In this document: piece after piece, positions 1 to 64,000 of the stretch | Numbering within the stretch: the stretch's first letter is position 1 | How the letters are laid out: each line of letters opens with the position of its first letter | Assembly: GCA_963693025.1 (NCBI GenBank) | Contig: OY843749.1 | Coordinates: 2,573,617-2,637,616, forward strand | Direction of reading: 5' to 3' | Length of the DNA: 64,000 nucleotides | From: Arenicellales bacterium | GTDB lineage: Bacteria > Pseudomonadota > Gammaproteobacteria > Arenicellales > Poriferihabitantaceae | Notes under the pieces: model-generated | What the model was told of the DNA's origin: nothing | What the model saw: only the letters and a program-made list of their open reading frames with translations | Databases searched by the model: none | Made by a program: the position numbers and the translations under genes

Positions 1-1212
1 GTGGTGCGGTTGCGTGGGTCGTTGCAGCCCGAATGCACCTATGCCCGCCGCGGCGCGATTAAGTTGTGGGCGTTGATACACGGTGCGGCGAACAAGGGTT
101 ATGTGAATTGCCTCGGCGCGCTGACCGCGGGGCAGGCGGTGCAGCAAGCCAAGGCCGGGATTGAGGCGATTTACCTGTCGGGCTGGCAGGTGGCGGCGGA
201 TAACAACAGCTCCGAGACGATGTATCCCGACCAGTCGTTGTATGCGTATGACTCGGTGCCGACCGTGGTGCGGCGCATCAACAACGCCTTTGCGCGCGCC
301 GACCAGATACAGTGGCAGCGGGGCGTCGAGGAAGGCGAGCCGGGTTATGTGGATTATTTTCTGCCGGTGGTCGCCGATGCGGAAGCCGGTTTCGGCGGCG
401 TCTTGAACGCGTTTGAATTGGCGAAAAATATGATTACCGCCGGCGCCGCCGGGGTGCATTTTGAGGACCAGTTGGCGGCGGTGAAAAAGTGCGGGCACAT
501 GGGCGGCAAGGTGTTGGTTCCGACCGAAGAGGCGGTGCAAAAACTGATTGCGGCGCGGCTGGCGGCGGATGTGATGGGCGTGCCGACCCTGCTTCTGGCG
601 CGCACCGACGCCGAGGCGGCGAGCCTGCTGACTTCCGACATTGACGAGCGCGACAAACCCTTCCTCACCGGCGCGCGCTCTTCGGAAGGATTTTTCCGCG
701 TCAACAACGGCTTGGAGCAAGCCATTTCGCGCGGCGTCGCGTACGCCGCCTACGCCGACATGGTGTGGTGCGAAACCGGCACGCCGGACTTGGGTTTTGC
801 CCGCGAATTCGCGCAGGCGGTGCAAGCCGAACATCCGGGTCAGTTGCTTGCCTATAACTGCTCGCCGTCGTTCAACTGGCGGAAGAATTTGGACGATAAA
901 ACCATCGCTTCATTTCAGGATGAACTCGCGGCGATGGGTTACGCCTACCAGTTCATCACCCTCGCCGGCATTCACAGCATGTGGTACAACATGTTCGACC
1001 TCGCGCACGGATACGCCCGCGGCGAGGGCATGCGCCACTATGTTGACAAAGTTCAGCAGCCCGAATTTTCCGCCGCCGACGAAGGCTACACTTTTGTCGC
1101 GCACCAGCAGGAAGTCGGCGCCGGCTACTTTGACGACGTCACCGTCACCGTTCAAGGCGGCGCCTCGTCGGTGACCGCGCTCGCCGGGTCAACCGAAGAA
1201 GAGCAGTTTTAG
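1..1212 (+). CDS. aceA: Isocitrate lyase, N-terminus truncated by window edge (about 30 aa missing)
   Basis: ORF 1..1212 open to position 1. Carries the ICL signature KKCGHMGGK and the C-terminus [15 protein letters not shown]. Collinear with E. coli AceA from about residue 33. Confidence 0.95.
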
Positions 1213-1315
1213 CGCGCGAGTTCGGCGCGCATTTCCACCGCCAACCGAGCAACCGAGCGCCGCCGAAACGCGATTCCGGCGGCGCTCGGGCGCTCGCAAC
1301 CGCAAGGGCTCGCGT

Positions 1316-3073
1316 ATGAGCGCCGACCTCGTTAAGCAAATCGCCGGCACCATACTGGAAGGGTTCAACCGCCACTTCTCGCTCTTCCAACAAATCACGC
1401 GCGCCGCCCGGGAGCGCTTTGAGGCGGCTGACTGGGAGGGCGAAATCGCGGCGCGCACGGAGCGCATCTACTACTACGACCTGCGCGTCAACGAAGCGAT
1501 TGACAATCTCAACCGGCGCTTCGACCTCGACAAACTCGACAAGAAGTTGTGGCAGGATATTAAGCGCTGGTATATGTGGCTGCTGTATAACCACAAACAG
1601 CCGGAACTGGCGGAGAGTTTTTACAACTCGGTGTTCTGCCGACTGTTCGACCGAAGTTACTTCAACAACGACCACATCTTCGTCAAGCCCGGCACCGCCA
1701 TCGACTACCTCGACATGGACGACCCGGCTTATACGGGTTATTACCCGGACGAGTGCGGCATCCGCGACACGTTCAGCACGATTCTGCAGAGTTTCGGTTT
1801 GCGCCTTGCGTGGGAAGACCTTGAGCGCGACCTCGACCTCATCGCCGACACTTTTGAGCCGGTGTTGCATCCCGATGTCATCCCGGCGCCGCACCGGCAA
1901 CTGCATGTGGTGTCGTCGTTGTTCTACCGCAACAAAGCGGCGTATGTGGTCGGTCGCGCGCTGGTCGGGGTCGACAGCCAGCCGTTTGTCGTGCCGATTT
2001 TAATCAACGATGACATGCGGTTATACGTCGATACGATTCTCACCGAGGCCGATGACCTGGCGCTGATTTTCAGTTTCACCCGCGCCTACTTTATGGTTAA
2101 TACGAAGGTGCCGGCGGGGCTGATTACTTTTCTGCAATCCATCCTGCCGAGCAAAACGCGCGCCGATTTATACACCAGCATCGGCTTCCAGAAGCAGGGC
2201 AAGACGCTGTTCTACCGTGAATTTTTGCATCATCTGGAGCACTCCACCGACAAACTGATTACCGCGCCGGGCATCAAGGGCATGGTGATGAGCGTGTTCA
2301 CGCTGCCCTCATATCCGTATGTGTTCAAGGTCATCCGGGACAGTTTCGCGCATCCCAAAAAAACCGACCGCGCCACGGTCAAGCAGAAATATCTCACCGT
2401 GAAAATGCACGACCGCGCGGGGCGCATGGCAGACACCTTGGAGTTCTCCCATGTCGCCTTCCCGGTCGACCGCTTCTCCGATGCGTTGCTCGGCGAATTG
2501 AAAAATGAAATCACATCGAGCATGTATATCGAGGGCGGGTTCGTGATTATTCGCCACCTGTATATCGAACGCCGCATGGTGCCGTTCAACATTTTTCTCG
2601 ACCACGCCAACGACGAGATGCTCGACCGCGGCGTGATTAGTTACGGCAACGCCATCAAGGAAATGATTGCCGCCAATATCTTTCCCGGCGACATGCTATT
2701 GAAAAACTTCGGCGTCACCCGCCAGAACCGCGTGGTGTTTTACGACTACGACGAAATCTGCCGGATGAATGAGATCGTGATTCGCTCCCTGCCCAAAGCG
2801 CGCAACGAAGAAGAGGAAATGGCGGGCGAGCCGTGGTTCCACGTCGGCGAAAACGATTTTTTTCCGCAGCAGTTTGAGTCTTTCGTCGCCAACCATCCCA
2901 AGTTCAAGGAGCGCTTCCTGGCGCATCACGCCGACTTGCTCGACCCCGCCTACTGGAAGAAGGTGCAAAACGACATTCTGCAAAACACGCGCTACGATGT
3001 GTTTCCGTACCGCCAACACAAACGCTTCCGCCACCGCTATCCGAACAGGTATCCGGCGGCGGACAAGCCTTAG
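1316..3073 (+). CDS. aceK: Isocitrate dehydrogenase kinase/phosphatase
   Basis: 585-aa ORF directly downstream of aceA. The N-terminus (ILEGFNRHFSLFQQIT) and the overall length fit the AceK family. Confidence 0.9.
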   Translation: MSADLVKQIAGTILEGFNRHFSLFQQITRAARERFEAADWEGEIAARTERIYYYDLRVNEAIDNLNRRFDLDKLDKKLWQDIKRWYMWLLYNHKQPELAESFYNSVFCRLFDRSYFNNDHIFVKPGTAIDYLDMDDPAYTGYYPDECGIRDTFSTILQSFGLRLAWEDLERDLDLIADTFEPVLHPDVIPAPHRQLHVVSSLFYRNKAAYVVGRALVGVDSQPFVVPILINDDMRLYVDTILTEADDLALIFSFTRAYFMVNTKVPAGLITFLQSILPSKTRADLYTSIGFQKQGKTLFYREFLHHLEHSTDKLITAPGIKGMVMSVFTLPSYPYVFKVIRDSFAHPKKTDRATVKQKYLTVKMHDRAGRMADTLEFSHVAFPVDRFSDALLGELKNEITSSMYIEGGFVIIRHLYIERRMVPFNIFLDHANDEMLDRGVISYGNAIKEMIAANIFPGDMLLKNFGVTRQNRVVFYDYDEICRMNEIVIRSLPKARNEEEEMAGEPWFHVGENDFFPQQFESFVANHPKFKERFLAHHADLLDPAYWKKVQNDILQNTRYDVFPYRQHKRFRHRYPNRYPAADKP

Positions 3074-3118
3074 CCGGGAGTGCGCCGGGGTGTCGGGATA
3101 CCGGGCGCCGATTACCGC

Positions 3119-4387
3119 CTAAACCGCTTTGGTGAATTCGGGATAGGCTTCGATGCCGCAGTCAGCCAAGTCCATGCCGGCCAGTTCATCCTCTTCCTTG
3201 ATGCGGATGCCGACGACCAACTTGAGCGCCATCCAGACGACCCAACTGGTTGCAAATACCCAGACGAATATGGTCGCCGCGCCTGCCAACTGGCCGGTAA
3301 AGGTGGCGTCGTCGTTGGTGAGCGGCACGAGTAGCAAGCCGAGCAGCCCGCAAGTGCCATGCACCGAGATGGCGCCGACCGGGTCGTCGATTTTCAGTTT
3401 GTCCAGAAAGACCACGCTCACCACCACCAGCAGGCCGCCGGCGGCGCCGAACAAGGTCGCTTGCAGGGCGCCGGTGGTTGACGGCTCTGCGGTAATCACC
3501 ACTAACCCGGCGAGGGCGCCGTTGAGCAGCATCGTCAGGTCGGCCTTGCCATAGAGCAAGCGGGCGAGTACAAGCGCAGCGAGCGCGCCGGCGGCGGCGG
3601 CGGCGTTGGTATTGAGAAACACCATCGCCACGGCGTTGGCGCTGGCGATGTCACCGAGTTTCAACACCGAGCCTCCGTTGAAACCGAACCAACCCATCCA
3701 CAGAATCAGTGTTCCCACGGCGGCCAGCGGCATATTGGCGCCGGGCATTGCCTTGGCCGAGCCATTGGCGGCGTATTTCCCCATACGCGGGCCCAGCAAC
3801 AAGACGCCTGCGAGAGCGGCGGCGGCGCCCGCCATGTGAACGATGCCGGCGCCGGCGAAATCGCTGAAGCCCAAATCGCCCAGGCTATACAAGCCCAAAA
3901 CACGGCCACCGCCCCAGGTCCACAAACCCTCCACCGGATAAATGAAGCCGGTCATCACCACGGCAAACGCCAGAAAAACCCACAACTTCATCCGCTCCGC
4001 CACGGCGCCGGAGACGATGGACATGGCGGTGGCGACAAACACCACCTGAAAAAAGAAATCGGCTGAGGCGGCGTAGATCGACCCGCCGGCAAAACCGTTT
4101 TCACGGCCGGCGAAGTCCGCAAGCACGGCGGGAACATCGACCTCGCCGATGCCGTTCAAAAAGTATCCGCCGTCATACATGATGGCGTAACCGCACGCCA
4201 GATACATGATGCAAGAGAGCGCGTATAACGCGACGTTCTTGGTTAAAATTTCGGTGGTGTTCCTTGCCCGCACCAGCCCGGCTTCCAGCATGGTGAAGCC
4301 GGCGGCCATCCACATGACCAGCGCGCCGCACACCAGAAAGTAAAAGGTGTCGAGCGCATACTGAAGATGAAACAGATTGTTTTCCAT
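3119..4387 (-). CDS. amtB: Ammonium transporter
   Basis: Gly/Ala-rich multi-TM protein containing WFGFNGGS and AISVHGTCG, located downstream of glnK. The ORF extends to 4444; start chosen at MENNLF (ATG at 4387). Confidence 0.92.
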   Translation of the reverse strand: MENNLFHLQYALDTFYFLVCGALVMWMAAGFTMLEAGLVRARNTTEILTKNVALYALSCIMYLACGYAIMYDGGYFLNGIGEVDVPAVLADFAGRENGFAGGSIYAASADFFFQVVFVATAMSIVSGAVAERMKLWVFLAFAVVMTGFIYPVEGLWTWGGGRVLGLYSLGDLGFSDFAGAGIVHMAGAAAALAGVLLLGPRMGKYAANGSAKAMPGANMPLAAVGTLILWMGWFGFNGGSVLKLGDIASANAVAMVFLNTNAAAAAGALAALVLARLLYGKADLTMLLNGALAGLVVITAEPSTTGALQATLFGAAGGLLVVVSVVFLDKLKIDDPVGAISVHGTCGLLGLLLVPLTNDDATFTGQLAGAATIFVWVFATSWVVWMALKLVVGIRIKEEDELAGMDLADCGIEAYPEFTKAV

Positions 4388-4447
4388 GGCGTAACTCGTC
4401 AACTCATAGTGAATAGAATAACGTGAATTAAGCGCACGCAGCACGCG

Positions 4448-5256
<809 letters not shown>

Positions 5257-5423
5257 GGGTTCTACGATGTGGTTTGGTGGTTTGAGCCGGGAATGAGTTC
5301 GCCGGGGAGGCGGGTTAATGTCATCCGCTCGGGCAATTTTTCAGGGCGGCTTTTATATCAAAAAGCGGGGTTTAACGCAACCCAATCACCCGCGACAGGC
5401 TGATGCGAAAAATCCCAACCACC

Positions 5424-5688
5424 CGTCATTCTCGAGCGTTAGTGTCCGTTGCCGCCGCGCTTTTTCTTTTAAGCGGCGGCTTACGGACACTTACGTCCTC
5501 GGGAATCTCCCTAAGACTGGCACGGGCTTTGTTGAAATTCACGGTAGCCTTAGGGAGATTCCCGAAGGCGATGAAAAATCCGCCCGGAGCGGATTTTCGC
5601 GTAGCCCGAAGGGTTTGTATCAGGGATGATACAAACAAAAATATGGTCGCCTAGCGGCTCCCTATTTTTCTATCGTTCGAGAATGACG
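5424..5688 (+). mobile_element. MITE-like TIR element, long form (265 bp, with nested about 57-bp module)
   Basis: Left end CGTCATTCTCGAGCG at 5424 and right end CGTTCGAGAATGACG at 5674-5688 (15-bp TIR, 1 mismatch). Hairpin 1: GTGTCCGT..GCCGCCGC / GCGGCGGC..ACGGACAC. Hairpin 2: GGGAATCTCCCTAAG / CTTAGGGAGATTCCC. Confidence 0.85.
5580..5636 (+). repeat. Nested two-hairpin mini-module inside the MITE
   Basis: CCGCCCGGAGCGGATTTTCGCGTAGCCCGAAGGGTTTGTATCAGGGATGATACAAAC is absent from short-form copies. It is flanked by AAAAAT on both sides. Confidence 0.75.
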
Positions 5689-6412
5689 GAATGGGGAGCG
5701 CCTTCGCCCGCCACCGCCGCGCTTCGGTTGGGCTCATCACCAGCGGGCGGTAAATCTCGACTCGGTCGTGGTCGGTCAGCACCCAGTCGAGCGGACGCTC
5801 AACCCCGAAAATGCCGACCGGCGTCTCCGCCAGATTGAGGCGCGGAAACTGGCGCAGCACGGATGAAGCGCGAATCGCCTGCTCAATGGTGGCCGGCGGG
5901 CTCAGCTCCAGTTGCTCGACCACCTGCCGCTCCGGTAGCGCATAGACCACCTCCGCGCTAATTTGTTCCGGGCGGCGGGGGTTGCCGTGGACTTGACGGG
6001 CGCGCTTGACGAAGGAATCGACCATCGAATCGGCGATGTGTTTGAACACCGGACCGACCACCGCGCCGGTCAGCGCGCTGGAAAAATCAAAGCGCAGGTC
6101 GAGCGCAATCCGGCATGCGCCGGGCTGCAGCGACTTGAATTCCCAGACGCCGGACAACTCGCTGAACGGACCATCGAGCAGCGTCATTTGGGTCTGCTCA
6201 AAAGGCGTCAACCGGTTGCGCGTGGTGAACGATTGGCTGACCCCGCGAAACGCGATATGCACGCGCGCGACCACCTCGCGCTCGCCCCGCTCGAGCACTT
6301 CGGAGGCGCCGCACCACGGCAGAAACTGCGCGTAGGATTCTATATCGTTGACCAGCGAGTACATCTCCTCGGCGCTGTGCATGACCAGCGCCGAACGCGC
6401 GATGGTATACAT
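5651..6412 (-). CDS. In-frame fusion of RatA-like SRPBCC protein (YfjG) and RnfH (YfjF) ubiquitin-fold protein
   Basis: The N-terminal half ([34 protein letters not shown]...) resembles RatA. The C-terminal half ([15 protein letters not shown]...DRVEIYRPL) resembles RnfH. There is no stop and no start codon between the halves. The last about 12 codons and the stop lie inside the MITE at 5424-5688. Confidence 0.8.
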
Positions 6413-6497
6413 GGAAGGCAAGCCTCGGCGGACAAAAAGGGTGCGCTCCATTATACTGCATGCCCCGTGCAACCGAATACCCACCCGACCGGGGCCC

Positions 6498-6977
6498 ATG
6501 GCGAGCAAAAAGAAATCCGCGTCCGACACCAACACCATCGCGCTCAACCGAAAAGCCCGGTTTGATTATTTCATCGAGCAGGAGTTCGAGGCCGGGGTGG
6601 CGCTGCAGGGCTGGGAGGTGAAGAGCCTTCGGGATGGCCGCGCGCAGTTGAAGGAGAGTTATGTCGTCGTTATCCGCGGCGAACTCTTCCTGATTGGCGC
6701 GCACTTCTCGCCGTTGCGCTCGACCTCGACGCATGTCAACCCCGACCCCACCCGAAGCCGCAAGTTGCTACTCCACAAAAAGGAAATCGGCAAACTGGTC
6801 GGCGCGACCGACAAGGCGGGCTACACCCTCGTGCCGCTCAGCCTGTATTGGAAGCACGGCAAAGTCAAAGCCAAAATCGCGCTGGCAAAGGGCAAAAAGC
6901 AATACGACAAACGCCACACCATCAAGCAGCGCGAATGGGAGCGCGACAAACAGCGGCTGTTCAAATCGCAGCAATGA
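6498..6977 (+). CDS. smpB: SsrA-binding protein
   Basis: [45 protein letters not shown] is classic SmpB. Start chosen at ATG 6498 within ORF 6348..6977. Confidence 0.95.
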
Positions 6978-7102
6978 GCGCGGTTTGCCGCGGCGCCGGG
7001 GGCGCGGAAAAACGCCAAATCGCGCCATTTTGAGCGGATTTCCCACCCATTTCGCCGCGGCTTGCCATTCCCGCGCAGGGTGTGTTAGCATCGCCGCTCC
7101 AT

Positions 7103-7467
7103 GGGGGTGACTGGCTTCGACGTCGGTCACGAAGCCATCGGAGCATGCCGAGGCGCAGACTACCTCGTAAATCCACCTGCAACACAATAGTTGCCAACGA
7201 CGACAACTACGCGCTAGCCGCTTAATCCGGCTGGCCCTTTCACTCGGCTCGCCTTTAGGCTGAGGCTCGAAAGGTCATCAATAAAGGCTCGCGAGCCAGG
7301 CCCGTCCGTTGTCTGGCAGTTAAAACTGATCGGACTCGCCGGCGTGTGCGTTTGTCTGCCTACTTTCACGCCGGTCAACTCAAAGCGCAGACTAAGCATG
7401 TAGCAGCCGGTGTGTGTAGGATCAGCGGACGCGGGTTCGATTCCCGCCACCTCCACCAGACACGCGC
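7103..7467 (+). ncRNA. ssrA: tmRNA (SsrA)
   Basis: 5-prime end GGGGGUGACUGGCUUCGACG. Tag reading frame GCCAACGACGACAACTACGCGCTAGCCGCTTAA encodes ANDDNYALAA*. 3-prime end GGGTTCGATTCCCGCCACCTCCACCA. Adjacent to smpB. Confidence 0.95.
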
Positions 7468-7477
7468 AAAGCCGTCC

Positions 7478-7509
7478 TTGGACTCAGGGACGGCTTTTTT
7501 ATCGCCCAA
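7478..7509 (+). terminator. Rho-independent terminator after ssrA
   Basis: Hairpin AAAGCCGTCC..GGGACGGCTTT followed by a T-run. Confidence 0.7.
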
Positions 7510-7769
7510 TTCGCCCTCCCACGACACCGAAAACGCGCCGAAAACGCCAAAAACGCCGTTTTTCACCGATTTTTCCCCAGATTATGCAAAAACAACGCAA
7601 CTATTTGTGGTCAAACCGGCGAAAATCGCTTATAGTGGCGGTGCTGCAGATTTTGTTGTTGGCTATTTTGGTTGTTCCTTCTGTGTTCCCCTTGAAGCGT
7701 TCCCCCTGAATTCCCGTTTCATTAACTGTATGCGTTACTTTCATTTTCAATTTATCAGGAAACAATTTC

Positions 7770-7973
7770 ATGGCGACAGGCACTGTAAAGTGGTTTAACG
7801 AATCCAAAGGTTTTGGGTTTATCTCTCAAACAGATGGCGGTGCGGACGTATTCGTCCATTTCCGCGCAATCGAAGGCACGGGGTTTAAAACCTTGCGCGA
7901 AGGTCAGGCAGTCACCTTTGAGGTGGAGGAAGGTCCCAAGGGCCTTCAAGCGACCAGCGTTACCCCCGCTTGA
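7770..7973 (+). CDS. cspA: Cold-shock protein, CspA family
   Basis: 67 aa, [20 protein letters not shown]...VFVHF, containing the RNP1 and RNP2 motifs. Confidence 0.93.
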
Positions 7974-8007
7974 ATCCAATCGGCGCGTAAAATCGCCGAT
8001 AACACAG

Positions 8008-8034
8008 CGCCCCGCTTCGGCGGGGCTCTTTTTT
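8008..8034 (+). terminator. Rho-independent terminator after csp gene
   Basis: GCCCCGC-TTCG-GCGGGGC followed by TCTTTTTT. Confidence 0.7.
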
Positions 8035-8082
8035 GCACGGCTGAATCGGAGCCGGAAGTCGGGATTCGCAACCGCGCCCGAT

Positions 8083-8994
8083 TTACCCTCGGCCGCGCGT
8101 TCTCGTCCGTTGCGGCTTGGCGTGGTTTTCGATGAATTGAATGATCATGTCGGCGACATCCTTGCCGGTCGCTTTCTCGATGCCTTCCATCCCCGGCGAG
8201 GAGTTGACCTCCATCACCAGCGGTCCCCGGTCCGAGCGCAGCAAATCCACCCCGCACAGGTTAAGCCCCATCGCTTTGGCCGCCTTGACCGCGGTCTTGC
8301 GCTCGGTGGGCGTCAGTTTAATCAGCCGCGCGGTGCCGCCGCGGTGAAGGTTGGAGCGAAATTCCCCCGGCGGCGCCTGGCGCTGCATCGCGGCGATGAC
8401 CTTGTCGCCGACCACCAGACAGCGCAGGTCGCTACCGCCCGCCTCTTGGATGAATTCCTGCACGAGAATGTCCGCCTTGATGCGCATGAACGCCTGGATG
8501 ACGCTCTCCGCCGCCTTGCGGGTTTCGGCAAGCACCACGCCCTTGCCTTGCGTGCCTTCGAGCAGTTTGATGACCAGCGGCGCGCCGCCGACCTCGTTGA
8601 TGATGCCCTGAATGTCCTTGACCGAGTGGGCGAATGCGGTGGTCGGCAGCCCCAGCCCTTTGCGCGACAGCAGTTGCAATGAGCGCAGTTTGTCGCGCGA
8701 GCGGGTAATCGCCACCGACTCGTTGACGCTGTAAATGTTCATCATCTCAAACTGGCGCACGATGGCGGTGCCGTAGAAAGTCGCGGACGCCCCGATGCGC
8801 GGAATGACCGCGTCAAAATCTTCGGCGGCGAACTCCATGTCGCCGTAGTGTATGCTGGGTTTGTCGGAGGTGATGTCCATAAAACAACGCAGGTGGTCGA
8901 GCACCTCGACGACATGCCCGCGCCGCTCGGCCGCTTCGACCAGCCGCCGAGTGGAATAGAGCCGCTGATTGCGCGACAGCACCGCTATTTTCAT
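8083..8994 (-). CDS. rimK: Ribosomal protein S6 L-glutamate ligase (ATP-grasp)
   Basis: 303 aa beginning [30 protein letters not shown]-grasp fold with RimK-like length and motifs. Confidence 0.92.
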
Positions 8995-9039
8995 AACAAC
9001 TTTCCGCCGGGTTGATGACAGTCGGGGTTGGGGTGTCCG

Positions 9040-9492
9040 CTAGGTTTCAAGGCGCGGCTCTCCGGCAAGGTATGACCGCCCCGGATTGACATTGAATGTT
9101 TTCATAATGGCGGTGCGCCCCAGCAGCATCCGAAACTTCATCGAGTTGCGGTTGGTGAGGGTGATTTCAATCTCCTTGTTGAACGCGCCAATCACCACCG
9201 GCGTGCGGATGACCACCCGGTTTTCCTTGCCGCCGCCGGAGTTGGTCACCCACCGGCTTTCAACAATATCGGCGACGCATTGGTTGCCGGGTCCCCGCTC
9301 GCCCTTGGCCGTAAACAACTCAAAGCGAACCCGGCGCACCCCGCCCTCGTCAAATTCCTCCATCCACACGGTATCCAACGCCGAAGTCCGCGCCCCGGTA
9401 TCCACCTTGGCCCGAATCCGCCCAACCCCAAGCCCCGGCAACGCCACCCACTCACGCCATCCGAGCAAAGGTTTGGGTTTTCGGGTGGTCAT
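9040..9492 (-). CDS. Retropepsin-like / DUF785 putative protease commonly paired with rimK
   Basis: 150 aa containing AKVDTGARTSAL, an aspartic-protease-like DTG motif. Lies immediately upstream of rimK on the same strand. Confidence 0.7.
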   Translation of the reverse strand: MTTRKPKPLLGWREWVALPGLGVGRIRAKVDTGARTSALDTVWMEEFDEGGVRRVRFELFTAKGERGPGNQCVADIVESRWVTNSGGGKENRVVIRTPVVIGAFNKEIEITLTNRNSMKFRMLLGRTAIMKTFNVNPGRSYLAGEPRLET

Positions 9493-9513
9493 TGGCAGGC
9501 GAGTTGATTAATC

Positions 9514-10857
9514 TCAGCCCCCACCGCCGAGATAACTCTCCATCGAATCGTCCATCGCCTCAAGCCACGGCGTGTGATGCGCCGGTTGCATGTTTCCGCT
9601 CATCAGCGAGCGGTAGGCGTTGTTGCGAAACCCCATGATGTCTTCGTGTTTGTGGTGCTCCCATTGCATGAAGGTTTGGTTGACCGCCTCGACATCGAAA
9701 CTCGGATAATCGGTCGGCTCAAGCAACTCCTTCACGTAGTCGCCCTGAAACCAAATCATCTGCTCGTCGTTCTCCAATGTTTCTTCGCGCCGCCGCCACG
9801 CCGCGCTGTGTTTGCGCATCTCATCGAGCGCCGGCAGGCTGAGCCGCCCGAGCATGTAATCGCGCGCATACCACGCCTGCGCGTCGAACATGTTGAAAGT
9901 GTAAAACTGGTCCTGCATTCCGAGATACATCAGTTTCGGATTGTCCTCCCAGAAAACTCCCTTATACAAATTCAACGGCCACAGCCGGTTGGTGGTTTGC
10001 AATCGCAACGCATCCGGCAAGAACGGAAAGTGGTGCAAGTAACCGGTGCACAGGATAATCGCGTCAACCTCCGCGCTCGTGCCATCTTTGAAGGTCGCGG
10101 TGTTGCCGTCCACCGAAGTCAACAGCGGCACTTCCCGCCAGTTGTCGGGCCAGTGAAAACCCATCGGCGCGGTGCGGTGACTGCAGGTTATCGACTTCGC
10201 GCCATACTTGTAGCACTGCGAGCCAATGTCCTCGGCGGAATAACTGGTGCCGATAATCAGGATGTCCTTGCCCTTGAACTCAAGCGCATCGCGGAAGTCA
10301 TGCGCGTGCAACACGCGACCGTTGAAGGTGTCGAAGCCGGCGAAGTGCGGCGCGTTGGGCACCGAAAAATGCCCGTTGGCAACCACCACATAGTCAAACT
10401 CTTCGCTCGACACCGCGTCATTTTTCAGGTCGTGCGCGGTGACCGTAAACCGCCCGCTGTCATCCGCATAAGCAACCTCGCGCACCGCCGTGCCAAGCCG
10501 CATATAACGGCGCACATCCGCCTTCTTCACGCGGCCAAGCAGATAGTCGGCGAGCACCGCGCGCGGCGGATAGGAGGCAATCGGTCTGCCAAAGTGCTGC
10601 TCAAACGTATAGTCGGCGAACTCCAAACACTCCTTGGGCCCGTTCGACCAAAGATAGCGGTACATACTGCAATGCACCGGCTCGCCAAACTCGTCCAACC
10701 CGGTGCGCCAGGTGTAATTCCACAAGCCGCCCGGCTCGCTCTGTTTTTCATAACAAACAATGTCGGGAACCTCCGCCCCGCTTTCCCCGGCGGCGGCAAA
10801 CGCACACAACTGCGAAATCCCGCAAGGTCCCGCGCCGATGATTGCAACTCGAGTCAT
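9514..10857 (-). CDS. tmm: Flavin-containing monooxygenase, trimethylamine monooxygenase-like
   Basis: 447 aa. Dinucleotide sites IIGAGPCG and [10 protein letters not shown], plus the FMO motif [11 protein letters not shown]. Neighbours a tdm-like gene. Confidence 0.85.
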
Positions 10858-10940
10858 TATATTCCTCCGGTAATCATTGTCACTTGATGAAACGGCACAA
10901 CCAACTATACCGCAACCGGTTGGTTGATGCCATTGCCGGC

Positions 10941-11684
10941 TCAGACGAGGTTATGCGGAATATCGCCGCCTTCCGACATAATCTCCAGCGTTTTCTGCTC
11001 CAAGCAACCGCGCATAAAAGCCTGCATCCGCTGCTCGTCCCCGCCGGGGTAAAAAGCCAGCATCAGTTGGTTGAACTCGAGTTGTTTTGCCGCCGGCAGG
11101 TTGATGGCGGGAAGTCCGCGCGTTAGCAAAACACCGTTCATCAGCAGTCGTCCGATGCGCTTGTTGCAGTCGTAAAAAAACTGCATTCGCGCCATCTGCA
11201 AAAACAAACCGATCGCGTGGGTGTAAGTTGATTCAATCGCCATCTTCGATTCGTGCAGGGCGGTTTGATGTTGGCGCTCCAGTTGCCGCCACAACGCCGG
11301 CAATTCATCCGCATTTGGCGGCAAGTAATCGGTGCCCGCAATAGTGACCCCGCCATCCCTGAAAACGCCCCACGCGAGCGATTCTTCGCGCGCAAGAATG
11401 CCGTGCAACTCGCAAACGAAATCGGCGCCAAGGCGAAACTCATCGCGCTCAACAACGTCAAACAGAAACCGCCACGCATTCGCCTGATTGATTGCAATCG
11501 CCTCGTCCTGCAAACTGTGCCCGCCGACCGTCACCCCGTCCAGCAACGTCTGCACCTCCGGCAGAGTAAAGTTTACCCCTTCCAAATTGACCGCATCGCA
11601 TACCAGTTCGGGCAGTTGTTTGCGGGCGAGGAACAGGGCTTTTTTGCGGCTTGGATTGAGCGTTGCCAGCGACGCTTTATTCAT
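10941..11684 (-). CDS. Fic-fold protein with degenerate active-site motif
   Basis: 247 aa from [10 protein letters not shown] (ATG 11684). The region [20 protein letters not shown] aligns with Fic HPFxDGNGRxxR, but with H to Q, G to C and G to K. The start overlaps the tdm stop (ATGA). The upstream 213 aa of ORF 10941..12323 lie antisense or overlapped and are rejected. Confidence 0.55.
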
Positions 11685-14053
11685 CGTTCCGGCGACGCCG
11701 TCCCCCGCACCCGCTCCTTGCCCGGATCGTAATGCGGAAACGCCACCACTTCGCAGGCGATTCGTTTTTGGTGGCCGTCCAGTTTGCCGATTTCCAACTG
11801 CGTGCCGATTGCTCCGTGTTCGACGTTCACGCGGCAGAGTGCGATGTTTTTTCGCAGCGCCGGAGACACCACGCCGCTGGTGATTGTGCCGACTTGGTTG
11901 GCGCCGATGTAGACGCCGTCGCCGGTGGCGGCGGGTTGCTCGCCGGTCACATTCAGGCCGACCAGTTTTCGTTGCGGGCTGGCTTTGCGTTTGGTGAGCG
12001 CGTCGCGGCCAATGAAGTCGTCCTGCTTGCTCTTCAGCGGCACGGTGAAGCCGATGCCGGCTTCGAACGGGTCGGTTTGATCCGAAAACTCGTTGCCGGC
12101 GAATATCAGCCCGGCTTCGATTCTGAGCATGTCGAGCGCATCCAGTCCGAGCGGTTTTATGTCGAACGCCTGCCCGGCTTGCCAAATCGCATCCCACACT
12201 TGCGGCGCGTGTTTTGGGTGGCAGAACACTTCGTATCCGCGCTCGCCGGTGTAGCCGGTGCGCGAGACCACCACCGGGATGCCCTGCTCGCCGCCGATGC
12301 GCGCGATGGAAAAGCGGAACCATGCAAGTTCGTCAACGCTCGCCTGGTCGGGGCTCGTCCAGATGATTTCGCGCAACACATCGAGGCTGCGCGGACCTTG
12401 CACTTGCAGGTTGTGCAACTGCTCGGTGGAGTCCTTGACCCAGGCATCCAAGCCGCGCTCTTCGGCTTGCCGGCGCAGCCACAAAACCGAGTCGTCGCTA
12501 CCGCCGACCCAGCGCAAGTTATCCTTGCCGAGCCGGAACACCGTGCCGTCGTCAATCATGCCGCCGGAGGCGTGGCACATCGCGGTATACACGACCTGCC
12601 CGGCGCTCAGCCGCCGAATGTCGCGGGTCACGCAGGTCTGCATCAACACCTCGGCATCGGGACCGACCACCTCGGCTTTGCGCAGCGGCGACAGGTCGGT
12701 GACGATGACGCCTTCGCGGCAAGCCCAGTATTCGGCGACGTCGCCGAGGTTGGTGAAACTGTTGGCGAGCCAGTAACCGGCGTATTCGCTGAAGTTTCTG
12801 GTCAGGGCGGATGTGCGTGGGTGAAAACCGGTCTCGAGGGTCATTTGCGGCTCCGCGTCGGGGGTTTTTCGGAAGGCGACCGCGTGTTTGAACAGGTTGT
12901 CGCGCGGGTAAATTCGCAGGTGAATGTCGGTCGGATTCCAGCCGTTGGCGGCGTCGATGTCGGACGGGCAGGCCGAGGAAACGCACACCATGTCCTTGAG
13001 CGCGCGCAACAACACGTAGTCGCCGGGGCGCGACCACGGGTCATCGAAGGCGTATTGATAGGCGTGGTCGAAGAAGGTGTTGAAGAACAAGTTCATCGCC
13101 ATCCAGCCCCTGCGCGGCGCGACCGCATACGGCGACAACGCGAGGTTGAAATTGTCGGAGCAGTTGACATGCCCCGGATAGCCGGCGTCGTCATAATACT
13201 TGTCGGTGCAGGCGAGGCCAAAACTGTCGTGCCGACCGCAGGTGTCCTGCACCACTTCGATGACCGGCTCAAAATCGACATCGTAGAACTTCGCGTGCAA
13301 GCCCGGCTTGGGATACGCCGAGCCCACCAGCGCGCGCGTGGTGGTGGCATCCAAACAGCGCTCCACCCCCTGCGCCAGTTTGGCGCTGTCGAAACACTGG
13401 AAGTCCGAGCATTGGCGCCCCTGCACGTCGATGACCTGAATATATTCCCCGGCGGCGACTTCATACGCCAGCGCGGTGCGCCGCGCAACCGGAATCTCCG
13501 CGCGCGCATCGGCGAGCGGGTCGGGTAGCGGGTAGTCGCCCTCGCCGTCGTGGTTGGTCGCATTCCCCGACGCGCGCCGAACGAACACGAGCAAGTCGGT
13601 CGCCGGCAGGTCGGCGGGAGCCGGCGAGCGGTCAATCCGCATGTCCTCACCCGGCGCGCCAATCAGGCACAGCGCGTCGGCTTCGCACACAAACGCCGCC
13701 GCATTCCCGGCGCGCGTCTCGCCGCCGAGCAATTCCGCCGCCCCGGAAGCCGCAAGGTCGATGCCCTGCTCGCGCAACTTGCGCGCCAGCCACCGCGCAT
13801 CCGGCACATCGCGCGCAAGACACCGCGCCATCCGCGCGCCGGTGGTGTTCTCAGCCAACGCCAGCGCACCGGTAATCGCCTCGCCACGCCGGTCAAAACC
13901 CGCCACATGCGCAACCTGCAACCCTTCCGGGTCAACAATCTCAACCGCATCCCCACAAAACACCGGCACCGCCAACACCCCCAACCCCGGCACCCGCCAC
14001 CGCTCCACCCCCGGCACCCGCAACCGCCCAACACTATCAAGCGCACTGTTCAT
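11681..14053 (-). CDS. tdm: TMAO demethylase-like protein (DUF1989 N-domain fused to GcvT aminomethyltransferase domain)
   Basis: About 790 aa. The N-terminal half carries a DUF1989-like segment (EYIQVIDVQGRQCSDFQCFD). The C-terminal half is GcvT-like (VSRTGYTGERGYEVF, LRIEAGL). Start chosen at MNSALD (ATG 14053); the ORF extends to 14074. Confidence 0.82.
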   Translation of the reverse strand: MNSALDSVGRLRVPGVERWRVPGLGVLAVPVFCGDAVEIVDPEGLQVAHVAGFDRRGEAITGALALAENTTGARMARCLARDVPDARWLARKLREQGIDLAASGAAELLGGETRAGNAAAFVCEADALCLIGAPGEDMRIDRSPAPADLPATDLLVFVRRASGNATNHDGEGDYPLPDPLADARAEIPVARRTALAYEVAAGEYIQVIDVQGRQCSDFQCFDSAKLAQGVERCLDATTTRALVGSAYPKPGLHAKFYDVDFEPVIEVVQDTCGRHDSFGLACTDKYYDDAGYPGHVNCSDNFNLALSPYAVAPRRGWMAMNLFFNTFFDHAYQYAFDDPWSRPGDYVLLRALKDMVCVSSACPSDIDAANGWNPTDIHLRIYPRDNLFKHAVAFRKTPDAEPQMTLETGFHPRTSALTRNFSEYAGYWLANSFTNLGDVAEYWACREGVIVTDLSPLRKAEVVGPDAEVLMQTCVTRDIRRLSAGQVVYTAMCHASGGMIDDGTVFRLGKDNLRWVGGSDDSVLWLRRQAEERGLDAWVKDSTEQLHNLQVQGPRSLDVLREIIWTSPDQASVDELAWFRFSIARIGGEQGIPVVVSRTGYTGERGYEVFCHPKHAPQVWDAIWQAGQAFDIKPLGLDALDMLRIEAGLIFAGNEFSDQTDPFEAGIGFTVPLKSKQDDFIGRDALTKRKASPQRKLVGLNVTGEQPAATGDGVYIGANQVGTITSGVVSPALRKNIALCRVNVEHGAIGTQLEIGKLDGHQKRIACEVVAFPHYDPGKERVRGTASPER

Positions 14054-14120
14054 CGTGGCAACTATACACCACAATTTCCCGGCGCATCGCTTGCCTTGGG
14101 GATTACGCGAAACTTCCTTG

Positions 14121-14160
14121 CCTCGTCATTCAAGCCCCTTACTTCGTCATTCCCTACTAT
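14121..14160 (+). repeat. Stutter of MITE outer terminus (TCGTCATTC x2 before the real left end)
   Basis: cctcgtcattcaagcccctt acttcgtcattccctactat precedes cgtcattctcgagcg at 14161. Confidence 0.7.
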
Positions 14161-14361
14161 CGTCATTCTCGAGCGTTAGTGTCCGTTTGTCGCCGCGCTT
14201 TTTCTTTTAAGCGGCGGCTTACGGACACTTGCGTCCTCGGGAATCTCCCTAAGATTGGCACGGGCTTTGTTGAAATTCACGGTAGCCTTAGGGAGATTCC
14301 CGAAGGTGATGAAAAATATAGTCGCTGCCGCTCCTTATTTTTCTATCATTCGAGAATGACG
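14161..14361 (+). mobile_element. MITE-like TIR element, short form (201 bp)
   Basis: Left end CGTCATTCTCGAGCG at 14161 and right-end variant CATTCGAGAATGACG at 14347-14361. Both hairpins are present. Confidence 0.85.
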
Positions 14362-14606
14362 AAGTGGTGGGGAATGACGAGTGTGGTTGAATGGTGGGTG
14401 TGGGTTGAAACTCGGGTTGCTTGCGCTGTTTTTGGGCGTAATCGCTTGATTACACTAACTTTTCCAATCCCACACAAAACAAATCCCCCCTCACCCAGCC
14501 CGGAATTGAGTTGCGGAGAGGGCGGGGCGGTTGTAGTATTGGGGGTGATACCAACGAGGTCCGGCTGTTTTCGGGGGCGGCTCGGACGAGAACGGAGGAG
14601 AACGCG

Positions 14607-15227
14607 ATGAAAACCATCCTGATTGTGAATCCCAAAGGTGGGTGCGGGAAATCGACGCTGGCTACCAATTTGGCCAGTTATTATGCGTTGTGGGAGGTGC
14701 CGGTGGCGCTTGCGGATTATGACCCGCAGCAGTCCAGTCTGGACTGGCTGGCGCAGCGCAGCGAGGACTTGAATCCGATACAGGGCATTGACGCCAGCCA
14801 AGGCTCGCATTCCCGCACCAGCGTGTCCGGCAACACCCAACGGCTGATTATGGACGCCCCGGCGCGGGTTGCGAAGCCGCAGTTGAAGCGGTTGTTTGAG
14901 TTCGCCGACCGCGTGGTGGTGCCGGTCTTGCCATCGCCGCTCGACATTCGCGCCGCGGGGCATTTCATCGGCGAGTTGATGCTCGACGGCTTGCTCAAAG
15001 AGTCGTCGGTCGCGCTGGTCGCCAACCGCGTGCGGGAGAACACCCTGATTTATCACAACCTCATTTGGTTTCTCGACAAGGTCAAGATTCCGCTGGTGGC
15101 GCAGTTGCGCGACACCCAGAACTACATTCGCGCCGCCGAGCAGGGGCACGGCATTTTTGAGATGTCGCCTTATCAGACGGGGCGGGATGTGGAGCAGTGG
15201 CGGGCGTTGATTAAGTGGATTGAGTGA
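14607..15227 (+). CDS. Orphan ParA/MinD-family ATPase (small, 206 aa)
   Basis: MKTILIVNPKGGCGKSTLATNLA carries a deviant Walker A; DYDPQQS and LIMDAPA are also present. No parB-like partner is adjacent. Confidence 0.8.
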   Translation: MKTILIVNPKGGCGKSTLATNLASYYALWEVPVALADYDPQQSSLDWLAQRSEDLNPIQGIDASQGSHSRTSVSGNTQRLIMDAPARVAKPQLKRLFEFADRVVVPVLPSPLDIRAAGHFIGELMLDGLLKESSVALVANRVRENTLIYHNLIWFLDKVKIPLVAQLRDTQNYIRAAEQGHGIFEMSPYQTGRDVEQWRALIKWIE

Positions 15228-15299
15228 TTGCGGTTTTGGAATCGATAGCGGCGGCGCATCGGCAATCGCGGCGCACGCCGGCAACCGCACCGGCAACGC

Positions 15300-16511
15300 T
15301 CACCCCGGCAAAACCTGCTGCAAAATATCATCCAAAAAACGGTAACCTTTTTCGCTACACTTAACCCGCTCCCCGCCGCCCTCAATCACCACCAACCGAC
15401 GGTTGAGCGCATCGCTCAGTAGCGCGACCACCTCGCCGGCATCGCATCCGGTTCGAGCGCTCAGCAGGGCGGTGTCGAAGCCGTCGGTCAGCCGCAACGC
15501 GTTCATCAAAAACTCAAACAACACATCGCGCCGCGCAATCGTGCTGGTCTCGCCGAGCGCTTGCTCGCCGCCGGCGGATGCCAGATAGCGTCGCGGGTGT
15601 TTCTGCTTCCAGTAGCGCACGATGTCACCGCCGCGCGTGATTTTTCCGTGCGCGCCGGCGCCGATGCCGAGATAGTCGCCGAACTCCCAGTAGTTCAGGT
15701 TGTGCCGGCAGCGCATGCCGGTCCGGGCGTATGCCGAGACCTCGTAGCGATGATAGCCGTGCCGTGCCGCGCGCTCGTGCAGGCGGCGCTGCATGTCGGC
15801 GATGCGCTCGTCGTTCGGCAGCCGCGGCGGGTGGCGGTGGAATAGGGTGTTCGGCTCAATCGTGAGTTGATACAGCGACAGGTGGCTCGGCGAAAACTCC
15901 AGCGCGCTCGCCAGGTCGCGCATCGCCGCCGCCGGGGTTTGCTGCGGCAAGCCATACATCAAGTCCAGATTGAGGTTGGCGAAGCCCGCATCACACGCCG
16001 CGCGGATGGCGCGCTTCGCCTCCGCGGCGTCGTGAATGCGCCCCAGTTTCTCGAGGTGCGCGTCGTTGAAACTCTGCACGCCGAGCGACAGGCGGTTGAC
16101 GCCGGCGGCGCGGTAGGCGGCGAAGTCATCGTGCTCGACGCCGCCGGGATTCGCTTCCAGCGTGATTTCAATCGCATCCTCAAAACGCAGGCGCGCGCGG
16201 ACTTCCCGCAACAGGCGGTCGATGGAATCCGCGCCGAACAGGCTCGGAGTGCCGCCGCCGATGAAGATGGACGACACCCCGCGCGCCTCGACTCCGTCCG
16301 CGCCCCCGCCATAGACGGCGAGGTCGTGGTCAAGGTCGCGGATGAGCGCGTCGATGTAGCCTTGCTGGTCGAGGTCGCCGCGCTGCGGATGCGAGTTGAA
16401 GTCGCAATACGGGCATTTTTTCACGCACCAGGGGATGTGTACATAGAGCGCAAGCGGTGGCGGCGCCGGGTTGGGGCGGTTTTGGGTGGTGTGTGTGGTG
16501 GTGTTTGGCAT
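15300..16511 (-). CDS. hemW: Radical SAM heme chaperone HemW / oxygen-independent coproporphyrinogen oxidase-like
   Basis: 403 aa. Radical-SAM motif YVHIPWCVKKCPYCDF (CxxxCxxC) with a HemN-like C-terminal domain. Confidence 0.88.
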   Translation of the reverse strand: MPNTTTHTTQNRPNPAPPPLALYVHIPWCVKKCPYCDFNSHPQRGDLDQQGYIDALIRDLDHDLAVYGGGADGVEARGVSSIFIGGGTPSLFGADSIDRLLREVRARLRFEDAIEITLEANPGGVEHDDFAAYRAAGVNRLSLGVQSFNDAHLEKLGRIHDAAEAKRAIRAACDAGFANLNLDLMYGLPQQTPAAAMRDLASALEFSPSHLSLYQLTIEPNTLFHRHPPRLPNDERIADMQRRLHERAARHGYHRYEVSAYARTGMRCRHNLNYWEFGDYLGIGAGAHGKITRGGDIVRYWKQKHPRRYLASAGGEQALGETSTIARRDVLFEFLMNALRLTDGFDTALLSARTGCDAGEVVALLSDALNRRLVVIEGGGERVKCSEKGYRFLDDILQQVLPG

Positions 16512-16556
16512 TAGAGATTAGCCCTCATCGGTGTCCAACAAAACCTCGAATTTCCC

Positions 16557-16586
16557 TTGACAATCGGATATTTACGCCCCTATAGT
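16557..16586 (+). promoter_or_regulatory. Putative sigma70 promoter of the dcw cluster (Pmra)
   Basis: TTGACA at 16557-16562 and TATAGT at 16581-16586, 18-bp spacer, about 75 nt upstream of mraZ. Confidence 0.5.
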
Positions 16587-16593
16587 GTCGAAA

Positions 16594-16621
16594 TGTGGGT
16601 AATTGTGGGTGATTTGTGGGT
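16594..16621 (+). promoter_or_regulatory. Three direct TGTGGGT repeats, MraZ-box-like operator
   Basis: TGTGGGT at 16594, 16604 and 16615 (10-11 bp period), just downstream of the putative -10. This matches the known arrangement of TGGGN repeats bound by MraZ in E. coli. Confidence 0.6.
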
Positions 16622-16662
16622 ATATTTCACCCAAAAACCGGCGCAACCAACCAATACCGACC

Positions 16663-17121
16663 ATGCTACGAGGCGCAAGCGTCATCAATCTGGACACCAA
16701 GGGGCGGCTGGCAATTCCCGGCCGCTATCGTGATGCGCTGACCGACCGTTGCGATGGGCGGCTGGTTGTCACGGTCAATAATACCAAAGAGCGCTGCCTG
16801 TGGATGTATCCGATGGACGAGTGGGAGCAGGTCGAGCGCAAGGTCGCCGCCTTGCCCGATTTCAACACCGACCACCAGCGCATCAAACGCTTTTTGATCG
16901 GCTATGCCAGCGACACGGAGATGGACAAGAACGGGCGCGTGTTGCTGCCCGCCCCGCTCCGCGAGTTCGCCAAGATTAGCAAGGCGGTTTACCTGCTGGG
17001 TCAGAGCAACAAGTTTGAGTTGTGGAGCGAAGAGCAGTGGATTGCCAAGCGCAACCAGTGGCTGGAAGAAGAGGTGGACATGGAAAGGGTGTCGGTGGAA
17101 ATGGAGCAACTGTCGCTGTGA
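16663..17121 (+). CDS. mraZ: Transcriptional regulator MraZ
   Basis: MLRGASVINLDTKGRLAIPGRYRD..., with duplicated SpoVT-AbrB-like halves. First gene of the dcw cluster. Confidence 0.95.
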   Translation: MLRGASVINLDTKGRLAIPGRYRDALTDRCDGRLVVTVNNTKERCLWMYPMDEWEQVERKVAALPDFNTDHQRIKRFLIGYASDTEMDKNGRVLLPAPLREFAKISKAVYLLGQSNKFELWSEEQWIAKRNQWLEEEVDMERVSVEMEQLSL

Positions 17122-17135
17122 GCGAGCCGCCGCCG

Positions 17136-18101
17136 ATGACTTGCCAAACACACACGCCGGTGCTGAAGGATGCCGCGATTGATGCGTTGAAAGTGCATGC
17201 CGGCGATTGCGTGGTCGATGCCACCTATGGGCGCGGCGGTCACGCGAGGGCGATTCTGGCGCGGCTCGGCGGTGGCGGGCGGTTGCTGGTGATTGACCGC
17301 GACGCCGATGCGGTGGAGCACGCGCGGTTGGACCTCGGCGCCGATGCGCGCGTTGAAATCGTGCACGCGCCGTTTTCGCGCCTCGGGCAAATCCTCGCGG
17401 AGCGCGACCTCGGCGGGCGGGTTGCCGGTATGTTGTTTGACTTCGGCGTGTCGTCGCCGCAGTTGGATTCGCCGGAGCGCGGTTTCAGTTTCAGCGCCGA
17501 CGGACCGTTGGACATGCGAATGGACCGCTCGAGCGGTCGCTCCGCCGCGCAGTGGCTGGCGCGCGTTGAAGAGCGGGAACTCGCAACCGTGTTGCGCGAG
17601 TTCGGCGAAGAGCGCTTTGCGCGCCTCATCGCCCGCGCGATTAAACGCGCGCTCGCAAAGCAGCCGATTGCCGGCACCGCCGAGTTGGCGGAATGCGTGG
17701 CGAGCGCCGCGCCGAGGCGCGAGCCGGGAAAGCATCCGGCGACGCGAACCTTCCAAGCCATTCGCATCGCGGTCAACGACGAACTCGGCGAAGTGCGTCG
17801 CGTCTTGCCGCAGGCGCTCGCGGGTCTCGCGCCGCGCGGTCGCCTCGTGGTCATCAGTTTTCATTCGTTGGAAGACCGGTTGGTCAAGCGCTTCTTCCGC
17901 GAGCAAGCGAAGGGCGACCCTTATCCGCCGGAGTTGCCGATTACCGAAGATATGAAAAAGCCCGCGCTCAAACTGGTCGGCAAGCCGTTGCGCGCGAGCG
18001 CGCGGGAAGTCGCCGCCAACCGGCGCGCGCGCAGCGCGGTGTTGCGCGTCGCCGAAAAAATCGCCGCGCCCGATGCGCCCGCCGCGTATGGGAAGGGGTG
18101 A
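17136..18101 (+). CDS. rsmH: 16S rRNA (cytosine1402-N4)-methyltransferase
   Basis: HTPVLKDAAIDAL...DATYGRGGH...FDFGVSSPQLD. An alternative GTG start lies at 17118. Confidence 0.93.
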   Translation: MTCQTHTPVLKDAAIDALKVHAGDCVVDATYGRGGHARAILARLGGGGRLLVIDRDADAVEHARLDLGADARVEIVHAPFSRLGQILAERDLGGRVAGMLFDFGVSSPQLDSPERGFSFSADGPLDMRMDRSSGRSAAQWLARVEERELATVLREFGEERFARLIARAIKRALAKQPIAGTAELAECVASAAPRREPGKHPATRTFQAIRIAVNDELGEVRRVLPQALAGLAPRGRLVVISFHSLEDRLVKRFFREQAKGDPYPPELPITEDMKKPALKLVGKPLRASAREVAANRRARSAVLRVAEKIAAPDAPAAYGKG

Positions 18102-18104
18102 GCG

Positions 18105-18389
18105 GTGAGTCGCGCCAACAAATGGCTGGTCGTCTTCTGGGTGGTCACGCTGCTGAGCGCGATGGCGGTGGTGACCGTGCGCCACCAGAACCGCCTGGCG
18201 TTCATCGCGTGGCGCGCGGTGGAAGCCGAGAAGGTTGAATTGCAGTCCGAGCGCGGGCGGTTGATGCTGGAAAAAGCGACTTGGGCGCGGCGCGGCAGCA
18301 TCATGGATGACGCGCGCGAGCGCCTGCAAATGGCGCCGCCTGAGCCGGACAAAATCATCACCCTCAGTCTGGAAAGCGAACCGGGATAA
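18105..18389 (+). CDS. ftsL: Cell division protein FtsL
   Basis: 94 aa with a GTG start, a single TM (WLVVFWVVTLLSAMAVV) and a coiled coil. Position between rsmH and ftsI. Confidence 0.85.
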   Translation: MSRANKWLVVFWVVTLLSAMAVVTVRHQNRLAFIAWRAVEAEKVELQSERGRLMLEKATWARRGSIMDDARERLQMAPPEPDKIITLSLESEPG

Positions 18390-18393
18390 CCCG

Positions 18394-20145
18394 ATGTCGA
18401 AGCGCAAAAAAACCGGCAAGTCGTCGCTCAGCCGCCCATCGGCGTGGCGCCAGCATCTGATTCTCGCCGCGATGCTGTCGGCGTTCGCGGTGCTCGGCTG
18501 GCGCGTCATCCACCTGCAAACCGTGGAGCATGAGCGCCTGCGGACGCAGGGCGACGCGCGTTACTTGCGCAGCCTGACGGTGACGCCGGAGCGCGGGCGC
18601 ATCCTCGACCGCAACGGTCAGGCGCTGGCGGTCAGCACGCCGGTCGACTCGCTGTGGGCGACGCCGGCGCGCTTTTGCGCGGCGACCGCGCAAGCGCAGT
18701 GGAAGCCGCTGCTGGCGCTGGTCAAACTGAGCGCGGCGCAACTTCGGGCGACCTGCGAAAAGCAGAAAGACTCCGACTTCATGTATCTCAAACGCCGCCT
18801 GCCGCCGATATTGGCGCAGCGCGCGTTGCAACTCGCCATTCCCGGCGTGGAGGTTCAGCGCGAATATAAGCGCTACTATCCGGGCGGTCCCGCGGGCGCG
18901 CATCTGGTCGGTTTCACCAATGTGGACGACCGCGGTCAGGAGGGGTTGGAGAGCGCCTTTGAGCCGCAACTCGGCGGCGCGCCGGGGCGCATTCTGGCGC
19001 TCAAAGACCGCGTCGGCAATTACGTGGAGAGCGTTGAAAGCATTCAGCGCGTGCGCCATGGCCGCGACCTCGTCATCAGCATCGACCAGCGCATTCAGTC
19101 GCTGGCGAGCGACTACCTTGAGGCGGCGGTGCGCCGGCACGAGGCGTCCGGCGGCAGCGTGGTGGCGCTCGCCGTCCCCAGCGGGGAAATTCTGGCGATG
19201 GTCAACTCGCCGCAGTTCAACCCCAACGACCGCAGCACCATCGTCGGCGGCAAATTCCGCAACCGCAGCGTGACCGATGTGCTGGAACCCGGCTCGACCG
19301 CCAAGCCCTTCGCCGTGGCGATGGCGTTGCAGAGCGGCGAGGTGGACGCCGACACCCTTGTCGATACCGCACCGGGTCGCTACCGGGTCGGCGGACACAC
19401 CATTGAAGATGTCCACGACTACGGCGCGCTCTCGGTGTTCGATGTGATTGCGCGCTCGAGCAATGTCGGCGTCGCCAAAATCGCGCTGGCGTTTCCGTAT
19501 GACGACTTGTTTGCGACGCTGGCGCGCGTCGGTTTCGGCAAGCGCGCCGCCGACCTGCCCGGTGAGGTTTCCGGCACGCTGAAAAGGCGCACGCGCCCGA
19601 TTGAGCACGCCACGCTGTCCTACGGCTACGGCTTTTCGGTCACGCCGCTTCAACTGGCGCGCGCGTACACCGTCTTCGCCACCGACGGACAACTGCTGCC
19701 GGTGACATTGCAACGCAAGCCGCCGGGTTATCGCGCCGCCGGGACGCGCGTGTTCAGCGCGGCGACCGCCGCCGCCATCCGCCCGATGTTGGAGAAGGCC
19801 GCCAGCGCCGACGGCACCGCGCGCAAGGCGCAGATTCCGCGCTACCGGGTCGGCGGCAAGACCGGCACGATTCACAAACTGCTGGACAACAGTTACCAAA
19901 ACGAGCGCTATCTGTCGGTGTTCGCCGGCATCGCGCCGCTCAGCGACCCGCGCTTCGTCATGGTGGTGACGGTGGACGACCCGCGCGGCAAATTCTACTA
20001 TGGCGGCGATGTCGCCGCGCCGGTGTTCGCCGATTTGATGCGCGACTTGATGCGGCTGTATAACATCGCGCCCGACGCGTTGCCGCCGACCAATGCCACC
20101 CCGACCGCAACCGCAACCACGCCGTCGGCGGGGGAGGGCGCATGA
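18394..20145 (+). CDS. ftsI: Peptidoglycan D,D-transpeptidase FtsI (PBP3)
   Basis: SxxK (STAKPF), SxN (SSN) and KTG (GKTGT) motifs. Start chosen at ATG 18394. Confidence 0.93.
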   Translation: MSKRKKTGKSSLSRPSAWRQHLILAAMLSAFAVLGWRVIHLQTVEHERLRTQGDARYLRSLTVTPERGRILDRNGQALAVSTPVDSLWATPARFCAATAQAQWKPLLALVKLSAAQLRATCEKQKDSDFMYLKRRLPPILAQRALQLAIPGVEVQREYKRYYPGGPAGAHLVGFTNVDDRGQEGLESAFEPQLGGAPGRILALKDRVGNYVESVESIQRVRHGRDLVISIDQRIQSLASDYLEAAVRRHEASGGSVVALAVPSGEILAMVNSPQFNPNDRSTIVGGKFRNRSVTDVLEPGSTAKPFAVAMALQSGEVDADTLVDTAPGRYRVGGHTIEDVHDYGALSVFDVIARSSNVGVAKIALAFPYDDLFATLARVGFGKRAADLPGEVSGTLKRRTRPIEHATLSYGYGFSVTPLQLARAYTVFATDGQLLPVTLQRKPPGYRAAGTRVFSAATAAAIRPMLEKAASADGTARKAQIPRYRVGGKTGTIHKLLDNSYQNERYLSVFAGIAPLSDPRFVMVVTVDDPRGKFYYGGDVAAPVFADLMRDLMRLYNIAPDALPPTNATPTATATTPSAGEGA

Positions 20146-21677
20146 GCGCGCAGGCGGGCGGCGGCGCGCAGACGACTGACGCCAAGTCGTTGCACACCTT
20201 GCTGGACGGCTTGACCACGGTGTCGCCGCAGTGCGACCGCGCCATCGGCGGTCTCAGTCTGGACAGCCGCCGAGTCAGCGCCAACGACTTGTTCATCGCC
20301 GTGCCGGGCAGCGTGTGCGACGGACGCGACCACATCGAGCAGGCGGTGCAAAACGGCGCGGCGGCGGTCGCCCGCGAGGCGGTGGATGACGCGCAAGCCG
20401 AGCGCGGCGCGCGCGGTGCGTTCGAATTTTGTTACGGCGTGCCGAGTTTTGACATTGCCGACTTGCGCCGGCACATCGGCGACATCGCGGCGCGCTTCTT
20501 CAATCACCCGTCCGCGCACATGCGGCTCATCGGCATCACCGGCACCAACGGCAAAACCACCTGCGCCTATCTCATCGCGCAGGCGCTCAGCGCCCTCGGG
20601 CAACGCTGCGCGCTGATGTCCACCATCGGTACCGGCTTTGTCGGCGCATTGCAACCGTCGCCCCTGACCACCGCCGACGCCATCGGCACCCAGCGCACCC
20701 TCGCTTCGCTGCTGAAGCGCAAGGCGGCGGCGGTGTGCGTGGAAGTGTCGTCCCACGGATTGGAACAAGGGCGCGTCAATCAAGTCGCGTTTGATGTCGC
20801 GCTGCTCACCAACCTCAGCCGCGACCACCTGGATTATCACGGCACGATGGCGCATTATGAGCGCGCCAAGCGCCGGCTGTTTGAGTTTGACGACCTCGGC
20901 TGCGCGGTCATCAACGTGGATGACGCGTTTGGTCGCCGGCTCTTGCGCCAACACGGCGCCACGCGGTGCATCGGTTACGGCATCAACAGTATCAGCGACG
21001 GCGACCTGCGCGCACAAAAAGTTCAACTCAACGAAAACGGCATCGCCTTTGAGGCGCATTACCGGGGGCAAGCCGCGCCGGTTCGCTCCTCGCTAATCGG
21101 TGCGGTCAACGTGCCCAACCTGCTCGCCGCCATCGCCGCCATGCTGTGTTGCGGCTACGACCTCAAGGAAATCGCCGCCACTGCCGGGCAATGGCGGGCG
21201 CCGCCGGGGCGGATGGAATTGCTGCGCGCGCGCCAATCGCAACCCGCGGTGGTGGTGGATTACGCGCACACGCCCGATGCGCTTGAGCGCGCGCTGGCGT
21301 CGCTGGCGGCGCTCTGCCGCGGCAGGTTGTGGGTGGTGTTCGGCTGCGGCGGCGACCGCGACCGAGGCAAACGCGCGGCGATGGGGCGGCTCGCCGAAAC
21401 GCTCGCCGACCGCGTCATCGTCACCGACGACAACCCGCGAAGCGAAGACCCGCGGCAAATCACCGCGCAAATCGTGCGCGGAATGAAGTCGCCGGACGCC
21501 ACCGTCATTCACGACCGCCGGCGGGCGATTGAGACCGCCATCGCCGGCGCCGTTGCCGGAGAGGGCGACATGGTGCTGGTCGCCGGCAAGGGTCACGAGA
21601 CCACGCAAACAATCGGCGACCGGGTCAGCAACCTGGACGACCGCGCCATCGTCACCGCGGCGTTGGAGGGGAGGTAG
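20142..21677 (+). CDS. murE: UDP-N-acetylmuramoyl-L-alanyl-D-glutamate--2,6-diaminopimelate ligase
   Basis: Mur ligase with P-loop ITGTNGKTT. ATGA overlap with ftsI; dcw order. Confidence 0.92.
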   Translation: MSAQAGGGAQTTDAKSLHTLLDGLTTVSPQCDRAIGGLSLDSRRVSANDLFIAVPGSVCDGRDHIEQAVQNGAAAVAREAVDDAQAERGARGAFEFCYGVPSFDIADLRRHIGDIAARFFNHPSAHMRLIGITGTNGKTTCAYLIAQALSALGQRCALMSTIGTGFVGALQPSPLTTADAIGTQRTLASLLKRKAAAVCVEVSSHGLEQGRVNQVAFDVALLTNLSRDHLDYHGTMAHYERAKRRLFEFDDLGCAVINVDDAFGRRLLRQHGATRCIGYGINSISDGDLRAQKVQLNENGIAFEAHYRGQAAPVRSSLIGAVNVPNLLAAIAAMLCCGYDLKEIAATAGQWRAPPGRMELLRARQSQPAVVVDYAHTPDALERALASLAALCRGRLWVVFGCGGDRDRGKRAAMGRLAETLADRVIVTDDNPRSEDPRQITAQIVRGMKSPDATVIHDRRRAIETAIAGAVAGEGDMVLVAGKGHETTQTIGDRVSNLDDRAIVTAALEGR

Positions 21678-21680
21678 GTG

Positions 21681-23126
21681 ATGCGTTTATCCGAGGCGGC
21701 GGCGGTCGCGCACGGCGTGTTGCGGGGGCGCGATGCGTTGTTTGAGAGGGTCGCCATCGACTCGCGCGAAATCCGCCGCGGCGATTTGTTCGTCGCCATT
21801 CGCGGCGAACAACACGACGGCCATGAATTCGTTGCGCGCGCCGGGGAGCAAGGCGCGGTCGGCGCGCTGGTGTCCGAGCGCAATGCGGGGCGGGGTCGGG
21901 ACAGCATCGCCGAAATCGGGGTGCGCGACACCACCGAGGCGATTGGCAGACTCGGCGCGCATTGGCGAAGCCGCTTTGCACTGCCGGTCGTGGCGGTCAC
22001 CGGCAGCAACGGCAAGACCACGGTCACCGCGCTCATTGCCGCCATCTTCAACCGCGCCGGCAACTGCCTGTCGCCGCGCGCCAGTTTCAACAACCATTGG
22101 GGCGTCCCCCTGACGCTGCTGCGGCTGCGCGAATCGCACACGCATGCGGTCATTGAAATGGGGATGAATCACCGCGGCGAAATCGCCTACTTGAGCGGAC
22201 TGACAAAGCCCACGATTGCGCTGATTAACAATGTCGCGCCGGCGCATCTGGCGGGGCTCGCCGACCTGCAAGGCATCGCCGACGCCAAGGCGGAAATCTT
22301 CGGCGACCTCGCGCCGGAGGGCGTCGCCGTGCTGAATGCCGATGACCCGTTTCACGACCATTGGAGCCGCGGGTTGCAACGCCTCGGTGTTAAAAAAGTC
22401 GTGCGCTTCGGCGTGCGCCCGGCGCAAGGCGCGCTCCCCGACATTGATGTTCACGCAACTTCGTTGCCGGACGGCAAGTTAGAACTGAACATCGCCGGCG
22501 AGCGCGAAGTGGTCGCGCTCGCGCTCGCCGGGCAACACAACATCGCCAACGCCGCCGCCGCCGCCGCGGTCGCGTATGCCGCCGGCGTCGGCATCAAACA
22601 AATCCGCGAAGGGCTCAACGCGTTTCCCGGCGCGTTGCCGGGGCGGCTCGCCACCTTCCGCGGGCGCGGCGGCGCGCGGGTCATCGACGACAGTTACAAC
22701 GCCAATCCGGTGTCCGTCCAGGCGGCGCTGGATGTGCTCGCCGAGCGCGACGGCGCGCGCATCGCCGTGCTCGGCGCGATGGCGGAGTTGGGCGCGCAGA
22801 GCGCCGAGTTGCACGAACAAGTCGGCAAGCACGCGCGGCGCAGCGGCGTTCGGCATCTGCTGTGTTTGGGAGCCGTTGATGACGACAATATAACGGGCTA
22901 TCTGCGCGGCTTCGGCGAAGGCGGCGAGCGCTACGACAACCTCAAAAACCTGCTGGCGCGACTCGTGCCGTTGCTGGAAAACCCCGCCCCCGCCGCCACC
23001 AACGCCGCCACCGCCAACGACGAAACCACCGTGCTAATCAAAGGCTCGCGCGCCGCCGCGATGGAGCGGGTGGTGGCGCGGTTGCGGGCGTCCGACATTC
23101 CCCCCGATGGAGACCCGCCATGCTGA
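21681..23126 (+). CDS. murF: UDP-N-acetylmuramoyl-tripeptide--D-alanyl-D-alanine ligase
   Basis: [10 protein letters not shown]-loop and dcw order. GTG at 21678 is an alternative start. Confidence 0.92.
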
Positions 23127-24202
23127 CCTGGCTATTCGAGCAGTTGTCCCACGACTACGGATTTTTCAACGTCTTCCGCTACCTGACCTTTCGCGGCATC
23201 TGCGGCGTGTTGACCGCGATTTCCATTTTCTTCGTGTTCGCGCCGAGCATGATTCGCAAGTTGAGCCACTACCAAATCAGCCAGACGGTGCGCACCGACG
23301 GACCGCCGACCCACTTCGACAAAGTCGGCACGCCGACCATGGGCGGCGGCATGATTTTGCTGTCGGTGGTGATTTCAACCCTGCTGTGGGGCGACCTCGG
23401 CAACCGCTTCATCTGGGCGATTTTATTCACCACCGTGGCGTTCGGCGTCATCGGCTGGATTGACGACTACCGCAAACTGGTGGACAAAAACCCGCGCGGC
23501 ATGGGCGCGCTCAACAAACTGATGAGCCAGGGCGTGGCGGGCTTGCTGGCGGCGTTGTTCCTATACCACACCGCCGAGTCCGCCGCCGAAACCGCGCTCC
23601 TGCTGCCGCTGTTGAAGGACGTCGCCATTCCGCTCGGCTGGGGTTTCGTGGCGCTGACCTGGCTGGTCATCGTCGGCACCAGCAACGCCGTCAACCTGAC
23701 CGACGGCTTGGACGGCTTGGCGATTATGCCGACCGTGATGGTCGCCGGCGCGCTCGGCATCTTCGCCTACGTGACCGGCAACCTGATTTACGCCGACTAC
23801 CTCGGCATTCCCTACATCGCCGGCGCCGGCGAAGTGCTGGTGTTCTGCGCCACGCTGGTCGGCGCGGGGCTCGGCTTCCTGTGGTTCAACACCTACCCGG
23901 CGCAGGTCTTCATGGGCGACATCGGCGCGCTCTCGCTGGGCGCCGCCATCGGCATCGTCGCGGTCATCGTGCGCCAGGAAATCGTGCTCATCGTCATGGG
24001 CGGCGTGTTCGTCATTGAGACCGTGTCGGTGATTCTGCAGGTCGCCTCCTACAAACTGATTGGGCGGCGCATATTCCGCATGGCGCCGCTGCACCACCAC
24101 TTCGAACTCAAGGGCTGGCCCGAGCCGCGGGTCATCGTGCGCTTCTGGATCATCAGCCTGATTCTCGTGCTGGTCGGGCTGGCGACGCTCAAAATCAGAT
24201 GA
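23120..24202 (+). CDS. mraY: Phospho-N-acetylmuramoyl-pentapeptide transferase
   Basis: 360 aa, polytopic membrane protein. Contains GTPTMGG and [13 protein letters not shown]. Confidence 0.95.
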
Positions 24203-25575
24203 ACACGGCTCCGCGAATGGCGCGACAACCGACCTCAACGCTGGTCCTCGGCTTGGGCAAGACCGGCTACTCGGTGGTCGAGCATCTGGCGGCGCGCGGC
24301 GAGAAAATCACGGTGGCGGACTCCCGCGACCTCGCGCCCTGCCTGTCGCTGGTGCGCGAGCGCCATCCGCGCGTTGAAGTGATTACCGGCGGCCTGCCGG
24401 CGGAGGCGCGTTTCGCGCAATTCGACCGCGTCGTGGTCAGCCCCGGCATCGCGGTGGCGAGCGCGCACCGCCTGGTCGGCGACATCGAGTTGTTTGCCGA
24501 AAGCGCGCGCGCGCCGGTCATCGCGATTACCGGCTCCAACGGAAAATCCACCGTCACCACGCTGGTGTCAAAGATGCTCGCCGCCGCCGGCGCGAAGGCG
24601 CTGACCGGCGGCAACATCGGCACGCCGGCGCTGGAGTTGCTGGCGCAACCGACGCCCGATTTCTATGTGCTGGAACTGTCCAGTTTCCAGTTGGAGAACA
24701 CCTATAGCCTCGCGCCGAAAGCCGCGGCGATTCTCAACATCAGCGAAGACCATCTGGACCGCTACGCGAACATCGACCGCTATGTCGAAGCCAAAGCGCG
24801 CATTCTGGAACACGCCGCCGTCCGCGTGTTGAACCGCGGCGACGCGAGGTTGGCGGCGCTGAGACAAACCCAAACCCAAGCCATCACCTTCGGCTTGGAC
24901 CGCCCCGCCGGGGACGGCGACTACGGCGTGCTGGCGAGCGCGCAAGGGCGCTTCCTGTGCCGCGGCCACGGCGGCAAGCGACTGGCGGCGGTCGAGCAAC
25001 TGGCGGTGCGCGGCGAGCAGAACATCGCCAATGCGCTGGCGGCGCTGGCGTTGGTGGATGCCGCCACCGACACCGCAACGTCCGACACGCCGGCGGTCAT
25101 TGAGGCGTTGCTCAACTTCCGCGGCTTGGAACACCGCTGCGAGCCGGTTGCGGAAATCGCCGGCGTGAAGTGGGTCAACGACTCCAAAGGCACCAACGTC
25201 GGCGCCACCGTCGCCGCGATTAACGGCAGCGCCGGCGGTGATGAAGACAACCTGATTCTAATCGCCGGCGGCATCGGCAAGGGCGCGGATTTTTCGCCGC
25301 TGCGGGAGCCGGTCGGCGCGCGCGTCCGCCACGCGGTGCTGTTCGGGCGGGACGCGGAGCGCATCGCCGACGCCCTCGCCGGGCAGACGGAGATTTCCCG
25401 CGCGACCGACCTGCCGCATGCGGTGGCGCGCGCCGCCGAGTTGGCGCGCGCCGGGCAGACGGTGCTGTTTTCGCCGGCGTGCGCGAGTTTTGACCAGTTT
25501 GAGAACTACGCCGAGCGCGGGCTGGCATTCAAGCGGCTGGTGGCGGCGTTGGCGTCGACGGAGGAACGCGCGTGA
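24199..25575 (+). CDS. murD: UDP-N-acetylmuramoylalanine--D-glutamate ligase
   Basis: [10 protein letters not shown]-loop. Overlaps the mraY stop. Confidence 0.92.
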
Positions 25576-26753
25576 GCACATCCGCCACCCTGCAAGCGCG
25601 GCGCGCAATAGGCGATGCGGGGTATGACCGCGTGTTGTTGCTGACCGTGGCGGCGCTGTTGTCCGGCGGCATCGTGATGGTCTATTCGGCGTCTATCGCG
25701 GTGGACAGCGCGACCCTGCGCATCAACTTCCACCACTTCTTCCGGCAACTCGCGCACATCGGCTTGGGCGCGGCGTTGCTGCTGGCGGGCGCATTCATCA
25801 AACTGGAATGGTTGCAGCGCGCCGGCAAGGCATTGCTGGTGGTCGGACTGCTGCTGCTGGTCGCGGTGCTGGTGCCGTCGGTCGGCGTGGAAGTCAACGG
25901 CAGTCTGCGCTGGCTTGAGTTCGGCGGGGTGCGCGTGCAGCCGTCGGAGGTGATGAAAATCGCCACGATTATCTACTTCGCCGATTATTTCGCACGCAAA
26001 CAACACGACCTGCACCGCTTCCGGGTCGGCGTCATCAACGTCGGTCTGGTGGTCGGCGTCATCGGCTTCCTGCTGTTGCTGGAGCCGGACTTCGGCGCCA
26101 CCGCCGTGATTGCCGCCAGCGTGACCGCGATGATGTTCCTCGCCGGCGTGCGCTTCTGGCATTTCTGCGCCAGCATCTGCGTGTCGGGCGCGCTCATGGC
26201 GTCGCTGGTCTGGCAGGAGTCATACCGCGTCCAACGGCTGATGGTGCACCGCGACCCGTGGGCGGAGCCGTTCGACGGCGGCTTCCAGTTGGTGCAGGCG
26301 CTCATCGCGATTGGCCGCGGCGAATGGTTCGGCGCCGGGCTCGGCAACAGCATCCAAAAACTCTTCTACCTGCCGCATGCCGGCACCGATTTTCTGATTG
26401 CGGTCATCGCCGAGGAACTCGGCGCGCTCGGCATTTTCGCCGTCCTGTTGTTGTATGCCCTGCTGCTGTGGCGGGCATTCGTCATCGCCCGGCGCGGGTT
26501 GGACCAGGGGCATCGCTTCGCCGGCTTCCTCGCGCAGGGAATCGGGTTGCTGATTGCCCTGCAAGCGGCGGTTCACATTGGCGTCAACACCGGGCTGCTG
26601 CCGACCAAGGGCTTGACCCTGCCGTTGATGAGTTACGGCGGGTCGAGCATGCTCAGCAACATGGCCGCCATCGGCCTGCTGTTTGCCGCCGACCGGCACA
26701 CGCGCCCGCAACCGCGCCACGCCCGCGGCGCCGGCGCAGGAGGCGCGCAATGA
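25572..26753 (+). CDS. ftsW: SEDS peptidoglycan glycosyltransferase FtsW
   Basis: 393 aa, about 10 TM segments, SEDS-like (LPTKGLTLPLMSYGGSS). Confidence 0.92.
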   Translation: MSTSATLQARRAIGDAGYDRVLLLTVAALLSGGIVMVYSASIAVDSATLRINFHHFFRQLAHIGLGAALLLAGAFIKLEWLQRAGKALLVVGLLLLVAVLVPSVGVEVNGSLRWLEFGGVRVQPSEVMKIATIIYFADYFARKQHDLHRFRVGVINVGLVVGVIGFLLLLEPDFGATAVIAASVTAMMFLAGVRFWHFCASICVSGALMASLVWQESYRVQRLMVHRDPWAEPFDGGFQLVQALIAIGRGEWFGAGLGNSIQKLFYLPHAGTDFLIAVIAEELGALGIFAVLLLYALLLWRAFVIARRGLDQGHRFAGFLAQGIGLLIALQAAVHIGVNTGLLPTKGLTLPLMSYGGSSMLSNMAAIGLLFAADRHTRPQPRHARGAGAGGAQ

Positions 26754-27835
26754 CTCGCGTCATGGTGATGGCGGGCGGCACCGGCGGCCACGTGATGCCG
26801 GCGCTGGCGGTCGCCGACTGCCTGCGCGCGCGCGGCGTGGAGGTGCTGTGGATTGGAACCGGCGGCGGCGTGGAAGCGACGCTGGTGCCGCGCGCCGGGT
26901 TTGAGTTGACGCTCATCCATATTAAAGGCGTGCGCCAGAGCGGCGTGGCGCGCGTGGCGGCGATGCCGTTCATGCTGGCGTGGGCAATGCTGCAAGCGCT
27001 GATTATCGTGCTGCGGCGCAAGCCGGATGCCGTGCTCGGCATGGGCGGTTTCGTCTCCGGTCCCGGCGGCTTGGTCGCGGGTTTGTTGCGTCGTCCGCTG
27101 GTGGTGCACGAACAAAACACCATCGCCGGGCTGACCAACCGCCATCTGGCGCGCTTCGCCACGCGGGTGCTGAGCGGCTTTCCGGCGGTCGCCGGCATCG
27201 CCGATTTCACCTGGGTCGGCAATCCGGTGCGCCGCGAAATCATCGACATTCCCGCCCCCGAAGCGCGGTTGGCCGGGCGCGAGGGCGCGTTGCGGTTGCT
27301 GGTGGTCGGCGGCAGCCGCGGCGCGGAGGCATTCAACCGCCACCTGCCCGGTTTGCTGGCGCGCGTGCGCGATTTGGCGCCGGAAGTCCGCCATCAATGC
27401 GGGCGTGGGGTCGGGGATGCTGCCACCGCCGATGCGGTGCGCCAGCGCTATCTGGACGCCGGCATCAGCGGCGAGGTGGTGGAGTTCATCGACGACATGG
27501 CGGCGGCCTACGCGTGGTGCGACCTCGTGATTTGCCGCGCCGGTGCGATGACCGTGTCGGAAGTGTGCGCCGCCGGCGTCGCCGCGATTTTCGTTCCCTA
27601 TCCGCATGCCGTGAGCGACCATCAAGCCTGCAACGCCGACTATCTGCAATCGCGCTCGGCGGCGCATCTGGTGCGTCAGGATGACTTCATCGACGGCGGC
27701 TGGCTCGACCGTCTCGGCGAGTTTCAGCGCGACCGCGCGTTGCTCGTGAAAATGGCGCAAGCGGCGCGGCGGCTGGCGCGTCCCGAGGCGGCGACCGACG
27801 TGGCGCGCGCTTGCATGGAGGCTGCCGGTGCGTGA
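26750..27835 (+). CDS. murG: UDP-N-acetylglucosamine--N-acetylmuramyl-(pentapeptide) pyrophosphoryl-undecaprenol GlcNAc transferase
   Basis: MTRVMVMAGGTGGHVMPALAV. ATGA overlap with ftsW. The upstream part of ORF 26258..27835 is rejected. Confidence 0.93.
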   Translation: MTRVMVMAGGTGGHVMPALAVADCLRARGVEVLWIGTGGGVEATLVPRAGFELTLIHIKGVRQSGVARVAAMPFMLAWAMLQALIIVLRRKPDAVLGMGGFVSGPGGLVAGLLRRPLVVHEQNTIAGLTNRHLARFATRVLSGFPAVAGIADFTWVGNPVRREIIDIPAPEARLAGREGALRLLVVGGSRGAEAFNRHLPGLLARVRDLAPEVRHQCGRGVGDAATADAVRQRYLDAGISGEVVEFIDDMAAAYAWCDLVICRAGAMTVSEVCAAGVAAIFVPYPHAVSDHQACNADYLQSRSAAHLVRQDDFIDGGWLDRLGEFQRDRALLVKMAQAARRLARPEAATDVARACMEAAGA

Positions 27836-29258
27836 ATTCGTCAAACGCATTCACTTCGTCGGCATCGGCGGCATCGGCATGAGCGGCATCGCCGAAGTGC
27901 TGTTGGAACTGGACTTCGCGGTGTCCGGCTCGGACATCGTTGGCGGCGCGACTTTGGAGCGTTTGGGCGAAGCGGGCGCGCGTGTGGTGTGCGGTCATCG
28001 CGCCGAAAACATCGCCGACGCCGAGGCGGTGGTGGCGTCGAGCGCGGTCGCCGACGACAACGTGGAACTGCAAGCGGCGCGCAAGCGCAACATTCCGGTG
28101 GTGCCGCGCGCCGAAATGCTGGGCGAGTTGATGCGCTTTCGCAGGGGCATAGCGGTCGCCGGCACGCACGGCAAGACCACCGCCACCAGTCTGGTGGCGG
28201 CGGTGCTGGCGCGCGCCGGTCTCGACCCGACCTTCATCGTCGGCGGCGTGGTCAACAGCGCGCACACCAACGCGCGCCTCGGGCGGGGCGAGCACATGGT
28301 GGTCGAAGCCGACGAAAGCGACGCCTCCTTCCTCCACCTGCACCCGCAAATCGCGGTGCTGACCAACATCGACGCCGACCACATGGCGACCTACGGCGGG
28401 GATTTCACGCAACTGAAAGCGGCGTGTCTGGCGTTCCTCAACAACCTGCCGTTCTACGGGCTGGCGGCGCTCTGCTTCGACGACCCGGCGGTGCGCGAAA
28501 TCGCCGCGCAATTGCACAAGCCGGTGGCGAGTTACGGTTTCGCCGAGGGCGTGGATTTTCGCGCGATTGATGTCCGCCAGGAGGGGCGCGACAGTTTCTT
28601 CCGCGTGGAGCGCCACGGACAACCGGCGGGCGGCGAATACCGGCTCGCGCTGCCGGGACGGCACAACGTACAAAACGCGCTCGCGGCAATAGCGGTCGCC
28701 TCGCGTTTGGGCGTCGGCGATGACGCCGTGGCGCAGGCATTGTCCGGTTTTGAGGGCATCGGCAGGCGCTTCGACGCGCTCGGTGAAGTGGCGTTGGAGC
28801 GCGGCGGCGTGGAGTTGGTCGACGACTACGCCCACCACCCGACCGAACTCGCCGCGACCCTGCAAGCGGCGCGCGACTGCTGGCCGCGGCGCCGGTTGGT
28901 GGTGGTGTTTCAACCGCACCGCTACACCCGCACGCGCGACCTGTTCGACGATTTCGTGCGCGTGCTGGCGGGCATCGACAACCTCGTCATCACGCAAGTC
29001 TACCCCGCCGGCGAACCCCCCATCCCCGGCGCCGGCGCCCGCGCGCTATGCCGCGCCATACGCAAATGGGGCGCCGAGCCGGTATTCATAGAAGACCTGC
29101 CGGCGCTCGCGGAACTGCTGCCAAACATTTTGCGCGACGATGATGTGTTGCTGACCCTGGGCGCGGGTGATATTGGACGCTTCGCGCAGTCGCTGCCTGA
29201 GCGCGGGTTGCGTGGTGGCGCGGGAATGAAAACAAAGGAGGCTATCAATGAGAGTTGA
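27828..29258 (+). CDS. murC: UDP-N-acetylmuramate--L-alanine ligase
   Basis: GTG start. HFVGIGGIGMSGIA and P-loop AGTHGKTT. Confidence 0.93.
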   Translation: MREFVKRIHFVGIGGIGMSGIAEVLLELDFAVSGSDIVGGATLERLGEAGARVVCGHRAENIADAEAVVASSAVADDNVELQAARKRNIPVVPRAEMLGELMRFRRGIAVAGTHGKTTATSLVAAVLARAGLDPTFIVGGVVNSAHTNARLGRGEHMVVEADESDASFLHLHPQIAVLTNIDADHMATYGGDFTQLKAACLAFLNNLPFYGLAALCFDDPAVREIAAQLHKPVASYGFAEGVDFRAIDVRQEGRDSFFRVERHGQPAGGEYRLALPGRHNVQNALAAIAVASRLGVGDDAVAQALSGFEGIGRRFDALGEVALERGGVELVDDYAHHPTELAATLQAARDCWPRRRLVVVFQPHRYTRTRDLFDDFVRVLAGIDNLVITQVYPAGEPPIPGAGARALCRAIRKWGAEPVFIEDLPALAELLPNILRDDDVLLTLGAGDIGRFAQSLPERGLRGGAGMKTKEAINES

Positions 29259-29301
29259 CAAAAACACCCAACAAAAACCACAACCTCGAAAACAACAACT
29301 T

Positions 29302-29512
29302 CGTCATTCTCGAGCGTTAGTGTCCGTTAGTCGCCGCGCTTTTTCTTTTAAGCGGCGGCTTACGGACACTTACGACCTCGGGAATCTCCCTAAGATTGGC
29401 ACGGACTTGAACAAAGCCGTTGCGAGCTCAGCGCCAACCTTATGGAGATTCCCGAATCGAAGAAAATATGGTCGCCTAACGGCTCCCTATTTTCTACCGT
29501 TCGAGAATGACG
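29302..29512 (+). mobile_element. MITE-like TIR element (211 bp, divergent hairpin-2 loop)
   Basis: CGTCATTCTCGAGCG at 29302 and CGTTCGAGAATGACG at 29498-29512. The right arm of hairpin 2 is CTTATGGAGATTCCC. Confidence 0.85.
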
Positions 29513-29521
29513 GGCATAACT

Positions 29522-29718
29522 CGTCATTCTCGAGCGTTAGTGACCGTTGGCCGCCGCGCTTCTTCTTGCGGCGGCTTACGGACACTTGCGTCCTCGGGAA
29601 TCTCCCTAAGACTGGCACGGGCTTTGTTGGAATTCACGGTAGCCTTAGGGAGATTCCCGAAGGCGATGAAAAATATAGTCGCTGGCGCTCCTTATTTTTC
29701 TATCGTTCGAGAATGACG
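29522..29718 (+). mobile_element. MITE-like TIR element, short form (197 bp)
   Basis: CGTCATTCTCGAGCG at 29522 and CGTTCGAGAATGACG at 29704-29718. Separated from the preceding copy by GGCATAACT. Confidence 0.85.
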
Positions 29719-29728
29719 GGGTTGGGGA

Positions 29729-29758
29729 CTCCCTATTTTCTACCGTTCGAGAATGACG
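29729..29758 (+). repeat. Solo right end of the MITE
   Basis: CTCCCTATTTTCTACCGTTCGAGAATGACG with no matching left part. Confidence 0.8.
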
Positions 29759-29789
29759 GAATAACCCCCAAAACAAAGGCGGCAACGGC

Positions 29790-30728
29790 ATGATGGCGCA
29801 GGCGACCCACGACGACGCCCCGCCGTTTATGACCGGCTTGCGCGGGCGGTTGTGTGTTGACGAGCCGATGTCGCGCCATACCAGTTGGCGGGTTGGCGGG
29901 TTGGCGGACTATTTTTATACGCCGGCGGATAAAGCCGACTTGGTCAAACTGCTCACCCAACTGCCCGGCGACATACCGCTCTACTGGGTCGGACTCGGCA
30001 GCAATCTGCTGGTGCGCGACGGCGGCGTGGCGGGCATGGTGCTACGTACGTCGCAGGGATTGTCGGCGATGGACTTTTCCGCCACCCCCGATGGCGGCGG
30101 CTATGTGGAAGCGGGCGTGTCGTGCGCCAAGGTGGCGCGCGCGGCGGTCGCGCACGGGCTGAGCGGTGCCGAGTTTCTCGCCGGCGTGCCCGGCTCCTTC
30201 GGCGGCGCGCTGGCGATGAACGCCGGCGCTTTCGGCGGCGAGACCTGGGACTTGGTGACTGAGGTGGAATGCGTCAACCGCGCCGGCGAATGCCGGACAT
30301 TGCGCGCCGCCGATGTCGCGGTCGGCTACCGTAGCGTGGAATTGCCGGCGCATTGCTGGTTGCTGAGCGCGCGCATCGCGCTGTCGCCCAATCCAAACAC
30401 CGACTCCGCCACGCACGGCAAACAACGCATCCGCAGCCTGCTGGAAAAACGCAACGCCAGCCAGCCGGTGCAAAGCGCCAACGCCGGCTCGGTGTTTCGC
30501 AATCCGCGCGGCGACCACGCCGCCCGACTGCTGGAGCGCGCCGGGCTCAAGGGCAGGCGAATCGGCGACGCGGTCGTCTCCGAGACGCACGCCAACTTCA
30601 TCATCAACCGCGGCAACGCGCGCGCCGACGACATTGAGCGGTTAATCGAGGCGGCGCGGCGCGAGGTGGCGGCGCAGACCGGCGTGGAACTCGCGACCGA
30701 AGTTCGCATCATCGGGAGGCGCGCATGA
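29790..30728 (+). CDS. murB: UDP-N-acetylenolpyruvoylglucosamine reductase
   Basis: 312 aa. SWRVGGLADYF and LGSGSNLLV-like (GLGSNLLVRDGG) FAD-binding motifs. Confidence 0.92.
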   Translation: MMAQATHDDAPPFMTGLRGRLCVDEPMSRHTSWRVGGLADYFYTPADKADLVKLLTQLPGDIPLYWVGLGSNLLVRDGGVAGMVLRTSQGLSAMDFSATPDGGGYVEAGVSCAKVARAAVAHGLSGAEFLAGVPGSFGGALAMNAGAFGGETWDLVTEVECVNRAGECRTLRAADVAVGYRSVELPAHCWLLSARIALSPNPNTDSATHGKQRIRSLLEKRNASQPVQSANAGSVFRNPRGDHAARLLERAGLKGRRIGDAVVSETHANFIINRGNARADDIERLIEAARREVAAQTGVELATEVRIIGRRA

Positions 30729-31543
30729 GCGCCGCCGCTCAGTCGGCGCGGCGCGGCGCGGCGTCCACCCTCGCGGGCTGGATTATCGCGCTGGCGCTGC
30801 TCGCGCTGGCGGTCTTGTTCGCCGCCGACCGTTTGTATAACGCCGAGCAGTTTCGCATCCGCGAAGTGGAGGTGCACGGGCGCTTCAGCCACGTCGATGG
30901 CGCGCGCGTCAAGGCGGTGGTCGAGCAGTCGCTGCCGGGCAACTATTTCTCGCTCAGCCTGGCGGCGGTGGAGGCGCGTATCGCGCAACTGCCCTGGGTG
31001 TTCAGCGCCTCGGTGCGCCGCAAATGGCCCCATACGCTGGTGGTGGACGTGGTTGAGGTGCAGCCGGTGGCGAAGTGGGGGCGGCGCCAGTGGCTCAACT
31101 TCACCGGCGACTTGGTCGCCCAACAACCCGGCGCGTCGGCGGACGAGCGCAGCCTGCCGGTGTTGTCCGGTCCCGACAGCCGCCGGGCTGAAGTGTGGCA
31201 AGCGTTCCGCGGCTGGTCGGAGATGTTTGCCGCCAACGGATTGAGTTTGGATGAACTCCGCTTTGATGCGCGCGGCTTGTGGTATCTGCAACTCTCGGTC
31301 GGCGCATTGGCGCGCACAAAATCCGCAACCGCAACCACAACCGCCACCGCAACAACGCCGGTCACCTTAATCGTGCAACGGGAACACGCCGAGGAGCGCA
31401 TCGCGCGCTTCGTCGCGGCGTTGCGCGCGCGGCTCATCGGCGACTTCGCCGAGATGCGCATCGTCGACCTCCGGTATCCGAACGGCTTTGCCGTCAACCG
31501 CACCGCCGCACCCGAAGCGCGGCTGGCGCACAGCGAGCCCTAA
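30725..31543 (+). CDS. ftsQ: Cell division protein FtsQ
   Basis: 272 aa with an N-terminal TM and a POTRA-like region (FRIREVEVHG). Overlaps the murB stop. Carries a Thr/Ala low-complexity insert (TKSATATTTATATTPVT). Confidence 0.88.
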   Translation: MSAAAQSARRGAASTLAGWIIALALLALAVLFAADRLYNAEQFRIREVEVHGRFSHVDGARVKAVVEQSLPGNYFSLSLAAVEARIAQLPWVFSASVRRKWPHTLVVDVVEVQPVAKWGRRQWLNFTGDLVAQQPGASADERSLPVLSGPDSRRAEVWQAFRGWSEMFAANGLSLDELRFDARGLWYLQLSVGALARTKSATATTTATATTPVTLIVQREHAEERIARFVAALRARLIGDFAEMRIVDLRYPNGFAVNRTAAPEARLAHSEP

Positions 31544-31547
31544 TCCC

Positions 31548-32783
31548 ATGGCGAAGAAATCAAACAGCGACCTCATCGTCGGCCTCGATATTGGCACTTC
31601 CAAAGTGCTGGCAATCGTCGGTGAAATCAATCCGCACGGCGAGGTCGAAGTCATCGGCATCGGCCACCATCCGACGCGCGGTTTGCGCAAGGGCGTGGTC
31701 GCCGACATTGAATCGACCGTGCAGTCCATTCGGCGCGCCGTGGAAGAGGCGGAGATGATGGCGGACTGCCAGATTTACTCGGTGTTCGTCGGCATCGCCG
31801 GCGCGCATATCAACAGCGTCAACTCCCACGGCGTGGTCGCCATCCGCGACGGCGAGGTCGCGCAGCGCGACATTGACATGGTCATTGACGCCGCCAAAGC
31901 CCTGGCGATTCCGCAAGACCAGCGCATCCTGCACGTGATGCCGCAGGACTTCATCATCGACGGGCAGGACGGCATCCGCGAGCCGACCGGGATGTGCGGC
32001 GTGCGCATGGAGGCGAAGGTGCACATGGTGACCGGCGCCGACAGCGCGGCGCGCAACATCATCAAGTGCATCCGCCGCTGCGGGCTGGAGGTGGACGACA
32101 TCATCCTCGAACAACTCGCGTCGAGCGAATCCGTGCTCACCGAAGACGAGCGCGAACTCGGCGTGTGCCTCATCGACATCGGCGGCGGCACCACCGACAT
32201 CGCGGTGTTCTCGGACGGCGCGATTCAGCACTCCTCGGTCATCCCCATCGCCGGCGACCAGGTGACCAACGACATCGCGGTGGCGTTCCGCACGCCCGCG
32301 CAGTCGGCGGAGGAAATCAAGAAGAAATACGGCTGCACGCTGGTGCAGTTGGTGGGCGAAGGGCAGACCATCGAGGCGCCGAGCATGGGCGGACGCCCCG
32401 CGCGCACGGTGTCGCGGCAGAACCTCGCCGAAATAATAGAGCCGCGCATCGAGGAATTGCTGATGCTGGTGCAGGCGGAGTTGCGGCGCAGCGGGCTGGA
32501 GGGGTTGATTGGCTCCGGCGTGGTGCTGACCGGCGGCAGTTCGCGCATCGAGGGCATCGTCGATTTGGCGGAGGAAATCTTTCACCTGCCGGTGCGGCTG
32601 GGGATGCCGAACTACGCCGGCGGCCTGTCCGAAGTGGTGCGCAATCCCATCTACGCGACCGGCATCGGGCTGATGCAATTCGGCCACGCCAACCGCCACC
32701 GGCTGGAGCAGATGAAGACCAAACCGGGGCGCGTCAAAGCGCTGCTTGAGCGCGCGCGCGGTTGGTTCAGGGGGAGTTTTTAG
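31548..32783 (+). CDS. ftsA: Cell division protein FtsA
   Basis: VGLDIGTSKV and IDIGGGTTD actin-fold motifs. Confidence 0.95.
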   Translation: MAKKSNSDLIVGLDIGTSKVLAIVGEINPHGEVEVIGIGHHPTRGLRKGVVADIESTVQSIRRAVEEAEMMADCQIYSVFVGIAGAHINSVNSHGVVAIRDGEVAQRDIDMVIDAAKALAIPQDQRILHVMPQDFIIDGQDGIREPTGMCGVRMEAKVHMVTGADSAARNIIKCIRRCGLEVDDIILEQLASSESVLTEDERELGVCLIDIGGGTTDIAVFSDGAIQHSSVIPIAGDQVTNDIAVAFRTPAQSAEEIKKKYGCTLVQLVGEGQTIEAPSMGGRPARTVSRQNLAEIIEPRIEELLMLVQAELRRSGLEGLIGSGVVLTGGSSRIEGIVDLAEEIFHLPVRLGMPNYAGGLSEVVRNPIYATGIGLMQFGHANRHRLEQMKTKPGRVKALLERARGWFRGSF

Positions 32784-32859
32784 TTTGGGTTCCAAGTGGG
32801 GATGAGTCGGTCGAGCAGCCCCGTCATCGTTGTTTTCTTTCACACGAGGATTAGCAGAA

Positions 32860-34011
32860 ATGTTTGAGTTAGTAGAAGCGACAAGCAGGCAGGCGGTGAT
32901 CAAGGTCATCGGTGTGGGCGGCGGCGGCGGCAATGCGGTCGAGCACATGGTGCAGGCGGACCTCGACGGGGTCGGCCTCATCAACGCCAACACGGACGCG
33001 CAGACGCTGGCGCGCTCCAAAGCGGCCACGGTGCTGCAAATCGGCGAGAGTCTGACCAAGGGGCTGGGCGCCGGCGCCAATCCGGAGATTGGCCGCCAGG
33101 CGGCGGTCGATGACCGCGACCGCATCGGCGCGGCGATTGAGGGCGCCGACATGGTGTTCATCGCCGCCGGCATGGGCGGCGGCACCGGCACCGGCGCGAC
33201 CCCCATCATCGCCGAGTTGGCGCGCGAAATGAAAATGCTGACCGTGGCGGTGGTCACCAAGCCGTTTCCGTTCGAGGGCAAAAAGCGAATGGAAGTGGCG
33301 CTCGACGGCATCCGCGGGCTGCAAGACCACGTCGATTCGCTCATCATCATCCCCAACGAGAAAGTGCTGGCGGTGATGGGGCAGGAGACGCCGATGCTCG
33401 ACGCCTTCAACAAAGCCGACGAGGTGCTGTTCAGCGCGGTGCAGGGCATCGCCGAACTGATTACGCGCCCCGGATTAATCAACGTGGATTTCGCCGACGT
33501 GCGCACGGTGATGGCGGAAATGGGCATGGCGATGATGGGCTCGGCGACGGCGAGCGGCGAAGCACGCGCGGTCGAGGCGGCAAAGAACGCCATCGAAAGC
33601 CCGCTGCTGGAAGACATCGACCTGCACGGCGCGAAGGGCATGCTGGTCAACATCACCGCCTCGGTCGATATGACCATCGGCGAGTACGAGGCGGTCGGCA
33701 CCGCGATTGGCGAATACGCCGCCGCCGACGCCAACGTGGTGATTGGCACCGCCCTGGACCCGTCGATGCAAGGCGACCTGCGCGTGACCATGGTCGCCAC
33801 CGGCTTGATGGAGCCGCGCGCCGAGGCGCAGCCCAAGCAGCCGCCGCGCATCGCGCAGACCCCCACGACCCGGCGTCCGCAGCCGGTGGCGGTGGTGCGT
33901 CCGGCGGTGCGGCGCGTGGCGAACGGCGGGGAAGTCGCCTCGGTCGAGGCGATTAACGCCAACATGCAGGACCTCGACCTCCCGGCATTTTTGCGCCGCC
34001 AGGCGGACTAG
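32860..34011 (+). CDS. ftsZ: Cell division GTPase FtsZ
   Basis: [10 protein letters not shown] and the tubulin signature [11 protein letters not shown]-terminal [13 protein letters not shown] peptide. RBS GAGGA at 32846. Confidence 0.97.
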
Positions 34012-34150
34012 GCGCGGCGGACGCGCCCGGAGGCGCGGGTCCGATGCGCCCGGCGGCGGCTTGCGGCTTGTGCAAGCGAGCACGGTTTGGTGTAGTATCG
34101 CGCCTTCCGGGATTCCGACTTCACGCCGAGCAACCTCACGCCAGCGCCGC

Positions 34151-35062
34151 ATGATAAAACAACGCACCCTCAAAAACGTCATCCGCGCGACCGGCGTTGG
34201 CTTGCATACCGGCGGCAAAGTCTATCTCACCCTGCGCCCGGCGCCGGCGGACACCGGCATCATCTTCCAGCGCGTCGATTTGGAGACGGTGGTCGATGTC
34301 CCCGCCAAGCCGGAAAATGTCAGCGACACGCGGCTTTCCACCACGCTGGAATTGGACGGCGTCAAAATCTCCACGGTCGAGCACCTGATGTCCGCCTTCG
34401 CGGGCTTGGGCATCGACAACGCCTATGTCGAAGTCAGCGCGCCCGAAGTGCCGATCATGGACGGCAGCGCTGGTCCGTTCGTGTTCCTGCTGCAATCCGC
34501 CGGCATCTGCGAGCAAGAACAACCCAAGCAATTCATCCGCATCAAAAAACCCCTGCAAATCGCCGACGGCGACAAGTGGGTTAAATTCGAGCCGTTCAAC
34601 GGCTTCAAGGTGTCGTTCGCCATCGACTTCGAGCATCCGATTCTGCAGAACTCAACGCAAGTCGCGTCGGTGGACTTCTCCACCACCTCATTCGTCAAAG
34701 ACGTCAGCCGCGCGCGCACCTTCGGTTTCATGGAAGACCTGGAAGCATTGCGCAACGCAGGCTTGGCGCAAGGCGGCAGTTTCGACAACGCCATCGTGCT
34801 GGACTCATTCCACATTCTCAACAACGACGGCTTGCGCTACAAGGACGAATTCGTCAAACACAAAGTCCTAGACGCCATCGGCGACCTCTACCTGCTGGGC
34901 CACCCCCTAATAGGCGCCTTCAGCGCCCACAAATCCGGCCACGCCCTCAACAACCGCCTGCTACGAAAACTAACCGCCGACCGCTCGGCCTGGGAGTTGG
35001 TCTCCTACGAAGACGAATCCAAAGTACCCATCGCCTTTGCTCGGACTGTGGCGGAGGTTTGA
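34151..35062 (+). CDS. lpxC: UDP-3-O-acyl-N-acetylglucosamine deacetylase
   Basis: [21 protein letters not shown]... and [13 protein letters not shown]. Confidence 0.95.
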
Positions 35063-35073
35063 GCGACCAACTT

Positions 35074-35104
35074 CGTCATTCTCGAATGGTAGAAAATAGG
35101 GAGC
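35074..35104 (-). repeat. Solo right end of the MITE (reverse orientation)
   Basis: CGTCATTCTCGAATGGTAGAAAATAGGGAGC. Confidence 0.8.
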
Positions 35105-35112
35105 CGCAACTT

Positions 35113-35375
35113 CGTCATTCTCGAATGATAGAAAAATAAGGAGCGATAGCGACTATATTTTTCATCACCTTCGGGAATCTCCCTAAGACTACCGTGAATT
35201 CCAACAAAGCCCGTGCCAACCTGAGGGAGATTGCGCGTATCGTCCCTGATACGCGCCCTTCGGGCTACGCGAAAATCCGCTCCCGGCGGATTTTTCCCGA
35301 GGACGCAAGTGTCCGTAAGCCGCCGCTTAAAAGAAGAAGCGCGGCGGCAACGGACACTAACGCTCGAGAATGACG
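35113..35375 (-). mobile_element. MITE-like TIR element, long form (263 bp), nested module at a different internal site
   Basis: CGTCATTCTCGAATG at 35113 and CGCTCGAGAATGACG at 35361-35375. Here the module sits between hairpins 1 and 2, instead of between hairpin 2 and the right end. Confidence 0.85.
35233..35289 (-). repeat. Nested two-hairpin mini-module, variant with compensatory stem changes
   Basis: The stem is GCGCGTATC/GATACGCGC here versus GTTTGTATC/GATACAAAC in the other three copies: three paired substitutions. Confidence 0.8.
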
Positions 35376-35860
35376 GCGGGGTCGGCACACTTCGACAAAT
35401 TAAGTAACGACTCCCTCAACGGCGGATAATCAACCGCCTCCGCCAATTGCACAATTTGTTCGGCGGTTTTTTGTGATAGCCGGAAAGGTTGCCGAGTTGC
35501 CCGTGTCGGCGGGGGCGAGTGGGGTTGGGTTTTTACGGTGATGTGGGTGGCGTGGATGCCGTGTTGTGCGAGGGCTTTTAGCAGGCTGGGAGCGCGGTGG
35601 CGGATTTCGTGGCCGTGAGCGGCGGATTGGACGAATACCACCAGGCGGCCCGAGGTGAATAGCAGGGGCCAACTCGACATAGTCGTCGCATCCATAGTCC
35701 CCACACCCGTAGCCGCCACACCCACAGCCCCCACACCACCTCCCAATTCCGCGCGCCAAAAATCGGCTAAGCGCCGTTGGACATCATGCCCGGCAGGTCG
35801 GTCGCCGCCCGATGGCAGCGCCGCGGTCAGCAATCTGGAAATCGGCTCAAGCCCTTTCAT
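35357..35860 (-). CDS. DUF721 / DciA-like protein (tentative)
   Basis: 167 aa from MKGLEPISRLL (ATG 35860). SGRLVVFVQSAAHGHEIRHRAPSLLKAL resembles the DUF721 core, and the gene sits between lpxC and secA. The last 5 codons (VILER) and the TAG stop are MITE sequence. The remainder of ORF 35357..36265 overlaps the secA start region (35928 onward) on the opposite strand and is rejected. Confidence 0.5.
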   Translation of the reverse strand: MKGLEPISRLLTAALPSGGDRPAGHDVQRRLADFWRAELGGGVGAVGVAATGVGTMDATTMSSWPLLFTSGRLVVFVQSAAHGHEIRHRAPSLLKALAQHGIHATHITVKTQPHSPPPTRATRQPFRLSQKTAEQIVQLAEAVDYPPLRESLLNLSKCADPAVILER

Positions 35861-35927
35861 TGCGAAATTATAACCTGATAGTCGGGGGGCGACTCTGGCA
35901 TAATGCGCGGAGACACAACCGCCCTCC

Positions 35928-38636
35928 ATGCTGCAACACGCCCTCAAAAAATTCTTTGGCGACCGCAACCAGCGGCTGCTGAAAAACATCGGCAAGACGG
36001 TCGAGCGAATCAACGCGCTGGAGACCGGCTTGTCCGCGCTTGACGACCGCGCGTTGGCGGCGAAGACCGGCGAATTCCGCGAGCGCATTGCCGCCGGCGC
36101 GCACAAGGATGAGTTGCTCATCGAAGCCTTTGCGGTGGTGCGCGAGGCGTCGGTGCGCGCGCTTGGGTTGCGCCACTTCGATGTGCAACTGGTCGGCGGC
36201 GTGGTGCTCAACAACGGCAAAATCGCCGAGATGAAGACCGGCGAGGGCAAGACCCTGGTCGCCACTTTGCCGGCTTACCTGAACGCGCTCGCCGGCATTC
36301 CGGTGCATATCGTCACCGTGAATGATTACCTCGCGCGGCGCGACGCCGACTGGATGGGGAAGATTTACCAGTTCCTCGGGCTGAGCGTGGGCGTGATTTT
36401 GTCGGGGCAGGACCCGGCGGAAAAAAGGGCGGCTTACCAAAGCGACATCGTCTATGGCACCAACAACGAGTTCGGCTTTGACTACCTGCGCGACAACATG
36501 GCGTTCACCGCCGAAGACCGCTTCCAACAGGGGCTCGGTTTCGCCATCGTTGACGAGGTCGATTCAATCCTCATCGACGAAGCCCGAACGCCGCTCATCA
36601 TCTCCGGTCCCGCCGAGGAAAGCACCGACCTGTATACCCATATTAACCAAATCGTGCCGCAACTCGAGCGCCAGGAATCCGAAGACGGTCCGGGCGATTT
36701 CACGCTGGATGAAAAAAGCCGGCAGGCCTACCTGACCGAGCAGGGGCATGAAACCGCCGAGAAACTGCTGGTCGGCGCCGGGCTGTTGCCGGAGGGCGGC
36801 AGCGTGTATGAGATTGGCAACATCAGCCTAATTCATCATCTGTATGCGGCGCTCAGGGCGCACAATTTGTTTCACCGCGATGTCGCTTATATCGTGCGCA
36901 ACGACCAAATCATCATCATCGACGAGTTCACCGGGCGGATGATGCCGGGCAGGCGCTGGTCGGACGGGCTGCATCAGGCGATTGAAGCGAAGGAAGGCGT
37001 GACCATTCAGCAGGAAAACCAGACGCTGGCGTCGATTACCTTTCAGAACTACTTCCGGTTATACCAAACGCTCGCCGGCATGACCGGCACGGCGGACACC
37101 GAAGCGCCGGAGTTTTTGCAAATCTACCAACTTGAAGTGGTCATCATCCCGACCAACCGACCGATGGTGCGCACCGACGACGCCGACTTGGTGTACCGCA
37201 CCGGCGAGGAAAAGTTCGCGGCGATTATCGAGGGCATTGAAGACTGCCGACGGCGCAACCAGCCGGTGTTGGTCGGCACCGCTTCCATTGAATCATCCGA
37301 GCGCCTCGCCGACATGCTGAACAAAGCCGGCATCGCGCACAAGGTGTTGAACGCCAAACACCACGGCGAGGAAGCGCAAATCATCGCCGAAGCCGGGCGC
37401 CCCGGCACCGTCACCATCGCCACCAACATGGCAGGGCGCGGCACCGACATCGTGCTCGGCGGCAATCTCGAACTGGAACTCGGCGGTTTGTCGGACGACG
37501 CCGAAATAGAGCAAGCGCGGGGCGCGTGGGAGCAGCGCCACCGGCAGGTAATCGACGCCGGCGGATTGCACGTGCTCGGCACCGAGCGGAACGAATCGCG
37601 CCGCGTTGACAATCAGTTGCGCGGGCGTTGCGGTCGCCAGGGCGACCCCGGCTCAAGCCGCTTCTACCTGTCGCTGGAAGACAACCTGATGCGAATTTTC
37701 GGCTCCGAGCGAATCGCCGGGCTGATGCACAAACTCGGCATGGAAGAGGGCGAGGCGATCGAGCATCCGTGGGTCACGCGCGCCATCGAGAACGCGCAGA
37801 CCAAAGTGGAGGGGCATAACTTCGATGCGCGCAAGCAACTGCTTGAGTATGACGATGTGGCAAACGAGCAGCGCAAGGTGATTTACGAGCAGCGCGACAT
37901 GCTGATGGAGACCGATGACATTTCCGAATACATCGACTTCACGCGGCGCGAGGTGACCGCCGAGGTCATCGACCGCAGCCTCGCGCCCAACAGCCTGGAA
38001 GAGCAGTGGGATGTGCCGGCGCTCACGCAGGACTTGGAAACTTCGTTCGGGGTCAAACTGCCGCTGGCCGAATGGCTTGAGCAAGACGAGTCGTTGCACG
38101 AAGAAACCCTCAGGCAGAAAATCGAGCAATCCATCGCCGACATGCTCGCCGCCAAGGAAGCGCGCGTCGGTGCCGAAGGCATGCGGCATTTTGAAAAGGC
38201 GGTCATGCTCAAGGTGCTGGACGAGCAGTGGAAGGAGCATCTGTTCAATATGGACCACCTGCGCCAGGGCATTCACCTGCGCGGCTACGCCCAGAAAAAC
38301 CCCAAACAGGAATACAAGCGCGAGGCGTTTGAGATGTTTACCGCGCTGCTGGAGAATGTCAAATTTGAAGTCACTTCAATGCTGGCGCGCCTGCACATTC
38401 CGAGCGAAGAAGAGATAAACGAAATGGAAGCGCGCCGGCGTCAACAGTCGATGCGCTTCGTCCACGCCGAAGCCGAAACCCCGGCTGCGGAGCCCAACAC
38501 TCCCCAACCCCGCCCCCGCGCCCGCCCCGCTTCCGCCGACCAACCCTTCGTTCGCAAAACCAAAAAAATAGGCCGCAATGATCCGTGTCCGTGTGGTTCG
38601 GGGAAGAAGTATAAGCAGTGTCATGGGCGGGGGTGA
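35928..38636 (+). CDS. secA: Preprotein translocase ATPase SecA
   Basis: 902 aa. [20 protein letters not shown] and the C-terminal zinc motif [14 protein letters not shown]. Confidence 0.97.
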
Positions 38637-38708
38637 GGGTGGTGTGGATTTTCGCGAAGTTCGGAGGGTTTGTGTCAAGGGCGATACAAACCAAAATTCC
38701 CAACTACT

Positions 38709-38968
38709 CGTCATTCTCGAGCGTTAGTGTCCGTTGCCGCCGCGCTTTTTCTTTTAAGCGGCGGCTTACGGACACTTGCGTCCTCGGGAATCTCCCTAAG
38801 ACTGGCACGGGCTTTGTTGAAATTCACGGTAGTCTTAGGGAGATTCCCGAATCGAAGAAAAATCCGCCCGGAGCGGATTTTCGCGTAGCCCGAAGGGTTT
38901 GTATCAGGGATGATACAAACAAAATATGGTCGCTGACGCTCCCTATTTTCTACCGTTCGAGAATGACG
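38709..38968 (+). mobile_element. MITE-like TIR element, long form (260 bp)
   Basis: CGTCATTCTCGAGCG at 38709 and CGTTCGAGAATGACG at 38954-38968. Nested module at 38865-38920. Confidence 0.85.
38865..38920 (+). repeat. Nested two-hairpin mini-module
   Basis: Same sequence and same insertion point as 5580-5636, flanked by AAAAT. Confidence 0.75.
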
Positions 38969-38981
38969 GGTATTTATAACT

Positions 38982-39178
38982 CGTCATTCTCGAGCGTTAG
39001 TGACCGTTGCCGCCGCGCTTCTTCTTTTAAGCGGCGGCTTACGGACACTTGCGTCCTCGGGAATCTCCCTAAGATTGGCACGGGCTTTGTTGAAATTCAC
39101 GGTAGCCTTAGGGAGATTCCCGAAGCGAAGAAAATATGGTCGCTGACGCTCCCTATTTTCTACCGTTCGAGAATGACG
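38982..39178 (+). mobile_element. MITE-like TIR element, short form (197 bp)
   Basis: CGTCATTCTCGAGCG at 38982 and CGTTCGAGAATGACG at 39164-39178. Spacer to the previous copy is GGTATTTATAACT. Confidence 0.85.
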
Positions 39179-39261
39179 GGGTTGTTGTTTTTGGTTTGTT
39201 ATTTTTGGTTTGTTGTTTGTTGCTGGTTTGTTTTATGTTTGTCGTTAGGCAGTAAGAAACA

Positions 39262-40506
39262 ATGAACCCTCCCCCCATTAAAAAATCCCCCCTAGCCCCA
39301 GCGGCTTTCCCCGAATTGCCGCCAATCCCCGGTGTGCAGTTGGCAACAACCGAGTCAGGTGCCAAGTATCGCGGACGGGACGATTTGATGTTGGCGGTGG
39401 TTGAGTCAGGCGCGACCGTTGCCGGGGTGTTGACGCAATCTACCACCGCCGGTGCGCCGGTGCGGTGGTGCAGGCGGCAACTGGAGGCGGAAAACGCGCC
39501 GCGCGCGTTGCTGGTCAACGCGGGCAACGCCAACACCTTTACCGGCGCAGCCGGCGACCGGCATTTGCTGGACACCTGCCGCGCGGTGGCGGCGGCGCTG
39601 GGTTGCGAGCCCGAGCAGGTGTTGGCGGCGTCCACCGGGGTGATTGGCGAGGCGTTGCCGGTGGATGAAATCGTGCGCGCCGTGCCGCATTTGGCATCAA
39701 AGTTGAGCGACGATGCATGGGAGCGCGCCGCCGCCGCGATTATGACCACCGACACCTTCGCCAAAGGCACCACCGCGCGCGCCACGATTTCGGGGCGGTC
39801 GGTGACCATCAACGGATTCGCCAAAGGCTCGGGCATGATTGAGCCGAACATGGCGACGATGCTCGCCTTCCTGTTCACCGACGCGGCCATTCCGCGCGCG
39901 GTGTTGCAGCCGATGCTGACCGCCGCCAACGCGCAATCGTTCAACGCCATCACCGTGGACGGCGACACCTCGACGAGCGATATTTGCCTGCTGCTGGCGA
40001 CCGGCAAAGCGGGCAATCCGCCGCCCGCCTCCGTTGCCGACGACACCCTCGACGAGTTCAAGCGCGCGCTCGACGAGGTGATGTTGTCGCTCGCCTTGCA
40101 GGTGGTCGGCGACGGCGAAGGCGCGCAAAAATTAATCCGCGTGGAAGTGCGCGGCGGCGAAAACGACCGCGCCGCCAAGGCGGTCGCCAAGGCGGTCGCC
40201 AACTCGCCGCTGGTGAAAACCGCCATCGCCGGCGAAGACGCCAACTGGGGGCGCATCGTCATGGCGGTCGGCAAGTCGGGGCAGCGGGTCGAGCCGGCGC
40301 GGCTCAAAATCGCCATCGGCGGGGTGCCGGTCACCGAAGCGGGCAAGCGCATCGACGGCTTTGACGAGGCGCCGCTGAGCGCGCACCTTAAGGGCAGGGA
40401 GATTGCAATTGAGGTGGATTTGGGGCTGGCGGACGGTTGCGCGCGCGTCTGGACTTGCGACCTGACCCACGGCTACATCGACATCAATGCCGACTACCGC
40501 TCCTGA
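39262..40506 (+). CDS. argJ: Bifunctional glutamate N-acetyltransferase / amino-acid acetyltransferase
   Basis: 414 aa. Autoproteolytic site region GSGMIEPNMATMLAFLFTDA. Confidence 0.93.
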   Translation: MNPPPIKKSPLAPAAFPELPPIPGVQLATTESGAKYRGRDDLMLAVVESGATVAGVLTQSTTAGAPVRWCRRQLEAENAPRALLVNAGNANTFTGAAGDRHLLDTCRAVAAALGCEPEQVLAASTGVIGEALPVDEIVRAVPHLASKLSDDAWERAAAAIMTTDTFAKGTTARATISGRSVTINGFAKGSGMIEPNMATMLAFLFTDAAIPRAVLQPMLTAANAQSFNAITVDGDTSTSDICLLLATGKAGNPPPASVADDTLDEFKRALDEVMLSLALQVVGDGEGAQKLIRVEVRGGENDRAAKAVAKAVANSPLVKTAIAGEDANWGRIVMAVGKSGQRVEPARLKIAIGGVPVTEAGKRIDGFDEAPLSAHLKGREIAIEVDLGLADGCARVWTCDLTHGYIDINADYRS

Positions 40507-40945
40507 TGCGCGCCTGCATGTGGTGGTCGGCATTCTGCGCCGGCGCGACGGCAAGTTCCTGATTCAACAACGCATGCCCGGCACGCCGTGCGCCGGGCAA
40601 TGGGAATTCCCCGGCGGCAAGGTTGAAGCGGGCGAGTCGCCGCGCCGCGCGCTGGCGCGTGAACTTGCAGAAGAACTCGGGGTCGAGGCGCTGAGCGTAC
40701 GCGAGTTGGTGAAGTTGCCGTTTGACTACGCCCACGCGCGCGTGTGGCTGGATGTCTTCGTGGTCGATTCCTTCGCCGGCGAAGCGCTCGGGCGGGAGGG
40801 GCAGGCAACGCGCTGGCGCACGCTCGATGAAATTCGTAGGCACGATATTCTCGCGGCGGTGCCGGCGATTTTGGATGCGTTGAGCGAGGCGGGCGATGGC
40901 GATGGCGACGCGGATGCGGCGGCGCACGGCGAGTCAGCCGAATAA
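40487..40945 (+). CDS. mutT: 8-oxo-dGTP diphosphatase (Nudix)
   Basis: Nudix box GGKVEAGESPRRALARELAEELG. Overlaps the argJ end by 20 nt. Confidence 0.85.
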   Translation: MPTTAPDARLHVVVGILRRRDGKFLIQQRMPGTPCAGQWEFPGGKVEAGESPRRALARELAEELGVEALSVRELVKLPFDYAHARVWLDVFVVDSFAGEALGREGQATRWRTLDEIRRHDILAAVPAILDALSEAGDGDGDADAAAHGESAE

Positions 40946-41530
40946 CTCTATATAAGTGTCGTGCAACCGCCGCACCTGCGGTTCAATATCCGCCGGGTCG
41001 CCGTTGTTGTCGATGACATCATCCGCCACCGCCCGGCGCTGCCGCTCGCTCGCCTGCGTGCGCATAACCCGCTCGATTTCCGCCGGCTTCATACCGCGCC
41101 GCCGCAGCCGCCGAACGCGCACATCGCGCGAACACGACACCACCAACACGCGCTCCATCTCCCGGTATTGCCCGCTCTCAACCAGCAACGGAATGTCAAG
41201 AATGCAATAACGCCCCGCATCGCGCGCCGCGCGGTCGTGCATTTCGGCGCGGATGGGCGGGTGCAAAATAGACTCAAGCAGTTCCCGCTGCGGCTTGGAT
41301 GCGAACACAATGCGCCCGAGTTGCGCCCGGTCAAGCCGCCCCTGCTCATCCACAATCCCGGCGCCAAACTGCTCCACAATCCGCTCAAACTGCGCCGTCC
41401 CCGGCTCACTGATGCGCCGCGCAATCACATCGGCGTCAAGCACCGTCACACCAAGCGCGGCAAACGCATCGGCAACGGTCGTCTTGCCACCGCCGATGCC
41501 GCCGGTTAGTCCGACCCGGGCCGCCATCAC
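40934..41530 (-). CDS. coaE: Dephospho-CoA kinase
   Basis: VGLTGGIGGGKTTV P-loop, 198 aa. Convergent 12-nt overlap with mutT. Confidence 0.92.
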   Translation of the reverse strand: MMAARVGLTGGIGGGKTTVADAFAALGVTVLDADVIARRISEPGTAQFERIVEQFGAGIVDEQGRLDRAQLGRIVFASKPQRELLESILHPPIRAEMHDRAARDAGRYCILDIPLLVESGQYREMERVLVVSCSRDVRVRRLRRRGMKPAEIERVMRTQASERQRRAVADDVIDNNGDPADIEPQVRRLHDTYIELFG

Positions 41531-41612
41531 GGGGCGCCGGTGCCGGTTTGCGCGGGGTGAGGCAAGATGAATTCGCTCCCCCGCGCCATGCGATAAAAAA
41601 TCATGCGATAAA

Positions 41613-41640
41613 AACCTAGTAAAATACTCGGTTTTAGGTT
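41613..41640 (+). promoter_or_regulatory. Imperfect palindrome upstream of iscR, possible Rrf2/IscR operator
   Basis: AACCTAGTAAAATACTCGGTTTTAGGTT has outer arms AACCTA/TAGGTT. Its core AAATACTCGG resembles the TACTCGG element of E. coli IscR type-1 sites. It lies about 80 nt upstream of the iscR ATG. Confidence 0.35.
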
Positions 41641-41721
41641 ATGCTCCGCGCTTTCCACCGCCGGCGTCGGCGGTACAGGGCAATACAGGCAATCAAGCCA
41701 ACCCAACCCAAGCCATTTTCA

Positions 41722-42189
41722 ATGCGACTAACCACCAAAGGGCGCTATGCCGTCACCGCGATGATTGATTTGGCGATGCACCAGCCGGATGGGCCGGTCA
41801 CGCTCAAAAGCATAGCAGAAAATCAGGGGATTTCGCTGGCGTATCTGGAGCAGTTGTTTTCCATGTTGCGGCGGCGCGATTTGGTGGTCGGTGTGCGCGG
41901 TCCGGGCGGGGGGTATGTGCTGGCGCGCGATGTTGACCGCATCAGTATGGCGGACATTGTGGTGGCGGTGGATGAGCCGCTCGACATTACGCAATGCGAC
42001 GGGCGCGAAGATTGTCACGACGGCAAGCGTTGTTTGTCGCACGATTTGTGGAGTGAGTTGAGCGATGAACTGTATTCCTTTCTCAACGGCATCCGGCTGG
42101 GTGAGTTGATGCGCCGTAGCGGTCTTGGGCGCGCGTCCGCCGACAGCGGCTCGCGGCAGGTGCCGATGCCGAGTTTGAATGAACGTTAA
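41722..42189 (+). CDS. iscR: Rrf2-family Fe-S cluster regulator IscR
   Basis: MRLTTKGRYAVTAMIDLA... with cluster ligands C-x5-C-x5-C-x2-H (CDGREDCHDGKRCLSH). Confidence 0.88.
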   Translation: MRLTTKGRYAVTAMIDLAMHQPDGPVTLKSIAENQGISLAYLEQLFSMLRRRDLVVGVRGPGGGYVLARDVDRISMADIVVAVDEPLDITQCDGREDCHDGKRCLSHDLWSELSDELYSFLNGIRLGELMRRSGLGRASADSGSRQVPMPSLNER

Positions 42190-42210
42190 ATCTAAAACGA
42201 GCAATTATCA

Positions 42211-43662
42211 ATGAGCACTACCGAAAGAGACCTGGCGACGCTGGTTCAGCGTGAATACAAAGAAGGTTTTGTGACCGACATCGACGCCGACACGCTGCCG
42301 CCCGGCTTGGATGAAGATGTCATCCGCGCCATTTCATCCAAGAAGGGCGAGCCTGAATTTATGCTTGAATGGCGACTGGAAGCGTATCGGCGCTGGCTTG
42401 CGATGGCGCAGCCGCAGTGGGCGCAAGTGCACTATCCGCCCATCGATTATCAAGCCATCAGTTACTACTCCGCGCCCAAGCAGGTAGAGTTGCTGGACAG
42501 CCTCGACGAAGTCGACCCGAAACTGCTCGAGACTTACGAAAAACTCGGTATTCCCATCGACGAGCAGAAGACGCTGGCGGGCGTCAAGGTGGCGGTGGAT
42601 GCGGTGTTTGACAGCGTGTCGGTGGCGACCACTTTCAAGAAAACGCTGTCCGAAGCGGGCGTGATTTTTTGTTCGTTCTCCGAGGCGGTCGCGGATTTTC
42701 CCGAACTGGTGCGACGCTATCTCGGCTCGGTGGTGCCGCCGGGCGACAATTATTACGCGGCGTTGAACTCGGCGGTGTTCAGCGACGGCTCATTCGTCTA
42801 TATCCCCAAGGGCGTGCGCTGCCCAATGGAATTGTCCACCTACTTCCGCATCAACGCGATGAACACCGGGCAGTTTGAGCGCACGCTAATCGTCGCCGAC
42901 GAGGACAGTTATGTCAGTTACCTCGAAGGATGCACCGCGCCGATGCGCGATGAAAATCAGTTGCACGCGGCGGTGGTTGAACTAGTGGCGATGAAGGGCG
43001 CGCAGATTAAATATTCCACGGTGCAGAACTGGTATCCCGGCGACGAGCAGGGCAGGGGGGGGATTTACAACTTCGTCACCAAGCGCGGCGCGTGCCGCGG
43101 GGATGGCGCCAAGATTTCATGGACGCAAGTGGAAACCGGCTCGGCAATCACCTGGAAATATCCCAGCGTGCTGCTCGAAGGCGACAACTCCATCGGCGAG
43201 TTCTACTCGGTGGCGCTGACCAACAACTACCAACAAGCCGACACCGGCACCAAGATGGTGCACATCGGCAAGAACACCGGCAGCACCATCATCTCCAAAG
43301 GCATCTCCGCGGGCCATGGCCAGAACGCCTACCGCGGCCTGGTCAAAGTAATCGCCGGCGCCGAAAACGCGCGCAACTATTCGCAATGCGACTCGCTCCT
43401 GATGGGCGACCAATGCGGCGCGCACACCTACCCCTACATGGAAATCAAAAACCCAACCGCCGTAGTAGAACACGAAGCCACCACCTCCCGCATAGGCGAA
43501 GACCAGTTGTTCTACTGCCGCCAACGCGGTCTGTCGGAAGAGGATGCGTTGTCGATGATTGTCAATGGGTTTTGTAAGGAAGTGTTTAAGGAGTTGCCGA
43601 TGGAGTTTGCGGTTGAAGCGCAGAAGTTGCTGGGGATTAGTTTGGAGGGGGCGGTGGGGTGA
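42211..43662 (+). CDS. sufB: Fe-S cluster assembly scaffold SufB
   Basis: 483 aa. ...[13 protein letters not shown]... and ...[24 protein letters not shown]... are typical of SufB. Confidence 0.95.
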
Positions 43663-43695
43663 TGGGTTTCTTAACGCGACCAACAACAACAACGC

Positions 43696-43893
43696 CGTCA
43701 TTCTCGAGCGTTAGTGTCCGTTGCCGCCGCGCTTTTTCTTTTGCGGCGGCTTACCGGACACTTGCGTCCTCGGGAATCTCCCTAAGGTTGGCACGGTCTT
43801 TGTTGGAGTCCACGGTAGCCTTATGGAGATTCCCGAATCGAAGAAAATATGGTCGCCTGTCGGCTCCCTATTTTCTACCGTTCGAGAATGACG
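43696..43893 (+). mobile_element. MITE-like TIR element, short form (198 bp)
   Basis: CGTCATTCTCGAGCG at 43696 and CGTTCGAGAATGACG at 43879-43893. Lies directly after the sufB stop. Confidence 0.85.
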
Positions 43894-44004
43894 GGGTTGT
43901 GGAATTTGTGATGGAGGGTGGGAGTTGTTTGTTTAGTTTGGATGGGGCGGTTGGTTAGCGACCGCGTGATTGTTATTTTTGCTTCGACATCAAGAGAGAA
44001 AACG

Positions 44005-44976
44005 ATGGCTTATACATTTTTAAATTTAGCGCGTGATGTGCTGAAAGACGCACCTACCCCGCTTGCCTATGTTGAAATCTGGGAACAAGCAAAACAGAGC
44101 GGATTGGCTCAGAAACTCAACACGCAAGGCGCGACACCGCAGGCGACGCTGGGTGCAAGGCTCTCAACTGATATTCTTCACAACAAAGATGACTCGATAT
44201 TTGTTCGAATTGGCAGGAGACCGCAACGATATTTTTTGAAAAACCGTTTGCACGAAATCGATGCGAACGCCATACCCAAATTAGATGAATTGAATGGTGC
44301 AACTACTGCGAAAACAGTAGGCTATGAGGAAAAAGACTTACACCCGCTACTGGCATATTTTGCATATACCAACGATAACTTTTCGGGGCAAAGGCAAATT
44401 TACACCAAAACGATCAAGCACCAAAGGACGAGGGTGAGAGCACTCAGGGAGTGGTTGCATCCTGATATGGTGGGCGTATATTTTCCTTTTGAAGACTTGG
44501 AAAAAAGCGTAATTAAGTTGAGCGGATCTCTTAATTCCAACTCCGTTTTTCAACTGTTCTCGTTTGAATTAAAACGAAGCATAGACAGAGGCAATTACCG
44601 AGAATATTTTTTCCAAGCGGTGTCAAATTCATCCTGGGCGCATGAAGGCTATCTTGTGGCCGCGGAAATATCGGGAGACGATGAACTCCGAAGAGAACTC
44701 GGGCGGCTCACCAATGCATTTGGTATCGGTGTGATTCATTTGAACGTTAAAGACATCGCCGCTTCCGACGTGCTATTCAGGGCGAGCACTAAAGCAGAAT
44801 TGGACTGGGAGACGATTAACAAGTTATGCACGGTGAACGAAGATTTTGCGTCGTTTATTAATCGGCTGAACACCGATTTTGGCGCAGGCCAAATTCATCA
44901 AACAGAATACGATGCGATTATTACGGACCCGGCCACTTATGTTCGGGAGAAACTTAAAATAGATGCGGTTGAATAA
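44005..44976 (+). CDS. HARE-HTH-like winged-helix domain fused to PD-(D/E)xK-like nuclease domain (uncharacterised)
   Basis: 323 aa from MAYTFLNLARDVL. The N-terminal about 80 aa (TPQATLGARLSTDILHNKDDSIFVRIGRRPQRYFLK) fit the HARE-HTH pattern. The C-terminal half has EEKDLHP / WLHPDMVGVYF / LFSFELKRS, which is E...PD...ExK spacing. AT-rich relative to the flanks. Confidence 0.6.
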   Translation: MAYTFLNLARDVLKDAPTPLAYVEIWEQAKQSGLAQKLNTQGATPQATLGARLSTDILHNKDDSIFVRIGRRPQRYFLKNRLHEIDANAIPKLDELNGATTAKTVGYEEKDLHPLLAYFAYTNDNFSGQRQIYTKTIKHQRTRVRALREWLHPDMVGVYFPFEDLEKSVIKLSGSLNSNSVFQLFSFELKRSIDRGNYREYFFQAVSNSSWAHEGYLVAAEISGDDELRRELGRLTNAFGIGVIHLNVKDIAASDVLFRASTKAELDWETINKLCTVNEDFASFINRLNTDFGAGQIHQTEYDAIITDPATYVREKLKIDAVE

Positions 44977-44997
44977 ACCGCAAAATGGAACTAACCC

Positions 44998-45135
44998 ATG
45001 CTAACCATCAAAAACCTACACGCCACCGTCGACGACAAACCCATCCTCAACGGCATCAACCTCACCATCAAAGCCGGTGAAATCCACGCCGTTATGGGTC
45101 CCAACGGCTCCGGCAAAAGCACGCCGGCAAGGTGA
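44998..45135 (+). pseudogene. sufC: sufC 5-prime fragment, copy 1 (45 codons then TGA)
   Basis: [42 protein letters not shown] then PAR*. Homology to sufC (47728) ends at about 45128. Confidence 0.9.
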
Positions 45136-45145
45136 AGCGTAAAAA

Positions 45146-45997
45146 ATGAAAACCATAGCCACAATTAATTTCAAGGGCGGGGTCGGCAAGACCACCACTA
45201 CTTGGTGTTTGGGGGATGTGTTGTCAACGCAGCCAAATTCGACTGTGTTGCTGGTCGACTTGGATGCGCAAGCATCGCTGACTGATTCTCTGGCGCTTCT
45301 GACTGATATTGATGACTTTCGATACTGGAAAGAAGCAAGAGAAACAAACGCTCAAACAACATTTGCGGTGCTGCAAAAATTCTTAACGGCGGAAAAAGGG
45401 TTTGATTTTCAACCCGGCGACAACTACATCTACAAATTGAAAGAAGGGTTTCATTTCATTCCTTCCACCGCCGACCTGTATTGGATGAGTTTAAATTCTT
45501 TTGACCCTGAAAAGGGAAGAGTGTTTGTCAGGCGTTTGCTTGAGAAAATCGAAAACTCCGCTGACCTGCCAAAATATGACTATGTTATTTTTGACTGTCC
45601 GCCATCGTTCACAACGCTCTCTTACAGCGTTTGCACCTGTTGCGATTTGATTTTGTTGCCGGTCAATCCGGACTTTTTTGCGGCGCGAGGTGTTGAAATA
45701 CTGCTAACCGGGCTCAAAGAACGAATTGAAGCGCGCCCGCTGCCGCAGGTGGCAGTTTTTGCAAACCGGGTAAAAACTTGGCGGCGGCCGACAAAATTAT
45801 CGAGACAATGGATTGCTGATGTGCAGGATGCTTGCGCAGAGATGAGGAGCAGATGGGGCATTGATGTGCGTTATCTGGACGCGTGGATCCCGGACCGCGC
45901 CGCGATACGCGATGCGATACCAAGCCGCAATACCCCGCGCAGACATTTTCGTGATTTCATCAATCTTTGGGAAGAAGCGGGAGGTAAATTGAAATGA
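45146..45997 (+). CDS. ParA/Soj-family ATPase (283 aa)
   Basis: Deviant Walker A INFKGGVGKTTTT, LLVDLDAQAS, and Walker B DYVIFDCPPS. The start lies 10 nt after the stop of sufC fragment 1. Confidence 0.85.
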   Translation: MKTIATINFKGGVGKTTTTWCLGDVLSTQPNSTVLLVDLDAQASLTDSLALLTDIDDFRYWKEARETNAQTTFAVLQKFLTAEKGFDFQPGDNYIYKLKEGFHFIPSTADLYWMSLNSFDPEKGRVFVRRLLEKIENSADLPKYDYVIFDCPPSFTTLSYSVCTCCDLILLPVNPDFFAARGVEILLTGLKERIEARPLPQVAVFANRVKTWRRPTKLSRQWIADVQDACAEMRSRWGIDVRYLDAWIPDRAAIRDAIPSRNTPRRHFRDFINLWEEAGGKLK

Positions 45998-46482
45998 CAG
46001 ATGACAATTTTTGGGGTGACAAAGCGGAATACATTCAGAAGTTAGCCAGTGAGGTGGCTGGGCTGAAGGGCGTGGTGCAAGATGTTTCACAACAAATCAG
46101 GCGCATTGAGCGGCGCATTGATTTAGTCCTGCCCGAAAAGCCCCGGGAAAAAGGGCGAAAGACCCCCGTCAACGGCGGGCGTCGCCCGGCGAAAGCGCCG
46201 ACCATGAGTGAAATCGAAGCGCGTCAAACCATTAAAAGGTTGACGGATAAACTTCACGAGCGCGGCACGATGGAATCCGTTCAAGCGGAATTGCGCAGTA
46301 TGACGGTGAAGCATGGACTGACACCCATCGCGCGCGAGTTGGGCATGACCAACACCGCGCTGCCGCCCAAGACCGAACTGGTGCTGAACATCATCACCCG
46401 GCTCCGCCAAAGCGTAATGCTGACCGAAAACATCCGTAAGATGTCCCGCGTTGCCGAAGAGGAAGAACATTTTGGAAACTAA
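45994..46482 (+). CDS. Hypothetical 162-aa protein, translationally coupled to the ParA-like gene
   Basis: ATGA overlap with the upstream gene. It has an N-terminal coiled-coil-like segment, a basic linker ([23 protein letters not shown]) and a C-terminal segment ([38 protein letters not shown]) resembling a helix-extension-helix (SAP/Rho-N-like) motif. No family recognised. Confidence 0.55.
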
Positions 46483-46486
46483 CCCC

Positions 46487-46672
46487 ATGCTAACCATCAA
46501 AAACCTACACGCCAACGTCGACGACAAACCCATCCTCAACGGCATCAACCTCACCATCAACGCCGGTGAAATCCACGCCGTTATGGGTCCCAATGGCTCC
46601 GGAAAAAGCACGCTGGCGAATGTGCTGGTGGAGCGCGGCCAGTATGAGGTGAGCGGTGGGGCGAGCCAATGA
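46487..46672 (+). pseudogene. sufC: sufC 5-prime fragment, copy 2 (61 codons then TGA)
   Basis: [58 protein letters not shown] then ASQ*. Its stop overlaps the cytochrome c ATG (ATGA at 46669). Confidence 0.9.
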
Positions 46673-47127
46673 AAAAGCGGACAACTATCGGTCTGACCGC
46701 CGTGCTTGTCGCGCTCGGCGCCGGTCTTTTTGTTTTCCGCGGCGGAAGTTCCCCGGAAAATCCGAGTGCCGTTGGCGGGCGGTGGTATTCAGCGGCGATG
46801 GTTTCCTCCGGCGCGCGTATATTTGCGGCGAATTGCGCTTCCTGTCATGGCGCGTCCGGCGAAGGCGCGGCGAATTGGCAACTGCGCGGCGCCGACGGTT
46901 TTTTCCCGCCGCCGCCGCTCAACGGCAGCGGCCATACCTGGCACCATCCACTGAGCGCGTTGCGCGCCACCATTGAGCGCGGCGGCACCGCTTTCGGCGG
47001 CAAAATGCCGGCGTTCAAGGGGCAACTCGACCGCCGCCGGCAAGACGCCGTCATCGCCTATATCCAGAGCCTCTGGCCCAGCGCAATCTACACGGCATGG
47101 GCGCAACAAATCGAACGCATTAATTGA
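46669..47127 (+). CDS. Mono-heme c-type cytochrome with N-terminal signal/anchor
   Basis: 152 aa. Hydrophobic N-terminus [18 protein letters not shown], heme motif CASCH, distal Met candidate GGKMPAF. Confidence 0.8.
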
Positions 47128-47152
47128 TGCGGCATCTTTTTGCTTAACTGTG

Positions 47153-47701
47153 ATGAAAGACACCAAAGAAAAACTATCGCCGCTTAGCGTCGCGTTGCAC
47201 TGGACGGTCGGCCTCTTTGTGATCGCCATGCTCGCGCTCGGTTTGGCGATGGAATCCTATGAGTTGTTTTTCCTATACCCGGTTCACAAGTCCATCGGCA
47301 TTTTATTGTTCGTTGTGATTGTATGGCGCGTATACTGGCGTTTGTTCAACGGCTGGTTGCCGCCGCTTGGAAATTACCCGCATTGGCGGCGGATGTTGGC
47401 GCGCGCTTCGCATTGGGTTTTACTTGCCGGCACATTGTGGATGCCGTTATCGGGGATGCTGATGTCCGCGCTCGGCGGGAGCGGATTGACGGTGTTCGGC
47501 ATTGCGTTGCTGGCGGCGAACCGCGACGCCAACGGCAAGATAATCGCTTACAACGAGTCGCTGGCGCATTTTGCGCACACGCTGCATGCGCTCGGCGGTA
47601 AAATTTTAATCGCGGTGATTACGCTGCATGTTTGCGCGGCGCTTCATCATCATTTCATTGAAAAAGACAACGTGCTGCGCAGAATGCTGGCGCGCCTTTA
47701 A
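47153..47701 (+). CDS. Cytochrome b561 family membrane protein (CybB-like)
   Basis: 182 aa with 4 predicted TM segments and conserved His positions (SVALHW, PVHKSIG, ASHWVLL, HTLHALG...HHHFIEKDNVLRRM). Start chosen at ATG 47153. Confidence 0.78.
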   Translation: MKDTKEKLSPLSVALHWTVGLFVIAMLALGLAMESYELFFLYPVHKSIGILLFVVIVWRVYWRLFNGWLPPLGNYPHWRRMLARASHWVLLAGTLWMPLSGMLMSALGGSGLTVFGIALLAANRDANGKIIAYNESLAHFAHTLHALGGKILIAVITLHVCAALHHHFIEKDNVLRRMLARL

Positions 47702-47721
47702 CCTGAAACTTAACCTGAAAC
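47698..47721 (+). repeat. Perfect 12-bp tandem duplication TTAACCTGAAAC x2 at the cassette/sufC junction
   Basis: Read directly. It spans the cytochrome b561 stop and ends 6 nt before the sufC ATG. It contains the GAAACT(T)AACC motif shared by the leaders of all three sufC copies. Confidence 0.85.
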
Positions 47722-47727
47722 CGAAAA

Positions 47728-48483
47728 ATGCTAACTATCAAAAACCTATCCGCCAACGTCGACGGCAAGCCCATCCTCAACGGCATCAACCTTGAAATAA
47801 AAGCCGGCGAAATCCACGCCGTTATGGGTCCCAACGGCTCCGGTAAAAGCACGCTGGCGAATGTGTTGGCGGGGCGGGAAGGGTATGAAGTGACCGGCGG
47901 AAAGGTGCGGTATAAGGAGCGGGATTTGCTGGAGATGGCGCCGGAGATTCGGGCGCGGGAGGGGGTGTTTTTGGCGTTTCAGTATCCGGTTGAGATTCCG
48001 GGGGTGACCAATCTTTACTTGCTCAAGGCGTCGCTCAATGCGATTCGCAAGCATCGTGGCGATGACGAGTTGAACGCGGTGGAGTTTCTTAAACTGATTA
48101 AGGAAAAGGCCGCGCTGGTGAAAATGAGCGAGGAGTTTTTGTATCGCTCGATTAACGAAGGCTTTTCCGGCGGCGAGAAAAAGCGCAACGAGATTTTGCA
48201 GATGGCGCTGCTTGAGCCGACCTTGAGCGTGCTCGATGAAACCGATTCGGGGCTGGACATAGACGCGCTGAAAGTCGTCGCCGACGGCGTCAACACGTTG
48301 CGCGGCGACGACCGCGCGATGCTGGTGGTGACGCATTACCAACGCTTGCTGGACTACATCGTGCCGGACTTCGTGCATGTGCTGCACGGCGGGCGCATCG
48401 TGCGCTCCGGCGACAAATCGCTGGCGCTGGAACTGGAGCGCGAGGGCTACGGCTGGCTGGCGGAGCAGGCGGCGGCGCCATGA
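47728..48483 (+). CDS. sufC: Fe-S cluster assembly ATPase SufC (intact copy)
   Basis: 251 aa. Walker [10 protein letters not shown], signature FSGGEKKR, Walker B LSVLDETDSGLD. Confidence 0.95.
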   Translation: MLTIKNLSANVDGKPILNGINLEIKAGEIHAVMGPNGSGKSTLANVLAGREGYEVTGGKVRYKERDLLEMAPEIRAREGVFLAFQYPVEIPGVTNLYLLKASLNAIRKHRGDDELNAVEFLKLIKEKAALVKMSEEFLYRSINEGFSGGEKKRNEILQMALLEPTLSVLDETDSGLDIDALKVVADGVNTLRGDDRAMLVVTHYQRLLDYIVPDFVHVLHGGRIVRSGDKSLALELEREGYGWLAEQAAAP

Positions 48484-49802
48484 ATCCTGCCGCCGCGCAC
48501 TATCTCGACCAGTGCCGCGCGCTCGCCGGCGAGTTGCCGGGGCGCCGGGTCGGGTGGTTGCAAGACCGCCGCCGCGCCGCGCTGGCGCGTTTTGAGGAAG
48601 TCGGTTTTCCAAGCCAACGCGATGAAGACTGGCGCTACACCGCCACGCGCCCAATCACCGCGAAGCGCTTTCACACCGCCGCCGACCGCGACCCGTCCCC
48701 GCCTGTCACGGCGGCGCAACTCGACGCCCTGCGCATCAAAGGGCTGCAAAGCCACCGGCTGGTTTTTGTTGACGGCCTGTTTTGCGCGGCGTTGTCCGAC
48801 CGCAGCGAGGCGGGCGCCGCGAGCGGGGTGGTGGTTGAATCGCTGGCGCGCGTGCTTGAGGAGCGCCCCGAATGCGTCGAGCACGCGCTCGGCTCGGTCA
48901 CGCCGCGCAAGCAGCACGGTTTCACCGCCCTCAACAACGCCTGCATCCGCGACGGCGTGGCGGTGCTGCTCGACGCCAACGCGCGCCCGGCGGCGCCGGT
49001 GGAAATGCTGTTCATCAGCGCCGCCGAAGACGGCTTCGCCCAGCCGCGCAACCTCGTCATCGCGGGCAAGGCAAGCAAAGCCGGTTTGATTGAGCGCCAC
49101 TTGTCGGTCGGCGAGCACGCCGCCTTCACCAACAGCGCCACCGAAATCGTGCTGGGCGAGCGCGCGGAAATCGACTACTACCTGGTGCAGACGCAGTCGC
49201 CGGCGGCGCATCATATTTGCGGCATCTGGGCGAAGCAGGCGCGCGCCAGCCGCTTCCGTTGCCACACCGTCACCCTCGGCGGTGCGCTGGTGCGCAACGA
49301 CCTCGGCGTTGAGTTGGCGGGCGAGCAGGCGCACTGCGACATGCTCGGGCTATACCATATTGCCGGCACGCAACACGTCGACAATCACACGACGATGACC
49401 CACGCCGCCGAAAATTGCAGCAGTCGTGAACTCTATAAAGGCGTGCTCGATGCGCGCTCGCGGGCGGTGTTTCACGGGCGCATCGTGGTAGCAAAGGGCG
49501 CCCAGCAAACCAACGCCGCGCAAACCAACAACAACTTGCTGCTGTCGCGCGGCGCCGAAATCGACAGCAAGCCGCAACTGGAAATTTACGCGGACGATGT
49601 CAAATGCTCGCACGGCGCAACGGTCGGGCGAATCGACGCCGACGCGCTGTTCTACCTGCGCTCGCGCGGCCTCGGCGAGGCCGAAGCCCGCGCGCTGCTG
49701 ACCTTCGCTTTTGTCAACGATGTGGTCGGCGAAATCGCCATCGGCGAACTCAGAGAAGCGCTGGCGGACACGCTCGCCCAACACTTGACGGACAACCCGT
49801 GA
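48480..49802 (+). CDS. sufD: Fe-S cluster assembly protein SufD
   Basis: 440 aa. Overlaps the sufC stop. The C-terminal beta-helix region resembles SufB/D (GAEIDSKPQLEIYADDVKCSHGATVG). Confidence 0.9.
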   Translation: MNPAAAHYLDQCRALAGELPGRRVGWLQDRRRAALARFEEVGFPSQRDEDWRYTATRPITAKRFHTAADRDPSPPVTAAQLDALRIKGLQSHRLVFVDGLFCAALSDRSEAGAASGVVVESLARVLEERPECVEHALGSVTPRKQHGFTALNNACIRDGVAVLLDANARPAAPVEMLFISAAEDGFAQPRNLVIAGKASKAGLIERHLSVGEHAAFTNSATEIVLGERAEIDYYLVQTQSPAAHHICGIWAKQARASRFRCHTVTLGGALVRNDLGVELAGEQAHCDMLGLYHIAGTQHVDNHTTMTHAAENCSSRELYKGVLDARSRAVFHGRIVVAKGAQQTNAAQTNNNLLLSRGAEIDSKPQLEIYADDVKCSHGATVGRIDADALFYLRSRGLGEAEARALLTFAFVNDVVGEIAIGELREALADTLAQHLTDNP

Positions 49803-49854
49803 CCGCCCGCATACCAACCCAAACACGAACCCGAACCCGAACCGGAACCCCGCT

Positions 49855-50333
49855 ATGAAGCACGTCAATCTCGACCCCCGCCTCGAAAAGAAGAAGGAGG
49901 AAATCATGCAGGAGTTCCGCCGGACTAACGATGACGGACCCGCGACGGTGCGCGTGAAGCCGCCGACGCTCGCGTCCGCCACCGCCAAGCCGGTTGCCGC
50001 TGAGCCGACGACCGCCGACGCCTCACCGCCGTCCGGAGAAGTCCTGAAAGAGCGCGTAATCGACGCGCTGAAAAACATCTACGACCCCGAAATCCCGGTC
50101 AACATCTATGACCTCGGGTTGATTTACCGGGTCGAAATCACCGACGGTTTCGCCGCCATCGACATGACCCTGACGGCGCCCGGCTGCCCGGTGGCGCAGA
50201 CCTTCCCCGGCATGGTGGAGGGCGCGGTCAAACTCGTGCCGGGCATCGCCGATGCGACCGTGGAACTGGTGTGGGAGCCGCCGTGGACGCAGGCGTTGAT
50301 CAGCGAGGCGGCGCGTTTGGAACTGGGCTTGAT

Positions 50334-50337
<4 letters not shown>
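49855..50337 (+). CDS. sufT: DUF59/MIP18-family Fe-S assembly protein (SufT-like)
   Basis: IYDPEIPVNIYDLGLIY ... TLTAPGCP. The N-terminal about 60 aa are low complexity, so the true start may be internal. Confidence 0.8.
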
Positions 50338-52039
<1,702 letters not shown>

Positions 52040-52086
52040 GCGGCGGTTGCCTTGCGCCCACGGCTCCCCACCGCCCGAAAGATGAC

Positions 52087-53400
52087 ATGCCAGCGGTAAT
52101 CAACAGCGCCGACGACAGTTTTGAACGCGACTTGGCGCGCTTGCTGGCGCGAGACGATGCGTATGACCGCGCGGTGGAAGCGGCGGTGGCGGACATCATC
52201 GCCGAAGTTCGGCGAGACGGCGACGCCGCGCTGGTCGCGTTGACCGCGCGCCTCGACCGCCGCGAAATCACTACGGCGAAAGACCTCGAACTGCCGCGCG
52301 AGCAAATCGAAGCGGCGCCGGATGCCATCGCGCCCGAAGTCGCCGACGCATTGCGCGCCGCGGCGCACCGAATCGAGCAATACCACCGCCACGAAGCGCA
52401 GCAGTCGTGGCAGGTTGAGGAAGCCGACGGCACCCGGCTCGGGCAGCGCATCACGGCGCTCGCGCGGGTCGGTGTCTATGTGCCGGGCGGCAAGGCGGCA
52501 TACCCGTCGTCGGCGCTGATGACCATCATCCCCGCCAAGGTGGCGGGCGTCGGCGAAATCATCATGACCGTCCCGGCGCCGGGCGGCGAGGTCAACCCGG
52601 CGGTGCTGGCGGCGGCGGCGCTCGCCGGCGTTGACCGCGTGTTCACCATCGGCGGGGCGCAGGCGATTGCGGCGTTGGCGTATGCCACCGAAAGCGTGCC
52701 GGCGGTGGACAAAATCGTCGGACCGGGCAACAGTTATGTGGCGACCGCCAAGCGGCTGGTGTTCGGCAAGGTCGGCATCGACATGATTGCGGGACCTTCC
52801 GAGGTGGTGGTCATCTGCGACCAGTCCGCCGACAGCGACTGGGTGGCGATGGACTTATTCGCCCAGGCCGAGCACGACGAGCGCGCGCAATCCATCGCCA
52901 TCACCGACAGCGACGCGATGGTCACCGCCATCCGGCGCTCGATGGAGCAACTGCTGCCGCAACTGGAGCGCCGCGCCATCATCGAATCCGCGCTCGCCCG
53001 CCACGGCGCGATTATCAAGGTCGCCGACCTGCGCGCCGCGGTGGCGCTGTCCAACCGCATCGCGCCGGAGCATCTCGAGTTGATGGTGGCGCAGCCGCAG
53101 CGGTTGCTCGACGCCGTTCGGCACGCCGGCGCTATTTTTGTCGGCGCGCACAGCGCCGAAGCGCTCGGCGATTACTGCGCCGGACCCAACCACGTGCTGC
53201 CGACCGCCGGCGCCGCCCGCTTCAGTTCGCCGCTCGGTGTGTATGACTTCCAGAAGCGCAGCAGCGTGATTTGCGCGAGCCGCGAAGGCGCTGCGAAAAT
53301 GGCGGCAATCGCCTCCACGCTGGCGCGTTGCGAAGGTCTCGACGCGCACGCGCGCGCGGCGGAATACCGCCTGTCGTCTCCCAAACAAACGCGCAAGTGA
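52087..53400 (+). CDS. hisD: Histidinol dehydrogenase
   Basis: 437 aa. VGVYVPGGKAAYPSSALM, IAGPSEV, QAEHDE. Confidence 0.93.
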   Translation: MPAVINSADDSFERDLARLLARDDAYDRAVEAAVADIIAEVRRDGDAALVALTARLDRREITTAKDLELPREQIEAAPDAIAPEVADALRAAAHRIEQYHRHEAQQSWQVEEADGTRLGQRITALARVGVYVPGGKAAYPSSALMTIIPAKVAGVGEIIMTVPAPGGEVNPAVLAAAALAGVDRVFTIGGAQAIAALAYATESVPAVDKIVGPGNSYVATAKRLVFGKVGIDMIAGPSEVVVICDQSADSDWVAMDLFAQAEHDERAQSIAITDSDAMVTAIRRSMEQLLPQLERRAIIESALARHGAIIKVADLRAAVALSNRIAPEHLELMVAQPQRLLDAVRHAGAIFVGAHSAEALGDYCAGPNHVLPTAGAARFSSPLGVYDFQKRSSVICASREGAAKMAAIASTLARCEGLDAHARAAEYRLSSPKQTRK

Positions 53401-53407
53401 GTCACGC

Positions 53408-54520
53408 ATGAGCGCCAAGCCTGACAACGCGGATTCCGATTGCGAGCGCATCAGCGTGTGGGTGCGCAAGGAGGTGCTGGCGGCGGCGGCTTATCAAGTG
53501 CCGCCGGCGGACGGGCTGATTAAACTCGACGCGATGGAAAACCCCTATCCGCTGCCGGACGAACTCAAACCGCAGTGGCTCGCGCGCCTCGGCGAGGCGG
53601 ACATCAACCGCTATCCCGACCCGCACTGCGCCGCGCTCAAACGCCAACTGCGCGCCACCTTCGACATCGCCGACGCGCACGGCGTGGTGCTCGGCAACGG
53701 CTCGGATGAATTGATTCAGATGATTGCGCTACTGGTCGGCGGACCGGGACGCTGCATCCTCGCGCCGACGCCGACCTTTTCGATGTATGCGTTGATTGCG
53801 GCGTTCACCGGCGCCGAATTTGCCGGCGTGCCGCTGCGCGCCGACTTCAGCCTGGACGGCGATGCGCTGCTCGACGCCATTCGCCGCCACCAACCGGCGT
53901 GCGTGTTCCTGGCATACCCCAACAACCCCACCGGCAACTGCTTTGACGAAGCCGTGATTGCCGAAGTGCTGGCACATGCGCCGGGGTTGGTGGTGCTGGA
54001 CGAAGCGTATTTTTCATTTTGCCGGCGCAGTTTCCTCGCGCACCTCGCGCGCCACCCGCACCTGCTCATTCTGCGCACGCTCTCCAAAAGCGGCATGGCG
54101 GGGCTGCGGCTCGGACTGCTGGTCGCGCATCCGCGCTGGGCGGAGCAACTGGAGAAGGTGCGGCTGCCCTATAACATCAACAGCCTGACGCAGTTGAGCG
54201 CGGCGTTCTATCTTGAGCACCACGACGTCATGCAACGCCAAGCCGAGCGCATCATCCGCCACCGCCAGGACTTGCTGGACCAACTCGCTGAGCTGGAGAG
54301 TGAACCAACGGTGCGCGCCTTCCCGAGCGACGCCAATTTCATCCTGTTCCGGTTGGAGCGGGGCGCGGAGCAAATCCACGCCCGCCTCGTGGAGCGCGGA
54401 GTTCTGGTCAAGAACCTGCACCGCGCCGGCACGCCGCTGGAAAACTGCCTGCGCGTGACCGTCGGTACCGAGGACGAAAACAACCGCTTTGTTGAAGCGT
54501 TGCGCGACAGTCTGAAATAG
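53408..54520 (+). CDS. hisC: Histidinol-phosphate aminotransferase
   Basis: 370 aa. LDAMENPYPLP and the PLP-lysine region TLSKSGMAGLRLG. Confidence 0.9.
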   Translation: MSAKPDNADSDCERISVWVRKEVLAAAAYQVPPADGLIKLDAMENPYPLPDELKPQWLARLGEADINRYPDPHCAALKRQLRATFDIADAHGVVLGNGSDELIQMIALLVGGPGRCILAPTPTFSMYALIAAFTGAEFAGVPLRADFSLDGDALLDAIRRHQPACVFLAYPNNPTGNCFDEAVIAEVLAHAPGLVVLDEAYFSFCRRSFLAHLARHPHLLILRTLSKSGMAGLRLGLLVAHPRWAEQLEKVRLPYNINSLTQLSAAFYLEHHDVMQRQAERIIRHRQDLLDQLAELESEPTVRAFPSDANFILFRLERGAEQIHARLVERGVLVKNLHRAGTPLENCLRVTVGTEDENNRFVEALRDSLK

Positions 54521-54530
54521 CGGCGCGCGC

Positions 54531-54806
<276 letters not shown>

Positions 54807-54825
54807 TTACGCGCGCCGTCGCGCG

Positions 54826-55314
54826 CTATTCGGGAGGCTCGAATTTTTCTTTCAACGCGCGCAAGGTTTCGGCATGCACGAATGCGCCGATGTCGCCGCC
54901 GTGGCGCGCGATTTCCTTAATCAGCGAAGCGGACACGAAAGTATAATGCTCCGCCGGCGCGAGAAACACCGTCTCCAGTTGCGGGTCCAGCCGGCGGTTC
55001 ATCGACGCCAGTTGAAACTCATACTCAAAATCGGACACCGCGCGCAACCCCCGCAGAATCACTCCGGCGTTGGACTGACGGGCGAAGTCGATCAGCAAAC
55101 CCGAAAAGCCGACCACCTCAACGTTGTCGATTTCGCACAACGCCTTGCGCGCCAAACCGATGCGCTCGGTCAGCGAGAACACGGGAAATTTTTCCGCGTT
55201 GTCGGCAATCGCCAGAATGATGCGGTCGAACATACGCGCCGCGCGCACCACCAGGTCGCTGTGGCCATTGGTAATCGGGTCGAAGGTGCCCGGATAGACT
55301 GCGATTTTTTTCAT
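54826..55314 (-). CDS. coaD: Phosphopantetheine adenylyltransferase
   Basis: [18 protein letters not shown]. Start chosen at ATG 55314 within ORF 54826..55395. Confidence 0.93.
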
Positions 55315-55898
55315 ATCTGAACCAGCGTTGATTGAACCATGCCGCGCCGCTTTTGCCGAATGATATGCCATTCGGACGGAATGGGTAAGGGGCAATCGGT
55401 GCGCGGCGACTCGATATACACCAGCGCATCCGGGTTCAGGAGGCCGCGCGCGCGCAAGTTTTCGCAGGTTGCCCCGATGAGACGGTTGTCGTCGTCGAAC
55501 GGCGGGTCGAGGAAGACGATGTCAAATCGGTATGCGCCGCCGCCATCGTCACCGCCATCGTGCCGTTGCAAAAACGCCTCCGCCGTCCCGGCAAAAATCG
55601 CCACCTGATTTTCCGCCCGCAATGCGTCCCGGTTGACGCGCAACAGGCCGACCGCTTTGGGGTTGGACTCGACCATCGTCACCGCCGACGCCCCGCGCGA
55701 AGCGGCTTCAAAACCGAATGCGCCGCTGCCGGCAAACAAGTCCAGGCAGGACTTGTCGCACAACCGGTGCGGCAACCAGTTGAACAAGGTCTCGCGCACC
55801 GCATCCGGTGACGGTCGCAAGCCCGCCGTGGCGGCGAGGCGCAACCGGCGGCTCTTCCACCGCCCGCCGATGATTCGGACTTGCCCTCCCTTTTTCAT
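55311..55898 (-). CDS. rsmD: 16S rRNA (guanine966-N2)-methyltransferase
   Basis: [19 protein letters not shown]... and the VFLDPPF motif. The ORF is open up to 56003, which would add a GDRS-repeat extension. Confidence 0.88.
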
Positions 55899-55937
55899 CG
55901 AAGCCGACCGCGTGCGCTCGCGCGATGTCCCGCCGAA

Positions 55938-55973
55938 GCGGTCGTCGCTGCGGTCGCCGCTGCGGTCGCCGTT
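55938..55973. repeat. 12-bp tandem repeat x3 (GCGGTCGYCGYT)
   Basis: gcggtcgtcgct gcggtcgccgct gcggtcgccgtt, read directly. Located in the rsmD/ftsY divergent region. Confidence 0.8.
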
Positions 55974-56044
55974 ATGGAGTGGGTTTCTTTCGTTGCGTGT
56001 CATATGCCACCTCCGTTGCGATTACTACGCCGCGCGCGCCTTCA

Positions 56045-57025
56045 ATGATACGATACGCGCTTTCCGGCAACCTCGGCAACCCACACATGCACGCCCCTCG
56101 CCCCCCGCCCGCCGACAGCGGCGGTTTGTTCGCCCGGCTGGCGAAGACCCGGCGCGGGTTGGCGAGCAGCCTCGCCGGGCTCTTCGGCGGCGGCGCGATC
56201 GACGATGCGCTGTTGGATGAATTGCACGACCATCTGTTGCTGGCGGATGTCGGCGTAGGCGCGAGCGAGCGCATTATAAACCGCGTGCGGCGCGACGCCA
56301 ACGCCGGCGCGCCGGGCGACTTGCTCGACTCGTTGCGCGCGGCGCTGGCCGACCTGCTTGCGCCGTGCGAGCAACCGCTCGTCATCACCGAGACGCCCTT
56401 CGTCATCTTGATGGTCGGGGTCAACGGCGTCGGCAAGACCACCACGCTGGCGAAACTCGCCGCCCGCTTGCAGCACGAAAATCGCAAGGTCATGCTGGCG
56501 GCCTGCGACACCTTCCGCGCCGCCGCCATCGAGCAACTGCAAACCTGGGGGCAACGGCTGGACGTGCCGGTCATCGCGCAATCCCACGGCGCCGACCCCG
56601 CCGCCGTCGCGCACGACGCATGCAACGCCGCCCACGCCCGCGCGGCGGACGTGCTGCTAATCGACACCGCCGGTCGCCAACACACCCACGACGGCCTGAT
56701 GGAGCAACTAAAAAAAATAGCGCGAGTAGTGCGTAAAGCCAACCCAACCACCCCCCAATTCCCCGGCGAAATCCTGCTAACCGTAGACGCCGGCAACGGC
56801 CAAAACGCCCTCTCCCAAGCAACCCACTTCCAACAAGCCGCAGGCCTCGACGGGCTATGCATAACCAAACTGGACGGCAGCGCCAAAGGCGGAACGGTAA
56901 TAGCCCTGGCCGAGAGCTTCCAACTCCCCATCCGCTACATCGGCACCGGTCAAGAACCCGAAGACCTCCACCCTTTCTCTGCCGAAGACTTTATCCAAGC
57001 GTTGTTGCCGGAAGCGGTGTTGTAG
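56045..57025 (+). CDS. ftsY: Signal recognition particle receptor FtsY (NG-only short form)
   Basis: GVNGVGKTTT, DTAGR, TKLDGSAKGG. The start is uncertain (ATG 56045 or 56087). Confidence 0.9.
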   Translation: MIRYALSGNLGNPHMHAPRPPPADSGGLFARLAKTRRGLASSLAGLFGGGAIDDALLDELHDHLLLADVGVGASERIINRVRRDANAGAPGDLLDSLRAALADLLAPCEQPLVITETPFVILMVGVNGVGKTTTLAKLAARLQHENRKVMLAACDTFRAAAIEQLQTWGQRLDVPVIAQSHGADPAAVAHDACNAAHARAADVLLIDTAGRQHTHDGLMEQLKKIARVVRKANPTTPQFPGEILLTVDAGNGQNALSQATHFQQAAGLDGLCITKLDGSAKGGTVIALAESFQLPIRYIGTGQEPEDLHPFSAEDFIQALLPEAVL

Positions 57026-57045
57026 TTTTTTTTCATGACTGCTTA

Positions 57046-57063
57046 CCTCGTCATTCACCACTT
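57046..57063 (-). repeat. Stutter copy of the MITE outer terminus
   Basis: cctcgtcattcaccactt immediately precedes cctcgtcattctcgaatg. Confidence 0.65.
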
Positions 57064-57066
57064 CCT

Positions 57067-57266
57067 CGTCATTCTCGAATGATAGAAAAATAAGGAGCGA
57101 CAGCGACTATATTTTTCATCACCTTCGGGAATCTCCCTAAGGCTACCGTGAATTTTACCGAAGCCCGTGCCAACCTGAGGGAGATTCCCGAGGACGCAAG
57201 TGTCCGTAAGCCGCCGCTTAAAAGAAGAAGCGCGGCGGCAACGGACACTAACGCTCGAGAATGACG
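57067..57266 (-). mobile_element. MITE-like TIR element, short form (200 bp), reverse
   Basis: CGTCATTCTCGAATG at 57067 and CGCTCGAGAATGACG at 57252-57266. Confidence 0.85.
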
Positions 57267-57274
57267 AGTTGTAG

Positions 57275-57305
57275 CGTCATTCCCGAACGGTAGAAAATAG
57301 GGAGC
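57275..57305 (-). repeat. Solo right end of the MITE (reverse)
   Basis: CGTCATTCCCGAACGGTAGAAAATAGGGAGC. Confidence 0.8.
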
Positions 57306-57315
57306 CCCCCAACTT

Positions 57316-57580
57316 CGTCATTCTCGAATGATAGAAAAATAAGGAACGACAGCGACTATATTTTTGTTTGTATCATCCCTGATACAAACCCTTCGGGCTA
57401 CGCGAAAATCCGCTCCCGGCGGATTTTTCATCACCTTCGGGAATCTCCCTAAGGCTAGCGTGGACTTTCAACAAAGCCCGTGCCAGTCGTAGGGAGATTC
57501 CCGAGGACGTAAGTGTCCGTAAGCCGCCGCTTAAAAGAAAAAGCGCGGCGACCAACGGACACTAACGCTCGAGAATGACG
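57316..57580 (-). mobile_element. MITE-like TIR element, long form (265 bp), reverse
   Basis: CGTCATTCTCGAATG at 57316 and CGCTCGAGAATGACG at 57566-57580. Nested module at 57366-57422. Confidence 0.85.
57366..57422 (-). repeat. Nested two-hairpin mini-module
   Basis: Reverse complement of the 5580-5636 module at the equivalent insertion point. Confidence 0.75.
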
Positions 57581-57604
57581 AAGTTGTGGTGGTGGCGGCG
57601 GCGG

Positions 57605-57629
57605 CGGACACTAACGCTCGAGAATGACG
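57605..57629 (-). repeat. Solo left end of the MITE (reverse)
   Basis: GGACACTAACGCTCGAGAATGACG, ending 7 nt before the infA stop codon. Confidence 0.8.
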
Positions 57630-57635
57630 AGTAAA

Positions 57636-57854
57636 TCACCGCGCCCGAAAAGTAATCCGCCCCTTCGACAAATCATAAGGTGTAAGTTGTACGGTCACCT
57701 GGTCGCCGCGGAGGATTCGGATGTAGTGTTTTCGCATTTTGCCGGAGATGTGGGCGATGACTTCGTGGCCGTTTTCGAGTTCTACGCGGAAACGGGTGTT
57801 TGGCAGGGTTTCGATAATCGTTCCCGCCATCTCGATGCTTTCTTCTTTTGCCAT
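57636..57854 (-). CDS. infA: Translation initiation factor IF-1
   Basis: 72 aa, [48 protein letters not shown]... Confidence 0.97.
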
Positions 57855-57943
57855 GCGCTCAGTGCGAAATAATGAAGGGCGGAGTGTACTCAAGATTGCC
57901 GTTGGATACAAACGAAAGCGCGCGCGGATTCACGCCGTGCGAC

Positions 57944-60900
57944 TCAGTGCAACCGCTCCAACTCAACCAACAACACCGACAGCATTGCAAAGTCGGGGGC
58001 GTGTTCGGCTTTTAGGGTGGCGGTCATGTCGGCGATTTGTTGGATTGGGTGGCGGTTGGCGTCGAGCCAGTGGGTTAGCATGGCGTTGGGCGATGCGGCG
58101 CCTTTGCCTGACAGCACCTTGGCGGTGACGGCGGTGTGGCTGGCGCGCAGGTCGTTGCTGAGGGCGAAGCGCGCGCGCTCGTGCCAGTCGTTGCCCGCCG
58201 GCAGCGAGTCGATGGTTTGCTCCAGCCAGTCCAGACCGAGCGTTTCGCGGATGCGGAAATAGACCGCGGCGGTGTGCGCGATGCCGCGTTTGCCGTGCGC
58301 CGCCAGGTCGGCGATGTCGACCGCGTAGCCGAGCGCGGGCAATGCCGCGATTTGCGCGGCGAGCGCGGGAGGCGCGCCGTCCGCCGCCCCTTTCGCGGCG
58401 CGTTTTTCGAGCGCGGCGAGGGCGCCGGGTCCGAGCGTTTTTTTCAGCAGCGATTTGAGTTTGACGCAGCCGGGGCGGAAGGTTGAAACCAGCCGGCGGA
58501 TGTTCAGCGGACCCGTTTGATTGTGCAGTAGCCAGGCGACGCACAATCGCATCGCGGCGGCGGTTTGCTCGAGCATTTCAATTTGCGCGCGCGCGCCGAC
58601 TCGGTTGTCCAGCGCTTCGATGTCGGCGCGGATGCGCGGCGTGTCGAGAATGTCTCTGGCGGCGATGTAGGCGCGGGTGATGTCGTCGGCGTCGCGCCCG
58701 GTCAGCGCCGCGAAGCGCAGGTGGAAATTCGGACCCATCGCGCCGACCAAGTTGTTGGTGATTTGGGTTGCGATGATTTCCCGTTTGAGCCGGTGGGCGC
58801 GCACCAGTCGGGGGTATTTCTTCGCCAGTAGCGGCGGAAAGTAGCGGTCGATTTCCGGCGCCAGATAGGTGTCGTCGGGCACATCCGACGCCAGCAATGC
58901 GCGGCACAAATCCATCTTGCCATACGACAGCAAGACCGCCAGTTCGGGGCGCGTCAGCCACTTGCCCGCCTCAAACCGCTCGTCAATGGCGGCGTTGTCG
59001 GGCAGGAATTCGATTTCGCGGTGCAGCAATCCTTTGGCTTCGAGCGCGTCGATGGCGCGCGACTGCTGCGGCATCTGCGTCGTGGCGCGCGCCGCCTCCA
59101 CGCTGAGCGCCTGCGCCTGCGCGTAGTTGTTGCCCAGCACCAGCGCGCCGACCTCGTCCTCCATCTTCGCCAGCAACGCGTTGCGCCGCTCCGGCGCCAG
59201 CAACTTGCGTTGAATCGCTGCGTTCAACAAGATTTTGATGTTGACCTCGTGGTCGGATGTGTCGACGCCGGCGGAGTTGTCAATCGCGTCGGTGTAGCAG
59301 AGCCCGCCGCCGAGGGCATATTCAACGCGCGCCAGTTGCGTCATGCCGAGATTGCCGCCTTCGCCAATTACCTTGCAGCGCAGTTGGCTCGCGTCGACGC
59401 GCAAGCCGTCGTTGTTTTTGTCCTGCGCGGCGGCGTCGGTCTCGGCGCTTGCCTTGACATAGGTGCCGATGCCGCCGTTCCACAGCAGTTCAACCTCGGC
59501 TTTGAGGATGAGGTTGATGAGGTCGTCCGGGGCGACTTTGTCGCGGCTTGCGCCGAGGGCTTTTTTGGCTTGCTTGGAGAGCGTGACGGATTTCGCGCTG
59601 CGCTCGAACACGCCGCCGCCGGCGGAGATTAACTCGCGCCGGTAATCGTCCCACGAGGAGCGCGGCAGTTTAAACAGGCGCTTCCTTTCCTTGTAGCCGG
59701 CGGCGGCGTCCGGCGCCGGGTCGATGAAAATGTGGCGATGGTTGAAAGCCGCGACCAGCCGAATGTGCTTGGACAGCAGCATGCCGTTGCCGAACACATC
59801 GCCCGCCATGTCGCCGATGCCGGCGACGGTGAAATCGGTGGACTGAATGTCCTTGCCGAGTTCGCGGAAGTGCCGCTTGACCGATTCCCACGCGCCGCGG
59901 GCGGTGATGCCCATCTTCTTGTGGTCGTAGCCGGCGGAGCCGCCCGAGGCGAAGGCATCGCCGAGCCAGAATTGGTAGTCCTGCGACAGGTCGTTGGCGA
60001 TGTCGGAAAAGGTGGCGGTGCCTTTGTCCGCCGCCACCACCAAATACGGGTCGTCGCCGTCGATGCGCACCACATCCTTCGGCGGAATCACCTTGTTGCC
60101 CGAGAGGTTGTCGGTGAGGTCGAGCAAGCCGCTGATGAACACGCGGTAACACGCGACCACTTCGCGCTGGATGGCGTCGCGCCCGGTTTCGGGCAGGCGC
60201 TTGGCGACGAATCCGCCCTTGGAGCCGACCGGCACGATGACCGCGTTCTTGACGCGCTGCGCCTTGACCAGCCCCAGCACCTCGGTGCGAAAATCTTCGG
60301 GGCGCTCCGACCAGCGCAAGCCGCCGCGCGCGACCTTGCCGCCGCGCAGGTGCACGCCTTCGACGCGCGGCGAATAGACGAAGATTTCATACTCCGGCGC
60401 CGGTTCGGGAATGCGCGGGATGGCGCGCGAGTTGAGTTTCAATGCGAGGTAGGGTTTGCCGCCGCCGTGCTTGTCGGACTGGTAGTAGTTGGTGCGCAAG
60501 GTGGCGTCGATGACGTCGAGCAACGCGTGCAGGATGCGGTCTTCGTCGAGGGTGGCGACTTGTTCGAGTTGGCGCGCAATCGCCGACTTGATTTTGCGCA
60601 AGCCCGCGCCCTGGCTTTTGCCTTTGCGTTGCAGCGCCGGGTTGAAGCGGGCGTCGAAAAAGTCGGCGATTGAAACCACCAGTTCGGGGTTGTTGGCGAG
60701 CGCTTCGATGATGTAGTGCTCGCTGTATCGCAGCCGAATTTGTTTGAGGTAGCGGTAGTAGGCGCGCAGCAGGCTGGTCTGTTTCCAGTTCAACCCCGCC
60801 AGCAGCGTGAGTTGATTGAAGCCGTCGTTTTCGATGTTCGCGTGCCACGCCTGCGTGAAGGTGGACTGGAAGTTTTCCGCGCCGGCGTCGATGTCAAACT

Positions 60901-62851
60901 CGCGCCGGTCGTGCCGCACAATCTCAAAATCATGCAGCCAGCAGGTGGCGCCGTCGCATCGGCGGAACGAGTAGGGGCGCTCGCCGAGCACGCGCACGCT
61001 CATGTTTTCGAGGATTGGCAGCACGTCGGACAGGGCGATGGAGTCGCCCGAATACACCTTGAAACTGGCGCTTCGGTGGCCGCTCTCAACATCTCCGTCT
61101 CCGTCTCCCTGAGCGCGCTCACGGCGCGTCAGCACCGCGTGAATTTTGCCCGGTCCGACTTGCTCAAGCCGCTCCATGTCGGTAATTGCCTGCGCGACCG
61201 AAAACTCGTCTTGGTAACTCCCCGGAAACGCGTCGCGATACAAATCGAGCGCGCGGTTGGCGGCTTCGTAACCCGACTGCTGGCGAATGGATTCGTGCAA
61301 GTTGTCGTTCCAGTCGCGCGCCATCGCCTGCACCGCGCGCTCCAGTTTGGCGGTGTCCACCTTGCCGTGCGGGCGGTCACCACAATGGAGGAGATAGTGA
61401 ATGCGCGTCAGGATGGAGTCCGAAAAGTGGGCGTTGAACGAGACCTCGTCGGCGCCCAACTGCTCGCCGAGAAACGCCTGAATGCGCTGGCGCAAGGTGC
61501 TGTTGAACAAGTCGCGCGGGATATACACCAGGCAGGAATAAAAATGCCCGCCAATGTTGCGGTGCAGATGCACGCGCGTTTTGCGGCGTTCCAGGTGGTT
61601 GAGAATGGTCATGCACAGGCTGTATAAACTGCGCGTGTCCATCTGAAAAAGTTTTTCCCTGGGCAGCGTTTCGAGGATGGAATGCAGCGCTTTGTAAGCG
61701 TATCCGCCGGGGCGCAGCGTGCTTTCTTTAAGGATATAAGCGGTCTTGTTACGCAGGTGCGGAATGGCGGCGGTCGGCAGCATCGCCGACGACCCGGCGA
61801 GAAAGCCGAGGATGCAACTGAGCCGGCGTTTGCGCGGCGGTGTTGCGGACGTGGCGCCGGGTTTGAAAGCGTGGTCGATGAGGATGCAGTCGAAATAATT
61901 GGCGCGGTGAATGGTCGAGCGCCGCCGCGATTTGGTGAAAATCACCGGCGAGGTTCGGCTGAATGCGAGCGGCGGCAGGATGTCCATCGCCGCGGACTTA
62001 CCGTCGCGGCGATGCGCGGCGCGCAACACGCCCAGCAACGACTTCGCGTCAACGGATGCGCGCCGCCCGCCCGCGCTTTCGGTGACTTCCACCTCGGCAT
62101 ATCCGAGGAAGGCGAAGTTGTGATTTTCCATCCAGCGCAGCAGTTCGCCGTGCTCGGCGAAGGCTGGTCCCTGCTTGCGCGCGGCGAGCGTTTCGGCGAG
62201 CGACAACACATTGGCGCGCATCGCCGCCCAGTCCGCCACCACGCTTTCAATGTCGGCCATGACGGTGCGCAACTCCCGCGACAAACGCTGATGCTCGCGC
62301 TGCGGGGTGAAGTCCACGACGAACTGAATATAAGACTCAAGCAAGCCGCCGCGCGCATCCTCGTTGCCGTCGCCGTTATCGTTGTTCTCGCCGTCCTCCG
62401 CTTCGCCCTGGTAACGCGCCATTGTTTTGATGCGATGCCGGTGGTCGCGCCGCACCCGAAAACTGGGGTGAATGGTGCGGTGCGGCGTCTTGCGCATCGC
62501 ATTCAGTGCAATCGTCAGCGAGTCGATGATGAAGGGCTTGTCGTCGGTGATGATGCTGATGACCGTGGCGGCGCGCGCATCGCTCAGGGGGTTACGCGTA
62601 CCGCTCAGGGAGTCGCCCGCATCGCTCAGGTTATAAACCTCAATCAACGTCTCCCCCGGCGCGCGAGTCTCCCCAAGCCGCCGCTGCCTGAGCGCCGCCT
62701 CCCGAAACTCAAGCGCCTTATGCGGCGCAAAATCCTGCCCCGAAAGCCGATGATAAAACCCCCGCAAAAAAGCCGCCTCACTCTCACCGGGAACCGGCTT
62801 AACCGCCCGCCTGATAGTGGAAATAAGTTTTTCGGTAACCGCGTTTTTCAT
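57944..62851 (-). CDS. gdhB: Large NAD-specific glutamate dehydrogenase (Bac_GDH, about 180 kDa class)
   Basis: 1635-aa single ORF. Its size and catalytic-core motifs (GGLRWS, KGGFV, AADKGTATFSD) are typical of the giant NAD-GDH family. Confidence 0.88.
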   Translation of the reverse strand: MKNAVTEKLISTIRRAVKPVPGESEAAFLRGFYHRLSGQDFAPHKALEFREAALRQRRLGETRAPGETLIEVYNLSDAGDSLSGTRNPLSDARAATVISIITDDKPFIIDSLTIALNAMRKTPHRTIHPSFRVRRDHRHRIKTMARYQGEAEDGENNDNGDGNEDARGGLLESYIQFVVDFTPQREHQRLSRELRTVMADIESVVADWAAMRANVLSLAETLAARKQGPAFAEHGELLRWMENHNFAFLGYAEVEVTESAGGRRASVDAKSLLGVLRAAHRRDGKSAAMDILPPLAFSRTSPVIFTKSRRRSTIHRANYFDCILIDHAFKPGATSATPPRKRRLSCILGFLAGSSAMLPTAAIPHLRNKTAYILKESTLRPGGYAYKALHSILETLPREKLFQMDTRSLYSLCMTILNHLERRKTRVHLHRNIGGHFYSCLVYIPRDLFNSTLRQRIQAFLGEQLGADEVSFNAHFSDSILTRIHYLLHCGDRPHGKVDTAKLERAVQAMARDWNDNLHESIRQQSGYEAANRALDLYRDAFPGSYQDEFSVAQAITDMERLEQVGPGKIHAVLTRRERAQGDGDGDVESGHRSASFKVYSGDSIALSDVLPILENMSVRVLGERPYSFRRCDGATCWLHDFEIVRHDRREFDIDAGAENFQSTFTQAWHANIENDGFNQLTLLAGLNWKQTSLLRAYYRYLKQIRLRYSEHYIIEALANNPELVVSIADFFDARFNPALQRKGKSQGAGLRKIKSAIARQLEQVATLDEDRILHALLDVIDATLRTNYYQSDKHGGGKPYLALKLNSRAIPRIPEPAPEYEIFVYSPRVEGVHLRGGKVARGGLRWSERPEDFRTEVLGLVKAQRVKNAVIVPVGSKGGFVAKRLPETGRDAIQREVVACYRVFISGLLDLTDNLSGNKVIPPKDVVRIDGDDPYLVVAADKGTATFSDIANDLSQDYQFWLGDAFASGGSAGYDHKKMGITARGAWESVKRHFRELGKDIQSTDFTVAGIGDMAGDVFGNGMLLSKHIRLVAAFNHRHIFIDPAPDAAAGYKERKRLFKLPRSSWDDYRRELISAGGGVFERSAKSVTLSKQAKKALGASRDKVAPDDLINLILKAEVELLWNGGIGTYVKASAETDAAAQDKNNDGLRVDASQLRCKVIGEGGNLGMTQLARVEYALGGGLCYTDAIDNSAGVDTSDHEVNIKILLNAAIQRKLLAPERRNALLAKMEDEVGALVLGNNYAQAQALSVEAARATTQMPQQSRAIDALEAKGLLHREIEFLPDNAAIDERFEAGKWLTRPELAVLLSYGKMDLCRALLASDVPDDTYLAPEIDRYFPPLLAKKYPRLVRAHRLKREIIATQITNNLVGAMGPNFHLRFAALTGRDADDITRAYIAARDILDTPRIRADIEALDNRVGARAQIEMLEQTAAAMRLCVAWLLHNQTGPLNIRRLVSTFRPGCVKLKSLLKKTLGPGALAALEKRAAKGAADGAPPALAAQIAALPALGYAVDIADLAAHGKRGIAHTAAVYFRIRETLGLDWLEQTIDSLPAGNDWHERARFALSNDLRASHTAVTAKVLSGKGAASPNAMLTHWLDANRHPIQQIADMTATLKAEHAPDFAMLSVLLVELERLH

Positions 62852-62944
62852 CTGAAAATACCGTTAGTATGAAACCAAAAGCGCCCCGCGCACAATGCCA
62901 AAGTATAAGCCATCCCGGACAACACAAACAAAAATTCGCCACCA

Positions 62945-62978
62945 CTCGTCATTCCCAAGTACTCGTCATTCCCAAGTA
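62945..62978 (+). repeat. Two 17-bp tandem stutter copies of the MITE outer terminus (CTCGTCATTCCCAAGTA x2)
   Basis: Read directly. A third CTCGTCATTC begins the full element at 62979/62981. Confidence 0.8.
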
Positions 62979-62980
62979 CT

Positions 62981-63180
62981 CGTCATTCTCGAGCGTTAGT
63001 GTCCGTTGCCGCCGCGCTTTTTCTTTTAAGCGGCGGCTTACGGACACTTACGTCCTCGGGAATCTCCCTAAGACTGGCACAGGCTTCGCCAAAGTCCACG
63101 CTAGCCTTAGGGAGATTCCCGAAGGCGATGAAAAATATGGTCGCTAGCGCTCCCTATTTTTCTATCGTTCGAGAATGACG
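62981..63180 (+). mobile_element. MITE-like TIR element, short form (200 bp)
   Basis: CGTCATTCTCGAGCG at 62981 and CGTTCGAGAATGACG at 63166-63180. Confidence 0.85.
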
Positions 63181-63190
63181 AAGTTGGGGG

Positions 63191-63221
63191 CTCCCTATTT
63201 TTCTATCGTTCGAGAATGACG
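63191..63221 (+). repeat. Solo right end of the MITE
   Basis: CTCCCTATTTTTCTATCGTTCGAGAATGACG. Confidence 0.8.
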
Positions 63222-63232
63222 GGTATATAACT

Positions 63233-63433
63233 CGTCATTCTCGAGCGTTAGTGTCCGTTGCCGCCGCGCTTTTTCTTTAAGCGGCGGCTTACGGACACTT
63301 GCGTCCTCGGGAATCTCCCTAAGACTGGCACGGGCTTTGTTGGAATTCACGGTAGCCTTAGGGAGATTCCCGAAGGCGATGAAAAATATGGTCGCCTGTC
63401 GGCTCCCTATTTTTCTATCGTTCGAGAATGACG
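63233..63433 (+). mobile_element. MITE-like TIR element, short form (201 bp)
   Basis: CGTCATTCTCGAGCG at 63233 and CGTTCGAGAATGACG at 63419-63433. Confidence 0.85.
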
Positions 63434-63443
63434 GGCTTTTTGT

Positions 63444-63475
63444 CGGCTCCCTATTTTCTACCGTTCGAGAATGAC
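63444..63475 (+). repeat. Solo right end of the MITE
   Basis: CGGCTCCCTATTTTCTACCGTTCGAGAATGACG. Confidence 0.8.
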
Positions 63476-63494
63476 GAGGAGTTCCCTTTCTTTA

Positions 63495-64000
63495 TTAATA
63501 CCACCGATCCTCCCGACCACCCTTAATCCGCTCCATATACGCCAACAACCCCTCATCCACCCCTTCATCAATCGCCGGCGGTTGATATTCCGCCAGTTGT
63601 TTTTTCCAAATCGCATTGGCGCGTTGTTCGTCATTTAGTTGCCCTTGTTCCAGCCATTGTTCGTAGGAATTGCTGTCGGCGGTGGTGGATTCGTAGACTT
63701 GGGTGTAGTTGTTCATGGTGTGGGTGGTGCCGAGGAAGTGTTGGCCGTGTTCGGTTTCGCGGTAGGCGTCCAGGGCGAAGTCGTTGGCGTTTAGGGAGAG
63801 GCCGGCGAATAGTTTTGCCATCATCGCGCAGCGGTCGGCGTCCTGGATGAATTTTTCGTAGCCCATGGTGAGCCCGCCTTCCAGCCAGCCGGCGGCGTGC
63901 AGTACGAAATTGGCGCCGGACAGCAATGCCGGTAGCAGCGACTGGGCGCTTTCCTGGGCGGCTTGCGCGTCGCCGGTTTTGGACGAGGTGAATGCGCCGC
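63495..64000 (-). CDS. MttB-family (trimethylamine/glycine-betaine type) methyltransferase, C-terminal part only
   Basis: The frame is open to the window end, and the listed TTG start is an artefact. ...LLSGANFVLHAAGWLEGGLTMGYEKFIQDAD... and the C-terminus ...GGREDRWY resemble the MttB superfamily. Confidence 0.75.
   Translation of the reverse strand, partial: GAFTSSKTGDAQAAQESAQSLLPALLSGANFVLHAAGWLEGGLTMGYEKFIQDADRCAMMAKLFAGLSLNANDFALDAYRETEHGQHFLGTTHTMNNYTQVYESTTADSNSYEQWLEQGQLNDEQRANAIWKKQLAEYQPPAIDEGVDEGLLAYMERIKGGREDRWY

Follow-up and report, generated by a model that had tools for sequence, protein, structure and literature searches.

A dense intergenic repeat family of a sponge-symbiont gammaproteobacterium: probable arrays of NTS/SRM-type single-strand hairpin modules

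The window analysed here, a 64-kb stretch of an Arenicellales genome, carries a repeat family that sits between essential genes of a sponge symbiont. Twelve full copies are present, eight of a short class (197-211 bp) and four of a long class (260-265 bp), the latter being the short class plus an optional module of 63 nt. They are accompanied by six solo ends (five "B-minis" of about 40 nt and one A fragment) and six shorter heads, which consist of CGTCATTC and a further 8-13 nt. Motif counts place the density of the family far above chance, as CGTCATTCTCGAGCG matches 31 times with up to two mismatches (0.27 expected) and GGGAATCTCCCTAAG matches 23 times (0.01 expected). All eight occupied sites are intergenic, and the arrays sum to 2952 bp, or 4.6% of the window. 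An earlier, sequence-only reading had proposed much of this inventory: the starts and orientations of its 12 full copies were all correct by motif match and coordinate, and its two size classes, approximately six solo ends, two hairpins, spacers ending in ATAACT, share of 4-5% of the window, and intergenic siting were likewise borne out. The arrays, with their flanking genes in brackets, are laid out as follows.

Array 1 (dksA / rnfH-ratA), 5424..5688, + strand
5424-5688, + strand: single full copy, long class, 265 bp
5424-5507, + strand: module A
5501-5563: tail-to-tail linker (the earlier reading's hairpin 2)
5557-5688, sense on - strand: module B, holding the 63-nt optional module at 5574-5636
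Array 2 (gcvT-like / parA-like), 14124..14379, + strand
14124 and 14145: short heads
14161-14361: full copy, short class, 201 bp
from 14379, - strand: short head
Array 3 (murC/murB), 29229..29783, + strand, inserted between the two genes
29229-29242: first 14-nt direct repeat, AAAACAAAGGAGGC
29243-29301: arm of 59 nt, G-poor over its 3' 42 nt
29302-29512: full copy, 211 bp, then the spacer ggcataact
29522-29718: full copy, 197 bp
29719-29758: B-mini, then 11 nt
29770-29783: second repeat copy, AAAACAAAGGCGGC
Array 4 (lpxC/dciA-secA), 35074..35375, - strand
35074-35112: B-mini
35113-35375, inverted: full copy, 263 bp, its 63-nt module at 35233-35295
Array 5 (secA/argJ), 38709..39245, + strand
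38709-38968: full copy, long class, 260 bp, its 63-nt module at 38858-38920, then the spacer ggtatttataact
38982-39178: full copy, short class, 197 bp
39179-39245: G/T-only arm
Array 6 (sufB / HARE-HTH, downstream of sufB), 43637..43958, + strand
43637-43662: last ~26 nt of sufB
43663-43695: left arm of 33 nt, G-poor toward the element
43696-43893: full copy, 198 bp, then a G/T-rich arm of 38 nt
from 43933: second copy of the sufB 3' end
Array 7 (ftsY/gdh), 57049..57629, - strand
57049: short head
57067-57266, inverted: full copy, 200 bp
57275-57315: B-mini
57316-57580, inverted: full copy, long class, 265 bp, its 63-nt module at 57366-57428
57581-57629: A fragment
Array 8 (gdh/mttB), 62947..63476, + strand
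62947 and 62964: short heads of 17 nt
62981-63180: full copy, 200 bp
63181-63221: B-mini, then the spacer ggtatataact
63233-63433: full copy, 201 bp
63434-63476: B-mini

The six short heads, stacked upstream of full heads, had previously been overlooked. In array 4, the 63-nt module is placed not in the B stem but in the arm of hairpin 2 (GAGATT^CCCGAG), and a stem variant is present and compensated. Array 8 is a tandem doubling (252 bp) of a unit that occurs once in the strain contig L066. The seven bases 5' of the module heads are depleted in G (0-3 G among 30 heads), with the consensus CCA(A/C)AAC(Y)(Y). This depletion is found 5' of all heads, and the C/A-only left flanks and G/T-only right flanks that had been noted earlier are a single feature read on both strands.

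The unit of the family is a module of 64-132 nt which, on its sense strand, comprises a G-poor flank, CGTC, ATTC(T/C)CGA, a long internal stem-loop, TCGGGAAT, and a final C. The internal stem is GCGTTAGTGTCCGT...ACGGACAC in module A and ACGATAGAAAAATA...TATTTTTCATCG in module B. The two modules lie on opposite strands in alternating orientation, joined by tail-to-tail linkers of approximately 50 nt and head-to-head linkers of 9-13 nt, and an identical 8-mer recurs four times per element, also in alternating orientation. What had been described as a MITE-like element of about 200 bp consists of a single A and a single B, and the whole is a BIME/NIME-like mosaic. The two 15-bp terminal inverted repeats (TIRs) that had been taken as element ends are in fact heads, each of its own hairpin module, and in a related MAG these modules also occur singly, head-to-head, or combined with a short hairpin of canonical form.

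Every distinct A module (26/26) and every distinct B module (18/18) retains CGTC, a stem base of ATTCYCG/CGGGAAT, and the C on the 3' side. With DNA parameters, the modules are predicted to form long hairpins in ssDNA, with CGTC unpaired on their 5' side (predicted fold z-scores of -9.5 for A, -4.0 and -5.5 for B, and -3.9 for the short form). The covariation analysis that had been suggested for the copies was carried out, and showed that compensatory changes track the stems within modules and not TIR-TIR pairing. In module B, 97.6% of cells are paired and 10 are doubly changed, as compared to 3.1±1.3 in shuffles, none of which reached 10 (0/500); furthermore, pairing is lost when the partners are slid. 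A C>T change in the B head is compensated within B, and would disrupt TIR-TIR pairing. Several stem pairs are repeatedly G·T on the CGTC-sense strand, for instance in 23 of 26 A and 13 of 18 B modules at the ATTC-T-CG position, and these wobbles are restricted to that strand, while the opposite strand would read C·A. The structure is therefore strand-specific, and each strand of an inverted doublet receives one sense hairpin.

The family extends beyond the window, with Ca. Poriferihabitaceae-like sponge symbionts of two or more species carrying it. Related genomes arrange the A and B modules differently, and also contain canonical short NTS copies. Module identity is approximately 96-98% between genomes that agree at only 65% of secA four-fold sites, and between the window and the MAG, A stems match at 63 of 64 positions and one B pair at 64 of 67; conservation between species is thus far above neutral. 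Of six sites compared among three co-occurring strains of approximately 97% identity, five vary in presence and copy number (lpxC-secA, secA-argJ, downstream of sufB, ftsY-gdh, and gdh-mttB), showing the insertion polymorphism that had been sought. Locus L065 has no copies within 22.7 kb, and at the secA/argJ site both L055 and L065 carry a DUF7002 gene and no element. Downstream of sufB, an additional element in L055 terminates in a short NTS of canonical form. Element-bracketed cassettes also differ between strains, namely 4 kb that L055 has at lpxC-secA, and a sufB-sufC island. In L056, a DDE_Tnp_1 IS adjoins SRM repeats.

Comparison with these relatives demonstrates a de novo insertion at murC/murB. 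In L064 and L065 the two genes overlap at ATGA, whereas the window has 541 extra bases bounded by the 14-nt duplication, and excision in silico restores the murC frame and stop. At the 3' end of sufB, a duplication of approximately 27 nt surrounds array 6 and is present as a single copy in L065 and L056. These two are the only long duplications, and no target-site duplication (TSD) of fixed length was found at the eight arrays, whose flanks are inverted complements and not direct repeats. Subterminal arms and a target preference had both been offered for the low-complexity flanks, and the former is borne out, as the arms belong to the inserted unit.

By its letters, the supposed TIR CGTCATTCTCGA is the 5' head of a motif known from Neisseria, NTS/dRS3 (CGTC-ATTCCCG...CGGGAAT-C). 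The NTS is CGTCATTCCCGCGMAVGCGGGAATCYRG, in which binding depends critically on the C that follows the palindrome, and cleavage on the three bases that precede it (PMC11893778). In Neisseria and other symbionts, repeats of the NTS/SRM class are bound and cut, in the form of ssDNA, by small GIY-YIG nucleases termed "Ssn", and SsnA continues to cut in vitro after the loop has been taken out or exchanged for stem-lengthening extensions (PMC11893778). By analogy, modules A and B are exactly such stem-lengthening loop extensions. In Neisseria, altering the palindrome while keeping the hairpin abolished SsnA activity (PMC11893778), and a cognate enzyme of matching specificity must therefore be assumed here.

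The likeness to NTS/dRS3 and SRM comprises an identical 5' head (CGTCATTC[C/T]CG), the stem base ATTCCCG/CGGGAAT, and a 3' C or CCAG tail (exactly CCAG in the related MAG), and A and B modules carry the full oriented motif of CGTC head, palindrome, and 3' C. It extends to orientation asymmetry, intergenic copies, an animal-symbiont host, and canonical short copies in sister genomes. The family, which had previously gone unrecognised, is through this match in part an already catalogued one (PMC11893778), and is probably best placed among the NTS/SRM repeats, here set in arrays of NIME/BIME-like build. The differences begin with the loop, where the 4 nt of the NTS give way to 40-110 nt that are conserved and structured and come in two fixed types (A and B). 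The A/B doublets are inverted and have fixed linkers, truncated heads are stacked, and the arms are G-poor; the stem base contains a T·G wobble, and the host is a gammaproteobacterium. No module in the window matches the published patterns (NTS with at most one mismatch; SRM HGTCWYN(0-2)YYVSBRHN(0-5)WNVSBRGN(0-2)RNCYNB), because the loops of 40-110 nt stand where the SRM pattern permits 0-5; the two SRM matches in the window (0.38 expected) both lie outside the elements and are chance-like. Strict N8 dRS3 is absent from the window, and the short forms of relatives are N9-N13. The canonical short form in L055, CGTCATTCCCGCAGGAGGCGGGAATCCAG, is the right end of an element. Short forms also occur in L046 and L056, those of L056 having the same T·G wobble as A and B modules, copies in L047 and L056 fit the published SRM pattern, and the same frame with other inserts is found on six unrelated metagenome contigs.

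The gene for an Ssn nuclease is typically flanked by its repeats. No small GIY-YIG gene of this kind (ssn-like, ~94 aa, cd10448) was found in the window or in approximately 300 kb of related loci. The sole GIY-YIG gene seen, P0121/P0122, adjoins an element in L055 and L057 and is missing from the window; it was rejected as an Ssn, as it belongs to a rare family of 155-185 aa and not to the 94-aa Ssn family. As had been stated before, no transposase is present among the approximately 45 main ORFs scanned in the window, nor was a transposase gene bounded by family ends found in the approximately 360 kb examined. A search of the window, the fetched loci, and plasmid and phage collections gave no autonomous partner with the same TIRs. 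The gene tables of the loci examined all lack Y1_Tnp/RAYT, and none of these loci has an integrase or IS110-type gene. In Rfam, tmRNA is the sole match in the window, with nothing above noise on the arrays at E up to 10.

Together, these observations make it probable that the repeats are arrays of NTS/SRM-type single-strand hairpin modules and not relics of TIR transposons. From its sequence, each element is best read as two back-to-back NTS-like hairpins, in which a long stem-loop replaces the 4-nt NTS loop. For the dissemination of such modules we infer a route driven by an Ssn-like nuclease, which, encoded elsewhere in the genome, would recognise the stem base and the 3' C in ssDNA and would cut just 5' of CGTC when the DNA is single-stranded, during replication, repair, or DNA uptake; the G-depletion 5' of the heads lends such cleavage indirect support. 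Cutting and repair, along with homologous recombination between copies, would then spread, stack, and delete modules, and may also bracket gene cassettes, while transcript effects, if any, would be secondary. A further-reaching reading, which we consider unlikely, would make these the first NTS/SRM-type repeats with reconstructable discrete insertion events, at murC/murB (541 nt with its 14-nt duplication) and at the 3' end of sufB (the ~27-nt duplication). Taken with the stacked, truncated heads and the G-poor arms, these events would point to a copy-and-insert mechanism not described before, acting on single strands, driven by a GIY-YIG/Ssn-type nuclease, and leaving long target duplications of variable length. 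This would constitute a new class of prokaryotic mobile element, and the sponge-symbiont strain swarm would then be a natural system to test the long-open question of dRS3/NTS spread.

Several elements lie within operons (murC-murB, secA-argJ), which raises the question as to whether the family acts on RNA, with co-transcribed hairpins that stabilise, process, or terminate mRNAs, or encode sRNAs, in the manner of Correia/ERIC/BOX. The predicted fold of the whole element (-61 kcal/mol, z = -10.6), the G·U compatibility of the stem wobbles, and the A-tract/stem/T-tract hairpin inside the 63-nt module are all consistent with such a role. However, one sense hairpin per strand is useless to a single transcript, orientation relative to local transcription is mixed (against it in arrays 1 and 8, along it in arrays 3, 5, and 6), no Rfam family matches, and terminator and promoter scans are at background. 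We therefore consider this reading quite improbable as the main account, although side effects on transcripts may occur.

It is very doubtful that the hairpins are REP/BIME or REPIN substrates of a RAYT (an IS200/IS605-type Y1 transposase) that multiplies inverted doublets. The parallel has been pointed out in the Ssn paper (PMC11893778), and the architecture found here fits it in its two alternating hairpin types with type-specific linkers, inverted doublets as the commonest arrangement, the lack of a TSD, a conserved 5' flank, and presumed single-strand recognition. Yet the sequence family is another one, the modules are much longer than REPs, no RAYT was seen in any locus gene table, and the head, the stem, and the tail all belong to the NTS, whose demonstrated and, by motif, expected partner is a GIY-YIG nuclease rather than a Y1 transposase.

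In Neisseria, NIMEs are intergenic arrays of 200-2700 bp, in which the 20-bp dRS3 (ATTCCC-N8-GGGAAT) alternates with RS units of 30-160 bp; dRS3 is the target of the IS110-like integrase of the Nf prophage, and the arrays flank variable genes (PMC3898611). The present arrays resemble these NIMEs/minimal mobile elements in their intergenic position, size of 200-600 bp, units bounded by an inverted ATTCCC/GGGAAT motif, and bracketing of strain-variable cassettes (lpxC-secA, sufB-sufC). They differ in having A/B modules instead of RS units and strict-N8 dRS3, in lineage and sequence content, and in polarity, which is reversed, as the long "dRS3" hairpins are formed here by the modules. With this precedent and the variable cassettes in its favour, a model of attachment sites for a site-specific recombinase, the arrays being mainly hot spots of cassette integration, leaves the stacked truncated heads and strand-specific wobbles unexplained; homologous recombination between copies can account for the cassettes, and with no integrase gene in any locus, we give this model little credence.

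The weakest alternative, a classical MITE derived from an IS by deletion and moved in trans by a DDE transposase recognising TIRs of 15-20 bp, could draw on ends that are inverted, identical over 12 nt, and similar over approximately 20, on dense intergenic copies of 200-265 bp, on sites filled in one genome and empty in another, and on the DDE_Tnp_1 IS of L056, but is most improbable given the want of a constant-length direct duplication, the inverted flanks, the solo heads, head-to-head pairs, and A+short-NTS hybrids, the alternating 8-mer, the covariation along module stems, and the absence of a transposase gene with these ends from the approximately 360 kb examined. The dense, hairpin-rich, non-coding family of the sequence-only reading is thus real, while its mobilisation by a transposase acting on TIRs is not supported. 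Correia and other bacterial MITEs resemble the family in length (~100-260 bp), in having inverted ends and two size classes set by an internal indel, and in lying between genes, often where they are co-transcribed; Correia, however, has a TA target duplication and a TIR sequence of its own, whereas the present family lacks a fixed TSD, has NTS heads at its ends, and consists of modules that also occur on their own.

The 15-mer CGTCATTCTCGAGCG occurs 31 times in the window at up to two mismatches, against 0.27 matches expected, and the arm of hairpin 2 occurs 23 times, against 0.01. Reading of the eight clusters upheld the twelve full copies of the sequence-only reading in both coordinates and orientation, together with its two size classes (197-211 bp, n = 8; 260-265 bp, n = 4), its six solo ends and its spacers ending in ATAACT. 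Additional to these are six shorter heads, each composed of CGTCATTC and a further 8-13 nt, which lie directly 5' of full heads. The arrays sum to 2952 bp, or 4.6% of the window. All eight array sites are intergenic, with housekeeping genes as neighbours (dksA, gcvT-like, murC/murB, lpxC, secA/argJ, sufB, ftsY, gdh and mttB), and a gene scan of the window found no transposase. The repeats were unmatched in Rfam, both at the gathering threshold and at E values up to 10, the sole Rfam match in the window being a tmRNA gene beside which no integrated element was seen. In two arrays, scans for promoters and terminators gave background levels.

Window features by coordinate
5651-6547, minus strand: rnfH/ratA-like ORF, with its last ~12 codons and stop falling within element 1's right end (5651-5688)
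7103-7458: tmRNA gene, 214.8 bits, ~1.4 kb from array 1
10941-12323, minus strand: Fic/DOC-domain ORF with a SoFic-like match in a defence-system library, overlapping the gcvT-like start in the ORF list

Element 1 (5424-5688) thus supplies the 3' end of the rnfH/ratA-like gene. A Logan short-read contig covering window positions 4136-5450 (L054), with an identical dksA, terminates 27 nt inside the same element, and is one example of the breaks in short-read assemblies of these symbionts for which the repeats account.

The terminal inverted repeat by which the elements had been delimited is in fact the head of the Neisseria NTS, CGTCATTCCCGCGMAVGCGGGAATCYRG, a motif that encompasses dRS3, ATTCCC-N8-GGGAAT (PMC11893778). 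Each element holds four copies of the 8-mer ATTCYCGA/TCGRGAAT in alternating orientation. Module A, on the top strand, has the form CGTC-ATTCTCGAG...CTCGGGAAT-C and encloses the previously described hairpin 1, while module B, on the bottom strand, has the form CGTC-ATTCTCGAACGATAGAAAAATA...TATTTTTCATCGCCTTCGGGAAT-C. The arm repeats of hairpin 2 are real, but they represent two facing 3' tails (GGGAATCTCCCTAAG). In Neisseria, the 94-aa GIY-YIG nuclease SsnA binds and cuts the NTS as ssDNA only; cleavage persists after loop removal or replacement by extensions, including those that lengthen the stem, and the critical positions are the C that follows the palindrome and the three bases that precede it (PMC11893778). 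These positions are invariant in 44 of 44 distinct aligned modules. As ssDNA, each module is predicted to form a long hairpin that leaves CGTC unpaired at the 5' base (A, z = -9.5; B, z = -4.0 and -5.5), and an alternative predicted fold (z = -10.6) turns the whole element into a multi-branched junction. The window's own modules do not satisfy the published pattern for SRM, the wider Ssn-related motif class, because 40-110 nt fill the loop position; short copies at two related loci (L047 and L056) do satisfy it. By sequence, the repeat family belongs with NTS/dRS3/SRM.

The long size class arises from an extra 63-nt module inside the B stem. In the copy at 35113-35375, the 63-nt module occupies another position (GAGATT^CCCGAG), as does a tandem pair of it in the near-identical strain L055; there it is a stem variant with three compensated pairs. 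The second position and the compensated stem variant indicate an insert in its own right.

A scan of a genome collection with the 21-nt element head returned at least 13 copies, all of them, among the matches listed, in OZ243042.1, a Ca. Poriferihabitaceae MAG (Gammaproteobacteria, Arenicellales); this family is mentioned in a paper on the sponge Phakellia ventilabrum and its metagenome. Orthologous regions in relatives were reached through SecA homologues. Three strains from one ENA sample, L055, L057 (a 2.63-Mb contig) and L066, are ~96-98% identical to the window. The MAG (L064), L065 and L056/L067 represent species other than that of the window, with SecA amino-acid identities of 84-86% (L064, L065) and 84% (L056), and four-fold sites 59-65% identical (L064, L065).

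Across the B stems, 97.6% of cells are paired, and ten doubly changed cells were counted compared with 3.1±1.3 in shuffles, none of 500 shuffles reaching ten; in slid-partner controls, pairing falls to ~40-56%. Where the B head has changed from C to T, module B also holds the compensating change, and the C>T would break pairing between the two terminal repeats. At several stem pairs, G·T recurs on the CGTC-sense strand, equivalent to C·A on the antisense strand, and the same wobble is present in the short copies of L056. Between the window and the MAG, the A stems are identical at 63 of 64 positions and one B pair at 64 of 67, as compared with 65% at neutral sites. This conservation might alternatively stem from recent horizontal spread between sponge symbionts. 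Taken together, the constraint data point to a strand-specific single-strand structure in which sequence as well as shape would be constrained, in the manner expected of a site that a protein recognises. An RNA element is a less probable account of the hairpins, as their orientation relative to transcription is mixed and each strand receives one sense hairpin.

No fixed-length target duplication is present at the eight arrays, and a search at each for flanking direct repeats was significant at two of the eight. The flanks of the elements are inverted because every head has the same kind of G-poor 5' flank. In L064 and L065, murC and murB share an ATGA overlap, while in the window they lie 531 nt apart. 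The insert is bounded by the repeat AAAACAAAGG[A/C]GGC, a result equalled by 6 of 300 random flank pairs, and in-silico removal of one repeat and the 527 nt between the copies (541 nt in total) returns the MurC stop to the ATGA overlap. Downstream of sufB, an element with two low-complexity arms is flanked on either side by a copy of the final ~27 nt of that gene (1 of 300 random pairs), a stretch that is single-copy in L065 and L056; since this site is also a cassette island, the duplication may stem from cassette exchange. From these comparisons, insertion of the elements is clear, and they tolerate or exploit spots between translationally coupled essential genes. Mobilisation as a MITE by a DDE transposase is nonetheless rated lower than the nuclease reading set out below, given that there is no fixed target duplication and that the modules occur independently of one another.

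Strains of ~97% identity differ at five of the six array sites compared. With ancestral empty sites that can be reconstructed and co-occurring strains unlike at nearly every array, the system offers material for studying the chemistry of insertion.

Copies at array sites in the window and near-identical strains
lpxC-secA: full copies, one in the window, two in L057, three in L055, where there are also a degenerate copy and 4 kb of genes
secA-argJ: window and L057, two copies each; L055, none
sufB-downstream: one copy; two in L055
gdh-mttB: 252-bp tandem doubling in the window, single in L066
ftsY-gdh: mini-units varying in number and position between strains

Several of these sites also hold genes. 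Between sufB and sufC, the suf operon is interrupted by a ~4-kb cassette island of low GC (0.52; window 43637-47900), in which the first ~173 nt of sufC are present in three copies, at 44998, 46487 and 47728, the last being the real gene. The genes it carries vary with the strain: a HARE-HTH gene and a ParA-like gene in the window; cytochrome c, cytochrome b561 and an orphan GIY-YIG gene in L055 and L057. The island resembles a Neisseria 'minimal mobile element' site. No further recognisable domain was found in the HARE-HTH protein, which is encoded beside array 6. At the position orthologous to window ~35375, L055, unlike the window and L057, contains a 4-kb segment (5060-9140) with element copies on both sides; this segment encodes a 606-aa ORF without a Pfam match and a 539-aa ORF with a weak PMT_2 glycosyltransferase match, and includes a degenerate element in which two 63-nt modules stand in tandem. 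Between secA and argJ, a DUF7002 gene is found in L055 (12716-13302) and L065 (12727-13392), and in its place the window (38637-39261) and L057 have two elements and a 67-nt G/T-only tract. Such strain-variable, element-bracketed cassettes bear on the plasticity of reduced sponge-symbiont genomes (~2.6-2.8 Mb).

The modules are most likely substrates of a putative Ssn-type ssDNA nuclease encoded elsewhere in the genome. This nuclease would cut 5' of CGTC while the DNA is transiently single-stranded; we infer that stacked truncated heads, tandem units, deletions and cassette brackets would then arise as the cut sites are repaired and the copies recombine with one another. The window and ~300 kb of related loci yielded no small GIY-YIG gene, nor did a GIY..YIG regular expression run on six frames of the window and loci detect a small nuclease. 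The orphan GIY-YIG gene lies immediately downstream of an element in L055 (18205-18735) and L057 (~10300-10855) and is AT-rich. Its product has two close relatives in 5.8 billion proteins, within a family of 34 representatives, and neither a PDB relative nor a defence-system match. As a partner it was rejected, belonging to a rare family of 155-185 aa that is not of Ssn-like size and being absent from the window.

In organisation, the arrays resemble NIME and BIME arrays (PMC3898611). A RAYT/REPIN system likewise scores below the Ssn-type nuclease, as no RAYT was seen in the window and loci examined and the motif is that of the NTS. A recombinase site, also rated lower, is opposed by the lack of any recombinase gene in the same window and loci.

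The dRS3/NTS repeats have been a 25-year enigma in Neisseria, and their mode of multiplication is still puzzling; they were first linked to a site-specific ssDNA nuclease in 2025 (PMC11893778). In the window, the NTS motif has grown, in a long-stem two-module form, to ~4.6% of the sequence of an unrelated animal symbiont. Literature searches on MITEs in sponge symbionts and on the family name turned up no prior description, and the papers searched do not describe two conserved long-stem module types, their inverted-doublet unit, a nested 63-nt module, stacked heads with G-poor arms, reconstructable insertions or a gammaproteobacterial sponge-symbiont host. Natural long-loop substrates would broaden the design space of Ssn-based ssDNA tools.

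Beyond the near-identical strains, modules A and B recur in the MAG with a tail of exactly CCAG, as in the NTS, often singly or head-to-head over a ~107-nt linker with a third, GTCATAC-headed hairpin. L065 has zero copies in 22.7 kb. Canonical short NTS copies occur in L055, L056 and two further related loci, L046 and L047; that of L055, CGTCATTCCCGCAGGAGGCGGGAATCCAG, makes the right end of an extra element. A metagenome scan with a generic NTS-like frame was sporadic in its yield, returning only six unrelated contigs with other inserts, none of the six with an ssn gene. The 26-nt A head had no match in the metagenome scan, the NTS-like frame none in a viral scan, and the element none by blastn against plasmid and phage collections. 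For the 15-mer, viral contigs returned 40 matches, which were set aside as chance, none being accompanied by hairpin 2. Pieces of the A and B modules also lie in frame within paralogous autotransporter-like ORFs of the MAG, a sign either that coding sequence tolerates the repeat or that the gene calls are spurious. Two further observations come from the 1.9-Mb relative (L056/L067), which has short NTS forms only.

Features at related loci
L045 (MAG), 4610-7252, minus strand, and L052 (MAG), 3283-5610, minus strand: autotransporter-like ORFs with A/B module pieces, read as the peptide ...KSPSVSFPNDRKTGSDSDHVFHRIGNP...
L056, 9230-9540: three tandem ~131-bp units, each with the short NTS/SRM hairpin CGTCATTCTCGCCGGCAGGCGGGAATCCAG, adjoining a DDE_Tnp_1 insertion sequence upstream of dciA-secA
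L067, 1-2691, minus strand: large Csx12/HNH (Cas9-like) gene near gdh

Follow-up and report, generated by a model that had tools for sequence, protein, structure and literature searches.

A 63-nt hairpin-folded module nested in a MITE and a possible family of very small insertion elements

Some copies of a MITE in a gammaproteobacterial chromosome contain an extra module of 63 nt, and we consider it probable (about 0.6) that this module belongs to an undescribed family of very small (62-77 nt), hairpin-folded, non-autonomous insertion elements that are mobilised in trans. A sequence-only reading had described the module as an element that moves independently of its host, and its separate insertion is borne out by four observations: it occupies two different sites in the MITE, a tandem unit has been gained among related strains, one copy lies outside any MITE and other copies are present in genomes that are free of the MITE. 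Against mobility, the modules inside the MITEs of the source lineage are always at the same two sites, and their spread among MITE copies could also come from gene conversion between MITEs.

If this reading is correct, bacteria would have a mobile element comparable in size to one terminator, small enough to escape the repeat and RNA-family catalogues, and yet one that splits tRNA genes and nests in transposons. It would also provide a clean case from nature in which selection acts on the structure of a DNA hairpin rather than on its sequence, and part of the widely used E. coli rrnB T1-T2 region would be explained as a duplicated 5S 3' end into which a module has inserted. A bolder view is that the modules are a new class of ultra-small, structure-defined mobile DNA, with three hairpins, no inverted ends and a G/AA target (here and below the slash marks the insertion point), which crosses phyla, enters tRNA and rRNA genes as well as transposons, is moved by an enzyme so far linked to none of the known repeat families and has the E. 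coli rrnB T1-T2 spacer as its fossil. We put this forward tentatively, as possible and still doubtful. The spacer is presumably also carried on common E. coli cloning vectors.

The host MITE and its long form

The window (the whole 64-kb stretch of DNA that was analysed) has a G+C content of 61.8% and is a segment of a gammaproteobacterial chromosome that includes aceA-aceK, amtB-glnK, smpB, tmRNA, the dcw cluster with ftsZ-lpxC, secA, argJ, suf genes, murA, hisDC, ftsY and gdh. The tmRNA gene (7103-7458, plus strand, 214.8 bits, tag VANDDNYALAA) adjoins smpB (6348-6977) and was the only Rfam match at the gathering threshold.

The host repeat is a MITE of about 200 bp with the ends CGTCATTCTCGA. 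This end sequence has 32 matches in the window versus 0.45 expected, and 12 full copies of the MITE are present. Four of the 12 are about 63 bp longer than the rest and each of them has the same extra module, while both module sites are empty in eight copies. For annotation purposes, what distinguishes the "long" from the "short" MITEs of this family is thus a separable unit.

The module and its anatomy

All four long MITEs carry the 23-mer GGATTTTCGCGTAGCCCGAAGGG, which occurs four times in the window compared to 0 expected (100 shuffles). The four copies, the two internal MITE sites and the three swapped base pairs that the sequence-only reading had noticed are all confirmed in the window (Table 1), and some of its details change. 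The unit had been given as 57 bp; it is in fact 63 nt because the A-run AAAATCCGC pairs with the T-run GCGGATTTT in hairpin 1 (H1), and so the AAAAAT belongs to the unit. A copy start at 38865 was off by one. The focal module had been placed between hairpins 1 and 2 of the MITE; it does occupy the second internal site, but its position is not simply between the hairpins, as it sits four base pairs inside the stem of hairpin 2.

The unit consists, in order, of one A, H1 with a CNGGA loop, a core with the mini-hairpin H2, and H3, which has a 9-bp stem and the loop AGGGAT. Three of the window's modules are in site 1, between GATG and AAAAATAT or between GAAG and AAAATAT, and one is in site 2, between CCTCGGG and AATCTCCC. 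The H3 arms are GTTTGTATC/GATACAAAC in the three site-1 copies (TTTG-type) and GCGCGTATC/GATACGCGC in the site-2 copy (CGCG-type). With its A-tract, GC stem and T-tract, H1 looks like a bidirectional terminator by sequence; a terminator scan did not flag it.

When all of the copies described below are included, the anatomy of the family can be summarised as follows. H1 is an A-tract, a GC stem, a CNGGA loop and a T-tract; the core is CGCG(T/CA)AGCCC-GRA-GGG; and H3 begins with G-T, has an A(N)GGA(N) loop and ends with A-A-C. The core can change, as indicated by the variants CGCGCAAGCCCGAAGGG (L015), CGCGCAAGCCCCGGAGGGG (L006) and CAACGGCCCGGAGGG (E. coli), and the invariance of its 19-20 nt elsewhere is partly an artefact of the exact-match bait used to find the copies. 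(Strain loci and outside contigs are referred to by L numbers.)

A fifth, degenerate module lies outside any MITE, directly after the secA stop codon, and has lost the 5' arm of H1. Matching cmsearch hits are located just downstream of secA in the related loci L012 and L014.

Table 1. Module copies, the parts of the focal copy and selected host MITEs. Positions refer to the window unless an accession or locus is given.
Feature	Position	Strand	Evidence
Focal module, 63 nt, site 2, CGCG-type H3	35233..35295	-	cmsearch 91.6 bits, E 8e-20
H1 of focal copy, AAAATCCGC-CGGGA-GCGGATTTT	35272..35294	-	6/9 pairs covary; minimum-energy fold with DNA parameters
Core CGCGTAGCCCGAAGGG with mini-hairpin H2 (CCC-GAA-GGG)	35256..35271	-	identical in 4/4 window copies
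H3 of focal copy, GCGCGTATC-AGGGAC-GATACGCGC, three swapped pairs	35233..35256	-	7/8 H3 pairs covary across lineages
Host MITE of focal copy, 263 bp (about 200 bp minus module), lpxC-secA interval	35113..35375	-	end and copy comparison
Module, site 1 of MITE 5424-5688, TTTG-type H3	5574..5636	+	92 bits
Module, site 1 of MITE 38709-38968, TTTG-type H3	38858..38920	+	92 bits
Module, site 1 of MITE 57316-57580, TTTG-type H3	57366..57428	-	93.5 bits
Degenerate module outside any MITE, directly after secA stop codon, GTGGATTTTCGCGAAGTTCGGAGGGTTTGTGTCAAGGGCGATACAAAC	38640..38697	+	cmsearch 32.5 bits, E 1.7e-5
Short MITE, both sites empty (CTCGGGAATCTCCC, GATGAAAAATATAG)	57067..57266	-	copies compared in one orientation
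Proposed diverged module, rrnB/rrnD T1-T2 spacer	NC_000913.3 ~4171838-4171914 (L009 339-415); L007 599-673		model score and alignment

Insertion sites and boundaries

Because the short MITEs read GATGAAAAATATAG and CTCGGGAATCTCCC at the empty sites, each junction can be described as 63 nt placed at N/AA with at most AA duplicated, i.e., the duplication at insertion is 0-2 bp and only AA is possible. The AAAAT/AAT flanks had been taken for a target-site duplication, and this does not hold: the A-run on the left forms the 5' arm of H1 and moves together with the element, and the rest is pre-existing target. The ends of the module, AAAAATCC.. and ..CAAAC, are not inverted repeats. Insertion occurs in one orientation at N/AA, mostly with G at position -1 (G/AA). 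Viewed on the reverse strand, each copy is preceded by ..TT (ATT, GTT or TTT) and itself ends in ..TTT, a specificity of 2-3 nt only.

The targets are hairpin-prone DNA, namely, MITE arms, tRNA loops and a 5S fragment. A rule that the module targets hairpin loops was considered and is true of the tRNA cases described below, but both MITE sites are in the 5' arm of a MITE hairpin, outside the loops. Two other ideas were also rejected. A 3-bp AAC duplication would leave a 9-nt anticodon loop in an interrupted tRNA gene, whereas an exact 62-nt deletion restores the tRNA; and base pairing by H3 does not guide the choice of target, as H3 has no complementarity to either one. The module can be precisely absent, and it can land beside its own A-run, which produces head-to-tail tandems.

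Related strains

Exact-protein look-ups with LpxC, P-II and MurA led to 11 syntenic loci of 20-21 kb, all from a single ENA metagenome assembly in which several strains co-exist; further look-ups of the same kind found no more strain loci. Across these loci, site 1 always contains a TTTG-type module (12 cases, including the upstream unit of a tandem) and site 2 always contains a CGCG-type module (seven cases), with 0 mixed arm combinations. Both sites are filled in one 329-bp MITE (L015 11513-11841).

An orthologous truncated MITE has a single CGCG unit in L015 and the two units [TTTG][CGCG], head to tail, in L012 and L013. The tandem units differ at the six swap positions only. The difference between the strains is the precise gain or loss of one 63-nt unit.

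Other loci also differ among strains. The first full MITE after lpxC has a site-2 module in the window and in L015 and none in L010, L012, L013 and L014; the backbone of the L010 MITE is near-identical to the window copy, and the others show scattered differences. The rnfH-dksA spacer varies as well: a MITE with a module is present in the window, an empty one in L017 and a truncated one in each of L018 and L020, and L019 is without a MITE. Module density ranges from 0 per ~21 kb (L010, L011, L019 and L020) to seven (L015). At least six MITE backbone haplotypes include copies with a site-1 module, and every one of the six or more also includes empty copies; MITEs at the same locus in different strains fall into different sub-haplotypes. 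Since the backbones are mosaic, repeated insertion and MITE-MITE gene conversion are inseparable on the strain data. If the module is mobilised in trans, the co-existing strains, with 0-7 copies per ~21 kb, would offer a practical route to the mobilising enzyme through a comparison of gene content between those rich in copies and those free of them.

In three of these strains, the lpxC-secA interval contains two additional ORFs of 576 aa and 510 aa, with MITE pieces on either side (L012 11720-15499 and the equivalents in L013 and L015). These ORFs have no Pfam hit on record, nothing transposase-like was seen in them and, by eye, their products look like multi-pass membrane proteins.

Copies beyond the source lineage

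Few independent lineages, about six, were sampled outside the source. One exact-match scan each of genome and metagenome collections, with the 19-20-nt core as bait, found true copies in five places: a Gammaproteobacteria MAG with two modules in tandem (L001), two Bdellovibrio genomes with a single module each (L002 and L003) and two metagenome contigs (L005 and L006). The match in L004 was a chance 19-mer inside an SDR gene. The MITE ends are absent from all six, L001-L006. The host G+C contents of the module-bearing genomes range from 40 to 65%, and H1 and H3 of the outside copies have other sequences with the same architecture. In L001, just upstream of the tandem modules, there is an extra GTTTGG..CCAAAC hairpin followed by GGG (620-648); by its sequence, it may be what is left of the H3 of a third unit that has decayed.

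Several of these copies are in tRNA genes. L006 is a dense 1.4-kb tRNA array, with seven called tRNAs and odd tRNA-like units at 519-813. One of its modules is in the anticodon loop of an uncalled tRNA, and when 62 nt (244-305) are removed, ARAGORN calls a tRNA-Arg(TCG). A second copy, found by the covariance model only (62.9 bits), is in the T-loop of another tRNA. The two L006 tRNAs split by a module are at 205-341 (+) and 1251-1375 (+); the copies are in opposite orientations relative to their host tRNAs, the anticodon-loop copy antisense and the T-loop copy sense. A blastn search of phages and plasmids for an uninterrupted allele of the array found only generic tRNA similarity. In L005, the 3' end of a tRNA-Phe is duplicated and has the module in its T-loop.

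A more distant relative may be present in E. coli. H1 is identical over 21 nt to the rrnB T1-T2 sequence in E. coli, Salmonella and Klebsiella (blastn). The 77-nt T1-T2 segment of E. coli scores 48.9 bits with the covariance model, of which only the ~19 bits that remain beyond H1 are independent support, as the locus was fetched by its H1 match. This segment has the identical 21-nt H1, the box GCCCGGAGGG, an H3 loop AGGAC and an extra GTTGC-GAAG-CAAC hairpin, and without it the flanking sequences can be aligned with the 5S 3' end and T1 (GAGTAGG-GAACTGCCAGGCATCAAAT...). On this alignment, we take the segment to be a diverged copy of the module that interrupts a duplicated 5S 3' end and terminator. 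Of 5426 E. coli genomes, 3945 contain the segment, and the rrfB-murB spacer in which it lies has no annotated feature in K-12.

Other searches gave little. Three core variants had 0 matches in a scan of viral contigs, and plasmids and phages, searched by blastn with three variants of the module, returned only the H1 21-mer in enterobacterial rrn trailers and vectors. A protein-word search for spurious ORFs that translate the module gave four candidates, none of them scored, and Rfam at E<=10 on L001 600-820 gave a best score of 20.8 bits versus a gathering score of 112. The core, searched on either strand as DNA or RNA, had no match in a full-text literature search, and topic searches returned nothing relevant. 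The covariance-model E-values quoted here are rough.

Hairpin structure and covariation

Two alignments of distinct copies were made, a hand-checked one of 11 and a model-based one of 13. The sequence-only reading would have been undermined by stem variants that are unpaired in most copies of a larger alignment; the opposite was seen. Among the 13 copies, 97.3% of the cells are paired and 13 of the 20 pairs change on both sides, so compensatory change maintains the hairpins. None of 500 column shuffles was as high, and slid structures are also far lower. H1 and H3 form the minimum-energy DNA fold on both strands, with z-scores of -5.9 and -6.3.

The 13-copy alignment has 50 double-sided cells versus one G.U cell (of 258). 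Structured RNAs usually show many G.U intermediates. Because the changes are almost all from one Watson-Crick pair to another, the constraint on the stems would be at the DNA level, or on both strands, and we infer from this pattern that the hairpins are selected, probably as DNA rather than as RNA. The loops, which are outside the bait, are also conserved: GGA is kept in the loops of H1 (CNGGA) and H3 in all lineages, with the H3 loop of L018 (AGGGGT) the sole exception among the 13 distinct copies, and H2 has GRA. In H3, a tandem G.A/A.G mismatch is retained by L005 and by the two L006 copies. This mismatch is favourable on a single strand, the opposite of the one that fits the TT target rule.

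The three-pair swap in the window had been taken as direct evidence of selection on the stem. Pairing is indeed kept, but there are only two alleles, without intermediates, and they are fully linked to the site. By itself, the swap would therefore be weak evidence of selection, and it is the covariation across lineages that carries the claim. Furthermore, the CGCG arm repeats a CGCGTA found 16 nt upstream, and so one templated change followed by a hairpin-templated correction could yield the swap without stepwise selection; one or two templated events could account for it. We prefer to see the swap as marking a second, CGCG-type sub-lineage that is tied to site 2, and this tie is most likely due to linkage by descent.

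A possible mechanism and comparison with known elements

We envisage that a hairpin-folded, single-stranded copy of the module would be mobilised in trans by an enzyme encoded elsewhere. The closest fit would be an HUH/IS200-IS605-like reaction on the strand in which the target is ..TT and the element end is ..TTT. The element's own end would then mimic the target, which would explain the head-to-tail tandems. Alternative routes would be a 2-bp crossover by a serine recombinase or an RNA-mediated process, in which a transcript of the reverse strand would have H1 plus U5 at its end.

A RAYT or an IS200/IS605 TnpA had been suggested as the enzyme to look for. A Pfam scan of the window ORFs found neither of these (RAYT, PF01797), nor an integrase or reverse transcriptase, and these enzymes were also absent from the Pfam lists for the genes called in 12 related loci (~250 kb, partly overlapping) and from the ORFs beside the L001, L002 and L005 copies. 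Likewise, serine and tyrosine recombinases and Y1/RAYT proteins were found neither in the window nor next to the copies elsewhere.

The module has much in common with IS200/IS605 PATEs, which are also non-autonomous, have no terminal inverted repeats, little or no target duplication and hairpins at both ends, insert in one orientation beside a short motif (..TT in the case of the module) and leave precise empty sites. However, the module is only 63 nt, its target is 2-3 nt rather than the PATE tetra- or pentanucleotide and no TnpA(Y1) was found. In IS608-type ends, the hairpins are alike and the cleavage sites are outside of them, whereas H1 and H3 of the module have dissimilar sequences and loops. 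H3 begins directly at the first base, and the terminal T-run is part of the H1 stem; any cleavage sites would thus be in or against the stems, unlike those of PATEs.

An affinity to REP-type sequences had also been suggested. Like REPs, BIMEs and REPINs, the module is a short extragenic unit of covarying hairpins that can occur in tandem, and its commonest core has GTAG followed by a small palindrome. But GTAG, present in CGCGTAGCCC, is not conserved among the module variants: GCAAG replaces it in L015, in L001 copy 2 and in L006 copy 2, and CAACG replaces it in E. coli. Together with the lack of a RAYT or IS200/IS605 TnpA in the genes checked, this speaks against the affinity. REPs are also species-specific, while the module core is common across phyla, has no inverted REP pair and enters tRNA genes and MITEs. 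Because some of the defining features of both groups are missing, we keep the module apart from PATEs and REPs and file it as a small non-autonomous hairpin repeat outside both families.

Other systems show more limited likenesses. The BOX A-B-C elements, nested MITEs and Rickettsia palindromic elements are structured units that are present or absent in a larger repeat, form tandems and occur in RNA genes (the Rickettsia elements occur in the tmRNA gene), but BOX and the Rickettsia elements are lineage-restricted and without the three-hairpin core, and the module also occurs alone in unrelated genomes. Integron attC sites (57-141 nt) resemble it as structure-defined, sequence-variable hairpin DNA with single-strand recombination and head-to-tail arrays. 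An attC site, however, is one long imperfect hairpin with RYYYAAC...GTTRRRY, in contrast to the separate hairpins of the module, in which H3 has GTT...AAC, the opposite order; no integrase was found near the module in the window or related loci. Classical MITEs, including the host MITE, have TIRs, whereas the module has neither TIRs nor a fixed target-site duplication.

Alternative explanations

The distribution of the module could also be explained if it had entered the MITE twice long ago, once per site, and is now a passive passenger that is carried by MITE transposition or shuffled by conversion or recombination, without being mobile any longer in this lineage. The strict linkage between variant and site, with 0 mixed cases among 19 (12 TTTG and seven CGCG), fits this well, as does the finding of no transposase in the window ORFs, and conversion must be active because the MITE backbones are mosaic and same-locus MITEs fall into different sub-haplotypes. 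Nevertheless, a TTTG unit gained before the resident CGCG unit at the truncated MITE is hard to obtain by conversion, the non-MITE copy after secA is unexplained, and so are the insertions in the tRNA genes and the 5S fragment of other genomes. At least 3-4 past mobility events of the module would still be needed, and we regard this explanation as unlikely.

We think it less likely again that the module is kept for its transcript, with the hairpins selected as RNA. One strand would then be a small RNA ended by H1 and U5, and the other a CsrA/RsmA-binding unit with two or three sites. The CsrA/RsmE consensus is ACARGGAUGU / CANGGANG, and the conserved GGA in the loops of H1 (CNGGA) and H3 (C-A(N)GGA(N)-G), ~38 nt apart, fits it, as binding RNAs of this kind have two or more GGA motifs in hairpin loops at a spacing of 10-63 nt; in addition, H1 is a GC stem between A- and T-tracts, and both Bdellovibrio genomes and the majority of E. 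coli rrn trailers keep a single copy. Against an RNA function are the near absence of G.U pairs noted above, the presence of copies in both orientations relative to host genes and tRNAs, and the absence of H1 from the minimum-energy RNA fold of the GGA strand; H1 was also passed over by the terminator scan, and Rfam gave no match even at E<=10. Finally, the copies placed exactly in a tRNA anticodon loop and in T-loops, which are typical positions of tRNA introns and integrase targets, bring to mind an intron-like intervening sequence that self-splicing or nuclease excision would take out of the tRNA or rRNA transcripts, leaving the interrupted genes functional. This is very improbable: one L006 copy is antisense and one sense to its tRNA, the Rfam searches matched neither ribozymes nor introns, the boundary features of group I and group II introns are lacking and most copies are in MITEs and intergenic DNA.

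Other features of the host MITE

The host MITE is modular in other ways as well. Its hairpin 2 has at least four alternative loops, and some copies have another hairpin insert of 26 nt (CCCCGCTAACACACTGCGGGGGCATG) after hairpin 1; examples of such modularity are at window 29302-29512, L010 5342-5557, L015 15949-16240 and L012 13640-13665(-). Stubs of ~40 bp that consist of the MITE right end only (CGTCATTC.CGAA.GGTAGAAAATAGGGAGCC..) abut full MITEs in the window, at 35074-35112 and 57275-57315 and, likewise next to MITEs, at 29719-29758, 57581-57629, 63181-63221 and 63434-63476. They look like partial or aborted copies.

A DDE_Tnp_1 IS of the IS4/IS5 type in L018 (16329-17744) was considered as the obvious parent of the MITE and was rejected, as it has its own inverted ends with no match to the MITE ends; it is merely inserted inside a MITE-like hairpin. 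In L018 and L020 (~9250-9370), a truncated MITE abuts the 3' end of an rnfH-family coding sequence. Tandem MITEs also give rise to spurious long ORFs, e.g., one of 215 aa after secA (window 38618-39265).

Follow-up and report, generated by a model that had tools for sequence, protein, structure and literature searches.

In the window (the whole stretch of 64,000 nucleotides that was analysed), the sufB stop codon at 43662 and the start of intact sufC at 47728 are separated by an array of accessory genes and gene fragments (Table 1). The bacterium is an uncultured gammaproteobacterium, and the closest named relatives of its SufC are those of Arenicellales sponge symbionts. GC content is 0.42–0.50 over 44.0–45.7 kb vs. 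0.65–0.70 beyond the suf operon, in agreement with the AT-richness that the earlier note on this DNA had judged by eye. The positions and counts given in that note hold throughout.

Table 1. Features of the suf operon and of the interval between sufB and sufC (positions in the window).
Feature	Position	Strand	Remarks
Rrf2/IscR-like regulator, head of suf operon (context)	41722..42189	+	Pfam Rrf2, E 7.7e-40
sufB, intact	42211..43662	+	Pfam SUFBD_core, E 5e-79
MITE copy	43696..43893		At least 12 copies in window, 84-96% identity; terminal inverted repeats
B′, decayed relic of sufB 3′ end with own stop codon (TAG)	43894..43958 (approx.)	+	
Module 1: HARE-HTH + PD-(D/E)xK nuclease (restriction-like), 323 aa	44005..44976	+	Pfam HARE-HTH, E 1e-11
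Relic 1 (C′45): 13-nt leader (p162 tail) and sufC codons 1-45 through Walker A	44985..45135	+	
Module 2a: ParA/MinD-family ATPase, 283 aa	45146..45997	+	Pfam AAA_31, E 2e-29
Module 2b: p162, 162-aa ParA partner	45994..46482	+	ATGA overlap with ParA gene
Relic 2 (C′61): leader and 61 sufC codons	46473..46672	+	
Module 3a: c-type cytochrome, 152 aa	46669..47127	+	Pfam Cytochrome_CBB3 / Cytochrom_C
Module 3b: cytochrome b561, 182 aa	47153..47701	+	Pfam Ni_hydr_CYTB, E 2e-27
Perfect 12-bp tandem duplication, 2 x TTAACCTGAAAC, in leader of intact sufC	47698..47721	+	
sufC, intact	47728..48483	+	Pfam ABC_tran
sufD (context)	48480..49802	+	ATGA overlap with sufC

Gene fragments and modules between sufB and sufC

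The 5′ end of sufC occurs three times in direct orientation, as the open reading frames of relic 1 (44998–45135, 45 codons) and relic 2 (46487–46672, 61 codons) and as the intact gene (47728 onwards), and these copies are the sole non-MITE repeat in the 64-kb window. Alignment bears out the homology to sufC that had been proposed for the two short frames: the relics are 94% identical to each other over 152 nt (13 nt of leader counted in), each is ~88.5% identical to intact sufC over 138–149 nt, and within nt 1–131 there are 4 differences between the relics and 13–14 between either relic and the intact gene. The three copies share a 26-mer (GAAATCCACGCCGTTATGGGTCCCAA) without a mismatch (chance expectation, 0 matches), and the Walker-A stretch is kept in every relic. 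The leader motif described earlier as common to the copies is indeed present, but in relics 1 and 2 this sequence (GGAAACTAACC) is the stop-codon region of p162, which is conserved in sister lineages. The leader of the intact gene, with its tandem 12-bp duplication, is identical in strains L084 and L087. Selection on the relics appears to be relaxed, because pN/pS is 0.73 for relics vs. 0.23 for intact copies and because every difference in codons 45–61 is non-synonymous. Relic-type sequence has a weak dyad at nt 52–96 (18-nt arms, 72% complementary, 9-nt spacer), which is at chance level for a 200-nt region and is missing from the intact sufC copy.

The MITE copy probably extends, with an outer palindromic flank, to ~43680–43902, and its flanks read CAAC on one side and GTTG on the other. 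Just past it lies B′, the sufB 3′-end relic, which the earlier note had overlooked; its 22-nt core is 91–95% identical to sufB ends. In L083, L085, L086, and L087, the same relic lies just ahead of HARE or GIY-YIG nuclease genes.

In the module 1 nuclease, residues D154, E188, and K190 are invariant across 68 homologues. The AlphaFold2 model has a pLDDT of 92.8, and its best Foldseek matches are restriction enzymes, albeit weak ones; the family comprises 1402 representative clusters and 69 viral-contig loci. The ParA-like ATG (45146) lies 10 nt downstream of the relic 1 stop codon, and the relic 2 stop codon and the cytochrome c ATG (46669) overlap as ATGA. At three independent joints, the first module gene begins 0–25 nt from the relic end. 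Family searches with p162 gave no match.

The cassettes had been said to contain no recombinase. This holds more widely: no integrase or transposase is found in the sufB–sufC gap or among 20 other large ORFs in the window, and the ±10-kb gene tables of seven syntenic contigs contain no recombinase, with the exception of one IS110 in L081.

Variation among strains and sister lineages

Eight contigs of the same species (this contig and seven others, flanks 96–98% identical) contain eight different sufB–sufC arrays, with all array genes on the + strand; the close relatives compared are all from one sample. The cassette polymorphism sought in the earlier note is thus found. An old, fixed rearrangement was considered and is ruled out, as the seven other same-species contigs differ in gene order. 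The junction between relic 2 and cytochrome c recurs in seven other arrays and in another species. In L085, the relic–cytochrome unit is duplicated, and the arrays of L082 and L084 contain relics but no nuclease gene. Within the species, alleles are 53–75% identical for ParA, 66–85% for p162, 51–72% for cytochrome b, 54% for the HARE nuclease, and 30% for the GIY-YIG nuclease, compared with amino-acid identities of 99–99.8% for SufB and 97–99% for SufD among strains.

Sister lineages hold accessory genes in the same gap free of relics. The order is sufB–ParA–p162–sufC in L088, where the sufB stop codon overlaps the ParA ATG, and sufB–p165–ParA–p159–sufC in L090; the module annotation places the ParA-like orthologue directly after sufB in both, and p162 is conserved in them at 65–71%. 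Because relic-free ParA–p162 lies between sufB and sufC in these lineages, the ParA-like gene and p162 are the ancestral occupants of the gap. The proposal that all cassettes are small foreign elements therefore fails for this translationally coupled pair. In L091–L099, cytochrome b561 lies between sufB and sufC without relics, and the HARE nuclease gene is present or absent at the same site. The gap in this clade already houses lineage-specific accessory genes, namely ParA-like and p162 in some lineages and cytochrome b561 with or without the HARE nuclease in another. One clean empty-versus-occupied pair, L091 and L092, shows insertion of the HARE gene without any repeat, unlike the repeat-bounded cassettes that the earlier note had envisaged.

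Breakpoints are heterogeneous. The sufC relics extend to roughly codon 17, 45, or 61, and L081 has a degenerate sufC relic with an internal deletion; the sufB relics are 25, ~65, and 97 nt long, and the 97-nt relic is closest to L090-type sufB, not to the resident gene. Truncated genes also occur in the arrays (the last 28 or 269 nt of ParA and the first ~80 nt of cytochrome b). A deletion in L085 is located at a 9-nt microhomology (AAGCGCGCC), and a relic deletion in L086 lies between CCGGCAA repeats.

The first ~130 nt of intact sufC are hypervariable and mosaic among strains. In the four-gamete test on the first 111 nt, 25 of 66 informative site pairs fail (Rmin 4), and relic-type motifs are found in the intact sufC of L082, L083, and L086; this shuffling of polymorphisms among relic and intact copies points to recombination inside the repeat. 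Intact sufC in L084 and L087 has a foreign tract at nt 9–75 that is continuous with the cytochrome-b leader. The tail of relic 2 is of a non-resident sufC type, and it recurs (14/15 aa) in proteins P0286 and P0287 behind another head, which matches the SufC of another species itself, P0010 (45/46 aa). The tail of the 61-codon relic thus appears to travel with its cassette into another species.

Proposed origin of the extra gene ends

The extra sufC 5′ copies are probably, though far from certainly, displaced gene ends in a hypervariable accessory-gene array within the suf operon. On the best reading, the relics are scars of repeated recombination and not of a conventional mobile element, and they are probably also its working joints. 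The pathway that we infer, and the direction of its individual events, would be as follows. DNA from divergent lineages would enter as a segment in which an accessory gene or genes is bounded by a sufB 3′ end and a sufC 5′ end, and would recombine via these highly conserved gene ends, with the Walker-A-coding stretch (nt 76–138) as the likely crossover zone in sufC. A circularised fragment could integrate by one crossover, or one end of the incoming segment could cross over by homology and the other be joined illegitimately. The new segment would be added rather than swapped, so that a truncated sufC 5′ end (or sufB 3′ end) stays at the joint and intact sufC is rebuilt in part from incoming sequence. 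The relics (130–185 nt, 88–94% identical) would then serve as portable homology, and RecA-type recombination and gene conversion between them could permute, duplicate, and delete modules, reshuffling them in the population as well as between species. To survive, insertions would have to be co-oriented, promoter-less, and tightly packed, because sufC, sufD, and the downstream genes need transcription from the operon promoter as well as translation. The open relic frames, which end at or beside the next start codon, may relay translation. The joints that link a relic to ParA or to cytochrome c, for which the two parental sequences are never both available, may have arisen by illegitimate joining, by circle closure, or otherwise.

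Gene-end displacement is favoured by the lack of dedicated machinery in the regions searched and by the absence of extra sufC 5′ copies from 93 other suf loci. The differing arrays with their divergent module alleles, the relic-free sister lineages, the varied breakpoints, the microhomologies, the exchange inside the repeat, the foreign sufC head and relic 2 tail, and the relaxed selection on relics also speak for it, and the same logic has been put forward for Rhs tips and V. cholerae T6SS immunity arrays. It is less comfortable with gene starts 0–25 nt from the relic at three joints, as random illegitimate joins would need strong selection to yield this.

An unlikely alternative is nuclease-driven turnover, in which the HARE-HTH/PD-(D/E)xK and GIY-YIG nucleases act as free-standing homing endonucleases or local break-makers: nuclease-free sufB 3′/sufC 5′ alleles would be cleaved, donor repair would copy the nuclease and its neighbours, and imprecise repair would duplicate gene ends and amplify segments. 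The slot next to sufB is filled by either of two unrelated nuclease families, in each case right after a sufB relic, which could mean that breaks are induced and not spontaneous. Hyper-divergent nuclease alleles, the presence or absence of the HARE gene at one site in a sister lineage, and the short hyper-divergent tract at the sufC 5′ end are also compatible with it, and the GIY-YIG homing endonuclease SegB drives segmental amplification in phage T6 (PMC13096335). However, the HARE family is large and generic, resembling a restriction or defence gene more than a site-specific homing enzyme, sufC relics flank the nuclease-free ParA and cytochrome modules, and relics occur in the two nuclease-free arrays.

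Site-specific integration is unlikely too. Small circles, each bearing an attachment site from the sufC 5′ end, would insert at a defined core within that gene by means of a recombinase that acts in trans or is of an unrecognised kind, and the relics would be attL-like hybrid sites. The bounding of modules by direct repeats in a single orientation, with an order that varies by strain, fits this, as does head/tail chimerism compatible with a crossover in nt 76–138; the invariant Walker-A stretch together with the short crossover zone suits a site-specific core as well as it does displacement, and the nt 52–96 dyad of relic-type copies, despite its chance-level strength, could be counted on the same side. 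Against it, module boundaries are inconstant, exchange points are dispersed over the first 111 nt, and neither the gap, the large ORFs of the window, nor the syntenic neighbourhoods offer a candidate enzyme. A dedicated trans-acting recombinase is disfavoured as unnecessary, because the ParA-like gene and p162 are ancestral and not an element, the leader is the end of p162, breakpoints vary, and the HARE gene inserts repeat-free. The earlier model of successive integration is retained for the incoming sufC 5′ end, the displaced relic, and the rebuilt gene (as seen in the L084/L087 tract and the relic 2 tail), but not for a single attachment point, given the variable breakpoints, cut genes, sufB relics, and microhomology deletions.

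A purely local origin, by in situ tandem duplication of the sufC 5′ end followed by divergence and deletion with no import, is very improbable. Microhomology-mediated deletions and the duplicated unit in L085 show local events of this type; it is nevertheless largely refuted by module proteins that differ by 25–70% within the species vs. 1–3% for core proteins, by the 97-nt sufB relic, by the relic 2 tail behind the sufC head of another species, and by the foreign tract in L084 and L087. An assembly artefact, in which strain variants of the gap were concatenated, is scarcely credible, although the data are metagenomic and many strains co-occur in the one sample. Seven other contigs, of 74 kb to 2.6 Mb, have the joints of a relic to ParA and to cytochrome c, and these lie in several contexts; L086 repeats the whole order, both relics included, at no more than 76–97% nucleotide identity; the relics differ from each other and from the intact gene; and concatenation would require a link from a sufC 5′ end to a module, which a strain with one cassette would not offer.

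Comparison with known systems

Like integron arrays, the sufB–sufC array consists of small, promoter-less, co-oriented, and tightly packed cassettes with an upstream promoter and a strain-variable order; unlike integrons, it has no intI and no attC hairpins, its linkers are fragments of a neighbouring coding gene, and its cassette boundaries are imprecise. SXT/R391 ICEs integrate at the 5′ end of prfC and rebuild the gene; they are ~100 kb long and have their own tyrosine integrase and a fixed 17-bp core. As with these elements, an essential gene is supplied with a new 5′ end, the displaced end stays, and tandem arrays are possible, whereas the large size, integrase, and fixed core are all absent here. 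GIY-YIG and PD-(D/E)xK genes between conserved genes, presence/absence polymorphism, and locally raised divergence of flanking gene ends recall free-standing homing endonucleases (“intronless homing”, SegB; PMC13096335), but the setting is a bacterial chromosome and not a phage, and relics also flank modules without a nuclease.

Sequential displacement has been proposed to build the effector-immunity arrays of the Vibrio cholerae T6SS (Kirchberger et al., 2017; PMC5361080). Both arrays are mosaic series of horizontally acquired modules, added successively at one locus, for which a homologous anchor with an illegitimate end (homology-facilitated illegitimate recombination) is proposed; ordinary homologous recombination afterwards carries the arrays from strain to strain, and an integrase plays no part. 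Selection for immunity genes explains the T6SS arrays, whereas a comparable selective logic is not evident at sufB–sufC, where the relics are open frames so placed that translation could pass on to the next gene.

Rhs C-terminal displacement is proposed to proceed by homologous recombination through circular intermediates (Jackson et al., 2009; PMC2935791). In Rhs systems, including orphan rhs/cdiA-CT modules, and at sufB–sufC alike, incoming variants find their homology in a conserved part of a gene, and the resident end is pushed aside but kept, giving arrays of dissociated ends with a conserved stub; neither system calls for a dedicated recombinase. Here, by contrast, displacement affects the 5′ gene end and relics stack upstream, a mirror-image relic of the 3′ end of the upstream gene accompanies them, the conserved gene is a housekeeping Fe–S assembly ATPase in an operon and not a polymorphic toxin, and the payload is whole accessory genes instead of toxin tips with immunity genes. 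The sufB–sufC array thus mirrors the Rhs and T6SS arrays, but involves a 5′ gene end and lies inside a housekeeping operon.

Repeats and modules between sufB and sufC

In the window, 4,065 nt separate sufB from the intact sufC, and every gene of the modules in this gap lies on the operon strand in tight packing. The earlier note took the gap for three foreign cassettes bounded by three direct copies of the sufC 5′ end, and the copies themselves are confirmed as two relics and the intact gene. Relic 1 and relic 2 share 94% identity over 152 nt, including 13 nt 5′ of the ATG, and against the intact sufC each reaches about 88.5%; a 26-mer is common to all three copies (0 expected by chance). Aside from a miniature repeat (MITE, at least 12 copies), the sufC 5′ copies are the only repeats in the 64-kb window. 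The ParA-like ATG 10 nt past the relic-1 stop, the overlap of the cytochrome c start with the relic-2 stop (ATGA), the 12-bp tandem duplication and the low GC at 44.0–45.7 kb likewise hold. A decayed sufB 3′ relic, absent from that account, was also found. Start codons lie 0–25 nt from the relic end at three independent joints, and the Walker-A stretch is retained in every relic. A scan for internal promoter and terminator signals gave none above shuffled expectation, which speaks neither for nor against such signals.

Features of the suf array and its surroundings
Feature	Contig	Position	Remarks
sufB, intact	window	42211–43662	
sufB 3′ relic	window	43894–43958	directly 3′ of MITE; last ~60 nt of sufB, decayed, own stop codon
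Low GC	window	44.0–45.7 kb	
Relic 1	window	44998–45135	direct; 45-codon ORF ending just past Walker A
ParA-like gene and p162	window	45146–46482	
ParA-like gene and p162	L088	6654–7996	
ParA-like gene and p162	L090	6666–7996	
Relic 2	window	46487–46672	direct; 61-codon ORF
Relic dyad	window	45049–45093, 46538–46582	AACGGCATCAACCTCACC / GGTGAAATCCACGCCGTT, 9-nt spacer, 72% complementary
12-bp tandem duplication	window	47698–47721	
sufC, intact	window	47728–48483	
GC 0.53–0.60	window	42100–43700, 47650–48250	sufB and most of sufC
MITE copies	window	5424–5688, 14161–14361, 29302–29758, 35074–35375, 38709–39178, 43696–43893, 57067–57629, 62981–63476	
sufC, first 75 nt	L084, L087	10001–10075	~20 differences (8 amino acids) from other strains
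Cytochrome b561 gene	L091	6354–6908	
Methyltransferase insertion	L082	992–4928	coaE/Rrf2 regulator gene
Methyltransferase insertion	L095	2913–4678	coaE/sufB

In the module 1 protein, a HARE-HTH domain is joined to one bearing a D...ExK (PD-(D/E)xK nuclease) signature that is invariant in 68 homologues. The structure model of this HARE nuclease is confident (pLDDT 92.8), its best structural matches are restriction enzymes, but weak, and the family is large and frequent on viral contigs. Module 2 encodes an ATPase of the ParA/MinD type and, in an overlapping gene, a 162-aa protein (p162) of no known family; searches of JGI metagenomes, viral contigs and plasmids gave no p162 relatives, and Pfam, NCBIfam, PHROGs and PADLOC gave no family match. 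A plasmid-partition origin of the ParA-like gene is rejected, its identity to plasmid ParAs being below 30%. Module 3 encodes a c-type cytochrome and cytochrome b561. PADLOC gave no defence-system match for any module.

GC content in sufB and most of sufC is 0.53–0.60, against 0.65–0.71 in sufD and its surroundings, so that these two genes, the recombination handles, are themselves compositionally atypical. The MITE is about 200 nt long, has terminal inverted repeats (CGTCATTCTCGAGCG...CGTTCGAGAATGACG) and is often paired. Its flanks read CAAC... on one side and ...GTTG on the other, pointing to a target that is palindromic or to ends that extend further.

Array variation within the species and among sister lineages

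Relatives were obtained by a protein search with SufC that reached close relatives of the window, all from one sample. Seven further long contigs of this ENA sample, ERZ22155170 (L081–L087), encode SufC at 96–100% identity, and their flanks are 96–98% identical to those of the window; therefore, the window and the seven contigs represent one species. Gap content varies by contig, with eight co-occurring architectures counted, and truncated copies of conserved genes (sufC 5′ and sufB 3′ relics) lie at module boundaries in 8/8 arrays. The polymorphism that the earlier note proposed to look for among relatives is thus present, and the arrangement can be neither artefactual nor a relic that has become fixed. 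On these comparative data, both an assembly artefact and a purely local duplication are rejected.

Content of the sufB–sufC gap (cytc-cytb, cytochrome pair)
Contig	Gap content
Window, L086	MITE, sufB relic, HARE, 45-codon relic, ParA-p162, 61-codon relic, cytc-cytb
L084	p152, ParA, p158, 61-codon relic, cytc-cytb
L087	MITE, sufB relic, GIY-YIG nuclease, last 28 nt of ParA, p162, 61-codon relic, cytc-cytb
L081	four tandem half-MITEs 3′ of sufB, sufB relic, second GIY-YIG allele, 61-codon relic, cytc-cytb; then degenerate, internally deleted relic, ParA-p162
L082	p152, ParA, p158, short decayed relic, divergent cytc-cytb
L083, L085	longer stacks; also truncated cytochrome b joined to 97-nt sufB relic, uncharacterised 182-aa gene, fourth cytochrome b allele, second HARE allele
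L088 (sister lineage)	ParA-p162, no relics; sufB stop overlaps ParA ATG
L090 (sister lineage)	p165-ParA-p159
L091–L099 (sister lineage)	cytochrome b561, with (L092) or without HARE

Within the species, allele identity is 53–75% for ParA, 66–85% for p162, 51–72% for cytochrome b, 54% for HARE and 30% for GIY-YIG, far below that of SufB (99%) and SufD (97–99%), indicating that the module alleles come from divergent lineages. Of the two GIY-YIG alleles, one scores 29.2 in Pfam (cut-off 22.6) and the other carries the motif. Genes of homing-endonuclease type thus lie between conserved genes, and the sufB-proximal slot holds two nuclease families, GIY-YIG and HARE with its invariant PD-(D/E)xK signature.

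In the more distant lineages, identity is about 80% for the flanking nucleotide sequence and 64–72% for SufD. The modules of the window's species are variants of what these lineages carry at the same locus (ParA and p162, cytochrome b561, HARE). Between lineages, the divergence of ParA and p162 is close to that of SufD, so both are old operon residents. Consequently, not all modules are foreign cassettes, ParA-p162 occupying the gap in sister lineages and doing so free of relics in L088. The leader motif that the earlier note saw before all three copies is, ahead of relics 1 and 2, the 3′ end of p162 with its final codons and stop, conserved in sister lineages. One clean empty/occupied pair, which covers HARE only, the ParA and cytochrome modules having no such pair, is formed by L091 and L092, where a 1,008-nt HARE segment replaces a 32-nt spacer and neither end carries a repeat or duplication. 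Extra sufC 5′ copies occur in 0/93 other suf loci and in none of the matches listed (identity at most 72%) in a SufC scan of GTDB genomes, and the exact 26-mer has no match in viral contigs or JGI metagenome contigs.

Lineages about 30% apart in SufD retain the ParA/MinD-type ATPase and p162 between sufB and sufC, and the pair is translationally coupled to both neighbours; it may have a role tied to Fe-S assembly. Cytochrome b561 is present in every gap-spanning contig of L091–L099 (SufC 83%), and a strong hairpin follows it; this is a second link of cytochromes to the suf operon. Just 5′ of the suf operon, L082 and L095 carry strain-specific insertions with an N6/N4 DNA methyltransferase gene, accompanied in L082 by two large uncharacterised genes; the insertions appear to mark another variable spot beside the operon.

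The top match in the SufC search, P0001 (ENA contig of 2,682 nt), is a 418-aa SufC-like protein with its C-terminal two-thirds duplicated internally. Relic-bearing relatives (P0010, P0286, P0287) lie on NCBI MAG contigs of 552–2,419 nt from short-read MAGs. Contigs this short would result from assembly breaks at the repeated sufC 5′ segments; arrays of this kind are probably under-reported, and the array would account for short-read assemblies of these genomes breaking at the suf operon.

Breakpoints and mosaic structure

The end point of a sufC relic lies near codon 17, 45 or 61, and the sufB relics measure 25, about 65 or 97 nt, the longest resembling L090-type sufB more closely than it does the resident gene. 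Fragments of ParA and cytochrome b, cut at various internal points, occur too. A deletion in L085 is joined at the 9-nt AAGCGCGCC, and a shortened relic in L086 has lost the segment between two 7-nt CCGGCAA repeats; these two microhomology deletions are secondary events, and the joint between cytochrome b and the sufB relic has similarity nearby only.

Recombination has also occurred within the conserved stub. Among 16 relic and intact copies (first 111 nt), 25 of 66 informative site pairs fail the four-gamete test (Rmin 4), and L082, L083 and L086 carry the relic-type motif CTCACCATCAA in their intact sufC as well. In a sign that sufC was rebuilt, the intact gene in L084 and L087 is foreign at nt 9–75, contiguous with the cytochrome-b leader also present in the window, and resident from nt 76; the AT-rich tract of the first 75 nt is followed by sequence about 98% identical to other strains. 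P0286 and P0287, two 61-aa ORFs, match the relic-2 tail in 14/15 residues and the stop, and their first 46 residues match P0010, another species' own SufC, at 45/46. The relic-2 tail therefore travels with the cytochrome module while the head is that of the resident sufC, and crossovers must lie within the conserved Walker-A stretch that separates head from tail. As a common source of the foreign head (L084/L087) and of the foreign tail in the relic, a single reciprocal crossover is weakened. The base composition of this head differs strongly from that of the tail (by eye), and alleles of cytochrome b are exchanged independently of those of cytochrome c, so that the cassette is itself a mosaic.

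The pN/pS ratio is 0.73 in relics and 0.23 in intact copies, and every difference in codons 45–61 is non-synonymous; selection on the relics is relaxed. All eight 61-codon copies are still open and keep the ATGA overlap.

Proposed gene-end displacement, its alternatives and known systems

Judged from these comparisons, displacement of gene ends by host recombination is the simplest account of the array and the probable one. Variants of the type sufB-X-sufC from other lineages would recombine via the conserved sufB and sufC ends, entering either as a circularised fragment through one crossover or with homology at one end and an illegitimate join at the other. The incoming material would be added and a gene-end stub left at the joint, and the stubs would then offer homology for ordinary recombination, by which modules may be permuted, duplicated or deleted and joints carried across species. 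That the insertions which persist are all co-oriented and compact would follow from selection to keep sufC, sufD and later genes expressed; the ending of relic ORFs at the next start codon may reflect selection for expression of the captured gene.

A rather doubtful extension of displacement holds that the relics are more than scars and operate as components of a cassette system that needs no integrase and is lodged in an essential operon. If so, sufC 5′ and sufB 3′ fragments would be universal linkers for the modules between them, host machinery would excise, re-insert and swap linker-flanked modules between strains and species, and open relic ORFs would hand operon translation to each captured gene. 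The locus would then be the functional analogue of an integron without an integrase, and the resident nuclease genes might fuel it.

Nuclease-induced breaks, for which SegB-driven amplification is the comparison case (PMC13096335), are an unlikely driver. The two nuclease families in the sufB-proximal slot, the closeness of start codons to relic ends at the three joints and the Walker-A stretch in every relic would suit such breaks or a site-specific enzyme, as would a weak dyad just 5′ of the Walker-A stretch, adjoining the inferred crossover zone. This dyad is single, at chance level and not detected in the window's intact sufC, and attC-like or recombinase-core symmetry in the sufC repeat is accordingly rejected.

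A site-specific enzyme encoded elsewhere in the genome is quite improbable: relic ends vary, truncations occur and exchange points are scattered, in place of the identical core, constant crossover and precise element ends of an integrative island, and the occupied site in L092 is not an element plus one repeat copy. The earlier note's observation that the cassettes lack a recombinase stands, since Pfam searches of the gap and 20 other large ORFs of the window, which spans 64 kb of a contig of about 3.15 Mb, and gene tables for ±10 kb around the arrays of L081–L087, contain no integrase, recombinase or transposase except one IS110 (L081). No intI tyrosine recombinase adjoins the array, cassette ends have no attC hairpins, and the only boundary inverted repeats are those of the MITE. 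From the note's reading of the layout, the displacement logic and the polymorphism survive; autonomous cassettes do not, given the ancestral ParA-p162 and the varied breakpoints, nor does a dedicated recombinase, none having been found in the regions searched.

With gene-end displacement as the preferred reading, a core and probably essential operon can carry a fast-changing accessory array without a mobile-element enzyme, the recombination handles being fragments of neighbouring conserved genes. The eight co-occurring architectures offer a natural system in which to measure how homologous and illegitimate recombination build gene order, and the locus provides two cross-lineage links to Fe-S assembly (the ParA-like ATPase with its 162-aa partner, and cytochromes c/b561). 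The same displacement logic has been proposed for Rhs tips, by homologous recombination via circular intermediates (PMC2935791), and for T6SS immunity arrays, by homology-facilitated illegitimate recombination (PMC5361080). In contrast to both, the suf array has 5′-end polarity with a mirror-image sufB 3′ relic, sits in a housekeeping operon and carries a different payload. It would thereby extend the displacement-array principle, known from polymorphic toxin loci, to the gene 5′ end and to housekeeping genes, and is noteworthy beside those systems for its unusual host locus, its natural eight-state series and its possibly functional linker relics.

Follow-up and report, generated by a model that had tools for sequence, protein, structure and literature searches.

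A predicted HrgA/COG2958-family nuclease gene in an exchangeable cargo slot between sufB and sufC of an Arenicellales bacterium

In Arenicellales-like genomes, the junction between sufB and sufC is a slot that runs from the stop codon of the first gene to the start codon of the second, and whole alleles and unrelated cargo are exchanged in it between near-identical genomic backgrounds. In the window, by which we mean the whole 64,000-nucleotide stretch of DNA analyzed here, this slot holds a compositionally foreign gene for a protein of 323 residues. Judged by its sequence, the protein belongs, intact, to a family described before, HrgA/COG2958 (formerly DUF511), and has an N-terminal HARE-HTH winged helix and a predicted PD-(D/E)xK nuclease core. 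From this architecture and from the behavior of the gene in populations, we consider it somewhat better than an even bet (a probability of roughly 0.55) that the protein is an exchangeable, accessory, stand-alone DNA endonuclease of the modification-dependent (type IV-like) kind.

The fold prediction for this family is long-standing. Studies from 2011–2012 predicted that DUF511/HrgA proteins combine an N-terminal winged helix with a PD-(D/E)XK domain, with function unassigned and no conserved methylase neighbor (PMC3045609, PMC3424549), and hrgA was described as replacing a restriction gene in Helicobacter pylori (PMC3045609). What is new here is the genomic context, the cargo slot between sufB and sufC. 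The family gains a well-supported member and its clearest population-genetic signature so far, namely alleles that are about 50% identical in backgrounds that are about 99% identical. The hotspot, too, is of an unusual kind: an essential Fe-S operon puts up with foreign cargo between two of its members and swaps it, and no recombinase is apparent.

The gene and its surroundings

The following features, numbered by their position in the window, define the locus:

42211–43662, + strand: sufB, conserved anchor on the left side of the cargo site (Pfam SUFBD_core, E 5.4e-79)
43679–43900, no strand assigned: MITE-like repeat of ~210 bp with terminal inverted repeats, in the gap between sufB and the nuclease gene (repeat families D2, D3, I1, and I5)
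43933–43957, + strand: short relic of the sufB 3' end just 5' of the nuclease gene (direct repeat D13)
44005–44976, + strand: HrgA/COG2958-family gene for a predicted HARE-HTH plus PD-(D/E)xK nuclease of 323 aa
44998–45135, + strand: sufC 5' relic 1, a 45-codon ORF that starts like sufC, at the right edge of the cassette (repeat family D1)
47728–48483, + strand: functional sufC, conserved anchor on the right side of the cargo site (Pfam ABC_tran)

The reading frame at 44005–44976 is uninterrupted, from the N-terminus MAYTFLNL to the C-terminus IDAVE and the stop codon. A GTG start at 43918 would give a longer reading, and the ATG at 44005 was taken as the start because the homologues back it. 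The original prediction had described a 323-residue, AT-rich frame, and this description holds: the GC content is 0.449 (45%) compared to 58–67% for the flanking suf genes, and GC3 is 0.463, the values for sufB, sufC, and sufD being 0.754, 0.766, and 0.823, respectively. A promoter and terminator scan gave no signal of independent transcription of the gene above the shuffled expectation.

The neighboring genes in the window are secA, argJ, a NUDIX gene, coaE, an Rrf2 regulator, sufB, sufC, and sufD, together with an FeS_assembly_P gene, a Rieske gene, an EPSP-synthase-family gene, and histidine genes. As originally claimed, no methyltransferase, specificity subunit, or helicase is found near the nuclease gene in this list. 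The MITE-like repeat has more copies elsewhere in the window, and is missing from the short spacers between sufB and the nuclease gene at the related loci L003 and L006. The sufB relic is 91% identical to positions 43637–43658; its sequence, GGCGGTTGGTTAG, resembles the sufB end of the L003/L006 type, GGCGGTTGGTTGA, more than that of the window, GGCGGTGGGGTGA. On the other side of the gene, blastn aligned sufC relic 1 with the true sufC start at 47728 at 89% identity over 131 nt, which bears out the claim that a sufC relic directly follows the nuclease gene. The functional SufC is 98.4% identical to that of locus L001.

Domain architecture and predicted fold

Two domains and four predicted catalytic codons were located within the gene:

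44014–44217, + strand: HARE-HTH winged-helix domain, residues 4–71 (Pfam PF05066, E 9.7e-12)
44320–44790, + strand: predicted PD-(D/E)xK nuclease core, residues 106–262 (AF2 model, conservation, Foldseek)
44329–44331, + strand: predicted catalytic codon E109
44464–44466, + strand: predicted catalytic codon D154
44566–44568, + strand: predicted catalytic codon E188
44572–44574, + strand: predicted catalytic codon K190

The match to PF05066 scores 45.6 bits (cut-off 25.9) and spans profile positions 2–63 of 71, which places a HARE-HTH domain within the first ~80 residues, where it had been expected; the domain is also annotated on nearly all of the 120 homologues listed. In the AF2 model, helices at residues 5–14, 22–32, and 45–59 are followed by strands at 66–69 and 75–78, that is, three helices and then a β-hairpin, which is the order of a winged helix. 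Foldseek searches with the full-length model matched this region to FoxO, Fur, PerR, and other winged-helix proteins with probabilities of 0.8–0.96. Differences between close relatives are concentrated here: the window protein and its 94%-identical homologue at L001 are separated by 18 non-synonymous differences, 16 of which fall in residues 1–85. Within the HARE-HTH domain, 16 codon changes are non-synonymous and 4 synonymous, as against 1 and 30 in sufB for the same pair of loci.

The C-terminal half contains the motifs EEKDLHPLL, which holds E109, HPDMVGVYF, which holds D154, and LFSFELKRS, which holds E188 and K190. AF2 predicted a helix at residues 109–122, strands at 132–136, 155–159, and 183–193, a helix at 198–209, and a strand at 214–222, giving an α-β-β-β-α-β core topology in both the full-length model (pLDDT 83) and the model of the C-terminal domain (pLDDT 85.6, pTM 0.84). 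E109 lies in helix 1, D154 at the start of strand 2, and E188 and K190 in strand 3. These four residues and Q204 are invariant in 34 homologues with 31–66% identity, a set that takes in an annotated HrgA and a COG2958 protein, and the four are likewise invariant in 41 close homologues. By topology and residue placement in these confident models, we predict that the C-terminal half adopts the PD-(D/E)xK restriction-endonuclease fold. It is connected to the winged helix by a variable linker.

Foldseek comparison with solved structures yielded mostly restriction-fold nucleases, the best match being PaqCI (E 7.7e-3, probability 0.97) and none reaching E 1e-3; further matches are SgrAI, Cap4, MUS81, Ecl18kI, NucC, EndoMS, and AspBHI. 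FokI and MspJI are among the fold matches of the full-length model. Four viral models match at E ≤ 1e-3, one of them annotated as an MmcB-like DNA repair protein, and restriction-endonuclease models are included among the viral matches. At the sequence level, a Pfam scan of the C-terminal half alone gave no match at E ≤ 10, and neither did PDB searches at the same threshold, whether started from the protein itself or from a profile of 41 sequences.

The peptides from which the original prediction had read an E...PD...ExK arrangement are thus present, and their acidic and lysine residues are invariant in homologues. Structure prediction, which it had proposed as a check, returned restriction-endonuclease topology with PD-(D/E)xK nucleases as the best fold matches. 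It had named missing folds, unconserved catalytic residues, and homologues that are consistently housekeeping genes as grounds for abandoning the idea; the winged helix came out in profile and model and the nuclease fold in the model, the residues are conserved, and the homologues do not show such a consistent housekeeping character.

Family placement and distribution

Over residues 1–323 the protein is 32% identical to Helicobacter heilmannii HrgA (tblastn E 2e-40, BLASTP E 2e-50), and it shares 34% identity with a Ralstonia protein annotated as 'COG2958 family protein'. A search with a profile of the C-terminal domain returned 1352 clusters, nearly all of them ~300–330 aa in length with the domain at about residues 100–320, and the HrgA/COG2958 family exceeds 5,000 proteins in the search used. 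Neither the window protein nor annotated HrgA/COG2958 proteins have a C-terminal Pfam match, PF04373 seemingly being missing from the Pfam copy. An NCBIfam scan of the protein gave no meaningful match, and a PADLOC-DB v2 scan gave no defence-protein model at E ≤ 1. The original prediction had found no named defence system to which the gene could be assigned; this agrees with the PADLOC result, but a named family does exist, under the names HrgA, COG2958, and DUF511.

Relatives of the nuclease turned up in 301 stretches from a set of 185,579 species genomes, distributed sporadically over many phyla, and a search of a phage collection did not find the family. Members at different loci and in different phyla keep 47–54% identity, with the DNA-binding domain included, and in 95% of 80 loci the AT content of the nuclease gene exceeds that of its flanks. 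Most members lie outside suf contexts; other insertion contexts are icd|clpS in L089 and the region upstream of ketoacyl synthase and prfC in L004 and L088.

A survey of gene neighborhoods, as called for in the original prediction, brought out no conserved partner: clustering of the neighbors within four genes at the 82 loci with a located ORF recovered lineage synteny only. A multi-gene system was therefore rejected, as no neighbor family recurs beyond such synteny. Bulk Pfam and PADLOC scans showed a modest enrichment of defence genes around the family with no dominant family, and DNA methylases (N6/N4) account for 4 of the 145 neighbors within two genes.

Exchange of cargo at the sufB–sufC junction

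In Arenicellales-like genomes, the space between sufB and sufC is occupied by HrgA-like alleles, ParA plus orf162, a SAM methyltransferase, orf183, cytochromes, nothing, or a decayed remnant. Loci L092, L093, and L095 carry cargo other than the nuclease gene, L096, which was reached via SufB homologues, is an empty site, and L097 retains a decayed remnant. In a single sample, three different cargoes were found alongside one and the same SufB protein. Nuclease genes in the suf operon have the same orientation in several genera of one order, and at the simpler loci their spacers to sufB and sufC measure 22–43 nt. The placement in the suf operon that the original prediction had called unusual is therefore real, but it is not a one-off: it belongs to a recurrent cargo hotspot of the lineage.

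Comparison of related loci reveals sharp borders. Pairs of loci are 95–100% identical at the nucleotide level up to the sufB stop codon. Between L006 and L039, the SufB, SufC, and SufD proteins are 99.6, 99.2, and 98.6% identical, respectively, whereas the nuclease proteins are only 50% identical; near-identical hosts have nuclease alleles with an identity of only 50–63%. The nucleotide identity of this pair falls from 100% to 35–70% just past the sufB stop codon and is back at 97–98% ~30 nt ahead of the nuclease stop codon, and L003 and L087 show the same pattern. Such swapping of alleles demonstrates exchange but is no proof of selection for defence.

Two other accounts of the position were considered and rejected. 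Six related loci share it, as vertical inheritance within the suf operon would have it, but the identity matrices are incongruent and the sliding-window borders sharp, and vertical inheritance was rejected for these reasons. Transposon-like or site-specific insertion was rejected as well, the single-cassette copies having no flanking direct repeats and the suf loci having no tRNA nearby and no integrase or transposase. A search for empty sites in metagenome contigs with two sufB 3'-end patterns gave 0 matches, the lineage evidently lying outside that collection.

Proposed function and alternative explanations

In the mechanism that we propose, the winged helix would guide the nuclease to its DNA targets, which most likely bear a base modification absent from the host. 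The enzyme would need no cognate methyltransferase and would serve in restriction or defence as a modification-dependent (type IV-like) nuclease. The gene would owe its transcription to read-through from the suf promoter under Rrf2 control, while its gain, replacement, and loss would proceed via homologous recombination anchored in the highly conserved 3' sequence of sufB and 5' sequence of sufC. The fast-evolving N-terminal domain may mirror shifting target recognition. As is typical of type IV enzymes, no methyltransferase is linked to the gene, none being conserved across the 82 loci or present around the window gene, and HARE-HTH–endonuclease fusions have been proposed as modified-base readers (PMC4738411, PMC10853773). 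Cleavage of Dam-methylated DNA is not a general reading, since hrgA adjoins an active GATC methylase in most H. pylori strains (PMC2588503). Borders at the gene ends, divergent alleles, and a DNA-binding domain that changes fastest are what one would expect to see in an immunity gene, which makes an assay for modification-dependent nuclease activity worthwhile.

An unlikely alternative in two versions is that the protein is a conventional restriction endonuclease blocked by modification, with its methyltransferase elsewhere in the genome, or a signal-activated abortive-infection effector that is inactive until infection. The prototype hrgA does adjoin hpyIIIM (PMC2588503, PMC3045609), L006 has a Dam-like methylase 4 kb away from the nuclease gene, and the four N6/N4 methylases among the close neighbors and the effector nucleases Cap4 and NucC among the fold matches point the same way. 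However, no methylase is positionally conserved, either in our neighbor survey or in the earlier study (PMC3045609), and the methylase is reported to be inactive in a number of hrgA-carrying H. pylori strains (PMC3045609). No ligand-binding domain and no sensor or signaling partner is detectable, and no part of the protein is left over once winged helix, nuclease, and helical tail have been assigned. Less probable still is a domesticated non-defence factor, either a repair or recombination nuclease or an RNA polymerase delta-N-like transcription factor, tied to the suf operon and to Fe-S-demand stress. The uniform orientation and short spacers in an essential operon across several genera would suit such a role, as would the very high protein conservation (at least 47% identity across phyla) and the fact that RpoE delta is the nearest solved relative of the family's N-terminal domain (PMC3045609). 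Yet the gene is dispensable and polymorphic in the lineage, being replaced by other cargo, decayed, or absent at the loci listed above; its alleles diverge strongly in near-identical hosts, most family members are found outside suf contexts, and the invariant catalytic residues speak against a purely regulatory role.

Were the protein a selfish endonuclease of the free-standing homing type, it would cut the sufB–sufC junction, or rival alleles, in DNA without the gene, and repair from the carrier copy would spread the gene and create the hotspot. This would account for the exact insertion of a single AT-rich gene between highly conserved genes (at sufB|sufC, at icd|clpS, and at L004 and L088), for the sharp presence/absence borders, for the lack of an integrase and of flanking repeats, and for the sufB 3' and sufC 5' relics on either side of the window copy. 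In a related and equally doubtful scenario, the junction would be an integrase-free, operon-embedded slot whose accessory genes owe their expression to the essential operon and are exchanged via its ultra-conserved flanks. The HrgA-like nuclease would then promote this exchange by cleaving DNA, incoming or resident, at the junction or close to it. If homing-like activity were real, it would also explain how hrgA came to replace a restriction gene in Helicobacter. Against homing, nuclease-free cargo (the SAM methyltransferase, ParA plus orf162, orf183, and the cytochromes) is found in this slot too, with identical borders, and the hotspot therefore does not depend on the nuclease protein. The 47–54% identity across loci and phyla, which extends to the DNA-binding domain, would be unexpected if each member recognized its own insertion site, and the decayed copy in L097 persists without having been replaced. 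We hold selfish homing to be a long shot.

Comparison with known systems

The modification-dependent nuclease that we favor can be set beside several known systems. The free-standing homing genes seg and mob of phage T4 are likewise AT-rich single genes between conserved genes with sharp presence/absence borders, but the slot described here also takes nuclease-free cargo, and the family was not found in the phage collection. HARE-HTH–endonuclease fusions (Aravind and Iyer 2012, cited via PMC4738411; the Dnd-associated HARE-HTH-REase of PMC10853773) have the same domain pairing and the same predicted discrimination between modified and unmodified DNA; they sit in restriction-modification or Dnd neighborhoods, whereas the window gene is solitary.

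The closest parallel is H. pylori HrgA, with which the window protein shares full-length homology (32% identity to an annotated HrgA), a size of ~320 aa, the combination of a winged helix and a PD-(D/E)XK domain, and the same invariant motifs. In H. pylori, too, hrgA alternates with another gene at a fixed chromosomal position and is exchanged there by homologous recombination (PMC3045609). The window slot differs in that it lies in an essential Fe-S assembly operon and not beside a methyltransferase, in that the genes alternating there are unrelated cargo and strongly diverged alleles from within the family rather than a type II restriction gene, and in that the host is an Arenicellales-like gammaproteobacterium.

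Like the window protein, the type IV enzymes DpnI, HhiV4I, and Mrr-like proteins combine a winged-helix reader and a PD-(D/E)xK-type nuclease in one polypeptide, with no cognate methyltransferase (PMC11037411). The HARE-HTH differs from the readers of DpnI-type enzymes by an extra helix in the HTH (PMC11037411). The window protein has no detectable sequence similarity to these enzymes. In Streptococcus pneumoniae, the DpnI cassette likewise alternates with others at one fixed locus, and the domain order of the enzyme is opposite to that of the window protein.

A compositionally foreign HrgA-like nuclease gene inside the suf operon

The HrgA-like nuclease gene occupies the interval between sufB and sufC together with two further cassettes and several relics, that is, truncated copies of suf gene ends:

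42211-43662, sufB, upstream flank
43933-43957, relic of the sufB 3' end, 47 nt upstream of the nuclease start
44005-44976, + strand, HrgA-like nuclease gene, intact 323-aa ORF (MAYTFLNL...KIDAVE*)
44998-45135, sufC 5' relic 1 (45 codons; 131 nt)
45146-46482, second cassette, ParA-family ATPase (283 aa) and overlapping 162-aa ORF (orf162)
46487-46672, sufC 5' relic 2 (173 nt)
46669-47701, third cassette, cytochrome c (cbb3-type domain) and cytochrome b561
47728-48483, functional sufC, far flank

All peptides quoted in the original prediction are found in the 323-aa ORF, which is AT-rich as described (GC 0.449, GC3 0.463, against GC3 of 0.754 in sufB, 0.766 in sufC and 0.823 in sufD) and directly followed by a sufC relic; its composition is foreign to its surroundings. 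The sufB relic is closer to the sufB ending of other genera (related loci L003 and L006) than to the window's own, which suggests that the nuclease cassette may have arrived with donor flanking DNA.

Domain structure and catalytic residues

The proposed N-terminal HARE-HTH domain was recovered by its Pfam profile at residues 4-71 (45.6 bits, E 9.7e-12), above the curated threshold of 25.9 bits. The C-terminal two thirds gave no match in Pfam, NCBIfam, PADLOC or PDB sequences. AlphaFold gave confident models from family alignments, with a pLDDT of 83 at full length, and a pLDDT of 85.6 and pTM of 0.84 for residues 101-323. In the C-terminal domain they place helix 109-122, strands 132-136, 155-159 and 183-193, helix 198-209 and strand 214-222, a predicted order that corresponds to the PD-(D/E)xK fold core, with D154 directly preceding strand 2 and E188-x-K190 within strand 3. 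Foldseek found no match below E 1e-3 among solved structures, though nearly all of those ranked are restriction-fold nucleases; PaqCI was matched at E 7.7e-3 (probability 0.97), other matches were SgrAI, Cap4, MUS81-EME1, Ecl18kI, NucC, EndoMS and AspBHI, and the full-length model matched FokI and MspJI. Four predicted structures of viral proteins reach E<=1e-3, and the annotated viral matches include MmcB-like repair proteins, restriction endonucleases and one VRR-Nuc protein. Across 34 aligned sequences (31-66% identity), including H. heilmannii HrgA and the Ralstonia COG2958 protein, E109, W150, P153, D154, S186, E188, K190, F203, Q204 and the S207-N-S-S-W211 motif are invariant. Model topology, Foldseek ranking and the invariant E109/D154/E188/K190 bear out the PD-(D/E)xK core that had been read from sequence motifs: the protein joins an intact winged helix to a PD-(D/E)xK core, and the predicted catalytic residues of that core do not vary among the aligned sequences.

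Membership of the HrgA/COG2958 family

At E<=1e-3 a protein search gave 5613 relatives; the matches listed are nearly all ~320 aa long and annotated with HARE-HTH. A profile of the C-terminal domain found 1352 clusters in 1.84 billion cluster representatives, almost all 300-330 aa long, the domain spanning roughly residues 100-320; given this shared length and position, the two domains form a fixed architecture that travels together. Among annotated plasmids, tblastn gave full-length matches to "HrgA protein" in Helicobacter, Vibrio, Proteus and Alteromonas, and to a "COG2958 family protein" in Ralstonia. Pairwise, H. heilmannii HrgA is 32% identical to the window protein end to end (E 2e-50).

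Laganeckas et al. placed DUF511/HrgA in the PD-(D/E)XK superfamily, describing the complete set of three active-site motifs, a winged helix at the N-terminus nearest the RNA polymerase delta N-domain, and no methylase at a conserved position (PMC3045609). Steczkiewicz et al. likewise listed DUF511/PF04373/COG2958 as a PD-(D/E)XK family of unknown function, subject to horizontal transfer (PMC3424549). The original domain reading is right, and the same fold prediction had already been published for HrgA/DUF511; earlier papers cover its architecture and fold, and its "replacement" habit as well. The window gene is a further member of a known, computationally predicted family of putative nucleases, and we hold the family and fold assignment, taken alone, to be very probable. 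Some family members, namely P0021 and P0030 (426 aa) in family alignment A1, carry a second HARE-HTH of ~100 residues, inserted after the first copy and ahead of the nuclease domain.

Between the window and L001, a related locus, the nuclease gene differs by 18 non-synonymous and 9 synonymous codons, and residues 1-85 hold 16 of the former but only 4 of the latter; the corresponding counts are 1 and 30 in sufB, and 7 and 20 in sufD. Family-wide, mean pairwise identity is 32% in HARE-HTH and 46% in the nuclease core. The predicted DNA-recognition module is the fastest-changing part, with the catalytic core held constant.

Nuclease alleles at the sufB/sufC junction

The placement within a suf operon, originally called unusual, stands as described but is not unique to the window, being shared by eight further loci.

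Loci with the order sufB, nuclease, sufC, and identity of the nuclease protein to that of the window
L001: 94%
L002, L003: 66%
L087: 65%
L094: 60-61% (protein P0008)
L006: 59%
L011 (Arenicellales bacterium): 54%
L039 (Candidatus Poriferihabitaceae, order Arenicellales): 52%

In simple loci only 22-43 nt separate the nuclease gene from sufB and from sufC, implying that the nuclease gene is probably co-transcribed with the suf operon. GC3 is 44-58% in every suf-embedded nuclease copy versus 69-85% in suf genes.

Vertical inheritance of the suf-embedded nuclease was rejected, as the identity matrices are incongruent. L006 and L039 are 99.6%, 99.2% and 98.6% identical in SufB, SufC and SufD, but only 50% in their nucleases; L002/L003 and L087 share about 99% in SufB and 63% in the nuclease. 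In a sliding-window comparison of L006 and L039, nucleotide identity stays at 100% as far as the sufB stop, drops to 35-70% within the ORF and is back at 97-98% some 30 nt ahead of the nuclease stop codon; L003 and L087 have the same border pattern. Such near-maximal allele divergence within near-identical backgrounds was not found in the literature searched, nor was an operon-embedded hotspot at sufB/sufC. A Dam-like (MethyltransfD12) adenine methylase gene lies between a NUDIX gene and coaE in L006 (3886-4884), 4 kb upstream of the nuclease; the window and L001-L003 have none.

Gain, replacement and loss of cargo

Other contents of the slot were found via SufB homologues. Three contigs of a single sample (L093, L094, L095) share one identical SufB protein, with different cargo on each.

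Cargo between sufB and sufC
L093: SAM methyltransferase and 53-aa ORF
L094: HrgA-like gene
L095: orf183, sufC relic (6990-7063, 74 nt, placed as in the window, before the ParA gene) and ParA-like gene
L092: ParA and orf162 alone
L096: empty, sufB to sufC 55 nt

L093 and L094 share 99.5% identity as far as the sufB stop; from 3 nt ahead of the sufC ATG they share 97.7%. The sufB-sufC spacer of L097 (6453-6918, 466 nt) holds a decayed, internally deleted HrgA-like nuclease gene reading FIRLGKPNRYFL..., then EQNLHP fused to DYIKKTFKVKT. In this internal deletion derivative the C-terminal tail follows directly on the last part of the HARE-HTH region with the first nuclease motif (EQNLHP). Contents across window 43663-47727, L092-L097, L002 and L011 also include orf288 and cytochrome c with b561. 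Given this varied cargo, the empty site and the decayed remnant, the sufB/sufC junction in Arenicellales-like genomes is a hotspot where cargo is gained, replaced and lost, and the HrgA-like gene is its commonest occupant in the loci sampled.

In the loci compared, the cargo has its borders at the sufB stop and at the sufC start and includes no recombinase gene; no integrase, transposase, tRNA or flanking repeat was found beside single cassettes. The simplest mechanism would be homologous recombination anchored in conserved sufB 3' and sufC 5' sequences.

Distribution and neighbours

A scan of 185,579 species at one genome each gave 301 confirmed relatives, each sharing 47-63% identity with the query; they come from Planctomycetota, Verrucomicrobiota, Chlorobiota, Cyanobacteria, Spirochaetota, Bacteroidota and Desulfobacterota as well as Gammaproteobacteria. 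No recurrent neighbour family was found around HrgA-like genes beyond lineage synteny: N6/N4 DNA methylases make up 4 of 145 genes within two positions, and a few are toxin-antitoxin-like (HepT, DUF4160) or AAA_14/DUF4143. In 95% of 80 loci the nuclease gene is AT-richer than the DNA flanking it (mean difference 9.9 GC points), and HrgA-like genes were absent from the phage collection. By distribution and neighbours, the profile is that of an accessory gene that stands alone and moves horizontally.

In L089, L004, L005, L007 and L088 a nuclease gene of the family is placed singly between other housekeeping genes. The order in L089 (6001-7424) is icd, nuclease, a gene for a 110-aa HNH protein, clpS-clpA; in the other four loci the nuclease lies syntenically upstream of a 620-aa ketoacyl synthase and prfC, with AbiE and Fic genes nearby in L004 and L005.

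Proposed function

The nuclease gene is solitary, accessory, compositionally foreign and exchangeable. Its product would be a metal-dependent DNA endonuclease with HARE-HTH as targeting module. Because a predicted nuclease without a protective methylase must spare host DNA, it would be most economical for its activity to depend on a DNA modification that the host lacks, in a type IV-like manner. Endonuclease fusions of HARE-HTH are proposed to tell modified DNA apart (PMC4738411, PMC10853773); PMC11037411 cautions that HARE-HTH specificity is unknown. Allele turnover and a fast-evolving reader domain are compatible with an immunity gene. We give the overall reading, a metal-dependent, HARE-HTH-targeted, modification-dependent endonuclease, a probability of about 0.55.

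A homing-like selfish nuclease is improbable, since nuclease-free cargo uses the same sufB/sufC slot. We consider a domesticated repair or regulatory factor tied to suf just as doubtful, weakened as it is by the polymorphism of the slot and by the decayed nuclease copy. Also unlikely, if slightly less so, is a third reading, with either a conventional restriction enzyme whose methylase is unlinked or a signal-activated effector.

Multi-cassette arrays and repeats

In multi-cassette arrays, sufC 5' relics part the cassettes, the two in the window dividing three. Including the upstream ribosome-binding region, these two are more alike than either is to the start of functional sufC (47728). Relative to L003, L002 carries an insert of 881 bp, and a 36-bp duplication of the sufC start flanks it. 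The sufC relics suggest addition either through recombination that is homologous at one end and illegitimate at the other or through a single crossover of circular DNA.

ParA with orf162, the latter having no family match, is a recurrent module whose start codon overlaps the sufB stop in L092; between the window and L001, ParA is 75% and orf162 65% identical, versus 98-99.8% for the flanking Suf proteins. The b561 protein is only 61% identical between these two loci, and a b561 gene (54% identical) lies between sufB and the nuclease in L011 (9367-9921).

A MITE-like repeat of ~210 bp, with terminal inverted repeats CTACCGTTCGAGAATGACGG / CCGTCATTCTCGAGCGTTAG and an internal 20-nt perfect hairpin, occurs in many intergenic copies, often as tandem pairs: at 38706-39180 and 43679-43900, one copy lying between sufB and the nuclease gene, and at about 5416-5705, 14160-14371, 29263-29765, 35061-35378, 57058-57632 and 62978-63477.
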